Shown here one piece after another: positions 1 to 64,000 of a DNA stretch of 64,000 nt; position 1 is the stretch's first letter; each line of letters starts with the position of its first letter. The notes under the pieces are model-generated. The model saw only the letters and a program-made list of their open reading frames with translations. It made no database searches and was not told the origin of the DNA. A program made the position numbers and the translations under genes. Source of the stretch: an uncultured Pseudomonadota bacterium (GTDB lineage: Bacteria > Oederibacteriota > Muellerivitia > Muellerivitales > Muellerivitaceae); assembly GCA_963836235.1 (NCBI GenBank), contig CAWIIP010000002.1, forward strand, positions 1,024,001-1,088,000. Direction: 5' to 3'.

Positions 1-909
1 TGTGGACAACATCTGCTCGAAAAAAGCGCCGGAGTTCAAGGTGGCTACGGCGGTGCCATTGACGTTGATCACCGTTCCATTGGCCGATGAAAGATAACGA
101 AAGGTATCGGAACTGCGTCCAGCCAGGGGAATGGTGATAAAGGCCGTTCCCCATGTGGAAAGCGGCAGTTCCTGTTCTAACACCATGTTACAGGTTACAT
201 AACTGACCGGCACGTCGGCGCAGGCGTTGGCGCCGAACAGGGCCACGGAATTGTTGGCGGACACCTGGGTACCCGTCAAATCGCTGCCCAGGTTCGGAGC
301 CTGCAGCTGGTAGGCCTGGCCCTGGTTCAAGGCCACCGTATAAGCTGCACCGGCGGTATGGGAACCCACCGTAACGGCGGGCGTGATGGTGACGCTGGTG
401 GAATTTTGGGAGGCCACCACCGCGAATTCACTGGAACCGATGGCCGTTGCGGCCCCACCGTTCACGTCCGCGGTATAACTGGCAACCCAATATTGGGTGC
501 CTATGGCCCCCACCGGCAGGGCCAGGTAACCATCGGTGGCGTGTGGTTCATATTCCAAACCGTATATGGAAATAAGATTATCGGAGGTCACGTGGATGCC
601 CAAGTCCTGCACCCCATCCACTGTTGTCAGCATGGCCCCTGAGGGCACCACCAGGGTCACGGCGGAATTGGCCGCCACGGAGAAAGACTGCACGTAGGAA
701 ATTCCAGGTATTGAAACCTGCCCGCTGGCGTTGGTTGAAGAAACGATGAAAAGGTCCAGCGTTTGGGATGAAATCAAATATTGGGTGGGAAAGGTCAGCC
801 AAAATTCGGTGCCCTGGGTGGAAACGGGCCCAGCCAGGGTGCGGGATGGGAGCCCCACCCAAGCTACCAAAACCATGAAACAAACTAAAAAGAAAAATCT
901 CACTCGCAT
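1..909 (-). CDS. Secreted IgGFc-binding-domain protein (N-terminal part; runs off the window start)
   Basis: Not in the ORF track because it has no stop in the window. Manual translation from ATG 909: MRVRFFFLVCFMVLVAWVGLPSRTLAGPVSTQGTEFWLTFP...DGYLALPVGAIGTQY...EFAVVA...LNQGQAYQL...DLTGTQVSAN...EQELPLSTWG, i.e. a signal peptide plus motifs typical of IgGFc_binding domains. Confidence 0.8.
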   Translation of the reverse strand, partial: MRVRFFFLVCFMVLVAWVGLPSRTLAGPVSTQGTEFWLTFPTQYLISSQTLDLFIVSSTNASGQVSIPGISYVQSFSVAANSAVTLVVPSGAMLTTVDGVQDLGIHVTSDNLISIYGLEYEPHATDGYLALPVGAIGTQYWVASYTADVNGGAATAIGSSEFAVVASQNSTSVTITPAVTVGSHTAGAAYTVALNQGQAYQLQAPNLGSDLTGTQVSANNSVALFGANACADVPVSYVTCNMVLEQELPLSTWGTAFITIPLAGRSSDTFRYLSSANGTVINVNGTAVATLNSGAFFEQMLST

Positions 910-947
910 TGGACATCCACTTCAAGGGCCGCCGTAGCCCACAAGGC

Positions 948-3392
948 TTATTCTTCCAGGGTGACTTCCACCTGAATGGTCTTCTTGCCCGTGGAAATAG
1001 GAATAACGTTCCCGGTGACGATTTGCCCTTCCACCTTGAGGGTTTTGACGCCCCTGCAGACGCCCTTGGGATTGGAAACATGAACTTGGTATTCCACGCC
1101 CCGGTAATTCCGGGTGATCTTGAATTCCTTCCATCCCCTAGGGATGCAAGGATCGATCTGAAGCCCGTTGAAGTCCGGTTTCACCCCCAAAAGGCCCTGG
1201 GAAACGGTCAGGAAAGTCCAGGCGGCGGTCCCGGTCAGCCAGGAGTTCTTGGCCTCGCCCGACGTGGCCGCGTCGCGCCCCGCGATCATTTGGGCGTAAA
1301 CGTAAGGTTCGCTCCGGTAGGTTTCGATCTGTTCCTCCTTCGCCGAAGGACAAATGGATAGGTAATATTCCAAGGCCCGGTCTCCATCGCCTAACAGGCA
1401 CCAGCCCAGGTTGATCCAGGTATTGTTGTGGCAGAAGATGCCGGCGTTTTCCTTGTAGCCGGGCGGGTAGCTGGTCACCTCTCCAAGATTTAGGTCATAA
1501 GTGCTATAGGCTGGCTGTTGCAGGATGACGCCGTTGGAAGTGTAAAGATGCTTGTGGACGCTCTCCAAGGCCTGCCGGGCCCGGCCGTTATCCTTGCCCG
1601 CCCCGCCCAACACGCACCAGCCCTGGCTTTCGATGAAGATTTTTCCTTCCGCATTGGCCTTGGAACCTACCGGCTTGCCCTTGGCGTCGTAAGCCCGGGT
1701 GTACCATTCCCCATCCCAAGCCTGCTCTTCGACCACCTTCAACATGCCGTCGAAAGCCTTCTGCATTCGGCCTTGGTCCTGGGGCTTCCTTAAATAATCG
1801 TAAAGCGAAGCCATCTCACGGGAAGCGTAGAGGAAGAGCCCCGCGATCATGACCGATTCGGCCTTGGAGCCCTTCACGTCCCCAGCCGTCTGGAAGGATT
1901 CGTTGGGCTCGGTGGAAAAGCAGTTCAGGTTCAGGCAGTCGTTCCAGTCCGCGTGGCCGATCAGGGGCAAACCCCGGTCACCGCAATTTTTCAGGGTATA
2001 AGCGATGCTGGTTTCCAGGTGGTGAAGGAGATTCTCTTTGGACCCCGGTTTGTCGGCGTAACCCACGGGCGCTTCCAGGATGGAAGTATCCCCTGTTTCC
2101 TTGATATAGGAGCAGGTTGAAAGGATAAGCCACAGGTGGTCGTCGTAAAAATCTCCGCCGATTTCGGCGTTGCCCTTTTTGGTGAGCGGCTGGTATTGGT
2201 GGTAGCAGGTTCCGTCGGAAAGCTGGGTACCGGCAATATCCAATATCCTCTGGCGGGCGCGTTCCGGAATCAGGTGCACGAAACCCAGTAGGTCCTGGTT
2301 GGAATCCCGGAAGCCCATGCCCCGGCCGATTCCGGTTTCGTACAGGCTGGCCGAGCGGGACAGGTTGAAGGTGGCCATGCATTGGTACTGGTTCCAGGTA
2401 TTGAGCATCCTCTGGGCGTGGGGGTCCGGGCATTCCACCTGGAATTTGGACAGGAGCCCTTGCCACAGCCCGTTGATGGCCTTGAAAGCCTCGTCCACCG
2501 CACCGGGTTTCTGGTACTTGGCCAGCAGTTCCTGGCCCTTTTTCTTGTTCATCACGAAAGGCTTGTCGAACTTGGGCAGGTCGCCCTGTTCCACATAAGC
2601 CAGGATAAAAGAGAAGGTTTCCGAAGCTCCCGGCCCTAGCTTCAAGTGAAGCTCGTGGGAGCCAATGGGATTCCATCCGTGGGCGATGGTTTTCTTCGAC
2701 TGCCCGGCGAAGGGAACGGAGGCCTCATGCAGGCCGTTATGGACCCCCACGAAGGCGTCGCGGGAAGTGTCAAACCCGGCCACTTCCTTGGTACAGGCGA
2801 AGAGGGCGTAATGACTGCGGCGCTCGCGGTATTCAGTTTTGTGATAAATGGCGGACCCTTCCACCTCGACTTCCCCGATGGAATAGGTGCGCTGGTAATT
2901 GGTCATATCGTTCAAAGCCTCAAAGAGGCAGAACTCCACGTAGGAGAAGAGCTTCAGGTCCTTCGTCGTTTTGCTATTGTTCTTGACCGTGGTCTTCCAG
3001 ATTTCCAAGTTCTCGCCCGGCGGCACGAAAAACAGCATCTCCACTTCCACGCCGTCCTTGGCGCCGAGAATTTTGGTATAACCCAACCCATGGCGGCATT
3101 CGTAGCGATCCAGCTTTGTCTTCGTAGGCTTCCAACCCGGGTTCCAGACAGTGCCGTTGTCGTTGATATAGAGGTAGCGGCCACCCAAATCCATAGGCGT
3201 GTTGTTGTAACGGTAGCGGGTCAGTCGGCGGAGCTTGGCGTCCTTCCAAAAACTGTAGCCCCCGGCGGTGTTGGTGCAAAGTCCGAAGAATTCATCTTGT
3301 CCGATGTAATTGAGCCAGGGAAGGGGTGTGTCGGGCCGGGTAATCACATACTCGCGGGCGGGATCGTCGAAATGGCCGTAAGGATTGGTCAC
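948..3392 (-). CDS. GH94 glycoside phosphorylase (cellobiose/chitobiose phosphorylase-like)
   Basis: 814 aa; YGHFDD..REYVIT.PDTP.PW.NY, RGMGFRDSNQD, ADWNDCLN, GYKENAGIFCH and SWLTGTA motifs; no signal peptide. Confidence 0.93.
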   Translation of the reverse strand: MTNPYGHFDDPAREYVITRPDTPLPWLNYIGQDEFFGLCTNTAGGYSFWKDAKLRRLTRYRYNNTPMDLGGRYLYINDNGTVWNPGWKPTKTKLDRYECRHGLGYTKILGAKDGVEVEMLFFVPPGENLEIWKTTVKNNSKTTKDLKLFSYVEFCLFEALNDMTNYQRTYSIGEVEVEGSAIYHKTEYRERRSHYALFACTKEVAGFDTSRDAFVGVHNGLHEASVPFAGQSKKTIAHGWNPIGSHELHLKLGPGASETFSFILAYVEQGDLPKFDKPFVMNKKKGQELLAKYQKPGAVDEAFKAINGLWQGLLSKFQVECPDPHAQRMLNTWNQYQCMATFNLSRSASLYETGIGRGMGFRDSNQDLLGFVHLIPERARQRILDIAGTQLSDGTCYHQYQPLTKKGNAEIGGDFYDDHLWLILSTCSYIKETGDTSILEAPVGYADKPGSKENLLHHLETSIAYTLKNCGDRGLPLIGHADWNDCLNLNCFSTEPNESFQTAGDVKGSKAESVMIAGLFLYASREMASLYDYLRKPQDQGRMQKAFDGMLKVVEEQAWDGEWYTRAYDAKGKPVGSKANAEGKIFIESQGWCVLGGAGKDNGRARQALESVHKHLYTSNGVILQQPAYSTYDLNLGEVTSYPPGYKENAGIFCHNNTWINLGWCLLGDGDRALEYYLSICPSAKEEQIETYRSEPYVYAQMIAGRDAATSGEAKNSWLTGTAAWTFLTVSQGLLGVKPDFNGLQIDPCIPRGWKEFKITRNYRGVEYQVHVSNPKGVCRGVKTLKVEGQIVTGNVIPISTGKKTIQVEVTLEE

Positions 3393-3494
3393 AAAAGCTC
3401 CTTGAATTCAGGGATTGAGCGATGAATTTTACTGACAGAAGGGATGCGAAACTACCCAAAAGTGATGGGCAAATTTTGAAAAAAAGCCCGAATT

Positions 3495-4016
3495 TCAGGT
3501 TCGCTTAAAGGTCATCTTAAGAGAGCTTTTTGTGGGAGGGTTATTGGAGGGTTTTTGAAACTGGGGCCGGGCCGCTTCTTCCCGCAAGCGCTGGTCTTCA
3601 AGTGCCCGGAGGGTCTCAAAATCCTGCTTGTTGATGGCGGCGAAATGGAGGTCCCCCCGGAAAAGGGGCCGCCTAAGCTCCATAAAAGTTTCCGTTTTCT
3701 TGACTTTGGCCAAAAGCCTCAGCCGCGCCTTGTGGCGGGCTACGAAGAGTTCCAGTTCGACGATCTCATTCTTGGAAAACACGCTCCCCCCGGTAAGGTA
3801 CAATTCGCCATAGTTGGTGTTTTTATCCAAGACGTAGTAAAGACTCTCGTCCCGCTGGTTACTGGGCGGCCGGGGCTGGCCCTTTTTCTTTCGGGGCGTT
3901 TTCTTGACCTTCACGCGGTCGTATTTCACTTCCACCATGGAGACCACCCGGCCATTGTTGTATTTCTCAAGCCATCCGGTTTTTTGAGCCACGGTTCCTG
4001 TTCCCTTCAAGGACAT
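3495..4016 (-). CDS. Hypothetical protein, possibly a degenerate PilZ-like fold
   Basis: 173 aa, co-oriented with neighbours. The pattern 'VELELFV...LRLLAKV...GDLHF..I...D..TL' recalls PilZ barrels, but canonical c-di-GMP motifs are not clear. Start uncertain. Confidence 0.5.
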   Translation of the reverse strand: MSLKGTGTVAQKTGWLEKYNNGRVVSMVEVKYDRVKVKKTPRKKKGQPRPPSNQRDESLYYVLDKNTNYGELYLTGGSVFSKNEIVELELFVARHKARLRLLAKVKKTETFMELRRPLFRGDLHFAAINKQDFETLRALEDQRLREEAARPQFQKPSNNPPTKSSLKMTFKRT

Positions 4017-4114
4017 TCAAATGAAAAGCCGGTTAAAAGATACCACCAAACGGTTTACCTAACGGTAACTTTCTAAAATCTTGAGTTCGAATTTTAACAG
4101 TTAAACCGGAAACC

Positions 4115-4741
4115 TTAGGAAAATATCTTCGAAAGACTGGGCAAAACATTTTCCATCGTCAGCATTCTGATCTTCTCCCCTTTCCCTTCCCATCCCTCCA
4201 AGCGTTTTTGATGTTCCTGGATGATCGGACGGACGGAGCTTTCGGCGAAGACCGCCTTGAGGTGCAGCGACATTTGTTCTTCTGAGGGCCGGTTGGCCCC
4301 GGTCAAAAGCTTGGCAGCCCCATCTTGCGCGCAAGCCGTGACGAGAAAAGAGTTGCCGGTGAAGGAGTAAATTTCCAGGTTGCTGATGACAACTTTACCG
4401 CCCTCTTTCCCTTCCACCCAATTAGCCAAGACCAATGTGGATTTCTGGTCTGGCGCGAGGAAGGTGCGGGCCCAGAAGAAAAGGGTGGAGGCGTAGGAAT
4501 AATCTCCCAGCAAAACATAGCCTTCTTCCGAAAGCTTTTGGGTGAGTTCGGCCTGCCACTTAGGGGTCAAGCGTTCGGTCAATTCTTGGGGAGCCTTGAC
4601 CAACTGGACGGATATCTTCGCCATGCCGTCGAAGGGGTTGTTGGAGGAATTTTCTTTTTTTTGAAACGTTTTTTCCGTAATCAGGATGTAAGCAATCACC
4701 GCCAGGATTAAAGCCAGTAGAAGAATTCCTCCCGGTCCCAT
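4115..4741 (-). CDS. Hypothetical membrane-anchored protein
   Basis: 208 aa, single N-terminal TM helix, starts 6 bp after the lemA stop. Confidence 0.75.
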   Translation of the reverse strand: MGPGGILLLALILAVIAYILITEKTFQKKENSSNNPFDGMAKISVQLVKAPQELTERLTPKWQAELTQKLSEEGYVLLGDYSYASTLFFWARTFLAPDQKSTLVLANWVEGKEGGKVVISNLEIYSFTGNSFLVTACAQDGAAKLLTGANRPSEEQMSLHLKAVFAESSVRPIIQEHQKRLEGWEGKGEKIRMLTMENVLPSLSKIFS

Positions 4742-4747
4742 ACTGAT

Positions 4748-5311
4748 TTAGAACTGCACCTTCGGCGCCGCCTGGGCCTCGTCCGTAGCCTTGAAATAGG
4801 AATCTCTCACTTTAAAACCGCCGACGGAAGCCATCAGGTTGGTTGGAAAACTTTGTACCTTCGTGTTGTAATCCTGCACCGCTTCATTGTAGCGCTGGCG
4901 GGTCACGGCAATTCGGTTTTCGGTTCCAGCCAATTCATCCTGGAGCCGCAGGAAACCCTCATTGGCCTTCAAGTCAGGGTATTTTTCCACCACCACCATT
5001 AATCGTCCTAAGGCGCCTTCCAAATCGTTGGCGGCCTTCACCTGCTCTCCCGATGTCTTGGCTTCTCCCCATTGGCTTCTCAATCGGGTGACTTCCTCCA
5101 GAACATCCGCCTCGTGCTTAGCGTAACCCTTGACCGTCGCCACCAGGTTGGGAATCAGGTCGTAACGGCGCTGGAGGTCGGTTTGGACATTGGCCCAGGC
5201 GCTGTCGATGGCCTGGTTGGACGAAACCAATCCGTTATAGGATCCCATCAGGGTCAATCCAAAAACCACCACAAATCCCAAAATCGCCCACAACCAAATT
5301 TTTGAAGACAT
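4748..5311 (-). CDS. lemA: LemA family protein
   Basis: N-terminal TM, LQRRYDLIPNLVATVKGYA, E.YPDLKA, TENRIAV.RQRYN motifs. Confidence 0.95.
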   Translation of the reverse strand: MSSKIWLWAILGFVVVFGLTLMGSYNGLVSSNQAIDSAWANVQTDLQRRYDLIPNLVATVKGYAKHEADVLEEVTRLRSQWGEAKTSGEQVKAANDLEGALGRLMVVVEKYPDLKANEGFLRLQDELAGTENRIAVTRQRYNEAVQDYNTKVQSFPTNLMASVGGFKVRDSYFKATDEAQAAPKVQF

Positions 5312-5337
5312 GAATTCCTCCGAATTTTAAATGGCGT

Positions 5338-5919
5338 CTATTTCCCGTACAGCCCCATGATCTGCGTCCAGGCCAAGGTATGTTTGGCGATGGCTTTCAA
5401 CAACTGGTCTTTGGATTCCCCGGCCGGCAAATGAACCGGCCCGTCCAAGGCGTAAAGCTTGAAGTAATATCGGTGTAGTCCGCTGGGGGGACAAGGGCCG
5501 TCATAGCCGATTTTTTTGAAGTCATTGACCCCTTGCAGAATACCCGATGTGCTTTCCTCGTCCCGTGGATAGTTCTCCAAAAGCTCATAGGTGTTGCTCG
5601 TGGGTTCGGTCGGCTTCGCGGGGATATTGTAAATCACCCAATGAACCCAGGTTTGGGTCGGGGCATCGGGGTCGTCCACGATCAGGGCGAAATCCTTGGT
5701 TTTAGGCGGCACGCCATGCCAGCTTAGTTCCGGGGACATATTCTGTCCGTTACAAGAAACGTATTTGGGAGGAATCATGCCCCCATCCTTAAAAGAAGAG
5801 CTTTGGAGCCTGAGGGTCGATTTTTTCTTGATGCCGGTGTCCCCGACTGCCGGATTCAGGATCACGGACCACAGTAACAGGATAGCCCCCGTCAAAAAAG
5901 TTGATTTAAGCTTGAACAT
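5338..5919 (-). CDS. YbhB/YbcL (PEBP, Raf kinase inhibitor-like) protein, with signal peptide
   Basis: DPDAP...WVHWVIYNIP, GYDGPCPP, HRYYFKLYALD. Confidence 0.93.
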   Translation of the reverse strand: MFKLKSTFLTGAILLLWSVILNPAVGDTGIKKKSTLRLQSSSFKDGGMIPPKYVSCNGQNMSPELSWHGVPPKTKDFALIVDDPDAPTQTWVHWVIYNIPAKPTEPTSNTYELLENYPRDEESTSGILQGVNDFKKIGYDGPCPPSGLHRYYFKLYALDGPVHLPAGESKDQLLKAIAKHTLAWTQIMGLYGK

Positions 5920-5942
5920 TCACGCCTCCCATTCCCATCTAA

Positions 5943-6641
5943 TTAGTTCACATTATCAATGATAGATTCGATGGCTCCGAGATATTTTTCAAAGGTGCCC
6001 AGAACATCAAGACTTTTGATCTTTTCCCCCTGTTTCAAGCGGTCCACGATTTCAAAGGGTTCCAAATCGAAAGAGACATGGTCTTTTAATTTCCGAAGAG
6101 CATCCATCTTTTTCACGGGTGGCGTGACCCCGTACAACCAAAGGGCGCTCTTGAAAAGGACGAGGAAAGTGGAAAGGGATTCCACCATGAGCTTTTCCAC
6201 CATTCCGGGCCGGGCTTCCGTCAGCATAAAATGGGTCCTCAACTGGAGAAGTTTACCTTGAAGCTCGTGTTCCATTTCCACCCGCAAGTGGTCGTGGGAA
6301 ATCAAAAGGTCCGCCACCGGGTCGGAGCCAAATAGGACCCGGTGATTGTGCTGGATATCCAGAATTTCAACCGGAAAGACCTCCACGAACTGCTTGAGAT
6401 GTTCCAGGTCCAGGAATAAAGGGGGAGGATTTCCCTGTTCTTTCCAGGGAACCGCTACCTTGGAAAGAAAAAGGAGAGTTTTCGAATGGAGGGAATGGGT
6501 CACCACCAATAGATTAATGTCTGAATTTTTTCCCGCGTGGTCCCCCGCCGCCGCCGAGCCATATAAGACTACCGACACCAGTTGGTTTCCCAAAAGGGTT
6601 TTAAGTTCCTCGACCATTTTTTCCGCTGTCCACTTCGCCAT
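5943..6641 (-). CDS. Pol-beta-superfamily nucleotidyltransferase domain protein
   Basis: LYGSAAAGD....SDINLLVV motif followed by a helical C-terminal region. Confidence 0.85.
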   Translation of the reverse strand: MAKWTAEKMVEELKTLLGNQLVSVVLYGSAAAGDHAGKNSDINLLVVTHSLHSKTLLFLSKVAVPWKEQGNPPPLFLDLEHLKQFVEVFPVEILDIQHNHRVLFGSDPVADLLISHDHLRVEMEHELQGKLLQLRTHFMLTEARPGMVEKLMVESLSTFLVLFKSALWLYGVTPPVKKMDALRKLKDHVSFDLEPFEIVDRLKQGEKIKSLDVLGTFEKYLGAIESIIDNVN

Positions 6642-6667
6642 AACCTCACCTCAAAAAAAATTTTGAA

Positions 6668-6796
6668 TCAATGCCCTTGTCCGCCATCGCTCCCACCGCC
6701 GTCGAAGCCGGTATGCTTCAACAAGAAATTAACAAAGAGGGCCGAGGCAAGAAAAAGACCCGTCAACAAGAAGAACAAGTAATAGAAGTTTTGCAT
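6668..6796 (-). CDS. Putative 42-aa single-TM small protein
   Basis: ATG directly abuts the TPM gene stop (TAA ATG). MQNFYYLFFLLTGLFLASALFVNFLLKHTGFDGGGSDGGQGH* fills the gap to the NTase gene. Below the ORF-track size cut-off. Confidence 0.55.
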   Translation of the reverse strand: MQNFYYLFFLLTGLFLASALFVNFLLKHTGFDGGGSDGGQGH

Positions 6797-7522
6797 TTAC
6801 CACCCCCCGCTAGCGCCGCCGCCACCGGACCCACCGCCGCCGAATCCGCCAAAACCTCCCCCCCCGCCTCCAAAACCACCGCCGCCCCATCCGCCGTAAA
6901 ACCCACCACCGCCCCAATAACCCCCACGGCCTCGCCTGGAATTGCTGATAATAAAAATGATAACGAAAAGAATGATTAAAATAACCTTGACCCAGTTGAC
7001 CCCGCCGGACCCTTCATCCCCCTGGTCTTGAACCTGGGTTTGGCCGCTGGCGTCCGGGGCGATCCTTTGAACGATAGCCTGAGCGGCATCCATCAAGCCC
7101 GCCCCGTACTGTTGTTGCTTAAAAGCGGGATAGATTTGCTGGCGCAGAATGTCCCCGGCGTCTCCGTCCGTCAGGACGCCTTCCAGCCCATAGCCCACTT
7201 CGATGCGGGCCCGCCGGTCCTGGATGGCGGCTAGGATCAGGACGCCGTTGTCCTTGCCTTTTTTGCCGATCCCCCAGGCCTTGAAAAGTTCCACCGCCGC
7301 CGCGTCCACATCCCCGCCTTCCACCGAGGGCAGGGTCACGACCGCTATTTCAGAACCTGTCTTTTGCTCAACCCCCCGTAGATAACTTTCCAGCGCCTGG
7401 GCTTGGTCGGCGGAAATGACATGCGCGAAATCATTGACGAATCCAACGGGGGTGGGCCAATGGTTCGCGGCCAAGAGGGGGCCGGTGATCGCACAGAAGA
7501 GTAACGGAATAAATTTTTTCAT
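6797..7522 (-). CDS. TPM domain (YgcG-like) membrane protein
   Basis: Signal peptide, VNDFA.VIS, WGIG.K.KDNGVL, RIEVGYGLEG, TM helix and Gly-rich tail ending GGGASGGW. Confidence 0.93.
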   Translation of the reverse strand: MKKFIPLLFCAITGPLLAANHWPTPVGFVNDFAHVISADQAQALESYLRGVEQKTGSEIAVVTLPSVEGGDVDAAAVELFKAWGIGKKGKDNGVLILAAIQDRRARIEVGYGLEGVLTDGDAGDILRQQIYPAFKQQQYGAGLMDAAQAIVQRIAPDASGQTQVQDQGDEGSGGVNWVKVILIILFVIIFIISNSRRGRGGYWGGGGFYGGWGGGGFGGGGGGFGGFGGGGSGGGGASGGW

Positions 7523-7567
7523 AGTTGGAACAGTCTTTTAGGGGGACTTTTCGGAATTCGACTGGCG

Positions 7568-8041
7568 TTACTTTTTCTCGTAAATTCCCATCAATTCTGC
7601 CTGCTCCACAATACGCCTTTGGATGGACTTTTCAAGCTGGGGCCTTTTAACATTGTCCTCCAAATCCAAAAGGGCGGTGAGGGCGTAAATCTTAAAGAAA
7701 TAGGGGTGGGAGCCGCTCGGAGGCTCGGGCCCACGATAGCCCAGACCCCCGAAATCGTTCACGCCTTGCCGGATGCCGTTGGGAAGGGACTTCATGGGAG
7801 GAAAAGCCTCAGGCAGTAAGATGACGGTGGGGGGAATGTTATAAACCAGCCAATGGGTAAAGTCCCCGCTGGGCGCGTCTGGATCGAACATGATTAGGGC
7901 GAAACTTTTGGATCCGAGAGGCGCGTCATGCCACTCGATGGGCGGTGAAACATTGTCGCCGTCCGGCGTGTAATGGGCGGGGATATCACCGCCTTCCTTG
8001 AAAACCCTGCTCGTGATTCGAAAAGCCATTCGGAATCCCAC
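7568..8041 (-). CDS. YbhB/YbcL (PEBP) protein, cytoplasmic
   Basis: DPDAP..DFTHWLVYNIP, GYRGPEPP, H.YFFKIYAL; no signal peptide. Confidence 0.92.
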   Translation of the reverse strand: MGFRMAFRITSRVFKEGGDIPAHYTPDGDNVSPPIEWHDAPLGSKSFALIMFDPDAPSGDFTHWLVYNIPPTVILLPEAFPPMKSLPNGIRQGVNDFGGLGYRGPEPPSGSHPYFFKIYALTALLDLEDNVKRPQLEKSIQRRIVEQAELMGIYEKK

Positions 8042-8155
8042 CTTTTAGTTTCGCCCGTTTACCCCGGATAAAAACTATCCTTTATAGTAGTCCAAATGTC
8101 CTCAGATAGGCTTGGAATGTTTTGGTATCAGACAAAGCGATCTTTGTGGAGGATA

Positions 8156-8593
8156 TTATGGTTTCGGTCTGACCCGGGAAGCAATAACTCCTAAGCAAAC
8201 GTCCGAGACCACCTTTATTCTGGCTTTTTCCAGCTTGGCTTCCGCTTCCGGATGGGTGATGCCGGTTTGGAGCCAAACCACCTTAGGCCGTTTTTCCTCG
8301 GGCAAGGCCAGGACCTCGTCGGCCAAGGCGGGGATCACGTCCGGCCTGCGGAAAACATCAAGAATATCCACCTTCATCGGCAGGTCCTTCACGGCCGCAT
8401 AGGCCTTTTCCCCCAGTGACGATTGGATCTTGGGGTTCACGGGGTAAATCTTCATGCCCCTTTCCTGAAGCATGGCGGGAATCTGATAGGCTGGCCGGTC
8501 CATCTTGCTTTCGTCCTGCATGCCTTCCACGGCAATCGTCTTGGCATTTTTGACGATTTCGATCATTTCGGATTCATTGACGTTCATGGCCAC
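8156..8593 (-). CDS. CoA-binding protein (YccU-like)
   Basis: IYPVNP, VDILDVFR, VWLQ.GI, D.CL motifs. Confidence 0.9.
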   Translation of the reverse strand: MAMNVNESEMIEIVKNAKTIAVEGMQDESKMDRPAYQIPAMLQERGMKIYPVNPKIQSSLGEKAYAAVKDLPMKVDILDVFRRPDVIPALADEVLALPEEKRPKVVWLQTGITHPEAEAKLEKARIKVVSDVCLGVIASRVRPKP

Positions 8594-9001
8594 CTCATTG
8601 GGAAGATACCTCTACTATAAGGAAGTGTCTTGGGGGAAAACAATAGTCCAACTGGACATGGGACAATGGCGGAAGATTACAGGCCTAAAGCCCGACGTCG
8701 ATCCCGCCCAAGAGGTTTTGTTCGGTGTAATCCATCAGGCCCACCTTGCCAGGTATTAGACGAAAGCGTTTAGACCCTCTGCGAATCCGGCGTTCAACTT
8801 ATTTTTTCTGAAAACAGAGGTTAAATCCGGGCGACCGGGGGAAATTTAGAAGAAAGCGAATCAGAAAAACAGATGGATCGAATCCGATTCGTTTCAACGT
8901 GCAAAAAATAAAAGCCACATCCTTCGAATATCTCCGGCAATGGAGATCAGGATATAAAATAAGGACGGAATTTTAATTTGAGAAAGGAAGGCGATCAAAT
9001 C

Positions 9002-9289
9002 ATGAGCTATCGAACCGACGTCGCCAATGCCATTGAAGGAAAGGCCCGATGCACAGCGGTTTTCGTCCATACCCAACCCGTGCGCATCGCCGTGGATGGA
9101 AAGTTCCTCTGGCGGGGGAAAGTGGAAGTATTCGACTTAAAAGGGCACCCCTACGCAAGGCGGGCCTTCGGATGGGCCATTAAACACAAAGAAAAGAAAA
9201 TCGAATATGTGACGGTCATCGGCATCCCGCCTTTAGATACCCCCCTCATGGCCGCGAAAGCCTATCTGGCGAACAAGAAAAGATACTAA
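9002..9289 (+). CDS. Hypothetical protein
   Basis: ATG at 9002 preceded by AAGGAAGG; plausible small globular protein (W.G.VEVFDL.GHP.A.RA.GW). Confidence 0.65.
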   Translation: MSYRTDVANAIEGKARCTAVFVHTQPVRIAVDGKFLWRGKVEVFDLKGHPYARRAFGWAIKHKEKKIEYVTVIGIPPLDTPLMAAKAYLANKKRY

Positions 9290-9356
9290 AAAGCCGCTGA
9301 AAACATTTTACAAACGCCCCGTTAAAGTTTTCGCTTTGGGCGACGTTAGGAAAAAA

Positions 9357-9527
9357 ATGGATAACATCTCTAACTTACAACCCCCGTTGTCAGCGCAGGA
9401 TTCGACTTCGATCGCCCTCAAGGGTCTTTCCGACTTCAAACAACAGACGAACGATCTCCTCGCTTTGACCCAAGAAGCGGCCCTCACGCCCCCGAACCTC
9501 GGCACCAAGGTCGATCTCCAAGCTTGA
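9357..9527 (+). CDS. Small protein, YjfB 'putative motility protein'-like
   Basis: AGGA before the ATG; 56 aa ending NLGTKVDLQA, resembling the YjfB C-terminal motif. Confidence 0.55.
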   Translation: MDNISNLQPPLSAQDSTSIALKGLSDFKQQTNDLLALTQEAALTPPNLGTKVDLQA

Positions 9528-9987
9528 TTTCCTTTTGGAATTGATTGGAAGAATCCTTACGAAACTAGAAGCACGCTCCTGTTCCCCGGAGACGAGCCTC
9601 TTTTCTGATTACTATTCATGAATCTCTCACAATAGTGAGTTCATTCTGCCGGTCATACAGCATTTCAACTTATACTCAAATGTCGTACTCCAATCGTGAC
9701 CAAATCCCTTAGCGGCCATTCGAATCCCCCCCCGACTTACCATTCAAGCAGTCCATGGCGCCCTGGTTTTTTTCCAATACTTTTACGAGGCCAACTACAG
9801 GAATCTCGAACCTGGATGGATTATTTCATAAGGCAAAGACCGCCCGGAGCAGCTTTTGGAGGGGTTTTTTATTCGCGTTCCATATCATCTAATATTTCAT
9901 AGGTTCTGAACCACGCGATTTAACAAGCAGGTAAAAGAAAATTTTCGATCTGATGGGTAATCACAAACCGAAACCTTGAACCCGAAG

Positions 9988-12900
9988 TTAACGCAACACT
10001 ACGAGCTTGCCCAGCTTCTGGATCGTCCCAGTGGAGCTCGTTATTTCCAAGAAGTAAAAATATAGCCCGCTGGCGACCTGTGTCCCGGAAGAATTCTCCA
10101 AAGTCCAAGTTAGGATATTGAGCCCAGCATCTCCTTCCGTGGAAGTCTGATACAGCTTCTCCCCCGCAGGGGTGTAGAGGGTCAACTTCAACTGAGCCGC
10201 TTGGGCTAGTTGGATCTTAAAGTTGATTGGTTCCCCGCCCCTTGAAATATTCGGAGCGGCCACAACGGAGTTCAGCCATTGCGGAACGGGAGTTGGGGTC
10301 GGTGTTCCGCTATTACCATTTTCGGCGGCCACGGCCGCCGCTTTAGCGCCGTTGGGCGTGCAAGTCGGAAGAGGCCGGCAGGAAGGTGGCACCCCTCCGG
10401 AAACTGTCACTAGGTTTCCTTTCAAATAAAGGGCGTAGTGGCTATTGGTGGTATAGGTGGAAGCCGAAACGCAGGGGCTATACCAATCAGCCGTGCCAGG
10501 AACAAAGGGTTGGGAATCGGACCGGTTGATCAGTGTCTGGAGCCCGACCCAACTCGTCCCGCTGCTCAAAACCGTGCCGTCAGTGGTGGAGATGGTCATT
10601 TCCCAATTGGCCATTTGGTTCGTGGCGGGGCCGCAAGCGGGGGAGAAGCTGGCGGCGTTGAGGGCGACCCCCGTCAAGTTGTGGGAGCATGTGGGATTCC
10701 ACAAACATCCGCCCGTGGTGATCGAACCCACCAAGGCGACTCCGGAGGTGTTGTAGGGCCAGAACTTGATGGTGATATCGGATAACGTCACGGCGGCCCC
10801 CTTGTTGATGACGGCGAAGAGGGTATAGACCGTGTTGGTTCCGCAAGAACTGGTGTATTCCTCCAATTGCAGGTTGGCGGTACTGGTCCCGCAAACGGTT
10901 GTGGCGGTGGGCGTCGGGGTAATGGTGGGTGTGAGAGTACGCGTAGGGGTGCTAGTGGCAGTATTCGTCTTGGTGGGGCTGGCCGTTAGGGTCGGGGTTT
11001 TGGTGGCTGTTAAGGTTGGCGTCGCGGTCGGGGTGAAGGTTTTGCTATTGGTCGGGGTATTCGTCGTCGTGTTGGTTGCCGTGTTGCTGAAGGTGGGAGT
11101 AGAGGTCTTCGTCGGGGTCGCGGTGTTCGTTTTGGTTGGGGTATTGGTCGTAGTATTGGTGGGCGTTTTCGTGGCGGTGTTAGTTGTAGTATTCGTGGAT
11201 GTGTTCGTCGTTGTGTAGGTGGGTGTATTCGTTGTCGTATTCGTCGTTGTGTTTGTAGTCGTATTGGTCGGCGTGGTTGTATTCGTCGACGTGTTAGTCG
11301 TGGTGTTGGTCGATGTATTTGTCGTCGTGGCAGTTGTCGTGTTAGTGGGTGTATTCGTTGCCGTATTCGTAGGCGTATTCGTCGTGGTGTTTGTCGTTGT
11401 ATTCGTGGGCGTGTCAGTGGCGGTGTTGGTCGGTGTGTCAGTAGTCGTATTGGTGGGCGTGTCAGTGGTGGTATTAGTCGGTGTGTCAGTAGTTGTATTG
11501 GTGGGCGTGTTCGTTGTCGTATTCGTGGGCGTATCGGTAGTGGTGTTGGTGGGCGTATTAGTCGTGGTGTTAGTCGTTGTATTCGTGGGCGTGTCAGTGG
11601 TGGTGTTGGTCGGTGTATTGGTTGTTGTGGCAGTTGTCGTGTTAGTCGTCGTGTTGGTGGTGGTATTGGTCGTGGTGGCAGAAGGGGTGCCGGTGGGTGT
11701 AACCGTAGGCGTGAAAGTGGGGAAATTGAAGTCAGTCGCGTCAAACTTAGTAACAAAGGAATCCATTCCACCCGCAAAAGTCGTCTGATAAGCCCCGCTG
11801 GTCGTAAAGAAGTCCTGGCCGGTCGTGGAACCGGTGACATAGACATTTCCCGACCCATCCACGGCGATGCCGCCGCCGAAATATTCGCCGCCAACGATAG
11901 AACTTGAGAAGTCCGTTGTCCCGCCCAAATAGGTCGAATAGACCAGGTCATTTACACCATTACCCGCCGGATTCAGCGCCGCAACGAAATTGTCAAGTGG
12001 GCCCGACAAAACCGGTTGTTGGGCCCCGTTCGTCGTCGGGAAATTCGGCGAAGTTGTATTGCCCGACAAAAAAATGTTTCCCCCCTCATCCACGGCAATA
12101 TTAAAGCCATAATCAATCCCGTTCCCACCCAGGTAGGTGGAATAAAGTAAGCCCGTGTTGGCGCCAAGATTCACGGGATCGAGCTTGGCCACAAAAGCGT
12201 TATCAGTGCCCTTCGATGCCGTCTGATAAGCCCCGCTGGTCGTGGGGACGGTTCCGGTCGCTGCAGTGGTGTAACCTGTAAAATAAACATTATCCAACCC
12301 ATCCAACGCGATGGCCCGGCTTTTAACATTCGTTCCGAAGAAGGTCGAATAAATCAAATCGCTCGCCCCGCCACCGGCCGGATTCAATTTCGAAACAAAA
12401 CCCACAACACTGGTGCCGCCGCTAAAAGTCGTTTGATAGGCTCCCGAGGTCGTCGGGAAAGTCGTTGTCCAGGCGTCACCCGTCACATAAATATATCCCG
12501 AAGCGTCCACCTTAATGCCATAGGCTGCGTTTCCAGGGCTACCCGCGCCGGTCAGGTAAGTGGAATAGACCAACGAGGCCTTACCGCTCAAGAAAGGATT
12601 CATCTTTACCACATAAGGGCTTTCCTGGCCCGTGGACTCTGCCGGCTCGAAAGACCCGCTGGTCGTTGGAAAATTAGGAGTGTAATTATTGCCCGTCACG
12701 TAAAAATTTCCCGAATTATCCACGGCGATGCCTTGCCCCCAACCCTGCCCGCCAAGATAGCTCGAATAGATGAGGGCGCTTCCCGTTGAATTTAATACGG
12801 CGACAAAAGTATTTTCATTCGGATCTTGGGCAAGTAGCTGAAGGGCCCCGCTAGTCGCTGGAAAATTTTCGGACTGAGTTTCACCCGTTACGTAGGCATT

Positions 12901-14019
12901 TCCCGACCCGTCCACGGCGATGGCCATACCAAAATCGTTGCCCCCCCCGCCAAGATAGGTCGAATAGACCAAAGCGTTGCCCGCGGGGTCCAGTTTCGTG
13001 ATGTAAACATCGTCCCCCCCTTTTGAACTCGTCTGGTAGGCCCCGCTGGTCGCGGGAAAACCGGTACTTGCGTATCCTGTCGAATAGGCGTTTCCTGCCC
13101 CGTCTAAAACGATTCCTAATGCGTATGCGTCCCCGCTTCCACCCAGATATGTGGAATAGTCCAAAACTGGGTCGATAACCAATGGTTGAGTCTTGTCATA
13201 GTCCCCCACTGCGAATCCGATTTTTCCGTCTTGCCCGACAACATAACGACCCTCAACCGCCGTTCGTTGGCCGTTCTTTTCTTGATAAACCACTGGCGCC
13301 AGAAAGGACATTTTTCGACCGGTCATTTGAAAAATTAGGTTTCCGTTGGTGTCCACTTCGGCGTTGCGGGGGCCTTCATAGGCCAGCCCGATTACTCCGG
13401 GGTCCGCGCCTGGGGCGACGATGAAGTCATATTCCAGTTTTCGTTGATTGCCGTAATACCTCATGTCGACGCCCGAATAGACCCCCTTGACGCTAACCAT
13501 GGCATATTGGGGAATATTCGTGTGCCACTTCGAAGAATCGTTGCTGATGAAATAATTGCTTTTCCCCTCCGCCATTTCCGAACCTTCAAACGCGGCGAGG
13601 CGGTTTCCACCTGTGAGCTTCAAACGCAACACTTCAGGAGGGGCGGTTAAGACCGAGGATTGAGTGATGTGGCTTGGGTTCCCCCGGCCTTCAACCCCGC
13701 CCCCATTCGGATGACTCAGGCTGGGTCGTTTGAAAGAAAAAACCGCTTCGGCAGCCGTTAGATAAAGGGAGTAGCCGCTTCCCCGAGCGATAAATTTTAC
13801 CTGCGGATCGGTTTGGCCCAAATTGGGTTCGAACTGTAGGGGAAGTTTGCCGTAGTTTTCGTTCATTTTGAGTTGAACTGAATGGCCAGGAGCTTTGGAA
13901 CGGTACCCATTCGGTTGGCCCAAACGGGAAAGCGAGGAGTTCAACTCCGTTTGAGACGCAGCTCCGACCAGGAAAAGTACGGGTGATAGGACTAAAAAAA
14001 GGCGGAAGATTTTCTTCAA
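9988..14019 (-). CDS. Large secreted SBBP-repeat beta-propeller protein with Thr-rich stalk, CBM3-like module and FlgD-Ig/T9SS-like tail
   Basis: Signal peptide; LPLQFEPNLGQ...LEYDFIVAPGADP N-domain; repeated YSTYLGG / IAVD..GN.YVTG / TTSGAYQT; TNTP repeats; 'LSDITIKFW' module; tail APN...ASGLY...GKLVVLR. Confidence 0.88.
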   Translation of the reverse strand: MKKIFRLFLVLSPVLFLVGAASQTELNSSLSRLGQPNGYRSKAPGHSVQLKMNENYGKLPLQFEPNLGQTDPQVKFIARGSGYSLYLTAAEAVFSFKRPSLSHPNGGGVEGRGNPSHITQSSVLTAPPEVLRLKLTGGNRLAAFEGSEMAEGKSNYFISNDSSKWHTNIPQYAMVSVKGVYSGVDMRYYGNQRKLEYDFIVAPGADPGVIGLAYEGPRNAEVDTNGNLIFQMTGRKMSFLAPVVYQEKNGQRTAVEGRYVVGQDGKIGFAVGDYDKTQPLVIDPVLDYSTYLGGSGDAYALGIVLDGAGNAYSTGYASTGFPATSGAYQTSSKGGDDVYITKLDPAGNALVYSTYLGGGGNDFGMAIAVDGSGNAYVTGETQSENFPATSGALQLLAQDPNENTFVAVLNSTGSALIYSSYLGGQGWGQGIAVDNSGNFYVTGNNYTPNFPTTSGSFEPAESTGQESPYVVKMNPFLSGKASLVYSTYLTGAGSPGNAAYGIKVDASGYIYVTGDAWTTTFPTTSGAYQTTFSGGTSVVGFVSKLNPAGGGASDLIYSTFFGTNVKSRAIALDGLDNVYFTGYTTAATGTVPTTSGAYQTASKGTDNAFVAKLDPVNLGANTGLLYSTYLGGNGIDYGFNIAVDEGGNIFLSGNTTSPNFPTTNGAQQPVLSGPLDNFVAALNPAGNGVNDLVYSTYLGGTTDFSSSIVGGEYFGGGIAVDGSGNVYVTGSTTGQDFFTTSGAYQTTFAGGMDSFVTKFDATDFNFPTFTPTVTPTGTPSATTTNTTTNTTTNTTTATTTNTPTNTTTDTPTNTTTNTTTNTPTNTTTDTPTNTTTNTPTNTTTDTPTNTTTDTPTNTTTDTPTNTATDTPTNTTTNTTTNTPTNTATNTPTNTTTATTTNTSTNTTTNTSTNTTTPTNTTTNTTTNTTTNTPTYTTTNTSTNTTTNTATKTPTNTTTNTPTKTNTATPTKTSTPTFSNTATNTTTNTPTNSKTFTPTATPTLTATKTPTLTASPTKTNTATSTPTRTLTPTITPTPTATTVCGTSTANLQLEEYTSSCGTNTVYTLFAVINKGAAVTLSDITIKFWPYNTSGVALVGSITTGGCLWNPTCSHNLTGVALNAASFSPACGPATNQMANWEMTISTTDGTVLSSGTSWVGLQTLINRSDSQPFVPGTADWYSPCVSASTYTTNSHYALYLKGNLVTVSGGVPPSCRPLPTCTPNGAKAAAVAAENGNSGTPTPTPVPQWLNSVVAAPNISRGGEPINFKIQLAQAAQLKLTLYTPAGEKLYQTSTEGDAGLNILTWTLENSSGTQVASGLYFYFLEITSSTGTIQKLGKLVVLR
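10900..11715 (-). repeat. Degenerate 12/24-bp coding tandem repeat (TNTT/TNTP/TDTP units)
   Basis: Directly visible repeats such as gtattcgtgggcgtgtcagtggtggtgttggtcggt; boundaries approximate. Confidence 0.9.
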
Positions 14020-14550
14020 AAAATCACTCCGGAGAAATTTTATTTTTTTCAGGCCCTTGCAGGTGTCTGAAATATTTTTTGGATATTAACATTTAATTTC
14101 TGAATGGCAAACAATTACTTCAGAAAAATTTTAAAATTTACTTTTCTGTCGCTTGAACCATAAGGCCAAGGATCAACCGTTGCCTTGAAAAAGTTTAACG
14201 AATCACCTTCCTGGTTAAGGACGGACAATTTTTATTCCTTCTGTTTAAAGTAAATTCTGCCGCGGCTTAAAACGATATCTCGAAGTGCTGCCATGGGATT
14301 TCAATTGTGATTTCTCTGAAAAACTGGATTGGACTTCTATCCGCGATCAAGAGTATCAATAAGTCCTATTGAGTCCGGCAGTGCCTTTGCGGAAGCCTCG
14401 TACCGATTTTTTGCCAGGAAAGTGTAAAGGATCCGTTTCAATTACGTCGTTTGGGTTAATTGAACCTTGGAGTTATCGAGTCCCCGCCCGTGAAATATTC
14501 GGCGCAATCATGAAGAAAGGAAATAAACTTGGCGGTGTTTTTAAAAAAGA

Positions 14551-14592
14551 TTGACTTTAAATAACCAAAATGTTATATAACTAAAAAGTTAT
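14551..14592 (+). promoter_or_regulatory. Sigma70-like promoter overlapped by two tandem ATAAC-N6-GTTAT inverted repeats (probable ArsR autorepression operator)
   Basis: TTGACT 14551-14556; ATAACcaaaatGTTAT 14561-14576; ATAACtaaaaaGTTAT 14577-14592; AAGGAG RBS follows. Confidence 0.75.
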
Positions 14593-14610
14593 AATAAGGA
14601 GCCGAAAACC

Positions 14611-14961
14611 ATGCCAACCGACCAATTGAGCGCCACCTTCCAGGCTTTGGCCGATCCCACCCGCCGGGCCATGATGGCCCGCTTGACCCGGGGGGAAGCC
14701 TCGGTTCAGGAACTGGCCAAGCCCTTCCAAATGAGCCAACCGGCCATTTCCAAGCACGTGAAGGTGCTGGAGAAAAGCGGGCTCATCGCGCGCCGGAGCC
14801 TGGCCCAGCGAAGGCTTTGCAAACTGCAAACCAAGCCCATCAAGGACGCGGTGGAATGGCTAGAACACCACCGCAAGCTTTGGGAAGACCGTTTGGATCA
14901 ATTGGAGGGCTACTTGGAAGAAATTCAAAAGAAGGGGAAAAAACAGGGCCGTTCACTTTAA
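14611..14961 (+). CDS. ArsR/SmtB family transcriptional regulator
   Basis: FQALADPTRR...SQPAISKH.KVLE.SGLI winged HTH. Confidence 0.93.
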   Translation: MPTDQLSATFQALADPTRRAMMARLTRGEASVQELAKPFQMSQPAISKHVKVLEKSGLIARRSLAQRRLCKLQTKPIKDAVEWLEHHRKLWEDRLDQLEGYLEEIQKKGKKQGRSL

Positions 14962-14979
14962 CCGGATAAGGAGGAACTT

Positions 14980-15468
14980 ATGACAACCGAGATAGGAAAT
15001 TTCAGGGAAAAGGCCCATCCGAAGGACCTGGTGCTTCGCCGGACCCTCAAGGCGCCTCGCAAGCTGGTTTTTGAGGTCTTCACCCAAGCCAAGCACTTGG
15101 CCCAGTGGTGGGCTCCCAAGCCTTTCACCACGCCCAAATGCGAGGTGGACCTTCGGCCCGGTGGAAAATGGAATTACACCTTCCGTTCCCCGGAAGGCCA
15201 GGAACACGACTGCCAGGCTATCTACCGGGAGGTGGAAGCACCCCGCAAGCTGGTCATGGAAACCTCCGTGCCCAGCCCCGCCGGTAAGCCTTTTTTCGCG
15301 CTCCGCCAGACGATCACCCTGGAGGAAAAGGGGGATCAAACGGAGCTCGTGTTGGCCTTTAAGGTGTTGGAAGCCAATCCCGGTTCCGAACCTTTCCTAG
15401 CGGGGATGAAACAAGGAACTAATGGAACTTTGGATAATCTTGAGGAATATCTGGCCTCAAAAAACTAA
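14980..15468 (+). CDS. SRPBCC (AHSA1-like) domain protein
   Basis: R...APR.LVF..FT....L.QWW.P, DLRPGG.W, LDNL.EYL; usual partner of this ArsR type. Confidence 0.9.
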   Translation: MTTEIGNFREKAHPKDLVLRRTLKAPRKLVFEVFTQAKHLAQWWAPKPFTTPKCEVDLRPGGKWNYTFRSPEGQEHDCQAIYREVEAPRKLVMETSVPSPAGKPFFALRQTITLEEKGDQTELVLAFKVLEANPGSEPFLAGMKQGTNGTLDNLEEYLASKN

Positions 15469-15502
15469 AAAAAAGCCGGAAAAGGCATAGCCCTTTTCCG
15501 GC
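15467..15502 (-). terminator. Intrinsic terminator between convergent genes
   Basis: GCCGGAAAAGG-catagc-CCTTTTCCGGC stem with an A8 run on its left (U-tract on the minus strand). Confidence 0.8.
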
Positions 15503-15516
15503 CTAACTTTTAAATT

Positions 15517-16077
15517 TTAGCGGCTATAGAGCGCCGTAATTTTCGATTCCGCCAGCTTGTTGGCGTTGATGTAAAAACCCACCATGGCGGCCGAGGCGTT
15601 GGCGTCCAGGTCCAGGGACTTCACCTTGAGAGCATAGACAGTGAAAATATAGTGGTGGGGCGCTCCCGGGGGTGGGCAAGGCCCGCCGTAGCCTGGCTTG
15701 CCGAAATCGGTGCGCGATTGCACCAACCCCGCGATGGCGGTGCTGTCCGCCGGAAAGCCCTTGGGCAGGCTGCGTACCTTGGCGGGGATATTGAACACCA
15801 CCCAATGCCACCATCCGCTTCCCGTAGGCGCGTCCGGATCGTAGCAGGTCAGGGCGTAACTTTGAGTCCCCTCCGGGCCTTTGGTCCATCTCAAGCCAGG
15901 CGAAAGGTTGCCCCCTTTGCATCCAAAACTATTGAATATCTGTTCGTCGGACATGGTGGCTCCCTCTTTGATGTCGGAGCTCTTCAGTTCAAAAGCCAAA
16001 GCGGCCTGGGCCATCAGCCCGAAAACCACCGCCACCCCAAGCATGATCACGCCAATTTTTGTAAATTTCCCTTTCAT
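15517..16077 (-). CDS. YbcL-like exported PEBP protein
   Basis: Signal peptide (ALA), GC.GGNLSP, YDPDAPTGSGWWHW, GYGGPCPP. Confidence 0.93.
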   Translation of the reverse strand: MKGKFTKIGVIMLGVAVVFGLMAQAALAFELKSSDIKEGATMSDEQIFNSFGCKGGNLSPGLRWTKGPEGTQSYALTCYDPDAPTGSGWWHWVVFNIPAKVRSLPKGFPADSTAIAGLVQSRTDFGKPGYGGPCPPPGAPHHYIFTVYALKVKSLDLDANASAAMVGFYINANKLAESKITALYSR

Positions 16078-16360
16078 ATCCGCCTCCCCTTTTTGAAGTG
16101 AATCTCATCCGCACCTGCCAAGGTTAATTTCACTTGCCGCCAAAAATCAACGGCTACCAAGCGAAAAAGAGAAAAACCTTCCTAGCCCGAAACATAGAGC
16201 TGAGCACACTTTTAATCCTCCAATAAAAAGCCCGAGCTTTTTCAGTCCTGACTTTTTTGGAGAGGCTAATTTATTAGGTGGAAGTATCGTTGAAATTGAT
16301 GTTCAACGTGGCTTTGGTGTTCGGCGTAGAATATCTGAGATTAACGAAAATATTTCCCGG

Positions 16361-17461
16361 TTAGTGGTACTCGTAAACGCATTCTTGGCCGACCTTGCCG
16401 AAATCCTGGTAGGCGAGATAGGGATTCCCAGCCGCATTGGTGGCAAGCGAGCCTTCTTCTCCGTCACCCACGACGAAACCCTCAGTTCCGAAGGTTACCC
16501 ATCCACCCGTGGTGTATTCCAAAACCAGGTCGGTATCGGTGTAAGCGGACTGAACCGCCAGGTAAGGGGTTCCCGCGCCAACGGCAATGGCGGTAAGGTT
16601 GGTGCCGGGCGGGGAGATGCCGGGCGTTCCTAGCACGGCCCAGGAGGCACCGTTGAATTTCTGCACCGTGGCCCCGATCCCGTTAAATTGATCCGTGTAG
16701 GAAAAATAGGGAGTGCCGTTGTAAACCACGAGATGGGTGTTATAGATAATTCCGGCCGAAAACCCTTCGCTTCCAACCAGCGACCAGATGCTCCCATTGA
16801 GTTTCATGACTGTGGCCATTTGGTTGTCGAAGTTATCGCAGAAGCCCACATAGGGGGTGCCGCTCCGGGCATCTAGGGCGGAATAGGCGATGCCGCTCGG
16901 CGAAAAATCGGGGTTTCCAACCGTCGCCCAGGCTCCGCCTGTGTAATCCATGACCATGGCCAGGCCACCAGCGTCCTGATATGCCACGTAGGGTGTCCCG
17001 TTATAACCCGAAAGCGAAGGGCCGTAGCCGGTGGTAAAATTTAGCGATGGCAGGCTTACCCAAGAGCTTCCATTGAATGTCATGACCGCGATGTTGGTGG
17101 CCGGGAGTCCTTCCTCGAAGGCCACATAAGGGATATTGTTGTAAACATAAAGCGAGGTGTAATAGGCACCCGCCACAAAATCCGCGCCGCCCACCGTCAC
17201 CCAGGCTGTGCCATTAAAGCTCAAAACCGACAGGCTTTCGTTATTGTTATAGTCCGAATAAGCCACGTAAGGAGTGCCGTTGTTGGAAATATAGATTTGG
17301 GAATAATCCGCCCGACCCGGTGAAAGATCAAGGTTCCCCACGGGCTTCCAGGAGGGGATGGGGGTCGGCGTTGGAGCCGGAGTAGTGGGTGCGGTAAAAG
17401 TCTTGACGCAGGCCCAGGGAAGGCAGGCGGCGATGCAAAGCATGCACAAAAATTTTTTCAT
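16361..17461 (-). CDS. Putative lipoprotein with ~45-aa beta-propeller-like repeats
   Basis: Lipobox-like PWAC, PT linker, about seven repeats of 'GTPYVAY.D....VM.F.G..W..VG...S'. Confidence 0.7.
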   Translation of the reverse strand: MKKFLCMLCIAACLPWACVKTFTAPTTPAPTPTPIPSWKPVGNLDLSPGRADYSQIYISNNGTPYVAYSDYNNNESLSVLSFNGTAWVTVGGADFVAGAYYTSLYVYNNIPYVAFEEGLPATNIAVMTFNGSSWVSLPSLNFTTGYGPSLSGYNGTPYVAYQDAGGLAMVMDYTGGAWATVGNPDFSPSGIAYSALDARSGTPYVGFCDNFDNQMATVMKLNGSIWSLVGSEGFSAGIIYNTHLVVYNGTPYFSYTDQFNGIGATVQKFNGASWAVLGTPGISPPGTNLTAIAVGAGTPYLAVQSAYTDTDLVLEYTTGGWVTFGTEGFVVGDGEEGSLATNAAGNPYLAYQDFGKVGQECVYEYH

Positions 17462-17700
17462 ACGAAGTCTCCTTGATCATAAACAACGGCGGGGCGAGCC
17501 GGATAATTCCTCTCCTCCCTGCATACCTAACGTGTAGATACGGTCTAACTTAATGCAATAAGCAAGCCTAAAGTTGGTGTTCCGTGAAACGCCGGAATTT
17601 CCGTCAATCTTCGATTTTCAAAAACCCGCTACCGAAAGTTAGCATGTCAAATATTTGATAAAACCAAGGACCAACCAAGCACCGAAAAGTCGTCCTGAAA

Positions 17701-18123
17701 TTATTGCAGAAAGCCCTGGTAGAGCATGAAATAGACGAGAACTCCCGTGACCGAAACATAGAGCCAGATAGGAAGGGTAATGCGGGCGATTTTCTTGTGA
17801 TTCACGAAGTCCCCCCGCCGGGCACGGAGAATGGTGATGATGGCCAAAACAGGCACCAGCGCGGCCAAGGGCGTGTGGGTCCAAAGGACGATGAAATAAA
17901 GAATACGGGAAAAACCCTGGCCCTGGTAATAAACGATACCCGCCAAGGCGTGGTGGACCAGGTAGGAAACCAGAAAGACGATGGAGACCAAAAAGGCCGA
18001 GCCCATGCAGGCCCGGTGGGCCTCCCGGTTGCCCCGGCGGATAAAGTAATACCCCGTCAAGAGAAGGACGGTACTCAAAGCGTTCAGGCAGGCGTTGATC
18101 ATCGGCAGGATATTCAGGTTCAC
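17701..18123 (-). CDS. DUF420 (CtaM-like) membrane protein
   Basis: LP.INA.LN, H...M, HKKIAR.T.PIWLYVSVTGV.VY.MLY. Confidence 0.9.
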   Translation of the reverse strand: MNLNILPMINACLNALSTVLLLTGYYFIRRGNREAHRACMGSAFLVSIVFLVSYLVHHALAGIVYYQGQGFSRILYFIVLWTHTPLAALVPVLAIITILRARRGDFVNHKKIARITLPIWLYVSVTGVLVYFMLYQGFLQ

Positions 18124-18743
18124 GTGTGTGACCTCGAGCTCATGAGATATTTGACGTCCTGACCAAGCTTTTTCATGTCGTCGGGGTTTTCCCCGTCATA
18201 CATCCCCCGGATGTTGCTGTCGGCGTCCACCAGGAGAATTCGGGTCGAATGGATGAATTCGAACCCCGGCACCTGGTCCGGGTTGGGATAGGCAGTCAAT
18301 TGGAAACCCTTGCCGATCACCTGGTAGATGTCCGCCTTTTTTCCCGTCAGGAAAAACCATTGGTTGTCCTCAGCGTTGTACTCCTGGGCGTAACTTTTAA
18401 GGGCTTCCACCGTGTCCCGTTCCGGATCGACGGTAAAAGTGACTAGTTTGAAATCCCCGTTCCCGCGCCATTGCTTCTGGAGCAGGCTCATTTGGGTGCT
18501 AATCAGGGGGCAGGAACCGGCGCAATGGGCGAAGATAAAATCCACCGCCCAAACCTTGCCCTTCAGCTCAGCGCTGGAAAACATCCGCCCGCTGCGGTCC
18601 TGGAAGGCAAAGGCCGGCGCAGGCGCCAGGGGTTTGGAAAACTTGTCCGAAGGCCGGGAAGCGAAGACCCGGTAGCCCAAAAACAACAGTCCGCCTCCCG
18701 TGAGGAGGATCAGTAACCCTACCTTCCAATCGAAGTTTTTCAT
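18120..18743 (-). CDS. SCO/SenC copper chaperone
   Basis: CAGSC (CxxxC), VDPERD and HS motifs; N-terminal TM. Confidence 0.93.
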   Translation of the reverse strand: MKNFDWKVGLLILLTGGGLLFLGYRVFASRPSDKFSKPLAPAPAFAFQDRSGRMFSSAELKGKVWAVDFIFAHCAGSCPLISTQMSLLQKQWRGNGDFKLVTFTVDPERDTVEALKSYAQEYNAEDNQWFFLTGKKADIYQVIGKGFQLTAYPNPDQVPGFEFIHSTRILLVDADSNIRGMYDGENPDDMKKLGQDVKYLMSSRSHT

Positions 18744-19492
18744 TTGGATTTGCCTTCGTTTGTTTTTTCAACCACCCAAGAGGAAAGAAAATAAAAGAAG
18801 AAGCCCATGCCCACCAGCGCCAATAGGGAAAACGAAAGACTGGGGATATCTCCCAAATCCGTTCCCGGAAAGAGCCCCCGCCTCACCCCCGCCACCCCAT
18901 AGGTGAAGGGATTGACCTTCATGGAAGCTTTCATCCAGCCCGATCCGCCCCCGGCGAAAATCGCGCCCGAGGCCATCCACATGGGCAACAGCACCATGTT
19001 CATGATGGTATGAAAGCCAGGAATCGAATCTATTTTCCACGCCAGCCAGAAGCCAAAGGCGTTGAGGACGAAGGACAATAAGAAGAGCGAAAGCACCAGC
19101 CCGGCCAGGGGCAGCGGCTCAAATGTGGCGCCCACGCCGAGGGCCACGGGAAGAAGAATCAGGCCCTGCAGGGTGGAGAGCGTGGCACCGCCCAATATTT
19201 TACCCATCACGATGGCCGCCCGGCTAACCGGGGCCACCATGACCGACTGCAGGAACCCCGCGTGGCGGTCCTCGATGACGGAGGCGTTGGAAAAAATACA
19301 GGTAAAAAGGATGCTCATTACCAGGGTACCCGGCAAAAAATAAGCCCGGTAATTGGCCATGGGGATGCCCGACCCCAATACCGCCCAAAAAAGTAAGGCG
19401 GTTCCCACCGCCCCCACTACCCTGCTGGGCTGCCGGTAGAAGCGCACGATTTCCCTTTGCCACAAGGTATAAGCGGCCAGCCAGAAGTTCAT
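18740..19492 (-). CDS. ABC-2 type permease
   Basis: Multi-TM; IEDR..GFLQSV.VAPVSR, NP.TY.V. Confidence 0.9.
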   Translation of the reverse strand: MNFWLAAYTLWQREIVRFYRQPSRVVGAVGTALLFWAVLGSGIPMANYRAYFLPGTLVMSILFTCIFSNASVIEDRHAGFLQSVMVAPVSRAAIVMGKILGGATLSTLQGLILLPVALGVGATFEPLPLAGLVLSLFLLSFVLNAFGFWLAWKIDSIPGFHTIMNMVLLPMWMASGAIFAGGGSGWMKASMKVNPFTYGVAGVRRGLFPGTDLGDIPSLSFSLLALVGMGFFFYFLSSWVVEKTNEGKSK

Positions 19493-20418
19493 TCTTTTTC
19501 CTCCGAGAAGCGCCGCCCTGTTTTATGGATAAAGACGTCTTCCAAGGTGGGCAGTCCCAGCGTGAGTGAAAGAACCTGGTCGGAAAAAGCTTCCATGAGC
19601 GGCGGTACCAGCTGGTAGGCCCTGGGCTGTTCCACCTGGATAAGCCCGGCCACCAGGAGGGCCTTCACTTTCAATTTGTCGGAAAGGGCGGTCATTAAGG
19701 ATTCCGGATTCTTCGCCCGGATGCGCAGTACTTCCCCGCCGATTTCGGCTTTCAGTTCTTCCGGTTTTCCTAGCGCGACTTTCTTTCCCTGGTCGAGGAT
19801 TAGAAGCCGGTCGCATCGGTCGGCTTCTTCTAAATAGTGAGTGGTTACCAGGACCGTCATACCCTGGCTTTTTCGGAGGGTTTCGAGTTGGCCCCAAAAA
19901 TCCTTTCGGGCCGCAGGGTCTAGGCCCGTGGAAGGCTCGTCCAAGATCATCAGCTCGGGGTCGTTGAGCAGGGCCTTGGCCAATTCAACCCGCCGTTGCA
20001 ATCCCCCGGAAAGGGTTTTTACCCGGTCTTTCGAACGGTCCTTCAGGCCCAAGCGTTCCAGGTCCCGGTCGATGCGCCGATCCAGTTCCTTGCCTGAGAG
20101 CCCGTAAAGATGGCCTTGGTGCGCGAGGTTTTCCCTCACCTTCAGCATTTTGTCCAGGGCGGGTAGTTGGAAGACGATCCCCATCTTGCGGCGGATGGCG
20201 ATCAAATCCTTGGCCAAATCCATCCCGAACATCTTCACTTGGCCGGGTCGGCAGGCAAAGAGCGTGGAGAGGACTTTGAAAGTCGTAGTCTTTCCCCCGC
20301 CGTTGGGGCCGAGGAACCCAAAGATTTCACCCTTTCCCACAGTAAAGCTCAATCCGTCGAGCGCGGTTTTGGAACCGTATTGGTAAGTGAGATTGTCGAC
20401 TTCTAGGACATTTTCCAA
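19489..20418 (-). CDS. ABC transporter ATP-binding protein (DrrA-like)
   Basis: GPNGGGKTT Walker A, LSGG, ILDEP, TLEDVF. Confidence 0.95.
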   Translation of the reverse strand: MENVLEVDNLTYQYGSKTALDGLSFTVGKGEIFGFLGPNGGGKTTTFKVLSTLFACRPGQVKMFGMDLAKDLIAIRRKMGIVFQLPALDKMLKVRENLAHQGHLYGLSGKELDRRIDRDLERLGLKDRSKDRVKTLSGGLQRRVELAKALLNDPELMILDEPSTGLDPAARKDFWGQLETLRKSQGMTVLVTTHYLEEADRCDRLLILDQGKKVALGKPEELKAEIGGEVLRIRAKNPESLMTALSDKLKVKALLVAGLIQVEQPRAYQLVPPLMEAFSDQVLSLTLGLPTLEDVFIHKTGRRFSEEKE

Positions 20419-20447
20419 AGGAGGACTTTCTTTTTTAAACTCAAAAC

Positions 20448-21344
20448 TTATGATTTATCCAACACCATCACGATGAAGAGAATCGGCAAGTAAGTGATCG
20501 AGAACCAAAAAAGCCCCTTGGCGTAATGAAGGCTTTTGTGCCAGGCGAGCAATCCGCTGTAAAAAAGGAAAGCTAAACTTAACACAAGGGCTATCCAAAA
20601 ATAAACGGGCCCGGTCATATGAAGCGCGGCAGGCAGCAGGGATGCGGGCAGAAGGGCGGCTGAATAAAGCACCGCCATGAGCCCCGTGGAGCCGCCTTTC
20701 GGGTCGATGACCGCCAGCATAGGAAATCCGCCCCGGGCGTAATCCTCCCGGTAAATCCAGCCGATGGCGAGGAAATGGGGCATTTGCCAGAGAAAGAGAA
20801 TGGAAAAGAGAACCCACCCATCCGGGCCTACGTGGTTTTGGGCCGCGGCCCAACCCATCATGGGGGGGATGGCCCCGGGGATGGCCCCCACGACCGTGCA
20901 AAGGGAGGTGATTCGTTTCAAAGGGGTGTAGAGAACCAGGTAGCTGAAAAGGGCGGCGAGCCCCAGGAAGGCGGTCAGCTCGTTGACGGTGAAAAAAAGA
21001 ATGAGGACGCCCGTCACGGAGAGTCCCAGGCCGTACCAAAAAGCGTGGGAGCTTTTCACCCGGCCCGCGGGGATGGGTCTTTTGCGGGTGCGTGTCATTT
21101 TACGGTCCTGCTCGACCTCGAACCATTGGTTCAAGGTGCCGCATCCGGCGGCCACGGCGGTGGTTCCCAACAAGGAAAGCAGCATCAGACCCCAGTTGAA
21201 AGGACGAGCGCAGCCCATGTAAAAACCCGCCAGGGTGGTTAAGAGGGCAAGTGAATTGAGTCGGGGTTTAGTGAGGGTGATGTAATCCCGGAGATTTTTC
21301 AAGAACCAACCTCTTGGGCCGCAAATTCGCGCGAATAAGCGCAA
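20448..21344 (-). CDS. ctaB: Heme O synthase (protoheme IX farnesyltransferase)
   Basis: LTKPR, D.KM.RT.KRP, YTPLKR, WQMPHF, DY..GG.PM. True start may be TTG near 21302. Confidence 0.95.
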   Translation of the reverse strand: MRLFARICGPRGWFLKNLRDYITLTKPRLNSLALLTTLAGFYMGCARPFNWGLMLLSLLGTTAVAAGCGTLNQWFEVEQDRKMTRTRKRPIPAGRVKSSHAFWYGLGLSVTGVLILFFTVNELTAFLGLAALFSYLVLYTPLKRITSLCTVVGAIPGAIPPMMGWAAAQNHVGPDGWVLFSILFLWQMPHFLAIGWIYREDYARGGFPMLAVIDPKGGSTGLMAVLYSAALLPASLLPAALHMTGPVYFWIALVLSLAFLFYSGLLAWHKSLHYAKGLFWFSITYLPILFIVMVLDKS

Positions 21345-21445
21345 ATAGGTAAAGAACGGAAAAAAGAAGCAAAATTCTCTATCGTCTTCCTATTTTTCAA
21401 ATCCATCGGGCTTTTCCTTTTAGGTTCAACTGCGTAAATTTGCGG

Positions 21446-22375
21446 CTAAGTTTTTTTAAAAAGATGAAAACTGTTCAAGGTCAAAACCAGCATGGAAGCC
21501 AGCGTGGCGGCACCCACGATGACGTGCACCGAAGTGGGTACGATGGCCTTTTGAGTGACGATGATGGCTATTCCCAGGAAACATTGGAGCCAAACCAGAA
21601 ACCCCGCCGCCGCCGCGGGGATGAACAATCCCTTTTCCTCGGGAAAGTGTATGCAGACGCGGTAGGCCGTGTGGGCGACGAACAAAAGAACGGCGAAGGC
21701 GCCGATACGGGTGTGGCTGAATTGAAGGGCGACCCGGGCGGACCAATCGGGGGGCAAAATCTGCCCGAAGGAAAGGGGAAAGTCCGGAATGGCCAGGCCC
21801 GACCCGCTGTGCCGGGTGACGGCGCCGATAACGATTTGCAGATAGACCAGGGCAGTGGTCCATGCGGTCCAGGGCCGGATAGGAGAAGGCCGGTCGGTCA
21901 GGCGGTGGGGTTGTTCCTCTATCCAGCCCTTTGAAGTCACCAAAGCGAGGGTGACGATGAGACAAAAGAAAATCTGGGCCAGCCCCGCGTGGGCCACCGA
22001 AACCTGGGTCGGCAGGTGCAGAAGAACCGTGACCCCGCCCAAAACCGCCTGAAGAAGAATGGCGCCCATGGCGCCCCAAGCCAAGCGCTTAACCCAAGAA
22101 CGTTCCTCGACCTTTTGAACCGTGATTGCCAACCCCAGCATCAGACAGGACACGGTTCCGGCTACCAGCCGGTGCCCATGCTCGAAAAGGACCCCTCCGG
22201 TCATGTGGGGAAAAAGGGTGCCGAAGGAAAGCGGCCAGTCCGGGACCGCCAGGCTGGAGCCTGTGCTGGTCACCAACGCCCCTGCCAAAAGCAGGACGAA
22301 GGTACAGCCAGCCGTCACCAGGGCGAAACGGTGCAGGCCCGGATGGTAGGTGGCTTTCGGTTCGTTGGAATTCAT
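21446..22375 (-). CDS. ctaA: Heme A synthase (COX15/CtaA family)
   Basis: G.LVTST.S.LA.PDWP, EHGHR, further conserved His residues in TM helices. Confidence 0.9.
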   Translation of the reverse strand: MNSNEPKATYHPGLHRFALVTAGCTFVLLLAGALVTSTGSSLAVPDWPLSFGTLFPHMTGGVLFEHGHRLVAGTVSCLMLGLAITVQKVEERSWVKRLAWGAMGAILLQAVLGGVTVLLHLPTQVSVAHAGLAQIFFCLIVTLALVTSKGWIEEQPHRLTDRPSPIRPWTAWTTALVYLQIVIGAVTRHSGSGLAIPDFPLSFGQILPPDWSARVALQFSHTRIGAFAVLLFVAHTAYRVCIHFPEEKGLFIPAAAAGFLVWLQCFLGIAIIVTQKAIVPTSVHVIVGAATLASMLVLTLNSFHLFKKT

Positions 22376-22384
22376 TTCGGCCTC

Positions 22385-22418
22385 AAAAAATAAAGGCCCC
22401 GGGAAGGGTCCCGGGGCC
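22385..22418 (-). terminator. Intrinsic terminator
   Basis: GGCCCCGGGA-aggg-TCCCGGGGCC (22395-22418) followed on the minus strand by TTTATTTTTT. Confidence 0.8.
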
Positions 22419-22448
22419 AGGATGAATCAAGCTGTTGTGATTCGAAAC

Positions 22449-23237
22449 TTACTGGGCGGTGAAGGTGAAATTAACGCTTTGGGCTTCCCCGTCCTTGATC
22501 GTCACTTGTTGCGGCTGGGACTCCCCGTATTTCTCATGGACCGCCACCAGGCTGTAGGTACCCGCAGGCAATTGGGAAATCTTAAAAGTCCCGTCCGTGC
22601 CCGAAATGCTATAGAAGGGATTGGTGACCACACCAGCCACGCAATGCATCCAGCCGTGGACGTCGCATTTGAACTTCACCAAAACCTCAGGTTTCGTGAA
22701 TTTCTTCTCGGAGATCATGTTTTGGGTGGGCTGGCCCACGTTGAAGGGATCATTGACGACAGCCATGCAATGCACATTGTGCAGGGTGGGATCGCCGTTC
22801 ATGATGTCCAGGGGCTGGTTCACTTGGATGCCGAAGATATGCGGGCTATACATACAGCCCTTTTGGAGAAGGGTAACCGGCGTGGTGGGAGCCGAATAGC
22901 TTCCGGCGCCATCCTTGACGTAAACGAACACGTTGGCCAAGTCACCCTTATCGTCGGCGATGACCGTTTCATCTTTGCCCGAAGTGGCGTGCTGGGATTT
23001 GCAAACCGGGTCGGCATCGTAAGAAATGATGGCCGCGTTGGGGGCTTTACCGCTCAAGGTTACTTTTCCCGAAATGCTGGCGGTTCCCATGGCTCCAGCC
23101 GAAGCCGAAGAAGCTGCGCCCGATCCTCCGCCGCTGGCCGCCTTACCGAAATCATCGCTGTCGTCGCTGTTACCGCACCCGGCCAGGGTCAACAAACCTG
23201 CCATCGTCAAGAAGGCCAAGACTTTTCTTAAATCCAT
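22449..23237 (-). CDS. Lipoprotein with cupredoxin-like and carboxypeptidase-regulatory-like domains
   Basis: LAGC lipobox; HNVH and CDVHGWM putative type-1 Cu ligands. Confidence 0.8.
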   Translation of the reverse strand: MDLRKVLAFLTMAGLLTLAGCGNSDDSDDFGKAASGGGSGAASSASAGAMGTASISGKVTLSGKAPNAAIISYDADPVCKSQHATSGKDETVIADDKGDLANVFVYVKDGAGSYSAPTTPVTLLQKGCMYSPHIFGIQVNQPLDIMNGDPTLHNVHCMAVVNDPFNVGQPTQNMISEKKFTKPEVLVKFKCDVHGWMHCVAGVVTNPFYSISGTDGTFKISQLPAGTYSLVAVHEKYGESQPQQVTIKDGEAQSVNFTFTAQ

Positions 23238-23366
23238 CGCGCTACTCCTTCGCTTTTTAAAGTGGTTTTAATGAAGGTCGCCCTTTCGGGTTTCCTCAGG
23301 TGTCGCGTTCTTCAACCGGGCTATTACCTTATTCGGGTCTGAACCCCGAAATCAAGGCCGCAAAAA

Positions 23367-26201
23367 TCAGTTCGTCTCCCCTTTTCCCAGCATAAAGAGG
23401 TAATCCCGCAAGGCTTCGCGTTGTTTCAGGCTGTCGCCTCCGAAAGCCTTGGCGTCAGGCGCGGGCTGGTCCGCCGGCCAGAAGCCGGGCATATGGGTTC
23501 CGGGCTGCAGCGCGTCGGGATTCTTCAGCCATTCCGGTATCCAATCCGGCTTCAGGCGCTCGTGCACCTGTAACAAGTCAGGAGCCGCCGAATTAAGGTC
23601 CATGGGCATTTTGGTTCCCAACACATGGCACTTTTGGCACTGGAGCTTGGCGAAGAGGGCGTGAGCCTGGGTAAGGTCCTCCCCCTTCAGTTTGCGGGTG
23701 GCAACACTGGGGAAGGGGAACACCTGGTCGTCCTTCAGGTTGAAATAGGTGATGACATCGCTGACCTTATCGGGGGTCCAGGGGAAGCTGGGCATGCGGA
23801 TATGCAGCCAGGGCCGGATGGGATGGACGCCCGTCAGGAAATTGTGGAACCAGTCAATTTGGATCTTGGAACCTTCTTTGCGGAGGTTCGGCGGGGCCAT
23901 GGACAAGTCGACGCCTTCCTTCTCGTACATTTCGCGGATTTTGCCGCCCTGGTCCTCGATCAAATGGCAGCCACGGCAGTTGAAATTGGCGATGACACGC
24001 CGTCCCTTTTCGAGGATCGGGCCGTTGCCTTCGATGCCCGCTGTCATGTCGTCGGGAATATAGGTTTGGGTGAGACCCAGGACGGCCGTCATGATGGCCT
24101 CCCGGTCGTCGTCGCTCAGGTAGAAATTAGGCATCTTCAGCAGGTCACGGAAGGCCTGGACGGGGACCTTGTCCTTGTCATAGACCCGTGGATTCTTCAG
24201 CTTGGCCGCCAGGAAGCCCTCGTGGGTATGGGAAATTTCCGCCGGATCGGTAAAGCCGAAATCCAACTGGCTGACGCGCTTGGTGCCCCAGGTAGTCAGC
24301 TCGGTGCCGATACCGGGGGCGGTCTCGAAACCCTTGATCATATGGCAGGCGAAACAGGCGTACTTGTTGAGGGTCTTTTCACCCAAGTACATCTGTTTGG
24401 AGGTTTCATCCATCGCCAGCAGTTGGGCGTTGGCCGCCCCTTGGCCCACCTGGGGAGTCAGGTAATCCACGATCAGCCAGTCCCGGACGGCGGGATCGAA
24501 GTCGGGTGGGGCCGCGTCCTCGAATTCCTTGTTGCGCTTGGACATGAGGTAGGCCGTAATGTCGGAGGCCTCTTTGTCGGAGAGCCGCAGTGAAGGCATA
24601 CGGCTGTCGGGGTTGAAGTGCTGGGGATTCTTGATCCAGGAATAAATGAAAGGCGCGGTGAGCTTGCTGCCAATGGAGGAAAGGTCCGGCGCGAAATCCG
24701 CGTGATGGCTGGTGACGTCGTCGATGCCGTGGCAGGCCAGGCAACCCACGTCATGGAAGAGTTTCTTTCCTTCCGACACGCTCCCATACCCGGGCGCCAG
24801 GTTGGGGCTATAGTCCTCCGACTTACTGTAAATATAATCCACCAGCGCGTTTAGTTCGGCCTTGTTCTTGGCCATGATATCGGAGTCCGAATTGTTCGAT
24901 TGGTGGAAGAAACTGGGCATCTTGGCCGCCGCGTTGTAGGCCTTGGGGTCCCAGACCCACTTGAGAACGAAATCCTTCTTCAGCTTGCCCTTCACCTTGT
25001 ACAGCATGGGCCCGGCTTTGGTGAGGCCTTCCAAGTTTTTGACCTTGTGGCAGCCCACGCAGCCCCGGGTGACCATCAGTTCCCTTCCCCGGTTGAGCTT
25101 GGGGGCGAAATTGACCTGTTCCTGGGTGCCGTGGCACTTCAGGCAGGCTCCCTCGGTGAACTTTAAGGGGAGCATCACGCTTTGGACGGCTTCCGGTTCT
25201 TTCCAGTTATATTTTTTCTTCCAGAGCTTGGCTTCTTCCTCGTCGTTGGGAACGTGGGCGCAGGTATTGAAGGTCAGCGAAGGGCCCATGCCGCCGTGGC
25301 AGATGGTACAGCCCACCTTGTCCATCGGGTGGGGGCTAGTGGAACCCACGTAAAGTTCTAAGTGGGGATGGGACATGAAAACCTTGGGAATGCCGGGGTA
25401 ATGCTCTTCGTCGAAATCCTTCTTGTCGATGCCCTGATGGCAGGTCATGCAGCGGTCCACCCTCATGGTCCGGGCGAAATAGAGGTCTTCCGGGAGATTC
25501 TTCAGGACCACCTGCTGGATCTGGATAGTCGGCGACATGAAATCCAGCAGCATGGCGTTGCGGAAATAAAAGAGGAAGTTGAACGAAAGGCTTTGGATCT
25601 TTTTCTTCAGGGAATCATAATCAGTCGTCATTTTCGTGATCTTGGCCTGGACCGCGTCCCTTTGGGCGGTGATGTCGGTGACCTGCTTGGCGGCGGCGTC
25701 CCGGTCCTGTTGCAGGAGGAAAAGCTCCTGGGTGTAGCCAGCGGCCCCATCGATCTCGTCGTCCAGATGTTTCTTGAAGTTGTCCTCGTTCTTGCCGTTC
25801 TTGAGCCCTTCCGAATAGGCGTACTTGTCCGCGTCAACGTTGGCTTTCAACATCTGATACTGGGATTTTTTACTATATATCTTCGCGTCAAGCGACGCTT
25901 CTTTGGAAGCCAGTTCGTTCAGCGTGTCCTTATGGGATTTCAGGTCCGCATTGGCTTCCTTGAGGTCGGCCTTGAGCTGTTTGTATTGGTCCACGTCAAC
26001 CTGGGACGCCACCTCGTTCTTTTCAATAACGTCGTAGTGTCTTTGGAACCGCATGAACCGGCGCTCGTAGTTTTTCCAGTCGCGGTGGTAATCGAAATAA
26101 GCCATCAGCATCACGCAAACCAGTAGCACCAGGCTAGAGCCCAAGAACCACTGGGTCAGGGTTTTGCTGTTGTAGGCTCTCTCGTCTTTAAAATCCGCCA
26201 A
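23367..26201 (-). CDS. Membrane-anchored multiheme cytochrome c (8 CxxCH) with coiled-coil region
   Basis: CMTCH, CTICH, CLKCH, CVGCH, CLACH, CFACH, CRGCH, CQKCH; N-terminal TM then a long helical segment. Confidence 0.92.
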   Translation of the reverse strand: MADFKDERAYNSKTLTQWFLGSSLVLLVCVMLMAYFDYHRDWKNYERRFMRFQRHYDVIEKNEVASQVDVDQYKQLKADLKEANADLKSHKDTLNELASKEASLDAKIYSKKSQYQMLKANVDADKYAYSEGLKNGKNEDNFKKHLDDEIDGAAGYTQELFLLQQDRDAAAKQVTDITAQRDAVQAKITKMTTDYDSLKKKIQSLSFNFLFYFRNAMLLDFMSPTIQIQQVVLKNLPEDLYFARTMRVDRCMTCHQGIDKKDFDEEHYPGIPKVFMSHPHLELYVGSTSPHPMDKVGCTICHGGMGPSLTFNTCAHVPNDEEEAKLWKKKYNWKEPEAVQSVMLPLKFTEGACLKCHGTQEQVNFAPKLNRGRELMVTRGCVGCHKVKNLEGLTKAGPMLYKVKGKLKKDFVLKWVWDPKAYNAAAKMPSFFHQSNNSDSDIMAKNKAELNALVDYIYSKSEDYSPNLAPGYGSVSEGKKLFHDVGCLACHGIDDVTSHHADFAPDLSSIGSKLTAPFIYSWIKNPQHFNPDSRMPSLRLSDKEASDITAYLMSKRNKEFEDAAPPDFDPAVRDWLIVDYLTPQVGQGAANAQLLAMDETSKQMYLGEKTLNKYACFACHMIKGFETAPGIGTELTTWGTKRVSQLDFGFTDPAEISHTHEGFLAAKLKNPRVYDKDKVPVQAFRDLLKMPNFYLSDDDREAIMTAVLGLTQTYIPDDMTAGIEGNGPILEKGRRVIANFNCRGCHLIEDQGGKIREMYEKEGVDLSMAPPNLRKEGSKIQIDWFHNFLTGVHPIRPWLHIRMPSFPWTPDKVSDVITYFNLKDDQVFPFPSVATRKLKGEDLTQAHALFAKLQCQKCHVLGTKMPMDLNSAAPDLLQVHERLKPDWIPEWLKNPDALQPGTHMPGFWPADQPAPDAKAFGGDSLKQREALRDYLFMLGKGETN

Positions 26202-26216
26202 GTTGTTATCCTTACC

Positions 26217-27311
26217 TTAGATATTGAAGAAGAATTCCGGTATCCCGACGATGTACTTCAGGTTAAAGGCCCACCGCAACAGCATCTTGATGGGAAGGGC
26301 CGCCATCAGGATCATCAGGTTGAGCAGCACCCCATAACGCACGATCCCCAACTTCTCCAGCAATCCGCTGAGATAGGGAATTTTTTTCGTCAGGAGCGGC
26401 GGCAAGGCAATGAAATAAAAACCCAGGACTAAAAAGCCGGGGAGTTCCCGGATCAGGATATTCTTCGGCAGGCCCATCCCGGTGAACCCCAGCCACTTGA
26501 CCCAGAAATACTCGCTCAAGTTGACGTTGTTCAAAACTAGGACCTTGTGGGGATCCCAATCCTCGAAAGGCCCAAAGAAGTTCCAGCCCGGGCCCCGCAG
26601 GAAGGTTCCCAGGAAGATCAAGGTGACCCACAAGATCAGGAAGCCGAAGAGGAAAGGAATGATGGCGAACTTTCTTTCGTTGAAGGTGTAATAACCGGCG
26701 CCCTTGGGGTTCTTGTCGATATAGGGAATGGCCATGAGCCCCACGATAATGAGAGTCGGAAACACCACGCCCGCCAGCCAGGGATCGTAATAAACCAGCA
26801 TTTCTTGCAATCCCAAAAAGTACCAGGGCGCTTTGGAGGGATTGGGCGTCCAAGCGGGGGTAGCCGCCTCTTCCAAGGGAGCGTGCAGGCAGAGGGACCA
26901 AACTAGCAGCGCCACGCCCGCCACGATGGTGGCGATGAACTCGATGAACACCAAGTCGGGCCAAACATAGACCTTTTTGTCGGAGGTTTCCTTTTCCACG
27001 GGCGGCTGGCCCTGGGCCAAGCGCCGGTCGTTCACGACCCCCTGGCGGAAGGAAAGCCATGTGAAGAACCCGACGGAAAAAACCATGATGAAGATGGGGA
27101 CGTTGTCCGGCTTGGTGGAAATGTCCCGGAAATGGTCGTTGAACATGGCCAATCCCAGGGCCACCAGCACTCCCCCCAACAGCTTCAGGGCGAACTTGGG
27201 TTCGGTCCATCTGTCGCGGAAATGGATCATGGCCACGAAGCCGATCACGGAACCGAAAAAGTAGGTGACCGGGCTGAAAAGGGCGTTGATGAAATGGACG
27301 ATGAATTGCAT
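26217..27311 (-). CDS. Cytochrome b C-terminal / subunit IV-like protein
   Basis: P.PSKAPWYFLGLQE (PEWY-equivalent loop), multi-TM, directly follows the cyt b gene. Confidence 0.85.
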   Translation of the reverse strand: MQFIVHFINALFSPVTYFFGSVIGFVAMIHFRDRWTEPKFALKLLGGVLVALGLAMFNDHFRDISTKPDNVPIFIMVFSVGFFTWLSFRQGVVNDRRLAQGQPPVEKETSDKKVYVWPDLVFIEFIATIVAGVALLVWSLCLHAPLEEAATPAWTPNPSKAPWYFLGLQEMLVYYDPWLAGVVFPTLIIVGLMAIPYIDKNPKGAGYYTFNERKFAIIPFLFGFLILWVTLIFLGTFLRGPGWNFFGPFEDWDPHKVLVLNNVNLSEYFWVKWLGFTGMGLPKNILIRELPGFLVLGFYFIALPPLLTKKIPYLSGLLEKLGIVRYGVLLNLMILMAALPIKMLLRWAFNLKYIVGIPEFFFNI

Positions 27312-27329
27312 GGTTCCTCTTTTAAAAGA

Positions 27330-28160
27330 TTAGAGCGGCCCGGAAATTCCACCGTCTTTGCGCACCCGCCAGAAATGGATGGCCATCAGGGTGGCGGCGA
27401 CGATCGGGATAAACACGCAGTGAAGCACGTAAAAACGCAACAGGGTCGGTTCCCCGACGAAGTGGCCACCCAAAAGGGCAAAATGGATGTCGGAACCTCC
27501 ATGGACCAATTTGACCCCCCCGATCTGGATGAGGGAAGCGCCCGGGCCTTCATAACCCATGAAGGGTGTGGCGCGAGCCATGTTGGTCCCCACCGTAATG
27601 GCCCACATGGCCAACTGGTCCCAGGGCAAAAGGTAACCGGTAAAGGAAAGAAGCAGGGTCAGGAGGAGGAGAACCACCCCGATGACCCAGTTGAACTCAC
27701 GGGGCGGTTTGTAGGAACCGGTCATGAAAACCCGGAACATATGGAGCCAAACGGCGATGACCATGGCGTGGGCGGCCCAGCGGTGCAATTCACGCATGAT
27801 TCCCAAGGGCACATGCTCCCGCAAGGCCACAATGTCGTAATAGGCGTACTCGGCCGTGGGGCGGTAATAAAACATAAGCAATACACCCGTTACCGTTAGA
27901 TTCAAGAACAGGAAAAAAGACAACCCGCCCATACACCAGGTGTAGCTCATCTTGACGCCGGAGTGGCGAGCCTTGACAGGATGTAAGTGCAAGAAAACAT
28001 TCGAAAGAACCGCCATGATCCGGTTGCGGGGCGTATCGGGATAACCGTGGCGGAAGATGGATTTCCAGATTTGGCCTTCGGCGATGGCTTTCTTAACGGC
28101 TTCCGGCGAGGGCCGGTTTTCCATCGATTGTTTGATCGTTTTTTTCAAATCATCCAGCAT
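27330..28160 (-). CDS. Cytochrome b6-like N-terminal subunit
   Basis: H-x13-H ([15 protein letters not shown]) and H-x14-H heme ligands, [15 protein letters not shown]-terminal GISGPL. Confidence 0.93.
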
Positions 28161-28193
28161 TTCTTCTCTCTCCTTCTTTGTTCAACAGCAAAA

Positions 28194-29225
28194 CTAAGCT
28201 TTATAATCCAAAAAGGATCCTGGTAGGCCCCATTGACCCAACTCAGATTGAAACTTGACGCTCTCATCAACCTCAATCTGCCCGTCATCCGCCAAGGTGA
28301 TTTGGAACCGCTCCAGGGGACGCGGGGCGGGCCCTTCAAAGTTCACGCCCGTAATGTAATAGCCGCTCCCGTGGCAGGGGCATTTGAATTTTTGTTCCGC
28401 CTGGAGCCAGTTGGGAGTACAGCCCAAATGGGTGCAGATGGTGGAAAGGGCGTAAAAACCCTGGTCGTTTCGGACGATCCAAACCCGATGAGCATCCTTA
28501 TAACGCTCATCTACGCCCGGATTGTAGGTGACCGGGAAGCCCGCTTTGAATTTGAGGGGCGGCTCAAAAGTGACGTTAGGAAAAGCGAATCGGAGCATCG
28601 TGCTAAGAGCACCCAAGCTGGCCGCCGTAAAGGCCACCCAGGCCCAGCCTAATAAGGAAAGAAAGGAACGGCGTGTAACTCCGGAACCAAGGGAAATTTC
28701 CCCGGAAACTTCGCTGTGCGAAAGGCTTCCGGCCTTATGCCGGAACAATTCCGCAACGGTTAGATAAAGAAGATAAAGGACAACCAGGACGAAGGCGAAA
28801 ACGGCCGAAGTAATGACCATCTGCGCAATAGTTTTGGACGCAGACATATCCATTCCGGTATTAGCGAACAAAAAGGCGAAAAACAACAGAGCCACGCCCG
28901 TTGCGGCAAATAGAGTTCCGAGGAGGAAGGCCAGGGAAAAAGCCGTTTCTCCTGCCGGTTTAGACTCGGAATGACCATGGGCCTCAGCTTCTTTTTTGGC
29001 TTGACGGTATTCTTTGAAGGTTTTAAGGAGGAAAGTCCCGGTCAGGAAAGCCACGTAAGCGAAGAGACCCAGGGCCAAGGTTACCCCCAAGGTGATGATC
29101 GTCGAACTGGCGGAGGCAGGGTCCGAAAGGGGTGCGTCATCGGCGAAAAGGGGCTTTTCCGAAAATCCGAAAAATATCAGGGGAAAAAGAAAAAAACGGT
29201 ATCGATGGACCCAGCTTGAAGTCAT
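28194..29225 (-). CDS. Rieske Fe-S protein with polytopic N-terminal extension
   Basis: CTHLGC and CPCHGS; internal TRRSFL Tat motif preceded by three extra hydrophobic helices. Confidence 0.92.
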   Translation of the reverse strand: MTSSWVHRYRFFLFPLIFFGFSEKPLFADDAPLSDPASASSTIITLGVTLALGLFAYVAFLTGTFLLKTFKEYRQAKKEAEAHGHSESKPAGETAFSLAFLLGTLFAATGVALLFFAFLFANTGMDMSASKTIAQMVITSAVFAFVLVVLYLLYLTVAELFRHKAGSLSHSEVSGEISLGSGVTRRSFLSLLGWAWVAFTAASLGALSTMLRFAFPNVTFEPPLKFKAGFPVTYNPGVDERYKDAHRVWIVRNDQGFYALSTICTHLGCTPNWLQAEQKFKCPCHGSGYYITGVNFEGPAPRPLERFQITLADDGQIEVDESVKFQSELGQWGLPGSFLDYKA

Positions 29226-29268
29226 TCAAAAACTCCGGTAATTCTTTTAGGAGGATTGGAACTCTCGC

Positions 29269-29293
29269 AAAAAAAATCCACCCTTCGGGTGGA
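29269..29293 (-). terminator. Terminator-like hairpin upstream of the Rieske gene
   Basis: Minus strand TCCACCC-GAA-GGGTGGA followed by T8. Confidence 0.7.
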
Positions 29294-29327
29294 GTGAAGA
29301 GACGATAAGACTCGAAAAACAGAGCGT

Positions 29328-29357
29328 ATTTTAGACGAGGTGTTTTTAGAGTGTCAA
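29328..29357 (-). promoter_or_regulatory. Sigma70-like promoter
   Basis: Minus strand TTGACA-N18-TAAAAT. Confidence 0.6.
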
Positions 29358-29590
29358 GGAGATAGAAAGCTTGGCGGTGTCCTAATTTGACTCTTTTTCA
29401 AACAGTTTCACGTTAGTTTTTTGGGGAACAAAACAACATGAATTTTATGCGTGACAAAGTTAATTTGCGGGCTCTGAAATTCCAAATGAATATCCACGCT
29501 CGTGACGAGCATAGAATTTCGTGAAATTTTTTCGGAGATGGACCAGAATTTTAAACCACTAACCGTTGATAACCTTACAACTTATGAAAG

Positions 29591-32500
29591 TTAGCGAATG
29601 ACCAGTAACTTTGCGATGGAGCGGTGACCATCGACAGTGACGACGATGTAATAGATACCATCCGCTAAAGGCCTGCCCGATTTATCGGTTAGCTCCACCT
29701 TTACTGCTGTGCCTGAAGGCACATTCCAGAAAGTCTCATCCTGCACTTTCCGGAAAGCGATGGTGAAAATCTCCACACGTACATCTCCCAAACCTTGGTA
29801 AGCGGGCGGTAACACACTCACCGTCGGGCCTGTAACCGGGTTGGGGTACACCACCACGCCGGAGCTACCCGTCGGACTAGTCGTAGGAGTTTCGGTTGAT
29901 GTGAAAACAACGGTGGAAGTGGCGGTAACTGTATTCGTAGGCGTGTTGGAAGGCGTTGACGTCACCGTTACGATGGTAATCACCGCCCCGGTCACGGGTA
30001 AACCGCTAAAGAGCACCGCTTGCCCATTCGTTCCGGCCCCGTTTGTCACACTGAACTGGTAGTTCCCTGTCGGCGCGCTATTTGAAAAGTTCACCACCAC
30101 TTGGTAAGTCACCGCACCGTTACTCGGCTGGATGGTCCCGTTAAAATTAAAGGTTGCCGTCGTTCCTCCTGTGAAACTCGCGGTAGAGATAACCGTTCCA
30201 TTGTCCACCAGTGATACGGAAGTGATCCCCGTGGGAGAAGCCCCCGACTCGGTAAGGGTCAAACTGCTCAAAGTAACAGGATTGTTGCCCGGATTGACCA
30301 GTTGAATTTGCTGAACTGATACGTTGGAGGTTCCCGGTATCTGTGAAGAATTGGAGGGTGGGCTTGACCCTTGCGAGGCTTGTACCGTCACTACCGTGGG
30401 AGTGGGAGTCAATGTGATCGTGGAAGTGACGGTATAAGTTGCCGTATTGATCAGGGTATTGGTGGGAGTAGATGTAACCGTTGGAGTCGTAGTTTTAGTT
30501 GGGCTATTAGTGAGTGTGGATGTGGCGGTGGCGCTATTCGTCGGCGTACTCGTCATCGTGGGTGTGATAACCAAGGTATTGGTCGTCGTCGCCGAAGGCG
30601 TGGCAGTGGCAGTACGAGTGGTCGTTGCTGTGGGGCTATTGGTAGGCGTGGCCGTCAGTGTGTTCATGGCCGTATTGGTCGCGGTAGAAGTGGCGGTATT
30701 TGTCGGCGTATCCGTCATCGTGGGGGTGATGACCGATGTATTGGTCGTCGTCACTGAAGGCGTGCCGGTAGCCGTGCGGGTAGTTGTGAAGCTTGGCGTC
30801 GCCGATGAAGTCGAAGTGGCGGTTGAAGTAGGGCTATTGGTGAGCGTGGCCGTCTGAGTGTTCATGGCCGTATTGGTCGCGGTAGAAGTAGTGGTACTGG
30901 TGGGGCTGGAAGTCGTCGTATTCGTCGCCGTATTCGTCCGGGTGACTGTTGCGGTGTTGGATGGGGTTGAGGTGGCGCTATTTGTCAGCGTATCCGTCAC
31001 CGTGGGCGTGATGACCGAGGTATTCGTCGTCGTCGCTGAAGGCGTGCCAGTAGCCGTGCGGGTAGTTGTCGATGTTGTAGTCCCGGACGCGGTTGAAGTG
31101 GTCGTTGCCGTGGGACTATTGGTGGGGGTGGCTGTCAGGGTGTTCATGGCCGTATTGGTCGCGGTAGAAGTAGTGGTACTGGTGGGGCTGGAAGTCGTCG
31201 TGTTCGTCACTGTATTCGTTCGGGTGGCGGTCGCCGTGCCGGTGGGCGTATTGGAAGGCGTTGAGGTCGAAGTGTTCACCACCGTGTTGGTTGAAGTTGA
31301 ACTTGCGGTGCTGGTGGGTGTATTGGTACGGGTCGCAGTCGCGGAGGCCGTGGTAGTACCCGTTGGACTTGAAGTAAGCGTATTAGTCGCTGTATTCGTC
31401 CTAGTCGCCGTGGGGCTGGAGGTAGGGGTTGAACTGGGAGTCGCCGTCGCCGTATTGGCCACAGTGTTAGTCGCTGTTAATGTAGCCGTCTTCGTGGCCG
31501 TAGCCGTCGGGCTTGAGGTGGCAGTCAATGTTGATGTATTGGTGGGACTATTGGTCCTGGTTGCGGTAGGGGTAGAGGTGGACGTATTGGCAACCGTGTT
31601 GGTTGGTGTGGATGTCGCCGTCTTCGTGGCGGTGGCACTGGGACTGTTGGTGGGGGTACTCGTGCGAGTTGCGGTCGGACTATTCGTTCGGGTGAAGGTT
31701 GGAGTAGCGGTAGGCGTCGAACCACTGGACACTGAAGCGACGAAACTGACCACACTTTCGGCCGGTAGGGTATAAGTAAAGCTTCCACCGCTCACCACCA
31801 CTGACGTCTGCTGGACCAGATTCAGGGACGAACTGGTAATCCATGGATAAACCGTGGAGACACTCAGGTCGCTATATTTGAAGGTCTCGTTCTCGGTGGA
31901 GCCGGTATTGCCGTTGATGGCCACGATCACGACCTTGCCCGCGGAAGAGCTGTAATAGGCGGAGACGGAAACTCCCGCCGAAGGCACCTCGGTGGCGCCA
32001 ATGCGCACGTATCCAGGGCGGATGAACTTGCTGTAATTTCCGAGGCAATAAAGGCGGGGGGTGGCGGCGCCGGCACTGGTACAAAGCCCCTCGTCGTCGG
32101 TGTTGATGTTGACCAGCCACCAGTAGCAGAAGGCGTTAAAGTTATGGTCCACGATGCAGTTGTGAAGCAGGCCGGCGTAATAGATGCCGCTGTCGATGTT
32201 GTTGTCACTTGTTTTTTCAGAAATTTCGGTCTCCCAGCTTTCCACTGCGTGTCCGGCGGTGGTGGAGTAGCTGGCGGGCACCGTGTTAGGCCCGCCACCG
32301 TAAAGGTGCATGCCGATGAAACCCACAAAAGAAGCCGCGGCCGAGTCGCCCATGGTGGTGGCGGATAGGGTCAGGTTGTCGGCGAAGGATTCGGGCATCA
32401 TGATGATCGAGGTGCCGAAGCCCGCCGCTTGGAGGTCCGGACCCAGATAGCTCTTGATGTAAGTGTCAAAATTCGCGGGGGACCAAAGGCAAGCATCGTA

Positions 32501-33079
32501 ACTGGGGTCGTAGTCAGGTTCGTTTTGCACGGAAAGGGCGGTCAGGGTGAAACCATAGGTATTCTTGCAGGCCGTGACGAAGCTCGTCTGGTAGGCAGCG
32601 TAGTTGGAGAAGTCCGCGGTATTAATCTGGTCGGTGTTGGTCCCCGGGTTACCGTTGTCGCTGCCGGTGTTGTTGCCGTCCACGTTGTTGTTGTTCTTCC
32701 ACTTGGCGGGCGGGCTCCATTCGGAGCCGAAGACTTTAATCTTTGAATTGATTCCCAACGCTTGGGTAGCGAATGCGCATTGCGTGCCCCAGTTGGCGTT
32801 TCCGGAGTCGTCGATTCCAAGGCGGAGAATAGAGAGGCCAACATCGCCGTTGACTTGGTTGGCGGGGGGCTGGCTGGAATCGTCCGCCCAAAAAGTGGTG
32901 GCCAGCGAGGACGAGAATGTGTTATCCCATTGGCTGGATGCCCCGAAACCCGAGATCGTTTGATAAGTCGTGCCGGAAGTGACCGTAACGGTTTGCGCCC
33001 ATGCGGCGGGAACTAAACCACAAAACCCGAAGAAGCCCGTGGCCCAAAGGGCACTTTTAATTTTTTTAAAAAATCGCAT
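29591..33079 (-). CDS. Secreted GH30 (GH30_8 xylanase-like) hydrolase + Thr-rich stalk + unassigned domain + conserved tail
   Basis: [38 protein letters not shown]; signal peptide AWA. Confidence 0.88.
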
Positions 33080-33328
33080 CGAAACTGTCCTCTTGCGGAT
33101 CCGGCGACAACCAGGATCGCCTCATCTTTGGCCTAATAACCCGATAACGTTTTATTAAAAGAGGGCTATTGAAAAAATTCGTGACTGCGAAAAGCGCTTT
33201 TCACGGGACAAAGAAACCCTATTTGTGATGATCAAAACATACCTCCGAAAGGGGGTCTTCACAATAAAGGGATCGAATTAAATAGTACCATAGCGTCAAA
33301 AAAATTGACTTTTATTTCTTAGGACAAA

Positions 33329-33342
33329 TGTAACCGGTTTAA
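33329..33342. promoter_or_regulatory. Imperfect LacI/CcpA-type operator palindrome
   Basis: TGTAACCGGTTTAA upstream of the first GH30; GAAAAGCGCTTTTC also at 33189-33202. Confidence 0.6.
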
Positions 33343-33368
33343 GTGGAAAAGTTTTTCGTTCAAACCTG

Positions 33369-35165
33369 TTAGGGTTTTTGGCGAAATTTCTGAGGTGAAA
33401 TTCCCACCTTTTTGCGGAACAAACGGATGAAATAAGAACTTGAGCCGAACCCACAAGTTTTCGCGATTTGCGACACGGGGAGGCTTCCAGTCTTCAAAAG
33501 CCGGCGAGCCTTCTCCAGCCGCAAGTTTTGGAGATAGTTTTCCAATCCCATCCCCGTGTTTTTTTTGAAACGTCGGCTCAGTGTGGAAATGGAAACCTTG
33601 GCCATTCCCGCAAGCCTGGAGATTCGCAAAGATTCTCCAAAATGCCTGTCGGTGTAATCTTTTATCTTCTGGATGGAATAAGCTTCCGCAAGCGCTCCTT
33701 TACCATGCGTCAACTTCAAAAATTTCTCCATCGCCTCTTTAAAGGCCAAAATCATTTCCTGCGTAGTTCCGGTTCCATCCAATGAAAGCGCCAGGCTTTC
33801 GTAAAAGGCCCGCATTTCTTTTTCACCCAAATCGGTTAGGTTTTTCATGGCCTCTACCAAATGGATAAGCCCATACTGCAAATGCCAGCGGATTTCCTCG
33901 GGGTTTTGAAAAGAAAGCGTGAGGACTTCCCGGAGGAATTCGTCCAAGACTGATTCCATTCCTGAAAATGAAGCCGTTTCGAATTGGTGTCTCAAGTCCA
34001 GCAGTAATCTCCTCAATTTCAGGAGGCCTTCCGTTTTTTCATCGCGGGCCGGACTGAAAAAAACCAGTTTCTTTCCGGATTGCCTTCCCAAGTGGAGGGC
34101 CAAGACCGCTTGTCGGTAGGATTCGTTCAGCAGCTCCCCCGGCGCGACAGTTTCCCCGATCCCCACGAGGGCCGGCCCACCTAAAGTTTCCTCCGCAAAT
34201 TTGTGGATGCGTTCGGCAGCTTCCATAACTTCATGGCGGCGTTGGGGTCTGCCCTTGGAGGGATCGGGAGATATGACAAAAACCGCCCCGTAGTTCTCCA
34301 GTTTGCCTCCGACCGACTGCGGGAGACTTCGGGCAAAAGTAAAACTTCGGCGCTGGAACTGGTAAATACGGAGCATCTCCTCGATGGGATCGGTTTTGCG
34401 TTCGGATGGCTTCACTGGTATGGCCGTGATGACGGTGGTGGGAACGCGGGTGATCCCAATTTCAGATCTTACCCATTCCAGTTCTTGAATCTTGATGTTC
34501 CAAGTCGGAGTCGCCTGACGCGTGGGCAACCCCAGAACCCAACTCATCCAAAAGCTGTGGGGGATATGTTTGGAAAAAACATCAACCATAAGTTCCCTAA
34601 TTCGCATTTGGGCCTGTCTATTTTCTTGATGGGTTAAAATCTGGGCGAAAATTTCAAGGGATTCTTGATAGGCGGAAAGAACATCTCCTTCGAGTACCGG
34701 TATTTCCAACATAACTCTAACAAATTCCCGAAATTCCATGTTTTCCGCGGAAGCCGCTTGACCGGTTAGACCTTTCCAACTTTCGCGCAAGTGCGAATAA
34801 GTTAATTCCCTATCCGCAAAAGCCCCCGACAAAAGTGTTCCTAGCCGTTTTTCCTTCTTGCGAATCGGCATGAAGATGTCGAAAAAACCCAGGTTTTCCA
34901 CCAGAAGGGGTTTTCCTTTATTCTTGTTTTCGAAAGAATTGTCGGTCAGCCGGTTCCATTTGCGGACAAAGTTGTATTTTTTTTCAAAATCGAATAGTGA
35001 TTCCAGTCTTTGATGATGGTAAACGGCCGCCCAGATATCCCGAGAATCAGTGGGGGGAACGACAAAACAATTCAAGTCGACGTAATATTTTAAAATGGAA
35101 AGAAAGCCTTCGTATTCCAAAAGGCCTTCAAAGGGCGTGGAAATCTTGGGGGGCCGAAGCGACAT
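33369..35165 (-). CDS. AraC family regulator with large N-terminal sensor region
   Basis: C-terminal double HTH (LSRRFKK..G...YL...RLEKA..LL...IA..CGF....YF.RLFRK..G.SP..FR); central 'VGIGE....L..SYRQA.LAL' CdaR/GGDEF-like segment. Confidence 0.9.
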   Translation of the reverse strand: MSLRPPKISTPFEGLLEYEGFLSILKYYVDLNCFVVPPTDSRDIWAAVYHHQRLESLFDFEKKYNFVRKWNRLTDNSFENKNKGKPLLVENLGFFDIFMPIRKKEKRLGTLLSGAFADRELTYSHLRESWKGLTGQAASAENMEFREFVRVMLEIPVLEGDVLSAYQESLEIFAQILTHQENRQAQMRIRELMVDVFSKHIPHSFWMSWVLGLPTRQATPTWNIKIQELEWVRSEIGITRVPTTVITAIPVKPSERKTDPIEEMLRIYQFQRRSFTFARSLPQSVGGKLENYGAVFVISPDPSKGRPQRRHEVMEAAERIHKFAEETLGGPALVGIGETVAPGELLNESYRQAVLALHLGRQSGKKLVFFSPARDEKTEGLLKLRRLLLDLRHQFETASFSGMESVLDEFLREVLTLSFQNPEEIRWHLQYGLIHLVEAMKNLTDLGEKEMRAFYESLALSLDGTGTTQEMILAFKEAMEKFLKLTHGKGALAEAYSIQKIKDYTDRHFGESLRISRLAGMAKVSISTLSRRFKKNTGMGLENYLQNLRLEKARRLLKTGSLPVSQIAKTCGFGSSSYFIRLFRKKVGISPQKFRQKP

Positions 35166-35290
35166 AATTCAAATTAACACGCTTTGGATCAGCTATGAAC
35201 CTAAAAACGGATTACGACAAACTCGGTTAAGGTAGATAAGGATTGGATCTCTTTAAATCAAAAGCCGGTTTATTGACTTCTAGGAATTTG

Positions 35291-37843
35291 TCACCGAATG
35301 ACAAGCAATTTCGCGATGGAACGGTAACCGTCGACGATAACGACGATGTAATAGACACCATCCGCCAACGGCACCCCCCGTCTGTCGGTGAGCTCCACCT
35401 TTACCGCCATACCCGATGGCACGTTTTGGAAGGTCTCTTCTTGAACTTTCCGGAAGGCTAAGGTGTAAATCTCCACTTGGACATCCTCCAAACCTTGGTA
35501 AGCAGGCGGAAGCACATTGACCATCGGTCCAATAACCGGATTGGGGTAAATCAACAAAACTCGGTTTTCCGCAGGCGTGGGGGTGGCCGACAAGGTCTTT
35601 GTGGGTGTAGTCGAAATTGTTGGAGTATTCGTCTGAGTAAAGGTAAAGGTCGCGCTGTTGGTTCTGGTTGGCGAAACGGTGAGGGAAGCGGTTGGCGACG
35701 ATGAATTTGTCGAGGTAGAAGAAAAGGTGGGTGTGGGTGAAGCCGATGCCGTAACTGTAGGAGACGGGGTTCTCGTGGAGGACCACGTGGGTGTAGTCGA
35801 AGCGGTCGGGGTAGCGGTTGAAGTACCTGTCTTCGTGACTGAGGCCGTCGGGGTTTTAGACGGGGTAAAGCTCAAAGTTGGAGTGATCAAAGCCGTATTC
35901 GTGGGAGTTGAAGTAACTGTGAACGTTCCCGTAGACGTCGGCGTTGTTGAGTCGGTGGAAGTTTCCGAAGGGCTTTCGGTGGCCGTGGAGGTAGGAGTCG
36001 GGCTTAATGTGGCCGTCGCGCTTGAGGTATTGGATGCCGTTGAAGTCATGGAAGATGTGAAGGAAGGCGTTGGCGTAATCAGAAGTGTGTCCGTGGGAGT
36101 CAAGGTGACCGTCGCCGTATAAGTTGTTGTGGAACTGGCCGTTTTGGTCGGGCTAGCCGTAGGGCTATTGGTGGTAGTTGATGTCGCCGTCACGGTACTG
36201 CTGGGGCTGGCTGAGGGTGTGGCTGTCATTGAAGATGTTCCGGTAGAAGTCGGGGTATTTATTAAAGTGTTGGTCATGGTGGCAGTCGCACTCCATGTGG
36301 CAGTTGAACTGAACGTGGATGTAACCGTATTGATCCTCGTCGCGGTAAAGCTGGGCGTATTCAGTAAAGTGTTGGTGGAAGTAAGTGTTGCCGAATTCGT
36401 CGGGGTATTGGTCATCGTCTCTGTGGCACTATGGGTTGCAGTAGCGGTAGCCGTATGAACCTGGGTATTGGTCCAGCTAGCCGTTGGGGTTGAACTAGGG
36501 GTGGCGGAAGCCGTTGAAGTAGAAGTGCTCAAAGGCGTATTGGTTCTTGTAAGTGTAGGCGTTCCCGTGGTCGTAAAAGTCGCCGTAGTTGTTGGGCTTT
36601 GGGTCTGCGTCAGCGTCGCGGTGGCAGTGACGGTTTTGGTTGGCGTGGAAGTAGCGGTATTCATCGGTGTATTAGTACGTGTCGCGGTTGGGCTGTTGGT
36701 GGAGGTGGGGGTTGGGGTTCCAACCGAGGTACATGTGGTAACCACCGCATTATCCCGGGTAAAAAGATAGTCTCGGACCTCGCCCGCTGGAGCGAACCAC
36801 ATGCTGTTGTTCCCCGAAACCGCGAAATTCGTGTTCAAGTAGTTCAGCAGATCCTGAAGGGTTGTTTGGTTGGTGCTGTAGGCGTCGGCGGCCGCTCCGC
36901 TGCCCTGTGAAACGCTGTGGGTATACTCGATAAGCCAGGTGGAACGGCTTTGACCCGCCGCAGAGGCGGCTAGCGACTTCCAGGCTGTATCATCCGTTCC
37001 GAACATCCCGCCCCGCTGGAGCTGGAAGGGCAAAGGGGGCGTATCCACGTAATTATAGGATCCTCCCCCGCACTCCGCGGAGAGGAGATAGGAAGGTGGA
37101 TATCCGGAACAAGTGTTCGCCGAGGAATTCTCGTAAGGAAAAACCATTTGAGTGACGTTATATCCAGGAAAGTATTTCAGCAAAAGGGGCTCGTTATTGG
37201 CCAACTCTGGATCGATATCCGTGGCGGTACCATTGCAGGTGAGTGGGTTGGGGTGGTCGTAGGAATGGTCGAACATGTCCCAGCCCGCCGCCCTCAAGTT
37301 TTGCAAGCAAGTCCAGTTCATAAAATAACTACCGCTCCCGGATGCCCCTCCCCCATTGGCCCAGGAGCCTACAACCGCTTCCCCTGCCCTCCAGCCCAAC
37401 GCGTCCAAAAGAGGTTTACCATAGTCATATTGGGTCAACCGATTGTCGTCAAAGGTAAGGGAATAGGCCCAATGGAAGTTGTTGTAGAGGGTGGCTTTGG
37501 TAGCGGCACCTGTGCCGCCGGAGGTCCAGTTCACGGCGGTGACAACGATGGATTTTCCCGTCGTGGTGAAGGTGGCTGTTCCGGCTGAGGAACTATAGGT
37601 GGCCGAAACCGCGGCCCCATCGGCCGTGACGGCTACCGAAGCGCAGGTGCCCACGTTGACAATCAACGTGATTTTCTCGTAGTTGCACTGGGTAGGAACG
37701 GCTGAATAATTAACCTGCACACAATAAGTTTGGTTGGCCGCCAACCCCTTAGAAGCGCTTACAAAGCACAATAAAAAAAAGCTGACTTGCAAGGCATTAA
37801 AAAAGAAGGGAAGTTTTAAGAAAGTTTTATTGAATTTGTTCAT
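35291..37843 (-). CDS. Secreted polysaccharide deacetylase-like (CE4/NodB) protein + stalk + conserved tail
   Basis: SLTFDD and HSYDH NodB motifs, FPYE. Start moved to ATG 37843 (MNKFNK..., signal peptide) because the ORF-track start overlaps the upstream gene. Confidence 0.78.
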   Translation of the reverse strand: MNKFNKTFLKLPFFFNALQVSFFLLCFVSASKGLAANQTYCVQVNYSAVPTQCNYEKITLIVNVGTCASVAVTADGAAVSATYSSSAGTATFTTTGKSIVVTAVNWTSGGTGAATKATLYNNFHWAYSLTFDDNRLTQYDYGKPLLDALGWRAGEAVVGSWANGGGASGSGSYFMNWTCLQNLRAAGWDMFDHSYDHPNPLTCNGTATDIDPELANNEPLLLKYFPGYNVTQMVFPYENSSANTCSGYPPSYLLSAECGGGSYNYVDTPPLPFQLQRGGMFGTDDTAWKSLAASAAGQSRSTWLIEYTHSVSQGSGAAADAYSTNQTTLQDLLNYLNTNFAVSGNNSMWFAPAGEVRDYLFTRDNAVVTTCTSVGTPTPTSTNSPTATRTNTPMNTATSTPTKTVTATATLTQTQSPTTTATFTTTGTPTLTRTNTPLSTSTSTASATPSSTPTASWTNTQVHTATATATHSATETMTNTPTNSATLTSTNTLLNTPSFTATRINTVTSTFSSTATWSATATMTNTLINTPTSTGTSSMTATPSASPSSTVTATSTTTNSPTASPTKTASSTTTYTATVTLTPTDTLLITPTPSFTSSMTSTASNTSSATATLSPTPTSTATESPSETSTDSTTPTSTGTFTVTSTPTNTALITPTLSFTPSKTPTASVTKTGTSTATPTASTTPTWSSTRTPSPTVTASASPTPTFSSTSTNSSSPTASLTVSPTRTNSATFTFTQTNTPTISTTPTKTLSATPTPAENRVLLIYPNPVIGPMVNVLPPAYQGLEDVQVEIYTLAFRKVQEETFQNVPSGMAVKVELTDRRGVPLADGVYYIVVIVDGYRSIAKLLVIR

Positions 37844-37958
37844 GATCCCTCTTCCAGAATCCCTTTCAAAGTTCATTGTGAATTGTTTTAAAAATTTCAC
37901 CAAAGCTGGTATTGAAGGTCGGTGCTTCAGGAAACCCACAGCCGGATGATTCCCTGGA

Positions 37959-40900
37959 TTAACGAATGACCAGCAATTTACCAGTAGAGCGGTGCCCGTC
38001 AACGGTGACAACAATGTAATAGACCCCGTCCGCCAAGGGCGCCCCACGTCGGTCAGTCAGCTCCACCGTTACGGGTTTACCCGACGGCACGTTCCAGAAA
38101 GTCTCATCCTGCACTTTCCGGAAAGCGATGGTGAAAATCTCCACACGTACATCTCCCAAACCTTGGTAAGCGGGCGGTAACACACTCACCGTCGGGCCTG
38201 TAACCGGGTTGGGGTACACCACCACGCCGGAGCTACCCGTCGGACTAGTCGTAGGAGTTTCGGTTGATGTGAAAACAACGGTGGAAGTGGCGGTAACTGT
38301 ATTCGTAGGCGTGTTGGAAGGCGTTGACGTCACCGTTACGATGGTAATCACCGCCCCGGTCACGGGTAAACCGCTAAAGAGCACCGCTTGCCCATTCGTT
38401 CCGGCCCCGTTTGTCACACTGAACTGGTAGTTCCCTGTCGGCGCGCTATTTGAAAAGTTCACCACCACTTGGTAAGTCACCGCACCGTTACTCGGCTGAA
38501 TGGTCCCGTTAAAATTAAAGGTTGCCGTCGTTCCTCCTGTGAAACTCGCGGTAGAGATAACCGTTCCATTGTCCACCAGTGATACGGAAGTGATCCCTGT
38601 GGGAGAAGCCCCCGACTCGGTAAGGGTCAAACTGCTCAAAGTAACCGGATTGTTACTAGGATTGACCAGTTGAATTTGCTGAACTGATACGTTGGAGGTT
38701 CCCGGTATCTGTGAAGAATTGGAGGGTGGGCTTGACCCTTGCGAGGCTTGTACCGTCACTACCGTGGGAGTGGGAGTCAATGTGATCGTGGAAGTGACGG
38801 TATAAGTTGCCGTATTGATCAGGGTATTGGTGGGAGTAGATGTAACCGTTGGAGTCGTAGTTTTAGTTGGGCTATTAGTGAGTGTGGATGTGGCGGTGGC
38901 GCTATTCGTCGGCGTACTCGTCATCGTGGGTGTGATAACCAAGGTATTGGTCGTCGTCGCCGAAGGCGTGCCGGTAGCCGTGCGAGTAGTTGTGAAGGTT
39001 GGCGTCGTTGATGAAGTCGAAGTGGCGGTTGAAGTAGGGCTGTTAGTGGGTGTGGCCGTCAGTGTGTTCATGGCCGTATTGGTCGCCGTAGAAGTAGTGG
39101 TACTGGTGGGGCTGGAAGTCGTCGTATTCGTCACTGTATTCGTTCGGGTGACTGTTGCGGTGTTGGATGGGGTTGAGGTGGCGCTATTTGTCAGCGTATC
39201 CGTCACCGTGGGCGTGATGACCGAGGTATTCGTCGTCGTCGCTGAAGGCGTGCCAGTAGCCGTGCGGGTAGTTGTCGATGTTGTAGTCCCGGATGCGGTT
39301 GAAGTGGTCGTTGCCGTGGGACTATTGGTGGGGGTGGCTGTCAGGGTGTTCATGGCCGTATTGGTCGCCGTAGAAGTAGTGGTACTGGTGGGGCTGGAAG
39401 TCGTCGTGTTCGTCACTGTATTCGTTCTGCTCGCTGTGGAGCTGGAAGTCGGGGTTGAACTGGGAGTTGGCGTCGCCGTATTGGCAACGGTGCTAGTCAT
39501 TGTCGACGAAGCCGTTTTCGTGGCAGTCGCAGTGGGGCTAGAGGTAGTTGTACTAGTGGGACTGGAAGTTTGGGTACTCGTCGGTGAATTAGTCCTGGTG
39601 GCCGTGGGGGTAAATGTGGCCGTATTGGCAACCGTATTTGTGGGAGTAGATGAAGCAGTCCGGCTGGCCGTGGAGGTGGCCGTATTCGTGGGACTATTGG
39701 TGCGGGTCGCGGTAGGAGTCGAAGTCGGGGTATTTGCAGGAGTGTTCGTTCGTGTAGCGGTCGGAGTGAAGGTATTGGTGGAGCTCGAAGAGCTGTTAAC
39801 TCCCACGAAACTCGTCACGCTGGGACCCGTCAGATTGTATGTGAAACTATTTCCCGATACGGCCACGGCGGCTTCCTGGACCAAATTGTTGTTATTGTCG
39901 GTCACCCAAGGAACCACGGAAGTGACGTTGACTCCGTTGAAGGTGAAGGTCTGGCTGGTGGTGCTGCTATTGCCGTTGATAGCGACGATGACGACGGTAG
40001 CCGGAGCGGAAGTGTTGGTGTTTTTATAAGCGGTCACCGAAACTCCACCAGTAGGTACGGTCGTCGCGCCCATGCGGTAAAAGCTCGGGCGCACGAACTT
40101 ACTATATTGGCCCAAGACCATGAGTTTCTTGGAGATACCGCTGGAGGTAATCAGGGCAGAGTTATCGGTGCCCCAAATCCACCAGTGGTGGAAGGCATCC
40201 ATCAAGCCGGTGGTCATGGAGTTGTGGACCCAGCCGGCTTCCACAAGTCCAGAGGTCATGGAATTATCGGGCCCCGCGCCGGAAACGTCGGACATTTCCG
40301 TTTCCCAGTTGTCCTGGTTTGTCAGGTGGCTGAAACCGCCCGAGGAAAGGGAGTTGGGTCCTCCTCCGTATAAATGTCCGGCGATGATATTAACGAAAGG
40401 CGCGTTGGTGGCGTCGTTCATGGTGGTGGCCGCCAGGGGCAAACGGTCGCCGAAGCTCTCCGTAATCATGATCTTGGTCGAAAGTCCCGCGGTCTGCAGG
40501 GCCGAGTGGAATGCTCCGGTGAAAACGTCGAACTGCCCAGCGTTCCAAATCGCGGCTTCGTAAGTGGGATCCCAGTCGGGTTCGTTTTGACAGGAAACGG
40601 CGTAGAGGGTGACGCCAAAACTATTTTGGATGTACTGGATGTAGCGCACCAGGTAGCTGGCGTAACCGGTATCGGCACTGTTGGGGGAGCCTGAGGCCGC
40701 TCCCAAAAAAGTGGCGGTGCTGGTTAAATTGCCGTTGGAGCCGCCGCCGTCCACGCTGTTATTGCCCTTATAAGTGGCTGGGGGTGACCACTCAGTGGAC
40801 CAGATAGTGATGTTGGGGTTGACCGATTTGGCCAGAGTCATGGGGCCCGCTTCGGAGTTCCAGGCCGAGCCGCTGCCGGTATCCGTGGGATCGATGCGGG

Positions 40901-41150
40901 TGCGCATCAGGGAAAGTCCCGCATGGCCGTTGGTGTTATCTACCGCCCAGAGGGTCGAGGCATAGGGGGAAAGATTGCTAGCCGCGTTCCAGGCGCTGGC
41001 CGCCCCGAACCCGCGGATAATTTGGTTGGTCTGGGTCGCGTCCACGGTGCAAGTACCTGCCCAAACTCCGGTAGCGCTTACAAGCATGGTCAGGACCAGA
41101 AAGTTAAAAACGATTTTTTGAGCCACAATAATCCTCAGGTTTTTCGTCAA
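37959..41150 (-). CDS. Second secreted GH30 hydrolase + stalk + unassigned domain + conserved tail
   Basis: IRGFGAAS, WSPP, QNEPD, HLYGGG, WETE, YSKFVRP. Confidence 0.88.
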   Translation of the reverse strand: MTKNLRIIVAQKIVFNFLVLTMLVSATGVWAGTCTVDATQTNQIIRGFGAASAWNAASNLSPYASTLWAVDNTNGHAGLSLMRTRIDPTDTGSGSAWNSEAGPMTLAKSVNPNITIWSTEWSPPATYKGNNSVDGGGSNGNLTSTATFLGAASGSPNSADTGYASYLVRYIQYIQNSFGVTLYAVSCQNEPDWDPTYEAAIWNAGQFDVFTGAFHSALQTAGLSTKIMITESFGDRLPLAATTMNDATNAPFVNIIAGHLYGGGPNSLSSGGFSHLTNQDNWETEMSDVSGAGPDNSMTSGLVEAGWVHNSMTTGLMDAFHHWWIWGTDNSALITSSGISKKLMVLGQYSKFVRPSFYRMGATTVPTGGVSVTAYKNTNTSAPATVVIVAINGNSSTTSQTFTFNGVNVTSVVPWVTDNNNNLVQEAAVAVSGNSFTYNLTGPSVTSFVGVNSSSSSTNTFTPTATRTNTPANTPTSTPTATRTNSPTNTATSTASRTASSTPTNTVANTATFTPTATRTNSPTSTQTSSPTSTTTSSPTATATKTASSTMTSTVANTATPTPSSTPTSSSTASRTNTVTNTTTSSPTSTTTSTATNTAMNTLTATPTNSPTATTTSTASGTTTSTTTRTATGTPSATTTNTSVITPTVTDTLTNSATSTPSNTATVTRTNTVTNTTTSSPTSTTTSTATNTAMNTLTATPTNSPTSTATSTSSTTPTFTTTRTATGTPSATTTNTLVITPTMTSTPTNSATATSTLTNSPTKTTTPTVTSTPTNTLINTATYTVTSTITLTPTPTVVTVQASQGSSPPSNSSQIPGTSNVSVQQIQLVNPSNNPVTLSSLTLTESGASPTGITSVSLVDNGTVISTASFTGGTTATFNFNGTIQPSNGAVTYQVVVNFSNSAPTGNYQFSVTNGAGTNGQAVLFSGLPVTGAVITIVTVTSTPSNTPTNTVTATSTVVFTSTETPTTSPTGSSGVVVYPNPVTGPTVSVLPPAYQGLGDVRVEIFTIAFRKVQDETFWNVPSGKPVTVELTDRRGAPLADGVYYIVVTVDGHRSTGKLLVIR
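37989..39427. repeat. ~1.44 kb near-identical copy of 43326-44764; part also matches ~29718-30600
   Basis: Comparison by eye at offsets +5337 and -8368; the ORF track shows an identical 73 aa antisense ORF in all three copies. Confidence 0.9.
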
Positions 41151-41373
41151 GAAAACTTTTAATTAAATGAATTCAGGTCTGTAGAATAATACTTCGGAAA
41201 TGACCGAGGTTTTCAAAAGGCCGTTCGAGAACATCGCTTAAACGTCACATCAATTACCTTTTATTTCACCCGGGTTAAAATTCAGCCCGCCGAAGAAAAT
41301 TGCTCGTTCAACCCAAACCGTTCTTTCAAGGCGAATTTGCCCCGAAAGGAATAAATTTTTCTAACTCCGACGC

Positions 41374-41387
41374 TGTAACCGGTTACA
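41374..41387. promoter_or_regulatory. Perfect LacI/CcpA-type operator palindrome
   Basis: TGTAACCGGTTACA upstream of the second GH30. Confidence 0.75.
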
Positions 41388-41431
41388 TTTTATTGGCTTG
41401 AACGGACGGAAACGGTGCCTGAACGACCGTT

Positions 41432-43240
41432 TTAAACTTGCTGAAGGTTTTTTCGGAAGGCTTGTGGAGTCTGTCCGATTTTTTTTCGGAACAGTTGAAT
41501 GAAGTGTGGATTTGATTTAAACCCGCAGTCCCTCGCGACTCGGAAGATCGGAAGCCGGGTGGCTTTCAGCAGACGTTTGGCCTCGTCCAGGCGGCGCCTC
41601 TGAAGATAGGCTTCCAGTCCCAACCCGGTGAGTTTCTTGAAACGCCGACTAAAGGTGGAAATCGAAAAACCCGCCCGCTTGGCCAGATCGGCAATAGGCA
41701 AAGGTTTCGTGAAGTGACGGTCTAAGTACTCGCGCACCTTCTCCACTGAATGGTCCTGTTGAGCCGAGAAAGGCTTCTCAATCTCTCTTTCCAATTTAGA
41801 AAGGGCCGTCTGGTAGGCCAGGACGATTTCTTGGAAAGTGACAGCCTCTTCCAATACACAGGCCGCGTCCTCCCTTAGCTTGCGCCTCTGGCGGGGGTGA
41901 AGGTCCATTCGTATCCCGACCGTTTCGGAAAGCCTATTCAGGGCGTAATGAAAATGCCACCGGATCTCGTGGGGATTCTGGAACGATACTTGTATGGCCT
42001 GCTTGAGGAAGAGGTCCTTGAGCACTTCCAGCCCGGAGAAGGACGCCGTCTGGAAGGCTTCATTCATATTGTCCAATAGGGTTCCTAGTTCCCTCACTCC
42101 GCCAAAAGCCAGTCCTTTTTTCCCGCCATCGAAAAACAATATTTCTTTAGCCGCGCCTTTCCACAAATGCAAGGCTAGGACGGCTTGTCGGTAGGACGGA
42201 TTCAAGGGTTCCCCAGGCGTCACTGTCTCTCCTACTCCTACCAATACCGGACCGCCCAATTCTTTGACGGCAAAGTCTCTTATTCTCCGGGCCGTCTCTT
42301 CGATGTTTTTTCTTTGAACCAATTTAGGCATCTTGGGATCGGCCGAAGTCACAAAAACCGCCCCATAGTCGTCCAATTTTCCGCCCACCGTTTCCGGAAG
42401 GGTTTGGGCGAAAAGAAAGGCCCCTCTCTGGAACCTGTAGATGCGTAATACTTCCGCCGTCCAATCCAGTGCCGTTAGTCCTGATCTTTGGGGGATGACC
42501 GTCAACACCGTCGTGGGTGTGCGGGTCACGCCAATTTCATCCTTCACCCACGCCCATTCCTCAATTTTTTTCGACCAAGGCGGAACCGATTCGGAGGTGG
42601 GCTTTCCCAGGGCCCAATCCATGAAATAACTATGGGGTAGGTTCTTCGAGAAAACACCCACCAACAGGGCTTGGAACCTCGGGCCGATGGCTTCTCCGTC
42701 CCCGGAGCCGGAAAGAAGATTAGCGAAAAGTTCCAGCGATTCCTCGAAGGCCGGTAAGAGCGGGCCATCCAGAACGGGGATTTCCAAAAGCGACCGGGTG
42801 AACTCTCGGAACTCGGGAAGGTCGGGCGAGACGGCACGCCCGCTCAGTTGTTTCCAGCAATGGGAAAGGGTCTCGAAAGTGATTTCCTTTTTCGCGAAGG
42901 CTCCCGCTTGCAGGCATCCCAGGATTTTTTCGCCGGTCAGGATTGGCACGAATAAATCTTTGAACCCCAGGTGTTCCACGCCGACCGTCTTGCGGGTTTC
43001 CTGAACCTTCTTGAAGCACTGGCCGACGAAATGGTCCCGGGCCTGAGGCCCTCCATATTTGACTTCCAGGGCGTAAAGACTGGTCGTCCTTTTGCGGCGG
43101 TTCAAGGCCCACCAAACCTTGGGGGAAGTAATCTGGGGCCCGGAAACCAGGAAACAGCTTAAATCCACATAATAGTGAATGACGCTATGGAAGGGCTTGT
43201 ATTGAAGAAACTGGGAAAAAGCGGAGAACTTACTCTTCAT
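41432..43240 (-). CDS. AraC family regulator, paralog of 33369-35165
   Basis: Shared YYVDL.CF, E.LGF.D.F.PI, LEIPVL.G, VGGKL..YGAVFV, NP.EIRWH and AraC HTH. Confidence 0.9.
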   Translation of the reverse strand: MKSKFSAFSQFLQYKPFHSVIHYYVDLSCFLVSGPQITSPKVWWALNRRKRTTSLYALEVKYGGPQARDHFVGQCFKKVQETRKTVGVEHLGFKDLFVPILTGEKILGCLQAGAFAKKEITFETLSHCWKQLSGRAVSPDLPEFREFTRSLLEIPVLDGPLLPAFEESLELFANLLSGSGDGEAIGPRFQALLVGVFSKNLPHSYFMDWALGKPTSESVPPWSKKIEEWAWVKDEIGVTRTPTTVLTVIPQRSGLTALDWTAEVLRIYRFQRGAFLFAQTLPETVGGKLDDYGAVFVTSADPKMPKLVQRKNIEETARRIRDFAVKELGGPVLVGVGETVTPGEPLNPSYRQAVLALHLWKGAAKEILFFDGGKKGLAFGGVRELGTLLDNMNEAFQTASFSGLEVLKDLFLKQAIQVSFQNPHEIRWHFHYALNRLSETVGIRMDLHPRQRRKLREDAACVLEEAVTFQEIVLAYQTALSKLEREIEKPFSAQQDHSVEKVREYLDRHFTKPLPIADLAKRAGFSISTFSRRFKKLTGLGLEAYLQRRRLDEAKRLLKATRLPIFRVARDCGFKSNPHFIQLFRKKIGQTPQAFRKNLQQV

Positions 43241-43295
43241 GAGGGCATTTTATAAGATCATCTAGGGAGTGGGGCTTAAATCGGATTCCTTGGAA

Positions 43296-46200
43296 TCAGC
43301 CGAGAATCAGGAGTTTTCCAATAGCGCGGTGCCCGTCAACGGTGACAACAATGTAATAGACCCCGTCCGCCAAGGGCGCCCCACGTCGGTCAGTCAGCTC
43401 CACCGTTACGGGTTTACCCGACGGCACGTTCCAGAAAGTCTCATCCTGCACTTTCCGGAAAGCGATGGTGAAAATCTCCACACGTACATCTCCCAAACCT
43501 TGGTAAGCGGGCGGTAACACACTCACCGTCGGGCCTGTAACCGGGTTGGGGTACACCACCACGCCGGAGCTACCCGTCGGACTAGTCGTAGGAGTTTCGG
43601 TTGATGTGAAAACAACGGTGGAAGTGGCGGTAACTGTATTCGTAGGCGTGTTGGAAGGCGTTGACGTCACCGTTACGATGGTAATCACCGCCCCGGTCAC
43701 GGGTAAACCGCTAAAGAGCACCGCTTGCCCATTCGTTCCGGCCCCGTTTGTCACACTGAACTGGTAGTTCCCTGTCGGCGCGCTATTTGAAAAGTTCACC
43801 ACCACTTGGTAAGTCACCGCACCGTTACTCGGCTGAATGGTCCCGTTAAAATTAAAGGTTGCCGTCGTTCCTCCTGTGAAACTCGCGGTAGAGATAACCG
43901 TTCCATTGTCCACCAGTGATACGGAAGTGATCCCTGTGGGAGAAGCCCCCGACTCGGTAAGGGTCAAACTGCTCAAAGTAACCGGATTGTTACTAGGATT
44001 GACCAGTTGAATTTGCTGAACTGATACGTTGGAGGTTCCCGGTATCTGTGAAGAATTGGAGGGTGGGCTTGACCCTTGCGAGGCTTGTACCGTCACTACC
44101 GTGGGAGTGGGAGTCAATGTGATCGTGGAAGTGACGGTATAAGTTGCCGTATTGATCAGGGTATTGGTGGGAGTAGATGTAACCGTTGGAGTCGTAGTTT
44201 TAGTTGGGCTATTAGTGAGTGTGGATGTGGCGGTGGCGCTATTCGTCGGCGTACTCGTCATCGTGGGTGTGATAACCAAGGTATTGGTCGTCGTCGCCGA
44301 AGGCGTGCCGGTAGCCGTGCGAGTAGTTGTGAAGGTTGGCGTCGTTGATGAAGTCGAAGTGGCGGTTGAAGTAGGGCTGTTAGTGGGTGTGGCCGTCAGT
44401 GTGTTCATGGCCGTATTGGTCGCCGTAGAAGTAGTGGTACTGGTGGGGCTGGAAGTCGTCGTATTCGTCACTGTATTCGTTCGGGTGACTGTTGCGGTGT
44501 TGGATGGGGTTGAGGTGGCGCTATTTGTCAGCGTATCCGTCACCGTGGGCGTGATGACCGAGGTATTCGTCGTCGTCGCTGAAGGCGTGCCAGTAGCCGT
44601 GCGGGTAGTTGTCGATGTTGTAGTCCCGGATGCGGTTGAAGTGGTCGTTGCCGTGGGACTATTGGTGGGGGTGGCTGTCAGGGTGTTCATGGCCGTATTG
44701 GTCGCCGTAGAAGTAGTGGTACTGGTGGGGCTGGAAGTCGTCGTATTCGTCACTGTATTCGTTCGGGTGACTGTCGCGGTGTTGGATGGGGTTGAGGTGG
44801 CGCTATTTGTCAGCGTATCCGTCACCGTGGGCGTGATGACCGAGGTATTAGTCGTCGTTGCTGAAGGCGTGCCAGTAGCCGTGCGAGTAGTTGTTGATGT
44901 TGGAGTCCCGGATGCGGTTGAAGTAGTGGTACTGGTAGGGCTGGAAGTCGTCGTGTTCGTCACTGTATTCGTTCGGGTGGCTGTCGCCGTGCCGGTGGGC
45001 GTATTGGAAGGCGTTGAAGTCAGTGTGTTCACCACCGTGTTGGTTGAAGTCGAGCTTGCGGTGCTGGTGGCTGTATTGGTACGGGTTGCCGTCGGAGTAG
45101 CTGTGGCAGTACCTGTTGGACTTGAAGTCACCGTATTCGTCGCGGTATTCGTCCTAGTCGACGTGGGGCTGGCCGTAGGGGTTGAACTGGGGGTTGCCGT
45201 CGCCGTATTAGCCACGGTGTTCGTCGCTGTCAATGTTGCCGTTTTTGTCGCCGTAGCCGTGGGGCTTGAAGTAGCGGAAGCGGTTGGGCTGGAAGTTTGG
45301 GTATTAGTCGGTGAATTGGTCCTGGTAGCCGTCGGGCTTGAGGTGGCAGTCAATGTTGCCGTATTGGTGGGACTATTGGTCCTGGTTGCGGTAGGGGTGG
45401 AGGTGGCCGTACTGGCAACCGTGTTGGTTGCAGTGGATGTAGCCGTCTTTGTCGCCGTAGCCGTGGGACTGTTGGTAGGGGTACTCGTGCGAATCGCGGT
45501 TGGACTATTCGTTCGAGTGAAGGTTGGAGTAGCGGTAGGCGTGCTAGTGGGTCCAGAGGAACTAGAGCCAGGAATAACGATCAGATCCATTTCACTGGGT
45601 TGCAGGCTCACCGTAAAGGTCGTTCCGGTCGTTTGGGCCACCCCTGCGATGGAAGCAATAGCGCTAGGCGCCGGATTGGCGGTGCCGTTAATCTGAAGTC
45701 CAGTTACCTCTTGTGGCGCGCCGGAGGAACTGCTTCCTTGGGGAAGCATGACCCAAGCTTGACCGGAGGCCGCAGGGGTGAACCCCGACACAGTGATTGT
45801 GGTGGCCATGGTGGCGGTTGGACTGTTATTCACCATGAAAAGGGTGAGGTTGCCTGAAGCGTTCATCGCCGCATAGGCATTCACGTTCGTGGTGCTACTG
45901 GTGCAAGTCACCATATTGCTGCCGAACTTGCCCGACAGCATAGGAAAGACATAGTAATTTGGAAATGGAGCGTAGGAAGTCGTGTTAACGAAACCATAAT
46001 CGGGGGTACCTCCATTGAGGGTGGCCCAAAGGTTTGCGCCGATCCAGCCGTTCTTTGCCATTTCCATAATCCATTCGGAACAGAACATGGCGTTCACGTA
46101 CTCGTTGGTTTGAGCATCGGGGCCAAGGCTGCAGTTGTATTCAGTCATGAAGTATTTCACTTGTCCGACATAAGAAGCACCTAAGGCGGAAGACACAATG

Positions 46201-47057
46201 GAATTCAAGCTGGCTGTTTGAACCGCGACGGTGGCGGGGTAACTGAGAATTTTAGTATCGGTGGCCTGGCCCGCAGCGACACCGGCGGCCAGGGGGTAAT
46301 TGTGAATGATCAGGAAGTCAGGCACGACACCAGCGGCTTTGGCAGCCGTAAGCATGTTCGGTGTCCAGTTGGTATAATCCGTTGAACCGGGGGACGCCAC
46401 AGCACCGATTTTAATGGTAGAGTCGATGGCTTTCATGCCGTTGTAATAATCGGCAAAATATTGGCCGTAAACCGTTCCCGTCAAAGTGCTACCGGTCGAG
46501 CCCTGGCCTCCCTGTTCCCAATTGCCGTAAACTTCATTACCGACTTCCCAATAAGTCGCCTTGGCCGACCCCGTATTGGTCAGGTTCCAGGTGACCCACG
46601 CTTCCGCCAGGCTGACCGCTTGTGCGTGGGTGAATTGGGTGCTGGTGCCGGATCCCGAGGCGCCGCTGCACCAGTAACCGCTGAGATTCACAATGGGCTG
46701 TAGGGTTCCACCGAATGTTTGCAAAAAGGTGATGAACTGGGGGGTAGTAGCGGCACCCGTATCATTGCAAACGAGATTATTCCAATCCACGATGTCGGCT
46801 TCGGATCCGCCCGGCCACCGGATGTTTCGGCAGCCCGAAACCTGCATAGCGGTGTTATAAGTGGCGACCGTGCCGTTGTTGGCTCCGTTGTAATACTGGG
46901 CGTTGTTGCCGTAAATCGTGTTCGGAATAGTAACAATGGTCGTTCCAGCATTCACGGTGATGCTGGCCTGAGCAAATAAACTGGGAATGTTTATCCCAAA
47001 AAATAGAATGGTTAGGCCCGGCAAGGCCTTTTTTAAAATCCACATTTCCTTTTTCAA
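43296..47057 (-). CDS. Secreted clan GH-A hydrolase (GH51/alpha-L-arabinofuranosidase-like) + stalk + unassigned domain + conserved tail
   Basis: IRWPGGS, YWEVGNEVYG.WE, IKIGA, HNYP, MTEYN. Exact family (GH51/GH44/GH79-like) uncertain. Confidence 0.75.
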   Translation of the reverse strand: MKKEMWILKKALPGLTILFFGINIPSLFAQASITVNAGTTIVTIPNTIYGNNAQYYNGANNGTVATYNTAMQVSGCRNIRWPGGSEADIVDWNNLVCNDTGAATTPQFITFLQTFGGTLQPIVNLSGYWCSGASGSGTSTQFTHAQAVSLAEAWVTWNLTNTGSAKATYWEVGNEVYGNWEQGGQGSTGSTLTGTVYGQYFADYYNGMKAIDSTIKIGAVASPGSTDYTNWTPNMLTAAKAAGVVPDFLIIHNYPLAAGVAAGQATDTKILSYPATVAVQTASLNSIVSSALGASYVGQVKYFMTEYNCSLGPDAQTNEYVNAMFCSEWIMEMAKNGWIGANLWATLNGGTPDYGFVNTTSYAPFPNYYVFPMLSGKFGSNMVTCTSSTTNVNAYAAMNASGNLTLFMVNNSPTATMATTITVSGFTPAASGQAWVMLPQGSSSSGAPQEVTGLQINGTANPAPSAIASIAGVAQTTGTTFTVSLQPSEMDLIVIPGSSSSGPTSTPTATPTFTRTNSPTAIRTSTPTNSPTATATKTATSTATNTVASTATSTPTATRTNSPTNTATLTATSSPTATRTNSPTNTQTSSPTASATSSPTATATKTATLTATNTVANTATATPSSTPTASPTSTRTNTATNTVTSSPTGTATATPTATRTNTATSTASSTSTNTVVNTLTSTPSNTPTGTATATRTNTVTNTTTSSPTSTTTSTASGTPTSTTTRTATGTPSATTTNTSVITPTVTDTLTNSATSTPSNTATVTRTNTVTNTTTSSPTSTTTSTATNTAMNTLTATPTNSPTATTTSTASGTTTSTTTRTATGTPSATTTNTSVITPTVTDTLTNSATSTPSNTATVTRTNTVTNTTTSSPTSTTTSTATNTAMNTLTATPTNSPTSTATSTSSTTPTFTTTRTATGTPSATTTNTLVITPTMTSTPTNSATATSTLTNSPTKTTTPTVTSTPTNTLINTATYTVTSTITLTPTPTVVTVQASQGSSPPSNSSQIPGTSNVSVQQIQLVNPSNNPVTLSSLTLTESGASPTGITSVSLVDNGTVISTASFTGGTTATFNFNGTIQPSNGAVTYQVVVNFSNSAPTGNYQFSVTNGAGTNGQAVLFSGLPVTGAVITIVTVTSTPSNTPTNTVTATSTVVFTSTETPTTSPTGSSGVVVYPNPVTGPTVSVLPPAYQGLGDVRVEIFTIAFRKVQDETFWNVPSGKPVTVELTDRRGAPLADGVYYIVVTVDGHRAIGKLLILG
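44223..45266. repeat. ~1.04 kb near-identical copy of 47869-48912; contains a 282-bp internal tandem unit
   Basis: Comparison by eye at offset +3646; gtgttcatggccgtattggtcgccgtagaag recurs at 44401 and 44683. Confidence 0.88.
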
Positions 47058-47143
47058 TCCCTTTTGAAAAGAAGATTAAACAACCTTTAAATTTGCCTTA
47101 CATAAAACGTTTTGAGTTGAAACCAAAAACTATTACTCAATTA

Positions 47144-47157
47144 TGAAACCGGTTTCA
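47144..47157. promoter_or_regulatory. Perfect LacI/CcpA-type operator palindrome
   Basis: TGAAACCGGTTTCA upstream of the GH51-like gene; related TGGTAGCGGTTACA at 47199-47212. Confidence 0.75.
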
Positions 47158-47412
47158 GTTATTACCTTTAAATACCCACTTAAACAATACTAAATGAGTG
47201 GTAGCGGTTACAATTTTACCGGACTATCGGAACAAATGGTAGGAATCGAAGCCTGTCGTTTCACGGTCAACTTTTCCCATTTTCCACCTACTTACCAACA
47301 TGAAAGCAATCTCTTTTATCTTTTAGGAACACATAGTCGCACTAATCAAACCTCAGCCGAAGAAGGTGCACTCAACAATAAAATTTTCGACTTTAAAAAA
47401 TCTAGCTTGGCG

Positions 47413-50277
47413 TTAGTGGATAACCAAGAGTTTGGTGATGGAACGGTGCCCATCGACAGTGACGATTATGTAATAGACTCCATCAGCCAAAAGCCTCCCC
47501 GATCTATCGGTGAGTTCCACCGTGACCGGCACGCCCGAAAGCACGTTCCGGAATATCACATCCTGCACTTTCCGGAAGGCGAGGGTGAATATCTCCACAC
47601 GCACATCCGAAGAGCCTGAATAAGCAGGTGGAAGCACATTAACCGTCGGTCCATTAACCGGGTTGGGATAAACCACCACACCGGAGTGGCCCGTCGGGCT
47701 AGCCGTAGGGGTTTCTGTCGAAGTAAAAGAGCTAGAAGAAGTGGATGTTGCCGTAGAGGTCGCCGTATTGACTATGGTGTTGGTGGGAGTAGATGTAACC
47801 GTTGGAGTGGTGGTCTTGGTTGGGCTGCTGGTGGGTGTGAAGGTGGTGGTCGGGGTAGCCGTACTTGAGGATGTGGCGGTGGCGCTATTCGTCGGCGTAC
47901 TCGTCATCGTGGGTGTGATAACCGAGGTATTGGTCGTCGTCGCCGAAGGCGTGCCGGTAGCCGTGCGAGTAGTTGTGAAGGTTGGCGTCGTTGATGAAGT
48001 CGAAGTGGCGGTTGAAGTAGGGCTGTTAGTGGGTGTGGCCGTCAGTGTGTTCATGGCCGTATTGGTCGCCGTAGAAGTAGTGGTACTGGTGGGGCTGGAA
48101 GTCGTCGTATTCGTCACTGTATTCGTTCGGGTGACTGTTGCGGTGTTGGATGGGGTTGATGTGGCGCTATTTGTCAGCGTATCCGTCACCGTGGGCGTGA
48201 TGACCGAGGTATTCGTCGTCGTCGCTGAAGGCGTGCCAGTAGCCGTGCGGGTAGTTGTCGATGTTGTAGTCCCGGATGCGGTTGAAGTGGTCGTTGCCGT
48301 GGGACTATTGGTGGGGGTGGCTGTCAGGGTGTTCATGGCCGTATTGGTCGCCGTAGAAGTAGTGGTACTGGTGGGGCTGGAAGTCGTCGTATTCGTCACT
48401 GTATTCGTTCGGGTGACTGTCGCGGTGTTGGATGGGGTTGAGGTGGCGCTATTTGTCAGCGTATCCGTCACCGTGGGCGTGATGACCGAGGTATTAGTCG
48501 TCGTTGCTGAAGGCGTGCCAGTAGCCGTGCGAGTAGTTGTTGATGTTGGAGTCCCGGATGCGGTTGAAGTAGTGGTACTGGTAGGGCTGGAAGTCGTCGT
48601 GTTCGTCACTGTATTCGTTCGGGTGGCTGTCGCCGTGCCGGTGGGCGTATTGGAAGGCGTTGAAGTCAGTGTGTTCACCACCGTGTTGGTTGAAGTCGAG
48701 CTTGCGGTGCTGGTGGCTGTATTGGTACGGGTTGCCGTCGGAGTAGCTGTGGCAGTACCTGTTGGACTTGAAGTCACCGTATTCGTCGCGGTATTCGTCC
48801 TAGTCGACGTGGGGCTGGCCGTAGGGGTTGAACTGGGGGTTGCCGTCGCCGTATTAGCCACGGTGTTCGTCGCTGTCAATGTTGCCGTTTTTGTCGCCGT
48901 AGCCGTGGGGCTGTCGGTAGGGGTACTGGTGCGGGTGACCGTGGGAGTGAAGGTAGAAGTACTGGTAGCTGCGGCAGGGGTGAAAGTCTTGGTGGGCGTA
49001 TTCGTGGGGCCACAGGCTGGGAAGGCCACATCATCCGCCCCCGCCATGGCCGCATTATAGGTAGTCACTGCCGCCGTATTGGAGGGAGCTTTACCGTTAA
49101 TTAGACAGTTGCAATCGAAAGTCACTCCCTGAGTATTGAAGACGTCAAAGACTTTAGAACCCGTCAGCGTACAGGCGGCAAACAATACATTGGAAACTGG
49201 CGCCTGCGGCAGGCCCCAAACGATCCCCACGTTGGCGGTTCCGGTCGCGGCTTGGCTGGCGGTGACATTTTGGAAAGTGATGTTGTCCCAATAGGGAGTG
49301 GTACTGTTAGCCGCCGAACCCGTATCCGTTGAGGGGCTGGAGGGGACCGTGGGGTAGTAGCTGTACATCAAGATCGGATTGACCATGATGTTAGACATCG
49401 TAATATTGGAATAAGTGATGTTTGAGGTGATGCCACCTTCTGTGTTGTTGGATTTGAGCCTTAAGCCGTATTGAGTCCCATTGAAGACGCAATTGTTGAC
49501 CAGCACATTACTCACTCCGCCGGAGGTGATGCTGCCGATGGAAAGCCCATGGCCAGTCCCGAAGGTGCAACCCTGGACCGTGACTCCATTACAGGCGTTG
49601 GAACCGCCGATTTGGACTACGTCGTCCCCGTCGCTGATATAGCAATTTTGGATATTTACGTTAGTACCGCGCAGGTCAATGCCATCGGTATTGGGCGAGG
49701 GCCAGGGCGCAGTGATGCTCAAAGCCGAGGCCAGAATGTTGGTGCCGTTTCCTAAAAATTGAATATGGAATTTGGGTGAATTTTGAACCGTGATTCCCGA
49801 AACCGTGACTCCCTTGCATCCTGTGAGCTCGATCATGGCGGGAGGGCGGTTATCAGTTCCCCCGCCGTTGAAATAGTTCCACCAGGCAAGCCCTTGTCCA
49901 TCCATGACTCCGCTGCCATTAATGGTGATATTAGTCAAACCCGAACCATAAAGGAAATCGGTGCTGACGGGGAAAGTTCCCATGGCGGTCATCTGCAGGG
50001 TGGCCCCAGCAGAGAGTTGAAAAGTCATGTTGCTTTTGAGGGTGACAGGGCCGCTAAAGAAAGTACCGGCCGGAACCACGACCGTCCCGCCACTTCCCAC
50101 GGCGTTGATGGCGGCCTGAATTGCGGCAGCGTTGTCGGCGCTGCCCGTTGTGGCGTTATAAGGAGCGGAGGTGATAGTGATCGTTTGGGCGGAAGCGGAA
50201 GCGGCGCAAAAGAAAATAAATAAACCTAGTACCCGGTAAAATCGAGTCGATCCAGAAACGTTTTCAATTTTCTTCAT
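47413..50277 (-). CDS. Secreted GH28 polygalacturonase-like + stalk + conserved tail
   Basis: NTDG, GDD, GHGLSIGS and RLK catalytic motifs. Confidence 0.92.
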   Translation of the reverse strand: MKKIENVSGSTRFYRVLGLFIFFCAASASAQTITITSAPYNATTGSADNAAAIQAAINAVGSGGTVVVPAGTFFSGPVTLKSNMTFQLSAGATLQMTAMGTFPVSTDFLYGSGLTNITINGSGVMDGQGLAWWNYFNGGGTDNRPPAMIELTGCKGVTVSGITVQNSPKFHIQFLGNGTNILASALSITAPWPSPNTDGIDLRGTNVNIQNCYISDGDDVVQIGGSNACNGVTVQGCTFGTGHGLSIGSITSGGVSNVLVNNCVFNGTQYGLRLKSNNTEGGITSNITYSNITMSNIMVNPILMYSYYPTVPSSPSTDTGSAANSTTPYWDNITFQNVTASQAATGTANVGIVWGLPQAPVSNVLFAACTLTGSKVFDVFNTQGVTFDCNCLINGKAPSNTAAVTTYNAAMAGADDVAFPACGPTNTPTKTFTPAAATSTSTFTPTVTRTSTPTDSPTATATKTATLTATNTVANTATATPSSTPTASPTSTRTNTATNTVTSSPTGTATATPTATRTNTATSTASSTSTNTVVNTLTSTPSNTPTGTATATRTNTVTNTTTSSPTSTTTSTASGTPTSTTTRTATGTPSATTTNTSVITPTVTDTLTNSATSTPSNTATVTRTNTVTNTTTSSPTSTTTSTATNTAMNTLTATPTNSPTATTTSTASGTTTSTTTRTATGTPSATTTNTSVITPTVTDTLTNSATSTPSNTATVTRTNTVTNTTTSSPTSTTTSTATNTAMNTLTATPTNSPTSTATSTSSTTPTFTTTRTATGTPSATTTNTSVITPTMTSTPTNSATATSSSTATPTTTFTPTSSPTKTTTPTVTSTPTNTIVNTATSTATSTSSSSFTSTETPTASPTGHSGVVVYPNPVNGPTVNVLPPAYSGSSDVRVEIFTLAFRKVQDVIFRNVLSGVPVTVELTDRSGRLLADGVYYIIVTVDGHRSITKLLVIH

Positions 50278-50539
50278 TCTTTCGCCTCAAATGGATTCCG
50301 TTCTTCAAAACGGAATAACGCGGGAACAGGTAATACTTAGTACCTGTTAATGGGAGTTTTATTCCACAAATCGCACAACTTCAATACAGAAAGAGTGAAA
50401 CTATTTCAGACTTGTTTCGTCCCGTTTCCAACCTGTTTTGAGGTGAAACCAAATCCAGTGCCTTTTGTGAACCAGTCTGCTTCCCGCCCGGGGCCGCCAT
50501 AATCGCCAAGGACAACCCAAGGAAAGGTATTGCAAAGGA

Positions 50540-53500
50540 TTATCTCAAAACCATTAACTTGGTGATGAAACGGCCTTGGGACGTTTGAACTACTACATAG
50601 TAAAGACCGTTGGCCAAGGGCGTTCCTTTCCGATCCGTTAAGGACACGGGTATGTCCGTACTTCCCGTCGCCACATTCGATAGGGTGATTTCATTTACCT
50701 TCCGAAAAGCCAAGGTGAAGATTTCAACCCTGACCTCGGAAGCCGCCGACCCCAGGGATAGCTGCACCGTTACCGGACCGGGCCCTGTCACGGGATTGGG
50801 ATAAACAATGATCGTGGCCTGCGGGGTGGGGGTTCGAGTAGGAGTAAGGATATTGACTGGCGTGCTGGTCCCCGTGGCTGAAGGAGTGAATGTTTTACTG
50901 AATGTGAAGATCGGGGTCGCCGAGGCCGTTGAAGTAAAGGTCTGAGTCGAAGAGGCCATCGGCGTCTTCGTGCTTGTGAAGCTTGAAGTCGAAGTCGGCG
51001 TCCAAGTCTGGGTGGCGGTCGGGCTGGACGTCGTGGTCGCGCTTGAGGTCGCCGTCAAAGTTGAACTGGGAGTACCCGTTGAGGTCGACGTAAGGGTCGG
51101 CGGCTGAGTGCTCGTGGGCGTTAAGGTCGGGGTTCCGGAAGGTGTGTGGCTGGCAGTCGCGGTTGAAGACGAAGTGGATGTCCAAGAAGTGGTAGTTGAT
51201 GGAGTAGCCGTCGATGTATAGGAAGCAGTCACGCTAGGAGTCATCGAGGGAGTCGAAGTCTGCGTTGAGATCGGGGTTGCCGTGGGGGAGAAGCTAGATG
51301 TGGCGGTGGGTGAATCCGTCGAAGTGTCGGTGGGAGACATGGTTTTGGAGGCGGTTGAAGAGGTGGTGGCGGTTGGAATTCCAGTAGCCGTATTGGTTGG
51401 GGATGCCGTCGCGGTGGAACTCAGTGTTGCCGTATGCGTTAAAGAAACGGTAGCCGTCGCCGAAAAGGTTGGACTATTGGTGGCGCTCAAAGTGGGAGTG
51501 GGGGTGAAGGTAGCTGTGGAACTGTTGGTCCGGGTCGCCGTAGCAGTGGGTGTGAAAGTCGCCGTGTCCGTAGCGCTATTGGACGGTGTGGGTGTGGATG
51601 ACACCGTAGCGGTGGCGGAAGCCGTGGCCGTGTTGGTTCGGCTTGCGGTGAGGGACGCCGTTGGCGTCATGGAACTGGTAAGGGTGGCCGTACCGGTGGG
51701 GGTTCGGGTGAACGTCGAAGTCGGGGTGGTGGTTGTGATCCAGGTGGCCGTCTTTGTGGCCGAATCCGTGGCGGTGACCGTCGAAGAGGCGGTAGGAGTC
51801 CGCGAACTCGTCGGCGTCGCGGTCGGGCTGGCGCCGCCGCTGGTGGGAGTGGCGCTGGGTGTGGCGCAGGCCTGGAGGAGGATGGCCGGGTTCGTGAAGG
51901 AGGCCGTCCCCAGCGCCGTCGAACTGCCCGAGGCCAGGACCAGTCCCGCCTGGACCCCTGTGCCCAGGCTGACGGTCGCCTGGCCCAGCAGTTTATAGGT
52001 GGTTCCATTGGTACTGTAGTAGCCCGAGTAGGCCCCGGCGCTGCCCGTGATTTCCAGGTAAAGGGGCGACGTCGTTTGGACCGTCTGGACGCTTTGCGCG
52101 GTCTCTCCCGCGCCTTGCCAAATGAGGGACAGGGTGCCGGAGGCGTTTTGGGCCAGGGCGACATAGGCGCCTCCCGTACCGCTCAACAGAAGGCCACCTT
52201 CGGAGGAGGAACCGGTGAGGCCCAGCAGTTCGGCGGTGAGGGTGCCGTCCCCGGTCCAGGGTTGGGAGGCGAACTGTCCCTCCGTGAGGGTCGAGGAGCA
52301 CGCGGTGCCGCTGCCCGTCAAGAGCCACTGGTTGGTGAAGCTATTGAAGGAACTGGCGCCCTGGATGGACGTGCCCGGAAGATCCGCCCCCGACCAGGGT
52401 GCCGGAAGCACCAGGCTGTTCACATAAACTTCCAGGTTGGTGTAGCCGGTCGTCCCATAGGCTGCGGTGCCCGCCGCCGCGTTGGTGGTACTGATGCCGT
52501 TGGCCGCCGCCCAATAGTCGGCGATGCCGTCCCCGCTGGTGTCGGTGAAGGGCGTTCCGGCCGCCAGGGTCCCGTAGCCGTTGTTAGCCAGGCCCGTGTC
52601 GGCCTGGTTCGTGTAGATCGTTCCCGTGAGTCCCAGAGAGGACACGTCCCCGATCACGAAGTTATCGACGGCGTCCCGGGGAAAGGCGCCGCAGGATTCC
52701 ATCACGCTGGGGTAGAGGCCCATCTGGCAACCGGAAGCGGGGGCCGCGCTCAGCGTCGGGATCGAAGAGGTCGTGGGAGACCAGGGCGCGCTAAGCACGG
52801 TGACGCCGCCGCCAATGGTATTGTAGGGCGACCCATTGAGGACGCCGTCCTTGTTGCTATCCATATAATTGCCGGCGGAATAGACGCTTTGGTTGGCGTC
52901 GAACTGGAAATAGGCGTCGCCCGGGCTGGTGGTGCTGGGCCCGGTGATGAAATAGTTGCCCACGATGTCGTGGGAAAAGACGCCCCCCGTGTCGGCCACC
53001 GTATAGGCCGCCTGGAAGTTGTAGATGATGTTGTTGATGTACTGGGTGTCGGATTTGGCCAGAGGCTGGCGGTTGTGGGCGTTGACCCAGAGGTCGCGGT
53101 AGAAGGTATCGGGCCCGACCTCCACATGGGCGCCGAACTGCTGTCCGATGGGATTGGCGATGATACAGTTTTGCACCGTGAAATTGGTTACGCCCACAGC
53201 GTCCACGCCGTCAAACTGCCCGTACTCGAACGAGCAATGGTCCAGGATGATATTACTCCCGTCGCCCACGTTGATGGCGCTCTTGCCGGTATCCGGATCC
53301 TCGTTGCCCTGTCGGAAACGGACATTGCGGATGATGATATTGCTTTTCCCGCTAAGCGATATTTCGGCCGCCATAAGACCAATGCCGCCCCCGGGGGCTG
53401 TCTGGCCCTCGATGGAAAGGTTGCTGCTCACCGAAACCGCAGACAAGAGGACGACGTATCCTCCCACGTCGAACACGATGACACGGTTGCCCGCGCTGAC

Positions 53501-53746
53501 GGCATCCCGAAAGGACCCCGTTCCCGAATCATTCAGATTGGTGACATGGTAGACCGCCCCGCCCCTGCCGCCGGTGGCCGCGGCCCCAAACCCGAACGCT
53601 CCGGGGAAAGCCACGACCTGCGCCCCCGCCGGGGAGGTTAGGAAAGCAAGGAACAATCCCAGCAGGATGAAACTAAGGATTTTAAAATAACATTTCAAAC
53701 TGGAGATTCCAAAGCCATGGGCTGAATGAATTTTATCCATCTTCAT
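50540..53746 (-). CDS. Secreted PL1 pectate lyase-like + lectin-like domain + stalk + conserved tail
   Basis: AFPGA.GFG..ATGGRGG.VYHVTNLNDSG.GSFRDAV, GQTAPG.G, IILDHCS, NRQP. Confidence 0.88.
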   Translation of the reverse strand: MKMDKIHSAHGFGISSLKCYFKILSFILLGLFLAFLTSPAGAQVVAFPGAFGFGAAATGGRGGAVYHVTNLNDSGTGSFRDAVSAGNRVIVFDVGGYVVLLSAVSVSSNLSIEGQTAPGGGIGLMAAEISLSGKSNIIIRNVRFRQGNEDPDTGKSAINVGDGSNIILDHCSFEYGQFDGVDAVGVTNFTVQNCIIANPIGQQFGAHVEVGPDTFYRDLWVNAHNRQPLAKSDTQYINNIIYNFQAAYTVADTGGVFSHDIVGNYFITGPSTTSPGDAYFQFDANQSVYSAGNYMDSNKDGVLNGSPYNTIGGGVTVLSAPWSPTTSSIPTLSAAPASGCQMGLYPSVMESCGAFPRDAVDNFVIGDVSSLGLTGTIYTNQADTGLANNGYGTLAAGTPFTDTSGDGIADYWAAANGISTTNAAAGTAAYGTTGYTNLEVYVNSLVLPAPWSGADLPGTSIQGASSFNSFTNQWLLTGSGTACSSTLTEGQFASQPWTGDGTLTAELLGLTGSSSEGGLLLSGTGGAYVALAQNASGTLSLIWQGAGETAQSVQTVQTTSPLYLEITGSAGAYSGYYSTNGTTYKLLGQATVSLGTGVQAGLVLASGSSTALGTASFTNPAILLQACATPSATPTSGGASPTATPTSSRTPTASSTVTATDSATKTATWITTTTPTSTFTRTPTGTATLTSSMTPTASLTASRTNTATASATATVSSTPTPSNSATDTATFTPTATATRTNSSTATFTPTPTLSATNSPTFSATATVSLTHTATLSSTATASPTNTATGIPTATTSSTASKTMSPTDTSTDSPTATSSFSPTATPISTQTSTPSMTPSVTASYTSTATPSTTTSWTSTSSSTATASHTPSGTPTLTPTSTQPPTLTSTSTGTPSSTLTATSSATTTSSPTATQTWTPTSTSSFTSTKTPMASSTQTFTSTASATPIFTFSKTFTPSATGTSTPVNILTPTRTPTPQATIIVYPNPVTGPGPVTVQLSLGSAASEVRVEIFTLAFRKVNEITLSNVATGSTDIPVSLTDRKGTPLANGLYYVVVQTSQGRFITKLMVLR

Positions 53747-56700
53747 TTACCTCAATACCAATAGCCGGGTGATGAACCGCCCTTGGGGTGTCTGGATTAT
53801 TAAGTAGTAAAGGCCATTGGCCAAGGGAACCCCCTTTTGGTCGGTCAAGGGTAAGGCCTCATTCGTCATTCCTGCCGGAACATTCTGCAGGGTGATTTCA
53901 TTTACCCTTCTGAAAGCTGTGGTGAAAACAAAAATTTGAACTTGTCCGGGCGAAGACAAGGTGAACTGAAGCGTCACCGGTCCCGTCGCCGGATTCGGGA
54001 ATAGCACCACTCCATTCTTACCTGGGGGCGTGGATATTTGAGTGGGGGTATAGGTGTCGGCCGCTATGCTGGTGCCCGTTGCCGTGGGAGTTCCAGTGAA
54101 AGTAAAACTCGGGGTTAACGTGGACGTGGGTGATGCCGTCAAAGTGAAAGTCGCCGTCAAGGAAGCCGTCGGGGTTTTCGTGTTGATGAGGGTAAAAGTG
54201 GCCGTAGCGGTCGGCGTCCAAGTTCGGGTAGCGGTGAAGCTGGATGTTGCTGTGAAAGTGGGGGTGTAGCTGGAAGTAAAAATCCCTGTCGCGGTGAGTG
54301 TAGGGGTCAGCGACGGGGTTCCCGTCGAGGTCAACGTCGGTGTTCCAGAGGGCGTGGAACTCGAAGTAGCCGTGGCGGGGGAGGTATGAGTCGGGCTGGA
54401 GGTCACCGAAGGCGTCCAAGTCACCGTTGGCGTCGGGCTCCCTGTGGGGGATGCCGTCCCGGTCGCCGTTGAAGAAACGGTAGGAGTCCACGAAGTCGTA
54501 CTTGATGGCGTGGCCGTCAAGATGCGGGAGGCTGTCGCGCTTGGAGTCGCCGTATTGGTAGTCAAAGGTGTCATCGAATCCGTCGGCGTATTCGTCCAGG
54601 TTATTGTGAGCGAGGGCGTAGCCGTTGCCGAACTGATGGGGGTTGACGTCGGGGTGGCGGTATCAACCGGGGTATTCGTGGGTGTATCCGTTAGGGTGAA
54701 AACCCTAGTATCTGTGGGGGTACCCGTTGATGTCGACGACAGGGTGGCCGTGTTCGAAGGAGTCGAACTTGTGGTTTTGGTGGGTGAGGCCGAGGACGTC
54801 GGGGTGGATGTAGTCGAAGCTGTCGGTGTATTCATGGCCGTATTCGTACGTGTGGCGGTGGCCGTTGATGAAACAGTAGCCGTCAGGGTCGAGGTTGAAG
54901 TCGAGATCGTTGTAGAGGTCGGCGTTCTCGTGGATGAAGAAGTGGCCGAGGATGTGGGTGACGAACTGGCTGTGATCGAGGGAGTGTCGGTGGCGGTTTT
55001 TGTTGCGGTTGGCGAGGCCGAGGACGTCGGGGAGGACGTGGCCGAAGCTGTCGGTGTATTCATGGCTGTATTGGTGCGGGTGGCTGTTGCCGTTAAAGTA
55101 ACGGTCGAAGTGGGACTATTGATACGAGTTGGGGTAGGGGTTGAAGTGGCCGTCCGGGTGGCCGTGGAAGTAGGGTTACTTGTAGGAGTGCCGGTCGGCG
55201 TGGTGGTAACCCCGCTGACCGAGAATTGAAATTGCTGCAGGGGACAGACGCCCGTACCGGTGTATTGAACGTACACATCATGAACGCCCGTCGTACTCAC
55301 ATAAGAGGCAGGCAAAGGAACCGTGATGGTCGCGGGGCCGGTCACGTTCACCGTCGTGGTAACCGCCACGCTTCCGGTCAGGCTGTCCAACACGAATCGC
55401 AAAGGCCCGGTACAGCTTCCGGCGAAAACCACGGTGAGCGAATTGTACCCGCCGGTTTGAAAATCAAGATACTCATACTCGGCCCATCCGGAGGCCGACA
55501 GCGTGGCTGCGTTTGATGCCGCCTGGTACGTATACGAAACCCCGTTGTCATTGCTTCCCCCCGGCACCAGGTTGCCCGCCAGCCGCAGCACATCCACCCG
55601 GTCCAATTCCGCCTGGCCCGTTCCGGGCTGGAAGGAAATCATGTTGTAACCTTCGGTCATCGGGGCGCTTACGGTGACCGCCTGGGTCGTGGAGAAAGTC
55701 CCCGAGGCCGCTGTGGGGGGGTAAGTCACCGTCATGGCCGGGTTGCCGTCGACGGTCACCAAATGGGTGGAAGCTGTCGTCCCGGTATTAGCATAGAGGA
55801 TCCTCAGTTCGTAAGTTTCGGAAGCGAGGGCGTTGAAATGGAAAATCACTTGGCTGTCGGCGGCGGAAATGTTGTTGATATATTCACCGTTGGAAGCCGA
55901 ATCCGTCTGGGCAAAATTGACGTCCACCAGTTGGGCATGCTCGGCTTCCAGGGCATTGTGGTGGCCCATATAGGGCTGGGTCAGGTGCGGCCAGCCTTGG
56001 TTATCCCAAACGATCTCACGGTTATGGAGGTAGGGATTGCCGTTCTCGTTCGCGTTGTAATAGTGATGGCAGTAAAAGTCCCGGCGTCCGTCATGGATAG
56101 CCGACCCGCCTCCGGGACCGATGTAGATTCCATATTTTGAGAGGACTTCGGTCCCCCCTGAAGCCATCAGGTTTACCCCAGCCTCATCCACGAAAGGGCC
56201 TGTCACGCTTGCGGATCTTCCCACTCGCACGTTGTAGGTGCTACTAACACCCTGGCAGCAAGCGTCCCAGGACGTGAAAAGGTAATAATCATTCTGGTGC
56301 TCGATCATGGTGGAACCCTCTATCGCTCCCCCGCCCCGGGAAGCGAGCGAATAGATCGTCTTATTACTGGCCAACTGCTTGCCGGTGGTCGGATCAATGG
56401 CGATCATCTTGATGCCGTCCCAAAACGAACCGAAAAGCATCCAGACATTGCCGTTGAGATCCACGTAACTAGCCGGATCGATCGCGTTGTAATTGTTAGA
56501 GGTTATGGATTGGAAGACCAGGCCCTGGTCCGTCCATTGGTAATTCGCAGCAGCCGTGTCCAGGGTGGGATTGGTGGCCACGCCGATCACCGAGTTGTTG
56601 GTTCCGAAGGAGGAACAGGCGTAATAGACCCAATAAGTCCCATTGCGATACCTGGCGTCGGGTGCCCAGATGTCCGTGACGGTTGAACCTAGGATCGTGG

Positions 56701-56941
56701 TCACCCAGGTTGGCACTGCCGGAACGATGTTCCCGACAGCCGTCCAGTTGATCTCGTCGGTGGATTGGCGGATTTGCAGCAGGTTGTTCGTGGTCAGCAG
56801 GGTATAAACGCCCCGGGTATCCCGAATGACCGTGGGATCATGGGCGCCCACCAGCACTTCGGCCATCGAAGCGCCGGGACATCCGATGAGAGCGGCGAAA
56901 AGAACTGACTGAAAAATAATTTTTATTTTTTGGTTTTTCAT
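53747..56941 (-). CDS. Secreted GH43 endo-arabinanase-like + CBM35/CBM6-like modules + stalk + conserved tail
   Basis: HDP, WAPD, NAIDP, FGSFW.GIK, IEG motifs; EAE.A.L and W.EY..LDF CBM-like segments. Confidence 0.9.
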   Translation of the reverse strand: MKNQKIKIIFQSVLFAALIGCPGASMAEVLVGAHDPTVIRDTRGVYTLLTTNNLLQIRQSTDEINWTAVGNIVPAVPTWVTTILGSTVTDIWAPDARYRNGTYWVYYACSSFGTNNSVIGVATNPTLDTAAANYQWTDQGLVFQSITSNNYNAIDPASYVDLNGNVWMLFGSFWDGIKMIAIDPTTGKQLASNKTIYSLASRGGGAIEGSTMIEHQNDYYLFTSWDACCQGVSSTYNVRVGRSASVTGPFVDEAGVNLMASGGTEVLSKYGIYIGPGGGSAIHDGRRDFYCHHYYNANENGNPYLHNREIVWDNQGWPHLTQPYMGHHNALEAEHAQLVDVNFAQTDSASNGEYINNISAADSQVIFHFNALASETYELRILYANTGTTASTHLVTVDGNPAMTVTYPPTAASGTFSTTQAVTVSAPMTEGYNMISFQPGTGQAELDRVDVLRLAGNLVPGGSNDNGVSYTYQAASNAATLSASGWAEYEYLDFQTGGYNSLTVVFAGSCTGPLRFVLDSLTGSVAVTTTVNVTGPATITVPLPASYVSTTGVHDVYVQYTGTGVCPLQQFQFSVSGVTTTPTGTPTSNPTSTATRTATSTPTPTRINSPTSTVTLTATATRTNTAMNTPTASATSSPTSSASPTATKTATDTPSITASSSPTSSATSSSTRTPTSTTISTSTSTLTATVSSTATATRTNTAMNTPTASTTSTPTSSASPTKTTSSTPSNTATLSSTSTGTPTDTRVFTLTDTPTNTPVDTATPTSTPISSATATPSLTITWTNTPTDSMTPLTTNTATPSATASRILTATPSSTTSWTPTVSSTATGTASPTGSPTPTVTWTPSVTSSPTHTSPATATSSSTPSGTPTLTSTGTPSLTPTLTATGIFTSSYTPTFTATSSFTATRTWTPTATATFTLINTKTPTASLTATFTLTASPTSTLTPSFTFTGTPTATGTSIAADTYTPTQISTPPGKNGVVLFPNPATGPVTLQFTLSSPGQVQIFVFTTAFRRVNEITLQNVPAGMTNEALPLTDQKGVPLANGLYYLIIQTPQGRFITRLLVLR

Positions 56942-57015
56942 TTTTATCCCACGCCTTCAAGCACGGATTTTCTAATCAAAAATTTTTATAAAGGCCCGAT
57001 ATCTTTCATTTCTTG

Positions 57016-57029
57016 TGAAACCGGTTTCA
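57016..57029. promoter_or_regulatory. Perfect LacI/CcpA-type operator palindrome
   Basis: TGAAACCGGTTTCA about 75 bp upstream of the GH43 start. Confidence 0.75.
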
Positions 57030-57096
57030 TTTCAACCGAAATAAAAATATCTTGGAAAAATTTTTACTTAGTGGGCCTTGGTAATGATTTCATTCG

Positions 57097-59502
57097 TTAT
57101 TTCCCGCCCAGGGCCGCCACACCGGAAAGAGTGACTCCCCCGCTGTCGAAGAGGGGCTCGCCCCATGGCGGATAACCCGCAACCGACTGAAGCCATTCCG
57201 GCTCCCAATAATTGATACCCATACCCAGCTTGTTCGGAACACCTTGAACCGTCGTGACCAAGTCAGTCAAGAACTGCGCCTGGCCCGCGGGCGTCAATGG
57301 ATAGGTTAGCCCCGTCCCGGTTTTCCCCGTAGTGTTCGGGTACCCCGTCTCCGCCACGTAAACTGGCTTTCCGAAAGTATTGGCGGCGTTGGTCAAGCAA
57401 GTTTGAGCCTGAGCCAAGGGTCCGTGATACTCGGGATAATAACTCTCCCCAATAATGTCGAAGCTGATCCCTTGCGAGTTGACGTTGGTGAAGTACCACT
57501 GGGTGGTAGCCCAATCGCCGCCCCGGTCGATGTGGATGATGATCTTGGGGGTCGGTTGGGAAGCGGAAACCGCTCCATCGTCCACGCCCTGGACGCCCGC
57601 CTTCATCAACATGGCGTAATTGGCCCAACCATTGACAGATATTCTTCCGCCCGGCCCTCCCGTTGTGGCCGGCCACAACAAGCCGTCGGTAATCTCGTTG
57701 CCAACCGCCACGTAATCGGGCATGGCGCCACCCGCAGCCAGGGTTGTGATGACGTTTTGGGTGTAATCATGCACTTGGGTGGCTAGCGCAGCCTGTGTCG
57801 TGATACCCGCCCAAGCGGCGGGCATGGTTTGGTGGCCCGGATCAGCCCAGGTATCGGAGTAGTGGATATCAAGATAAAACTTCAATCCGGCGGCCTTGAT
57901 CTGTGCCCCCAAGGCCGTGTCGTAGGCTAGGTTGTTAACATAAACCTGGGTGCCGTTGGGATTTACCCAGAGTCTCACTCGCATGATGCTGTAATCATGA
58001 TCCGTGGCGATGGAAAGCAGGTTCTCCGCAGCAGGATTTTTGTAAACCACACCTTGGCTGAGCATGGTGGGCAAGAGGGAAATGTCCCAACCGTTCAAAA
58101 GGCCATTGGGAGAAACCGCCAAAGTAGGCGTGGGGACAGCAATAGAGGTGTGAGTTGCTGTCGCCGTGGGAGTACCGGTTCGGGTGCTGGTAACGGTTGA
58201 AGTTGGACTACCGGTGGCTGTGCGGCTCGGAGTGAACGTCAGCGATAAGGTTGGAGTTGCCGTAGTCGAATTTGTCACCGTCGCGGACGGTGTCCGTGAA
58301 ACCGTCCCAGTGGCTGTTCCTGTCGATGTTCCCGTAGGAGATTGGGTTTCAGTTCTGGTACTTGTAGAAGAAGGCGTTGAAGTATTTTGGGAAGTATTGG
58401 ATGGGGTGGAAGTAGGAGTCTTGCTTACGGTCAGGGTTGCCGTGGAGGTCGCGGAACTTGTCGAGGAAGGAGTCGAGGTAGGTGTCCGGCTGGAACTAGA
58501 CGTAACTGTTGCGGTAAATGTCAGCGTGTTCGACTGTGTAGCAGTCGAGGTTACCGTAGAAGTCGCCGTGTTAGTTGCGGAAGCTGTCGCCGAAGCGGTT
58601 GAGGTGGGTGTTTGGCTAAAACGAGGTGTGTTTTGCGGAGTATTGGTAAATGTTCCAGTCGGGGAAAATGTGGAAGTAGACGACGACGTGGAAGTCCCCG
58701 TCTTTGTGGCCGAAGACGTCGTCGAAGCGGTTGAGGTGGGTGTTTGGCTGAAAGTGGATGTGTTTTGTGGGGTATTAGTGGAGGTTCCTGTAGGTGACAT
58801 GGTAGAAGTGGACGACAACGTGAAAGTCCCAGTGGGGGAAAGAGTATTCGTAGAGACAATCGTAAGGGTGGCAGTATTGGAGGGCGTCGAGGTTAATGTT
58901 TTCGTTGAGGTAAATGTTCCCGTTGGTGACAGTGTGGGGGTAGAAGAGGGTGTAGATGTTTGAGAGGGGGGCGGGGTGTTTGTTGGGATCATCGTCGGAG
59001 TAGACGTATTGGGCATCGTGAACGTCGAAGAAACCGTTGATGTCAACGTTCCCGTAGAGGACGGAGTCGGAGAATCTTGCGGGGTATTCGTTGTGGAAGA
59101 AGTTGGAGTCAATGTCGTCGTATTCACAAGAGTCGGGGTGGGAGTGGTGGTAATGGTCCAGGTGTGAGTCAAAGTCGGTGAGGGTGAATTCGTAGTTGTT
59201 CCCGTGAAGGAAGCCGTCGGCGAAGGCAAGAATGTGTCGGTCTTGGTAGCGGTGACCGTTGACGTCGGAGTCATCGTAGCCGAGGACGTCGGCGAAGCGG
59301 TCGCCGATGATGTTGCCGTGGAACTCGGAGTAGACGAGACGGAAGAACTTTGGGTGGAGGAAACCGTGGGTGTATCCGATGGCGTAGGGGTTTCAGTGTC
59401 TCTCAAGTATGGATGCGTTGGTGACACGTTGATGGGACGGGTACAAGAAACTGACATCAATAGTCCCAAAACTAGCCATATCGAAAAAGCCAACTTCTTC
59501 AT
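57097..59502 (-). CDS. Lipoprotein: N-terminal Thr/Ser stalk + C-terminal GH53 endo-beta-1,4-galactanase
   Basis: MKKLAF...SVSC lipobox; G.DIS, RLWVNP, HYSDTWADPG.Q, VGNEI, SYYP, VAETGYP, YWEP. Confidence 0.92.
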   Translation of the reverse strand: MKKLAFSIWLVLGLLMSVSCTRPINVSPTHPYLRDTETPTPSDTPTVSSTQSSSVSSTPSSTATSSATASPTSSATMTPTSTVTATKTDTFLPSPTASFTGTTTNSPSPTLTHTWTITTTPTPTLVNTTTLTPTSSTTNTPQDSPTPSSTGTLTSTVSSTFTMPNTSTPTMIPTNTPPPSQTSTPSSTPTLSPTGTFTSTKTLTSTPSNTATLTIVSTNTLSPTGTFTLSSTSTMSPTGTSTNTPQNTSTFSQTPTSTASTTSSATKTGTSTSSSTSTFSPTGTFTNTPQNTPRFSQTPTSTASATASATNTATSTVTSTATQSNTLTFTATVTSSSSRTPTSTPSSTSSATSTATLTVSKTPTSTPSNTSQNTSTPSSTSTRTETQSPTGTSTGTATGTVSRTPSATVTNSTTATPTLSLTFTPSRTATGSPTSTVTSTRTGTPTATATHTSIAVPTPTLAVSPNGLLNGWDISLLPTMLSQGVVYKNPAAENLLSIATDHDYSIMRVRLWVNPNGTQVYVNNLAYDTALGAQIKAAGLKFYLDIHYSDTWADPGHQTMPAAWAGITTQAALATQVHDYTQNVITTLAAGGAMPDYVAVGNEITDGLLWPATTGGPGGRISVNGWANYAMLMKAGVQGVDDGAVSASQPTPKIIIHIDRGGDWATTQWYFTNVNSQGISFDIIGESYYPEYHGPLAQAQTCLTNAANTFGKPVYVAETGYPNTTGKTGTGLTYPLTPAGQAQFLTDLVTTVQGVPNKLGMGINYWEPEWLQSVAGYPPWGEPLFDSGGVTLSGVAALGGK

Positions 59503-59536
59503 CTTTCGGCACACTTTCTTAATTAAAAATATCTGA

Positions 59537-62500
59537 TTACCTTACGACTAAAAGTTTGGTAACGAACCTGCCTTGGGGCGTTTGGATTACGACGTAATAG
59601 AGCCCGTTGGCCAAGGGCTTCCCGTCCCTGTCCGTCAAGGGTAAAGAAATGTCTAATATTCCCGCAGAAACATTGAACAAGGTGATCTGGTTTACTTTCC
59701 GGAAAGCCAGGGTGAAGACCTCCACCTTCACTTGGGCCGCGAATGACACCAAGGAAACCTGTACCGTCACTGGTCCCGGACCCGTTGCCGGATTGGGATA
59801 AACAATCATCGTGGCCTCTGGAGTGGGCGTGGTAGATGGTGTCCCCGTCGGTGTAGAAGAGGAAGTCACTACCGTCGTAGAGGTGGGCGTCTGAGTGGCG
59901 GTGGCTATCGTGACTGTCGCTCCACTTACCGGCATACCGCTGAAAAGAACCGCTTCCCCGTTTGTCCCAGCGCCCCCTGTCACGCTGAACTCGTAAGTTC
60001 CTGCGGGTGCGCTAGTCGAAAAGTTCACCACCACTTCATAGGTCACCGCACCGTTACTCGGCGGTATTACGTTATTGAGACTAAAGATCGCCGTCGATCC
60101 GCTGAATGTTCCGGAAGAAATGACCGTCCCACCATCCACCAACGATATGGAAGTGATTGCCATAGGAGAAGTTCCTGATTCCGTAAGGGTCAAGCTGTTC
60201 ATCGTGACCGCATTGTTCCCCGGATTGGTCAGTTGGATTTGCTGAACCGTGACTCCTGCCGCCCCCGGAAGTTGAGTGGAGTTATTCGGAGGGCTTGAAC
60301 CTTGGGAAGCCGATACAGTTACGACAGTGGGTGTGGCCGTTAATGTAACAGTCAAAGTGGCTGTTAAGCTGGCCGTTGGGGTTGTCGTACGAGTCGGGGT
60401 ATTCGTCACTGTATGGGTTGGAGTTGCCGTAGTGGTTTGAGTAGCCGTATTGGCCAGGGTATTGGTAGGAGTGTAGGTTGTTGTTTTAGTAGCCGTATTC
60501 GAGGCGGTAGGTGTCGTACTATCGGTGGTTGTATTCGTAAAGGTACTGGTGGCAGTCGTCGTGGCTGTATTGGTCGCGGTATTGGCTAAGGTATTCGTGG
60601 GTGTGGAAGAAGCCGTCGGGGTTGCTGTGTTTGAGGTTGTGGCGGTTGGGCTGTTAGTAGCTGTCTTCGTCGAGGAACTCGTGGCGGTCGGGGTGGGCGT
60701 ATTGGTGGCACTATTGGCTAAGGTGTTGGTCGGCGTAAAGCTAGTGGTTCGGGTGGCTGTGTTTGTTGTTGTCATGGTTGGAGTATTAGTCGCAGTTTCG
60801 GCCAAAGTATTGGTCGGCGTTGAAGAAGCTGTTTGAGTAGCCGTATTCGCCAAGGTATTCGTGGATGTTAAAGAAGCCGTTGGAGTCTGGGTATTTGAGG
60901 CGGTAGCCGTCGGACTATTAGTAGCGGTATTCGAAGCAGTCATCGTAGGACTGTTGGTCGCAGTATTTGCCAGTGTATTCGTAGGAGTCGCCGTGGCAGT
61001 ATTGGATAGGGTATTGGTCGGGGTTAAAGTTACCGTTTTGGTAACGGTATTCGAAGCGGTTGTTGTGGCACTGTTGGTGGCGGTATTCGCCAGGGTAGTG
61101 GTAGGTGTCGCAGTAGCGGTTTGGGTCGCAGTATTGGGCAGGGTGTTAGTAGGGGTCGAAGTCAAGCTATTGGTTGGGGTGAATGTCGTCGTCTTCGTTG
61201 CCGTATTCGTCGGCGTGGAAGTAACCGAGGTCGTCGGTGAGCTGGTTTGGGTGTTTGTACGGCTGGCTGTGGGAGTCGAAGTAGTGGTGGAACTGGGGGT
61301 TGAAGTGACCGTCCGCGTGGCGGTATTGGACACCGTCGCGGTGGGGCTGTTGGTTCGGGTGACCGTCGGTGAAAGCGTAGGTGTCGGGCTGTTGCCTCCC
61401 GGCGTGGGGGTGGGCGTGGCATAACCGGTCAATTCCAATCGCACATAGTCATACTCAAAACCTTCACCCAGACTGGCTCCACCGGTCGGCCGTAGGCCGA
61501 TGTCGATCTCGTTTGTACCCGTCTTCAGTTTATTACCTGCGAAATCCAGGTAGGCGTCGCCCCAGTCCCCCTGAGAACCCAGGCGGAGGATCGAGTCGAA
61601 ACTGACGTTCGGCGGGTAGAAACCGGTAGTCGCGTTGGTGATCGTAGTGTAGTTGCCGTCCGTGGAAGCCATGAGCGAAGCGGTTTGGATGGTCCCATTG
61701 ATCGTGAGGATACAGGCCGAACTAAAGGCGGAGGCGAAGGCCATATAAAGCCGGGCGTTTTGGGCCGCCGTGGGCGCGGTCGCCAGGTTAAAAAAGATCT
61801 TGGACGTTGACCCGGCGTAGCCTGTCCCGGAAGGAACAGTGGGCTGGCAATAGTTCCAGTCGGTTCCAGGATCGCTCGTCCCCACCACAAAGCTGACCCC
61901 GTTAGGATATTGGGTCGGATAGGCCATAAACCCACCCCAAGTCGCCGGAACATCATAAGGGGGGCCGCCCGCATAGGCCGGCAGGATGCCGCTATAGGGC
62001 GTCGAAAGATGTTCCCCGTTATTAAATTCGTTGGAGTCCCGATCCGGTGTGCCGATTTCCCACACCGTGGGCCCCAAACGCAAAGGCGACCAGGTAAGGG
62101 CGCCCAGGTTCAAGGACTGGCCTGCGGTCACGGTAACGTTCGCCTGCTCAAAGGTGCCGACCACGCCGGGACCAAAAGCCCAGAGGTTATAAGTGCCGGG
62201 CAAAATGTTAGGGATAGTAAAACTGCCGCCCGTCCCCGTTTTAACCCAGAACTGGCTGGTTAGGTACTGTTGTTGGAAATCCACCCCCCCGTCGACCGGC
62301 CCCAGCCCGATCCAAAGGCTGACCGGCGAGGTTCCCGGATTGTAGGGGTCGTTGATGGCGAGGGTACCGCTCACCGTGGCGCGGCCGGACGCCTGGGGAT
62401 AGACCGTGCCGGTTCCACCGGCCACCGGCTGGGGATTGAACCAGGTATAAGGCCAAGCACCCTGCTCGGCGGCGGCTTGCGCCTGCGCGTCGGCCCAAAG

Positions 62501-63496
62501 GACCCGGGCCTTCAGGGAAACGGGATCACTGGAGGCACCGGTATACTGGTTGGCGTAAATGAAAGCCGGTCCGAAGGTTTTGGACGAGAAACTTCCTGCG
62601 GGCTGGTCTTGAGTGAGGCCGAACCCATAGTGCCCGCCTCCGAACATATCCAGCAATGTGTTGCCGATGTGCTCCGTGAGCTCCCGATGCATGGGGCCAC
62701 CATCTTCAAACTCGTGGCTGGGCAGCGTCTGCCAGACGCCGTAATTGGTGGTCGAGGAGGCCCAGCCCCAGGTGTTGACCTTTCCCAGGGGAGCGCTGTA
62801 GGAATATTTACAATTCGTCAGTCCATTATAGATTCCAGCGGTATATTGCATCACTTCCGGGGGCGCTCCCGCCACTGTCGTGACCGCGGTACTGGGAGGA
62901 GCCATCTGCCTGAACCGGTAAGGGTCCACGGCCAGCCAGTCGAAGATCGAACCCACGTACATGTTGGTGCGTAGTTCGGCGCCGAGATAGTCGGGGTAGC
63001 TGGCCTCGTGGGTGAGAATCATCGTATCGTAGATGCCCTGCTGTCCGCGTAAGAGATCGTAATAGACGGCCATGTCCATGGGGCTGGCCGTTGATTGGAG
63101 CCACACTTCCGCCTGGTTGCCGCCGTTGTTGGCGGGATTTACGGTCAGCGTATAGACGGGGTTCGCCAGGGTGGGCCCGCCAGAGCCGTCGAAGTAAAAA
63201 TACCCGCCGCCATTGCCTCCAGCCAGAAGGTTCGTGCCGTTATAGGTGAAATTCGTGACATTACCGTTGGTTGTGTTGATGACAAAGGAGACAATGCCAT
63301 TGGCTAGCGTAACGTTGGTGCCGTTTTGGGTCACGGTTACGTTGGCTCCGGTGCCGGTACCACCGCCGGGAACGTTGGCTTGAGATAAACATGGGGTTAA
63401 GAAAAGAATCGCAAATCCAAAAAGCCTGGCCCATCCCGATAATTTTAGGGTCAAGGGGATAAAATCGGTTTCATTTGAAGACATGGAAAATTTCAA
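59537..63496 (-). CDS. Secreted PL4 rhamnogalacturonan lyase-like + stalk + unassigned domain + conserved tail
   Basis: GGP...L, GGHYG, QFW....G.FTIPN..PGTY.L, WEIG.PDR...EF, DWNY, YDY.RLE. Start uncertain. Confidence 0.87.
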   Translation of the reverse strand: MKFSMSSNETDFIPLTLKLSGWARLFGFAILFLTPCLSQANVPGGGTGTGANVTVTQNGTNVTLANGIVSFVINTTNGNVTNFTYNGTNLLAGGNGGGYFYFDGSGGPTLANPVYTLTVNPANNGGNQAEVWLQSTASPMDMAVYYDLLRGQQGIYDTMILTHEASYPDYLGAELRTNMYVGSIFDWLAVDPYRFRQMAPPSTAVTTVAGAPPEVMQYTAGIYNGLTNCKYSYSAPLGKVNTWGWASSTTNYGVWQTLPSHEFEDGGPMHRELTEHIGNTLLDMFGGGHYGFGLTQDQPAGSFSSKTFGPAFIYANQYTGASSDPVSLKARVLWADAQAQAAAEQGAWPYTWFNPQPVAGGTGTVYPQASGRATVSGTLAINDPYNPGTSPVSLWIGLGPVDGGVDFQQQYLTSQFWVKTGTGGSFTIPNILPGTYNLWAFGPGVVGTFEQANVTVTAGQSLNLGALTWSPLRLGPTVWEIGTPDRDSNEFNNGEHLSTPYSGILPAYAGGPPYDVPATWGGFMAYPTQYPNGVSFVVGTSDPGTDWNYCQPTVPSGTGYAGSTSKIFFNLATAPTAAQNARLYMAFASAFSSACILTINGTIQTASLMASTDGNYTTITNATTGFYPPNVSFDSILRLGSQGDWGDAYLDFAGNKLKTGTNEIDIGLRPTGGASLGEGFEYDYVRLELTGYATPTPTPGGNSPTPTLSPTVTRTNSPTATVSNTATRTVTSTPSSTTTSTPTASRTNTQTSSPTTSVTSTPTNTATKTTTFTPTNSLTSTPTNTLPNTATQTATATPTTTLANTATNSATTTASNTVTKTVTLTPTNTLSNTATATPTNTLANTATNSPTMTASNTATNSPTATASNTQTPTASLTSTNTLANTATQTASSTPTNTLAETATNTPTMTTTNTATRTTSFTPTNTLANSATNTPTPTATSSSTKTATNSPTATTSNTATPTASSTPTNTLANTATNTATTTATSTFTNTTTDSTTPTASNTATKTTTYTPTNTLANTATQTTTATPTHTVTNTPTRTTTPTASLTATLTVTLTATPTVVTVSASQGSSPPNNSTQLPGAAGVTVQQIQLTNPGNNAVTMNSLTLTESGTSPMAITSISLVDGGTVISSGTFSGSTAIFSLNNVIPPSNGAVTYEVVVNFSTSAPAGTYEFSVTGGAGTNGEAVLFSGMPVSGATVTIATATQTPTSTTVVTSSSTPTGTPSTTPTPEATMIVYPNPATGPGPVTVQVSLVSFAAQVKVEVFTLAFRKVNQITLFNVSAGILDISLPLTDRDGKPLANGLYYVVIQTPQGRFVTKLLVVR

Positions 63497-63713
63497 TTTC
63501 CGCCGCCATCTGTTAAATTTTGGAATCCCCGCTTGTCAAAGCTGGGATGGGATAGACTCTCTCATACCTTGGATTCAAGCCTAGATGGTTTTATTCCCTT
63601 TTTTAAAAAAATTTACCTATATTTTTGAATTTACCGTTTAAACAAGAAAAAAGCCAAAAAAGACATGTGATTCATGGATTTTCGACATAAGCCAACAACT
63701 GGAGTGAAAAAGC

Positions 63714-64000
63714 CTACTTTTGAATCGCTAGCACTTTGGGCTTAAACCGGTCTTCCCTTCCCGAATCGTACTTCAGGTCTATCTGGTAAAAGTAATGTCC
63801 TGGCGCAAAGGCCTGGATATTGAGCTCACTTTGTTGGACCCCGGCTGGTTTCGTATCCTCTAGGCTTCCCGCCAGAACGCCCGAAGCGTTCCACACCCGG
63901 ATATCGGCCTTTCCACTTTCCGCCATGTTATAGACGAAACTGACTGTGGGGCCGCTGGAAGGATTGGAGTAAACATAGGGTTGGTTGCCGGGCGCCGGGG
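63714..64000 (-). CDS. C-terminal end of another protein with a FlgD-Ig/T9SS-like tail (partial)
   Basis: Open to the window edge: PYVYSNPSSGPTVSFVY...IRVWNASG...APGHYFY...KVLAIQK. Confidence 0.75.
   Translation of the reverse strand, partial: PAPGNQPYVYSNPSSGPTVSFVYNMAESGKADIRVWNASGVLAGSLEDTKPAGVQQSELNIQAFAPGHYFYQIDLKYDSGREDRFKPKVLAIQK

Follow-up and report, generated by a model that had tools for sequence, protein, structure and literature searches.

Judged by analogy, the nearest known case to the genes described here is that of the P. gingivalis gingipains. For RgpA/Kgp and HagA, combinatorial modularity and gene conversion via homologous recombination have been described (PMC5266723). 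[quoted passage not shown] Gene conversion within multi-module genes, with some segments homogenised and others reshuffled, has also been described for the GRINS of polyketide synthases, which are dedicated GC-skewed elements of biosynthetic megasynthases (PMC8256042), unlike the secreted-enzyme locus considered here. Other likenesses concern architecture. Bacteroidota type-A cargo (TIGR04183/PF18962) are, like the proteins of this locus, large secreted enzymes with a beta-sandwich of ~85 aa at the extreme C-terminus; polymorphic toxins and adhesin cassettes similarly combine one conserved trafficking part with many functional parts through sharp joints; and the Pro/Thr-rich linkers of secreted cellulases (Cellulomonas fimi CenA/Cex), which are tens of residues long and are seen as domain-shuffling joints, provide a comparable hydroxy-amino-acid-rich joint between a catalytic domain and a C- or N-terminal non-catalytic module.

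The locus lies in a window of 64,000 nt (the whole stretch of DNA that was analysed) from a genome, G000, of a probable candidate-phylum FCPU426 bacterium, uncultured and from soil; the phylum is described as uncultured and rarely sampled in those parts of the literature that deal with it (PMC10434106, PMC7031533). On the evidence of its predicted gene content (Table 1), the locus is one for degradation of plant cell wall (pectin/hemicellulose). The focal enzymes have a common plan, consisting of a Sec signal peptide, a catalytic head, a Thr-rich linker of 350-490 aa and a T9SS-type CTD, and in three of the genes (GH30a, GH30b and GH51-like) a beta-sandwich of ~147 aa, termed domain X, is inserted before the CTD. 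The signal peptides, recognized by inspection of translations only, have a basic start, a hydrophobic stretch and a small-residue site (e.g. AWAQ, VWAG, LFAQ or ASAQ). Two AraC regulators are the ORFs found between the focal enzyme genes. The CE4 ORF, if read from a GTG start, overlaps the end of GH30b, but inspection of the translation suggests that the true start is likely to be the ATG near 37843, which opens a signal-peptide-like stretch. The locus differs from the gingipain genes in that the heads are CAZymes, in a soil bacterium of another phylum; the common DNA is mainly Thr-rich linker, plus a predicted cohesin/CBM-like domain and the CTD; and the homogenisation recurs across genera.

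Table 1. Features of the CAZyme locus (positions within the window)
Feature	Position	Strand	Description
GH30a gene	29591..33079	(-)	1162 aa; ORF; Pfam Glyco_hydro_30 E 2.1e-9; signal peptide + GH30 head ~aa 1-443, Thr-rich linker 444-892, domain X 893-1039, short linker, CTD 1078-1162
AraC-family regulator 1	33369..35165	(-)	598 aa; Pfam HTH_18 + HTH_AraC; paralogue of regulator 2
CE4 (polysaccharide deacetylase) gene	35291..38047	(-)	linker ~411 aa + CTD, without domain X
GH30b gene	37959..41150	(-)	1063 aa; head, linker aa 441-793, domain X 794-940, CTD 979-1063
AraC-family regulator 2	41432..43240	(-)	602 aa; ORF, Pfam
GH51-like gene	43296..47057	(-)	1253 aa; head ~aa 1-494, linker 495-983, domain X 984-1130, CTD 1169-1253
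GH28 polygalacturonase-type gene	47413..50277	(-)	954 aa; head, linker of 455 aa, CTD aa 870-954; Pfam Glyco_hydro_28 E 4.3e-52
Beta-helix (pectate-lyase-like) gene	50540..53746	(-)	linker of 361 aa; CTD of second tail type
GH43 + CBM6 gene	53747..56941	(-)	linker of 413 aa; CTD of second tail type
Rhamnogalacturonan-lyase-like (PL4) gene	59537..63496	(-)	domain X + CTD
Block A, GH30b copy	37989..39427	(-)	aa 575-1054: 219 aa of linker, domain X, short linker, CTD minus last 9 codons
Block A, GH51-like copy	43326..44764	(-)	aa 765-1244
Block B, GH51-like copy	44223..45266	(-)	aa 598-945, wholly inside linker
Block B, GH28 copy	47869..48912	(-)	aa 456-803
Block C, GH30a copy	29724..30602	(-)	aa 826-1119: linker end, domain X, short linker, first ~42 aa of CTD
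Block C, GH30b copy	38092..38970
T9SS-type CTD, GH51-like gene	43299..43553	(-)	85 aa; tail HMM; weak Pfam Por_Secre_tail + FlgD_ig; fold matches
Homologous tails (CTDs)	37962-38216; 29594-29848; 47416-47670; 35294-35548
Domain X, GH51-like gene	43668..44108	(-)	profile search
Domain X, GH30b	38331-38771
Domain X, GH30a	29963-30403
282-nt tandem repeat, GH51-like linker	44232..44924	(-)	2.5 copies, 90% match
Equivalent 282-nt repeat arrays	30683-31286; 38895-39427; 47878-48570

A first-pass annotation of the window had claimed three long matches between these genes, and all three proved to be real, correctly placed and far above chance. The two copies of block A differ at 1/1439 bases (39408, G/A), those of block B at 2/1044 nt and those of block C at 6/879 nt; by BLAST, block A is 99.59% identical over 1457 nt, the wider match around block C (29591-30619 vs 37959-38987) is 95.4% identical over 1032 nt, and a further GH30b/GH28 match (38883-39427 = 47866-48410) is 99.3% identical over 545 nt. 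Synonymous sites are identical within the blocks, as had been claimed, and the borders are abrupt, so that in ungapped register block A is flanked by 12 differences in 30 nt at the gene 3' side and by 14 in 33 nt beyond the other end, and between block C and the stop codon 38 of 133 nt differ; the borders of block B are equally sharp. The description of the genes as mosaics is likewise supported: the blocks are confined to linker/tail DNA, and the GH51-like gene has block A in common with GH30b and block B in common with GH28. The GH28 gene does, as noted previously, lack the domain then put at 140 aa, a profile search finding no copy of domain X in it, and its tail is more diverged (77-79% protein identity to the other tails, dS 0.87-1.43). 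The beta-helix gene lies outside the near-identical blocks, and the cassette of the PL4 gene has ~57% protein identity to the focal cassette.

The heads had been described as non-homologous or diverged, and per-segment dS values agree that they are unrelated or old. The GH30a and GH30b heads have 44.6% amino acid identity and a saturated dS of 1.63 (NG86), vs a dS of 0.164 (NG86) over domain X + CTD of the same two genes; for GH30b vs the GH51-like gene, the latter region has a dS of 0.024 (NG86). The two AraC regulators provide an internal control that is not homogenised, having 46% amino acid identity and saturated dS, so that homogenisation does not extend beyond the cassettes. The heads are old and have orthologues in related genera: those of the GH51-like head are found in 5 relatives (62-79% identity) and those of the GH28 head in 6 (53-85% identity, single copy per genome), with partial synteny (GH28 -> GH51-like -> GH30) in G001, a member of the same genus. 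The label ‘GH51-like’, kept here as a gene name, did not survive, since this head has no Pfam family and its sole sequence match among solved structures is a weak one to GH39 beta-xylosidases (4ekj_A, E 2e-5).

The segment that had been called a stalk is indeed long, but is more correctly a low-complexity Thr/Ser/Pro-rich linker (Thr 35-44%, Ser 14-19%, Pro 8-11%) that includes a 282-nt unit (94 aa) repeated in tandem 1.9-2.5 times. To our knowledge, linkers of 350-490 aa with ~37% Thr are not usual in described T9SS cargo. They are unlike those of CenA/Cex in this length, in their internal 94 aa repeats, in being followed by a secretion-sorting domain and in that the linker DNA is near-identical between unrelated enzymes. 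Domain X, modelled with AF2 (pLDDT 81-92 over residues 11-150), is aligned by VIA-align with sialidase N-terminal domains (6mnj_A, Z 11.4, rmsd 3.0, 125 residues; 8gn6_A, Z 10.2) and with cohesins (2vo8_A, Z 9.0; 3ul4_A, Z 8.6), for the latter of which Foldseek gives a TM of 0.51-0.54. The model thus points to a cohesin/CBM-like beta-sandwich by fold, a fold that does not imply function, and the likeness to cellulosome cohesins and to Bacteroidota sialidase N-terminal domains is at fold level: a Pfam search up to E 10 gave no family match for domain X except a chance-level one to LTD, and none to cohesins. Unlike cellulosome systems, G000 has no sequence-level cohesin and no dockerin (PF00404), whereas 2/14 control genomes were positive for the latter.

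An HMM built from seven tails of the locus detects 45 C-terminal copies in the genome, which has 79 CTD-bearing ORFs in all (45 with the focal tail type) and 47 matches to TIGR04183. The tails differ from those of Bacteroidota type-A cargo in that none of the five focal CTDs reaches the curated cut-off of either PF18962 or TIGR04183; on PF18962, where 27 bits are required, the focal cassette attains 17.0 bits (E 0.0072), and it has no match in NCBIfam at E 0.01 or better; the homologous tail of the beta-helix gene reaches 25.3 bits on TIGR04183, where the cut-off is 23. In comparisons of the CTDs dN is lower than dS, and the tail is therefore under purifying selection. The AF2 model of the CTD (residues 196-270, block pLDDT 70-90) was aligned by VIA-align with the mirolase CTD 8qb1_A (Z 8.2, rmsd 2.8, 78 residues) and with CTDs of T9SS substrate complexes (8glk_D, Z 7.3; 8gl6_D, Z 7.2), Z scores of 7-8 being only moderately above the background of this tool, and Foldseek matched it to the RgpB CTD 5ag8_A (E 2e-4). 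On the evidence of these models the CTD is a beta-sandwich folded like the T9SS CTDs of known structure. Among candidate components of the secretion system, an ORF of 2029 aa is a SprA/Sov homologue (226.6 bits on TIGR04189, cut-off 200). The host is not a member of the Bacteroidota, and in a further difference from the type-A systems the PorU profile is matched only through its own C-terminal ~100 positions (CTD), and nothing PorV-like exceeds 59 bits, vs a threshold of 250; profiles for GldM and PorP/SprF found no match in the genome and were silent in control genomes too.

In the relatives compared (8 regions from 7 genomes), comparable blocks are present in 5/8 regions and 5/7 genomes (G003, 1339 nt, 99.6%; G011, 1373 nt, 99.85%; G001, 2048 nt, 96.9%; G009, 301 nt, 98%; G010, 289 nt, 94.8%), and the G005, G011b and G002b regions (3/8) have none. 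Several of the relatives' contigs end inside linkers. Orthologous cassettes of G000 and G001 have ~72% DNA identity. In G000-G003 orthologues, heads are 55-69% identical and CTDs 44-45%, with dN of 0.09-0.23 for heads and 0.52-0.65 for CTDs (GH28, CE4, PL and GH30a); paralogous heads are 25-45% identical, with paralogous CTDs at dS 0-0.57, and within G003 the GH30a and GH30b heads are 43% identical and their CTDs 100% (dS 0.015). Paralogous segments within a genome are therefore closer than orthologous ones while the flanking heads follow orthology, which is the pattern that defines concerted evolution. In a tree of 34 CTDs, the genome label requires 11 changes vs a shuffled mean of 22.3 (0/200 shuffles as low) and the head label 16 vs 15.8, with the five focal tails of G000 falling in a single group (support 93/83). 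With groups set by head orthology, and the tail ends already viewed before testing, the AU test rejects a single clade for GH28 tails (p-AU 8.8e-37) and GH30b tails (p 3.4e-60) and does not reject one for GH30a tails (p 0.11). The single-copy GH28 head is found with five different tail types, each resembling those of neighbours in the same genome. Tails thus cluster by genome, not by head. Fixed head-tail pairings with uniform divergence in relatives, which the first-pass annotation had named as the contrary pattern, were not seen; pairings vary between genera, and relatives of the cassette from metagenomes follow heads of a dozen families or more.

Repeats were also compared across G000 as a whole. 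The pairs that reach 500 nt and 95% identity number 115, with 82/115 multi-copy and IS-like; 19/33 of the non-IS pairs join two different CTD-bearing genes and 5/33 lie within one such gene. CTD-bearing genes make up 7.3% of the genome. Some identical pairs are >1 Mb apart or on different contigs, and these distant pairs could be recent duplications rather than conversions. On contig C4, two genes separated by 30 kb have an identical 2061-nt head but differ in signal peptide and tail.

We consider that the observations are best explained by concerted evolution in which gene conversion acts on the linker/tail modules carried by T9SS-like cargo, with a probability of about 0.78; on the best reading, linker/tail DNA is near-identical because recombination copies these parts between genes. 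Ongoing gene conversion or recombination, as originally proposed, best accounts for identity that is confined to linker/tail and for cassettes that are homogenised separately in each genome. In our working model, the cargo would be exported via a T9SS-like translocon, after which the linker may hold the enzyme off the cell surface, or tether it. The DNA of linker, domain X and CTD would be similar enough among paralogues for homologous recombination, and non-reciprocal recombination (gene conversion) would repeatedly copy tracts of ~0.9-2 kb between them, the tract ends falling mostly in the linker and sometimes within the CTD. As a result of this copying, the C-terminal modules would evolve in concert within each genome, and in the longer term heads would be re-paired with other tails. 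A plausible benefit is that all cargo is matched to one secretion/attachment machinery, or that modules are easily exchanged, but homogenisation may also be incidental to the length and similarity of the low-complexity DNA. The further suggestion that new heads are fitted to an export chassis is supported only in part: the 2061-nt head pair and the many head families point to modular exchange, but no new head is seen arriving in the locus, where the heads are old and roughly syntenic with those of relatives.

It is important that the contribution of assembly is considered, as repeats may have been collapsed or mis-joined, or paralogues made identical by consensus polishing. The assembly is of metagenome type (5 contigs), and short-read polishing of a long-read assembly could inflate paralogue identity. 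The public sequence consists of low-depth short-read contigs from three runs of one study, possibly of the source sample, and these bridge only one block border (37988/37989) and break at or near others (e.g. 39424, 44753), as expected of a repeat in the graph, where linkage is not given; one of them joins 31457 to 48383 via 24 other letters. However, a public contig covering 37956-39093 crosses the block A 3' border with no difference, and two repeats, one of ~1053 nt (at least 10 copies) and one of ~1.7 kb (~6 copies), are retained in the assembly with every copy in its own context at 99.5-100% identity, so that repeats of block size were resolved. The blocks, moreover, have unique flanks on both sides, keep frame and encode parts of complete proteins, and similar blocks (94.8-99.85%) occur in genomes of varied genera and assembly quality. 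An artefact is accordingly quite improbable. Recent duplication with domain shuffling, in which a cassette or head is pasted in single events and homogenisation is not ongoing, would suit the C4 gene pair, the several identical 3' cassettes that lie on different contigs or >100 kb apart and the occurrence of cassette relatives behind many head families. Block lengths and borders nevertheless differ for each gene pair, and A, B and C overlap in a nested fashion, so several independent events would be needed; homogenisation of these gene families has taken place independently in several genera, and the range of identities (95%, 99.3%, 99.8% and 99.93%) is suggestive of events repeated through time. 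We regard duplication alone as unlikely, while noting that the two readings are not exclusive, both being homologous/illegitimate recombination at module joints.

A dedicated diversification system, akin to polymorphic toxins or antigenic variation and drawing by programmed exchange on a silent cassette store, would be in keeping with the modular architecture, the sharp borders and the many paralogues. Genomic matches of at least 150 nt to the cassette, however, all lie in the CAZyme locus of the window or in full-length CTD-bearing genes elsewhere on contig C2, with no orphan, silent or promoterless copy; the ORFs listed for the locus (at least 150 or at least 200 aa) include no recombinase, retroelement or immunity-like small gene; the six block borders inspected have no motif in common; and the parts that vary are CAZymes of an ordinary housekeeping kind, whose orthologues are conserved. 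We consider such a system very unlikely. The analogy with polymorphic toxins that had been drawn earlier fails on defining features, there being no immunity gene logic and no orphan or silent cassette among the matches to the cassette: the constant part is C-terminal here, so that polarity is reversed, it is the constant part that is homogenised, no store of variable parts is drawn upon, and the heads are conserved rather than fast-evolving. Selection acting alone, through strong constraint on cassette protein or mRNA, is compatible with the purifying selection on the CTD. Protein constraint is unable to fix synonymous sites over 1.4 kb, however, nor does it account for abrupt borders; the low-complexity linker, although the least constrained part, lies within the blocks, and the orthologous cassettes of G001 are far from identical. 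Selection without recombination is refuted by the pattern at synonymous sites and is scarcely credible.

Gene conversion of linker/tail modules has practical consequences. Under concerted evolution, the tails and linkers of such genes are unusable for orthology or phylogeny, similarity over the C-terminal half will connect enzymes that are unrelated in annotation, and short-read assemblies will be broken or mis-joined at such blocks. The locus is also a clear case from nature in which gene conversion at the level of modules keeps secretion/anchor parts uniform across unrelated enzymes, and its natural head/stalk/CTD joints are usable for engineering secreted or surface-displayed enzymes. For the FCPU426 bacteria, it suggests that enzymes acting on plant polymers may be deployed on Thr-rich stalks of unusual length, as cargo of T9SS-like type. 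A more speculative possibility, which we put forward tentatively, is that the very long Thr-rich linker DNA in the FCPU426 family is a lineage-wide recombination joint for the whole T9SS-type secretome (~80 genes here), through which heads and stalk/anchor modules are continually exchanged and homogenised. The cell surface would then bear a brush of different polysaccharide-degrading enzymes, their glycosylated stalks being uniform and co-evolving and domain X serving them all for docking or glycan binding. If true, such a display would represent an evolvable alternative to cellulosomes and Bacteroidota PULs.

All genes of the region are carried on the minus strand. The window is positions 1024001-1088000 of contig C2 in a 3.97 Mb genome (G000; five contigs, numbered with the prefix C; 99.4 % complete). 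The Pfam families found, together with the GH53 and rhamnogalacturonan-lyase-like genes upstream, therefore define the locus as a pectin/hemicellulose degradation cluster. The head (catalytic part) of the ‘GH51-like’ gene had no family in the Pfam search and, when compared with solved structures, matched GH39 beta-xylosidases alone and weakly (4ekj_A, E 2e-5).

Genes of the locus in reading order from the GH43+CBM6 gene to the GH30a gene, two genes upstream of these, and the near-identical blocks between gene pairs (window positions)
Feature	Position	Strand	Remark
GH43+CBM6 gene	53747-56941	-	Pfam
Beta-helix, pectate-lyase-like gene	50540-53746	-	Pfam
GH28 gene	47413-50277	-	Pfam
‘GH51-like’ gene	43296-47057	-	Head without Pfam family
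AraC regulator	41432-43240	-	Pfam
GH30b gene	37959-41150	-	Pfam
CE4 gene	35291-38047	-	Pfam
Second AraC regulator	33369-35165	-	Pfam
GH30a gene	29591-33079	-	Pfam
GH53 galactanase gene	57097-59514	-	Upstream of GH43+CBM6
Rhamnogalacturonan-lyase-like gene	59537-63496	-	Upstream, beyond GH53
Block A	37989-39427 (GH30b aa 575-1054) and 43326-44764 (GH51-like aa 765-1244)		1 difference in 1439 nt
Block B	44223-45266 (GH51-like aa 598-945) and 47869-48912 (GH28 aa 456-803)		2 differences in 1044 nt
Block C	29724-30602 (GH30a aa 826-1119) and 38092-38970 (GH30b aa 727-1020)		6 differences in 879 nt

The longest CE4 ORF begins with GTG and overlaps the final 89 nt of GH30b; its true start is more likely an internal ATG near 37843, where signal-peptide-like sequence begins. 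The GH53 galactanase has a C-terminal catalytic domain (aa 474-781) preceded by some 470 aa without a Pfam family, and it lacks the C-terminal domain that its neighbours have. The two AraC-family regulators are paralogues of about 600 aa with a long, sensor-like N-terminal part, each directly upstream of a GH30 gene, a pairing that suggests an old duplicated unit. The locus is adjoined by a respiratory gene set (23367-29225) comprising a 944 aa multi-haem cytochrome c protein, split cytochrome b genes and a Rieske protein whose N-terminal membrane part is unusually long.

The enzymes share one order of parts: a signal-peptide-like N-terminus, as judged by inspection of the translations, then the catalytic head, then a low-complexity linker rich in Thr (35-44 %), Ser (14-19 %), Pro (8-11 %) and Ala (8-12 %). 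The main linker, not counting domain X and the short linker, is approximately 353 aa long in GH30b, 411 aa in CE4, 449 aa in GH30a, 455 aa in GH28 and 489 aa in the GH51-like gene, and a 282-nt (94 aa) unit is repeated in tandem in the linkers in 1.9-2.5 copies. Long open frames on the plus strand (30858-31775, 38815-40029, 44152-45696, 47741-49060 and 52076-53641) coincide exactly with the linkers and, rather than genes, most likely represent artefacts of the codon bias there. In GH30a, GH30b and the GH51-like gene the linker is followed by a domain of about 147 aa, here called domain X, which occurs in 13 tail-bearing proteins of the genome, always directly before the tail, and in three copies in one protein of 2124 aa. 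The domain X sequence found no family in Pfam, and in the ESM Atlas it matched only unnamed clusters at 0.92-0.93 and one cluster with BNR_assoc_N in 15 % of its members, a weak lead only as to its identity. An AlphaFold2 model that spans domain X, the short linker and the C-terminal domain (CTD), built from a 15-sequence alignment (mean pLDDT 77.8), consists of two beta-sandwiches with a disordered stretch between them (residues 151-190). Modelled domain X matches the N-terminal beta-sandwich of sialidases (6mnj_A, Z 11.4, rmsd 3.0 over 125 residues; 8gn6_A, Z 10.2) and also cohesins (2vo8_A, Z 9.0; Foldseek TM 0.51-0.54); a dockerin search of the genome found none.

A homologous CTD of about 85 aa ends all seven enzymes, and a genome-wide search with an HMM of these seven tails gives 45 C-terminal copies. 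The modelled CTD matches T9SS C-terminal domains (8qb1_A, Z 8.2; 8glk_D, Z 7.3; 8gl6_D, Z 7.2) and, by Foldseek, the RgpB CTD (5ag8_A). By sequence, the focal tails fall under the curated cut-offs (PF18962, 17 bits vs 27), and the tail of the beta-helix gene, which is homologous to them, passes TIGR04183 (25.3 bits, cut-off 23), a family with 47 matches in the genome. A 2029 aa ORF (C1:510625-516711) matches the Sov/SprA translocon family TIGR04189 when the whole protein is compared with NCBIfam (226.6 bits, cut-off 200) and no family in Pfam. This ORF has a Thr/Ser-rich stretch behind its signal peptide, and its neighbours (region C1:503900-519100) are a 1557 aa fn3-containing protein and a LytTR-type two-component pair. 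For the other components, PorV-like matches were below threshold, the PorU match was limited to PorU's own CTD, and searches for PorP/SprF and GldM gave no match in this genome or in the control genomes. The CTD fold, the TIGR04183 matches and the SprA homologue together make it reasonable to infer that the enzymes would be exported by a T9SS-like route.

The first-pass annotation had reported near-identical stalk and tail DNA under unrelated heads, and all three of its matches proved exact. Block A comprises 219 aa of linker, domain X, the short linker and the CTD without its last nine codons; block B is linker only; and block C runs from the linker end through domain X and the short linker into the first 42 or so aa of the CTD. 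Divergence is immediate beyond every border; from the end of block C to the stop codon, for instance, there are 38 differences in 133 nt. Four of the six borders fall in linker DNA, the other two inside the CTD. Inspection by eye of 40 nt on each side of six borders showed no shared motif. The near-identity of the focal cassette (linker, domain X and CTD DNA) is restricted to the locus, the next best matches in the genome being 72-76 % identical.

The chief weakness is that support for the blocks comes from the assembly and short contigs rather than from long reads; polishing could inflate the identities between them. The public reads (three runs from one study) all gave short, low-depth contigs, which over 29000-48999 reproduce pieces of the sequence at 99-100 % identity and are too short to span any block; stretches without contig cover were taken as no evidence. 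With a border counted as bridged when at least 31 letters lay on both sides, only 37988/37989 was bridged (contig 37956-39093); contigs beginning at 39424 and 44753 and one finishing at 44252 missed this rule. One public contig links 31457 in the GH30a linker to 48383 in that of GH28 through 24 other letters, and could come from a strain whose linkers are arranged differently or be a graph artefact in repeated DNA. However, polishing would not make the borders, the reading frames or the recurrence across genera, and the multi-copy IS-like repeats sit apart in their own contexts, so that repeats of this size (1-1.7 kb) were evidently told apart in the assembly. We regard the shared cassettes as a real feature.

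The heads are old. Those of GH30a and GH30b have 44.6 % protein identity (dS 1.63), as against a dS of 0.164 for their domain X and CTD; for GH30b and the GH51-like gene the latter value is 0.024, wholly due to the last codons. Paralogous heads of 25-45 % identity have CTDs with a dS of 0-0.57. The two AraC regulators interspersed with the enzymes, paralogues of old date (46 % aa identity, saturated dS), are not homogenized, showing that homogenization does not reach adjoining paralogous DNA. Orthologues of the GH51-like head occur in 5 of 20 related genomes (62-79 % identity), all in long ORFs (701-1188 aa), and the GH28 head has a single match per genome in six relatives (53-85 %). The order GH28, GH51-like, GH30-type is retained in a genome of the same genus (G001), in which the GH51-like orthologue and the GH30-type gene have 2048 nt in common at 96.9 %; DNA identity between the cassettes of the two genomes is only about 72 %.

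Blocks between different genes (at least 250 nt at 90 % identity or more) were present in five of the eight regions examined in seven related genomes, each from a different genome. Besides the G001 pair given above, these were blocks of GH30a and GH30b orthologues in G003 (1339 nt at 99.6 %; another pair, 883 nt at 90.8 %), of the GH51-like orthologue and its neighbour in G011 (1373 nt at 99.85 %), and shorter ones in G009 (301 nt at 98 % and 260 nt at 96.5 %) and G010 (289 nt at 94.8 %); by the same thresholds the G005, G011b and G002b regions had none. Between G000 and G003 the orthologous heads of GH28, CE4, PL and GH30a differ by a dN of 0.09-0.23 and the attached CTDs by 0.52-0.65. In a tree of 34 tails, from which five below 40 bits on the tail HMM (G010_18002, two from G011a, two from G011b) and three ORFs lacking a tail match (G003_1016991, G002a_361 and G002b_3, one ending at a contig end) were left out, tails grouped by genome (11 changes vs a shuffled mean of 22.3; 0/200 shuffles as low) and not by head (16 vs 15.8; 232/300 as low). 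The five focal tails formed one group (support 93/83) adjoining the G001 tails. That the GH28-orthologue tails form one clade was rejected by AU test (p 8.8e-37), as it was for those of the GH30b orthologues (p 3.4e-60); for GH30a one clade was not rejected (p 0.11). The pairing of heads with tails varies too: the G001 GH28 orthologue has a tail of the PL/GH43 type, and the GH51-like orthologues of G003 and G011 have an entirely different tail class.

Across the genome, 115 repeat pairs (500 nt or longer, 95 % identity or more) were found, 82 of them from multi-copy IS-like families; among the other 33, 19 link two different CTD-bearing genes and five lie within one such gene. The 79 CTD-bearing ORFs make up 7.3 % of the genome. 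The blocks mostly adjoin gene 3' ends, and some partners are on different contigs. Four large ORFs (1372-1892 aa) with another TIGR04183 tail subtype (C1:297636-299976, C2:254404-256744, C2:260181-260983 and C2:1432978-1434376) have 3' cassettes of 0.8-2.3 kb in common at 97.6-100 % identity; these are on separate contigs or over 1 Mb from one another, and homogenization thus reaches beyond neighbours. Two genes 110 kb apart, with GH5-type and GH8-type heads according to precomputed Pfam of listed proteins, are 99.0 % identical over their last 1041 nt (C2:984896-985936 and C2:1095761-1096801), including 19 nt past the ORF end. The reverse case is a pair 30 kb apart (C4:630518-632578 and 660675-662735) with an identical 2061-nt head and differing signal peptides, linkers and CTDs; this head, of about 690 aa, appears BNR/beta-propeller-like from its repeated motifs. 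Repeats of about 1053 nt (at least 10 copies) and 1.71 kb (about six), 99.5-100 % identical (e.g. C1:94392-95444 and C2:357045-358097), are probably insertion sequences, and a 1035-nt repeat copy (C2:826943-827977) overlaps the 5' part of a CTD gene.

Concerted evolution by gene conversion has a textbook signature, and it is seen here in the synonymous identity, the abrupt and pair-specific borders, the nested blocks of graded identity, the old orthologous heads and the independent homogenization in several genera; we consider the mechanism reasonably clear. The modules that evolve in this way are the linker, domain X and CTD in a T9SS-like cargo gene family. The earlier proposal of mosaic genes under ongoing recombination is supported. 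Its further suggestion, that new heads are thereby fitted to an export chassis, is not shown at this locus; module exchange in the lineage is nevertheless supported by the copied 2061-nt head and by the many heads on related cassettes. Indeed, the 122 cassette relatives in public protein collections carry heads of GH5, GH8, GH9, GH16, GH18, GH30, GH43, CE4, lyase, expansin-like and other types. The likeness drawn to polymorphic toxins fails on the defining features of those systems, and among described cases the P. gingivalis gingipain/HagA family comes closest (PMC5266723). Cassette relatives occur at nine public loci, eight under the title ‘candidate division FCPU426 bacterium’, an uncultured phylum to which this genome very probably belongs and which two reports describe as rare and poorly sampled (PMC10434106, PMC7031533). 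Homogenized linker/CTD cassettes, whether in CAZymes or in FCPU426, were not described in the full-text literature searched, which lay outside subscription journals and supplements. The finding is one of linker and CTD homogenization, probably by gene conversion, in a little-known phylum.
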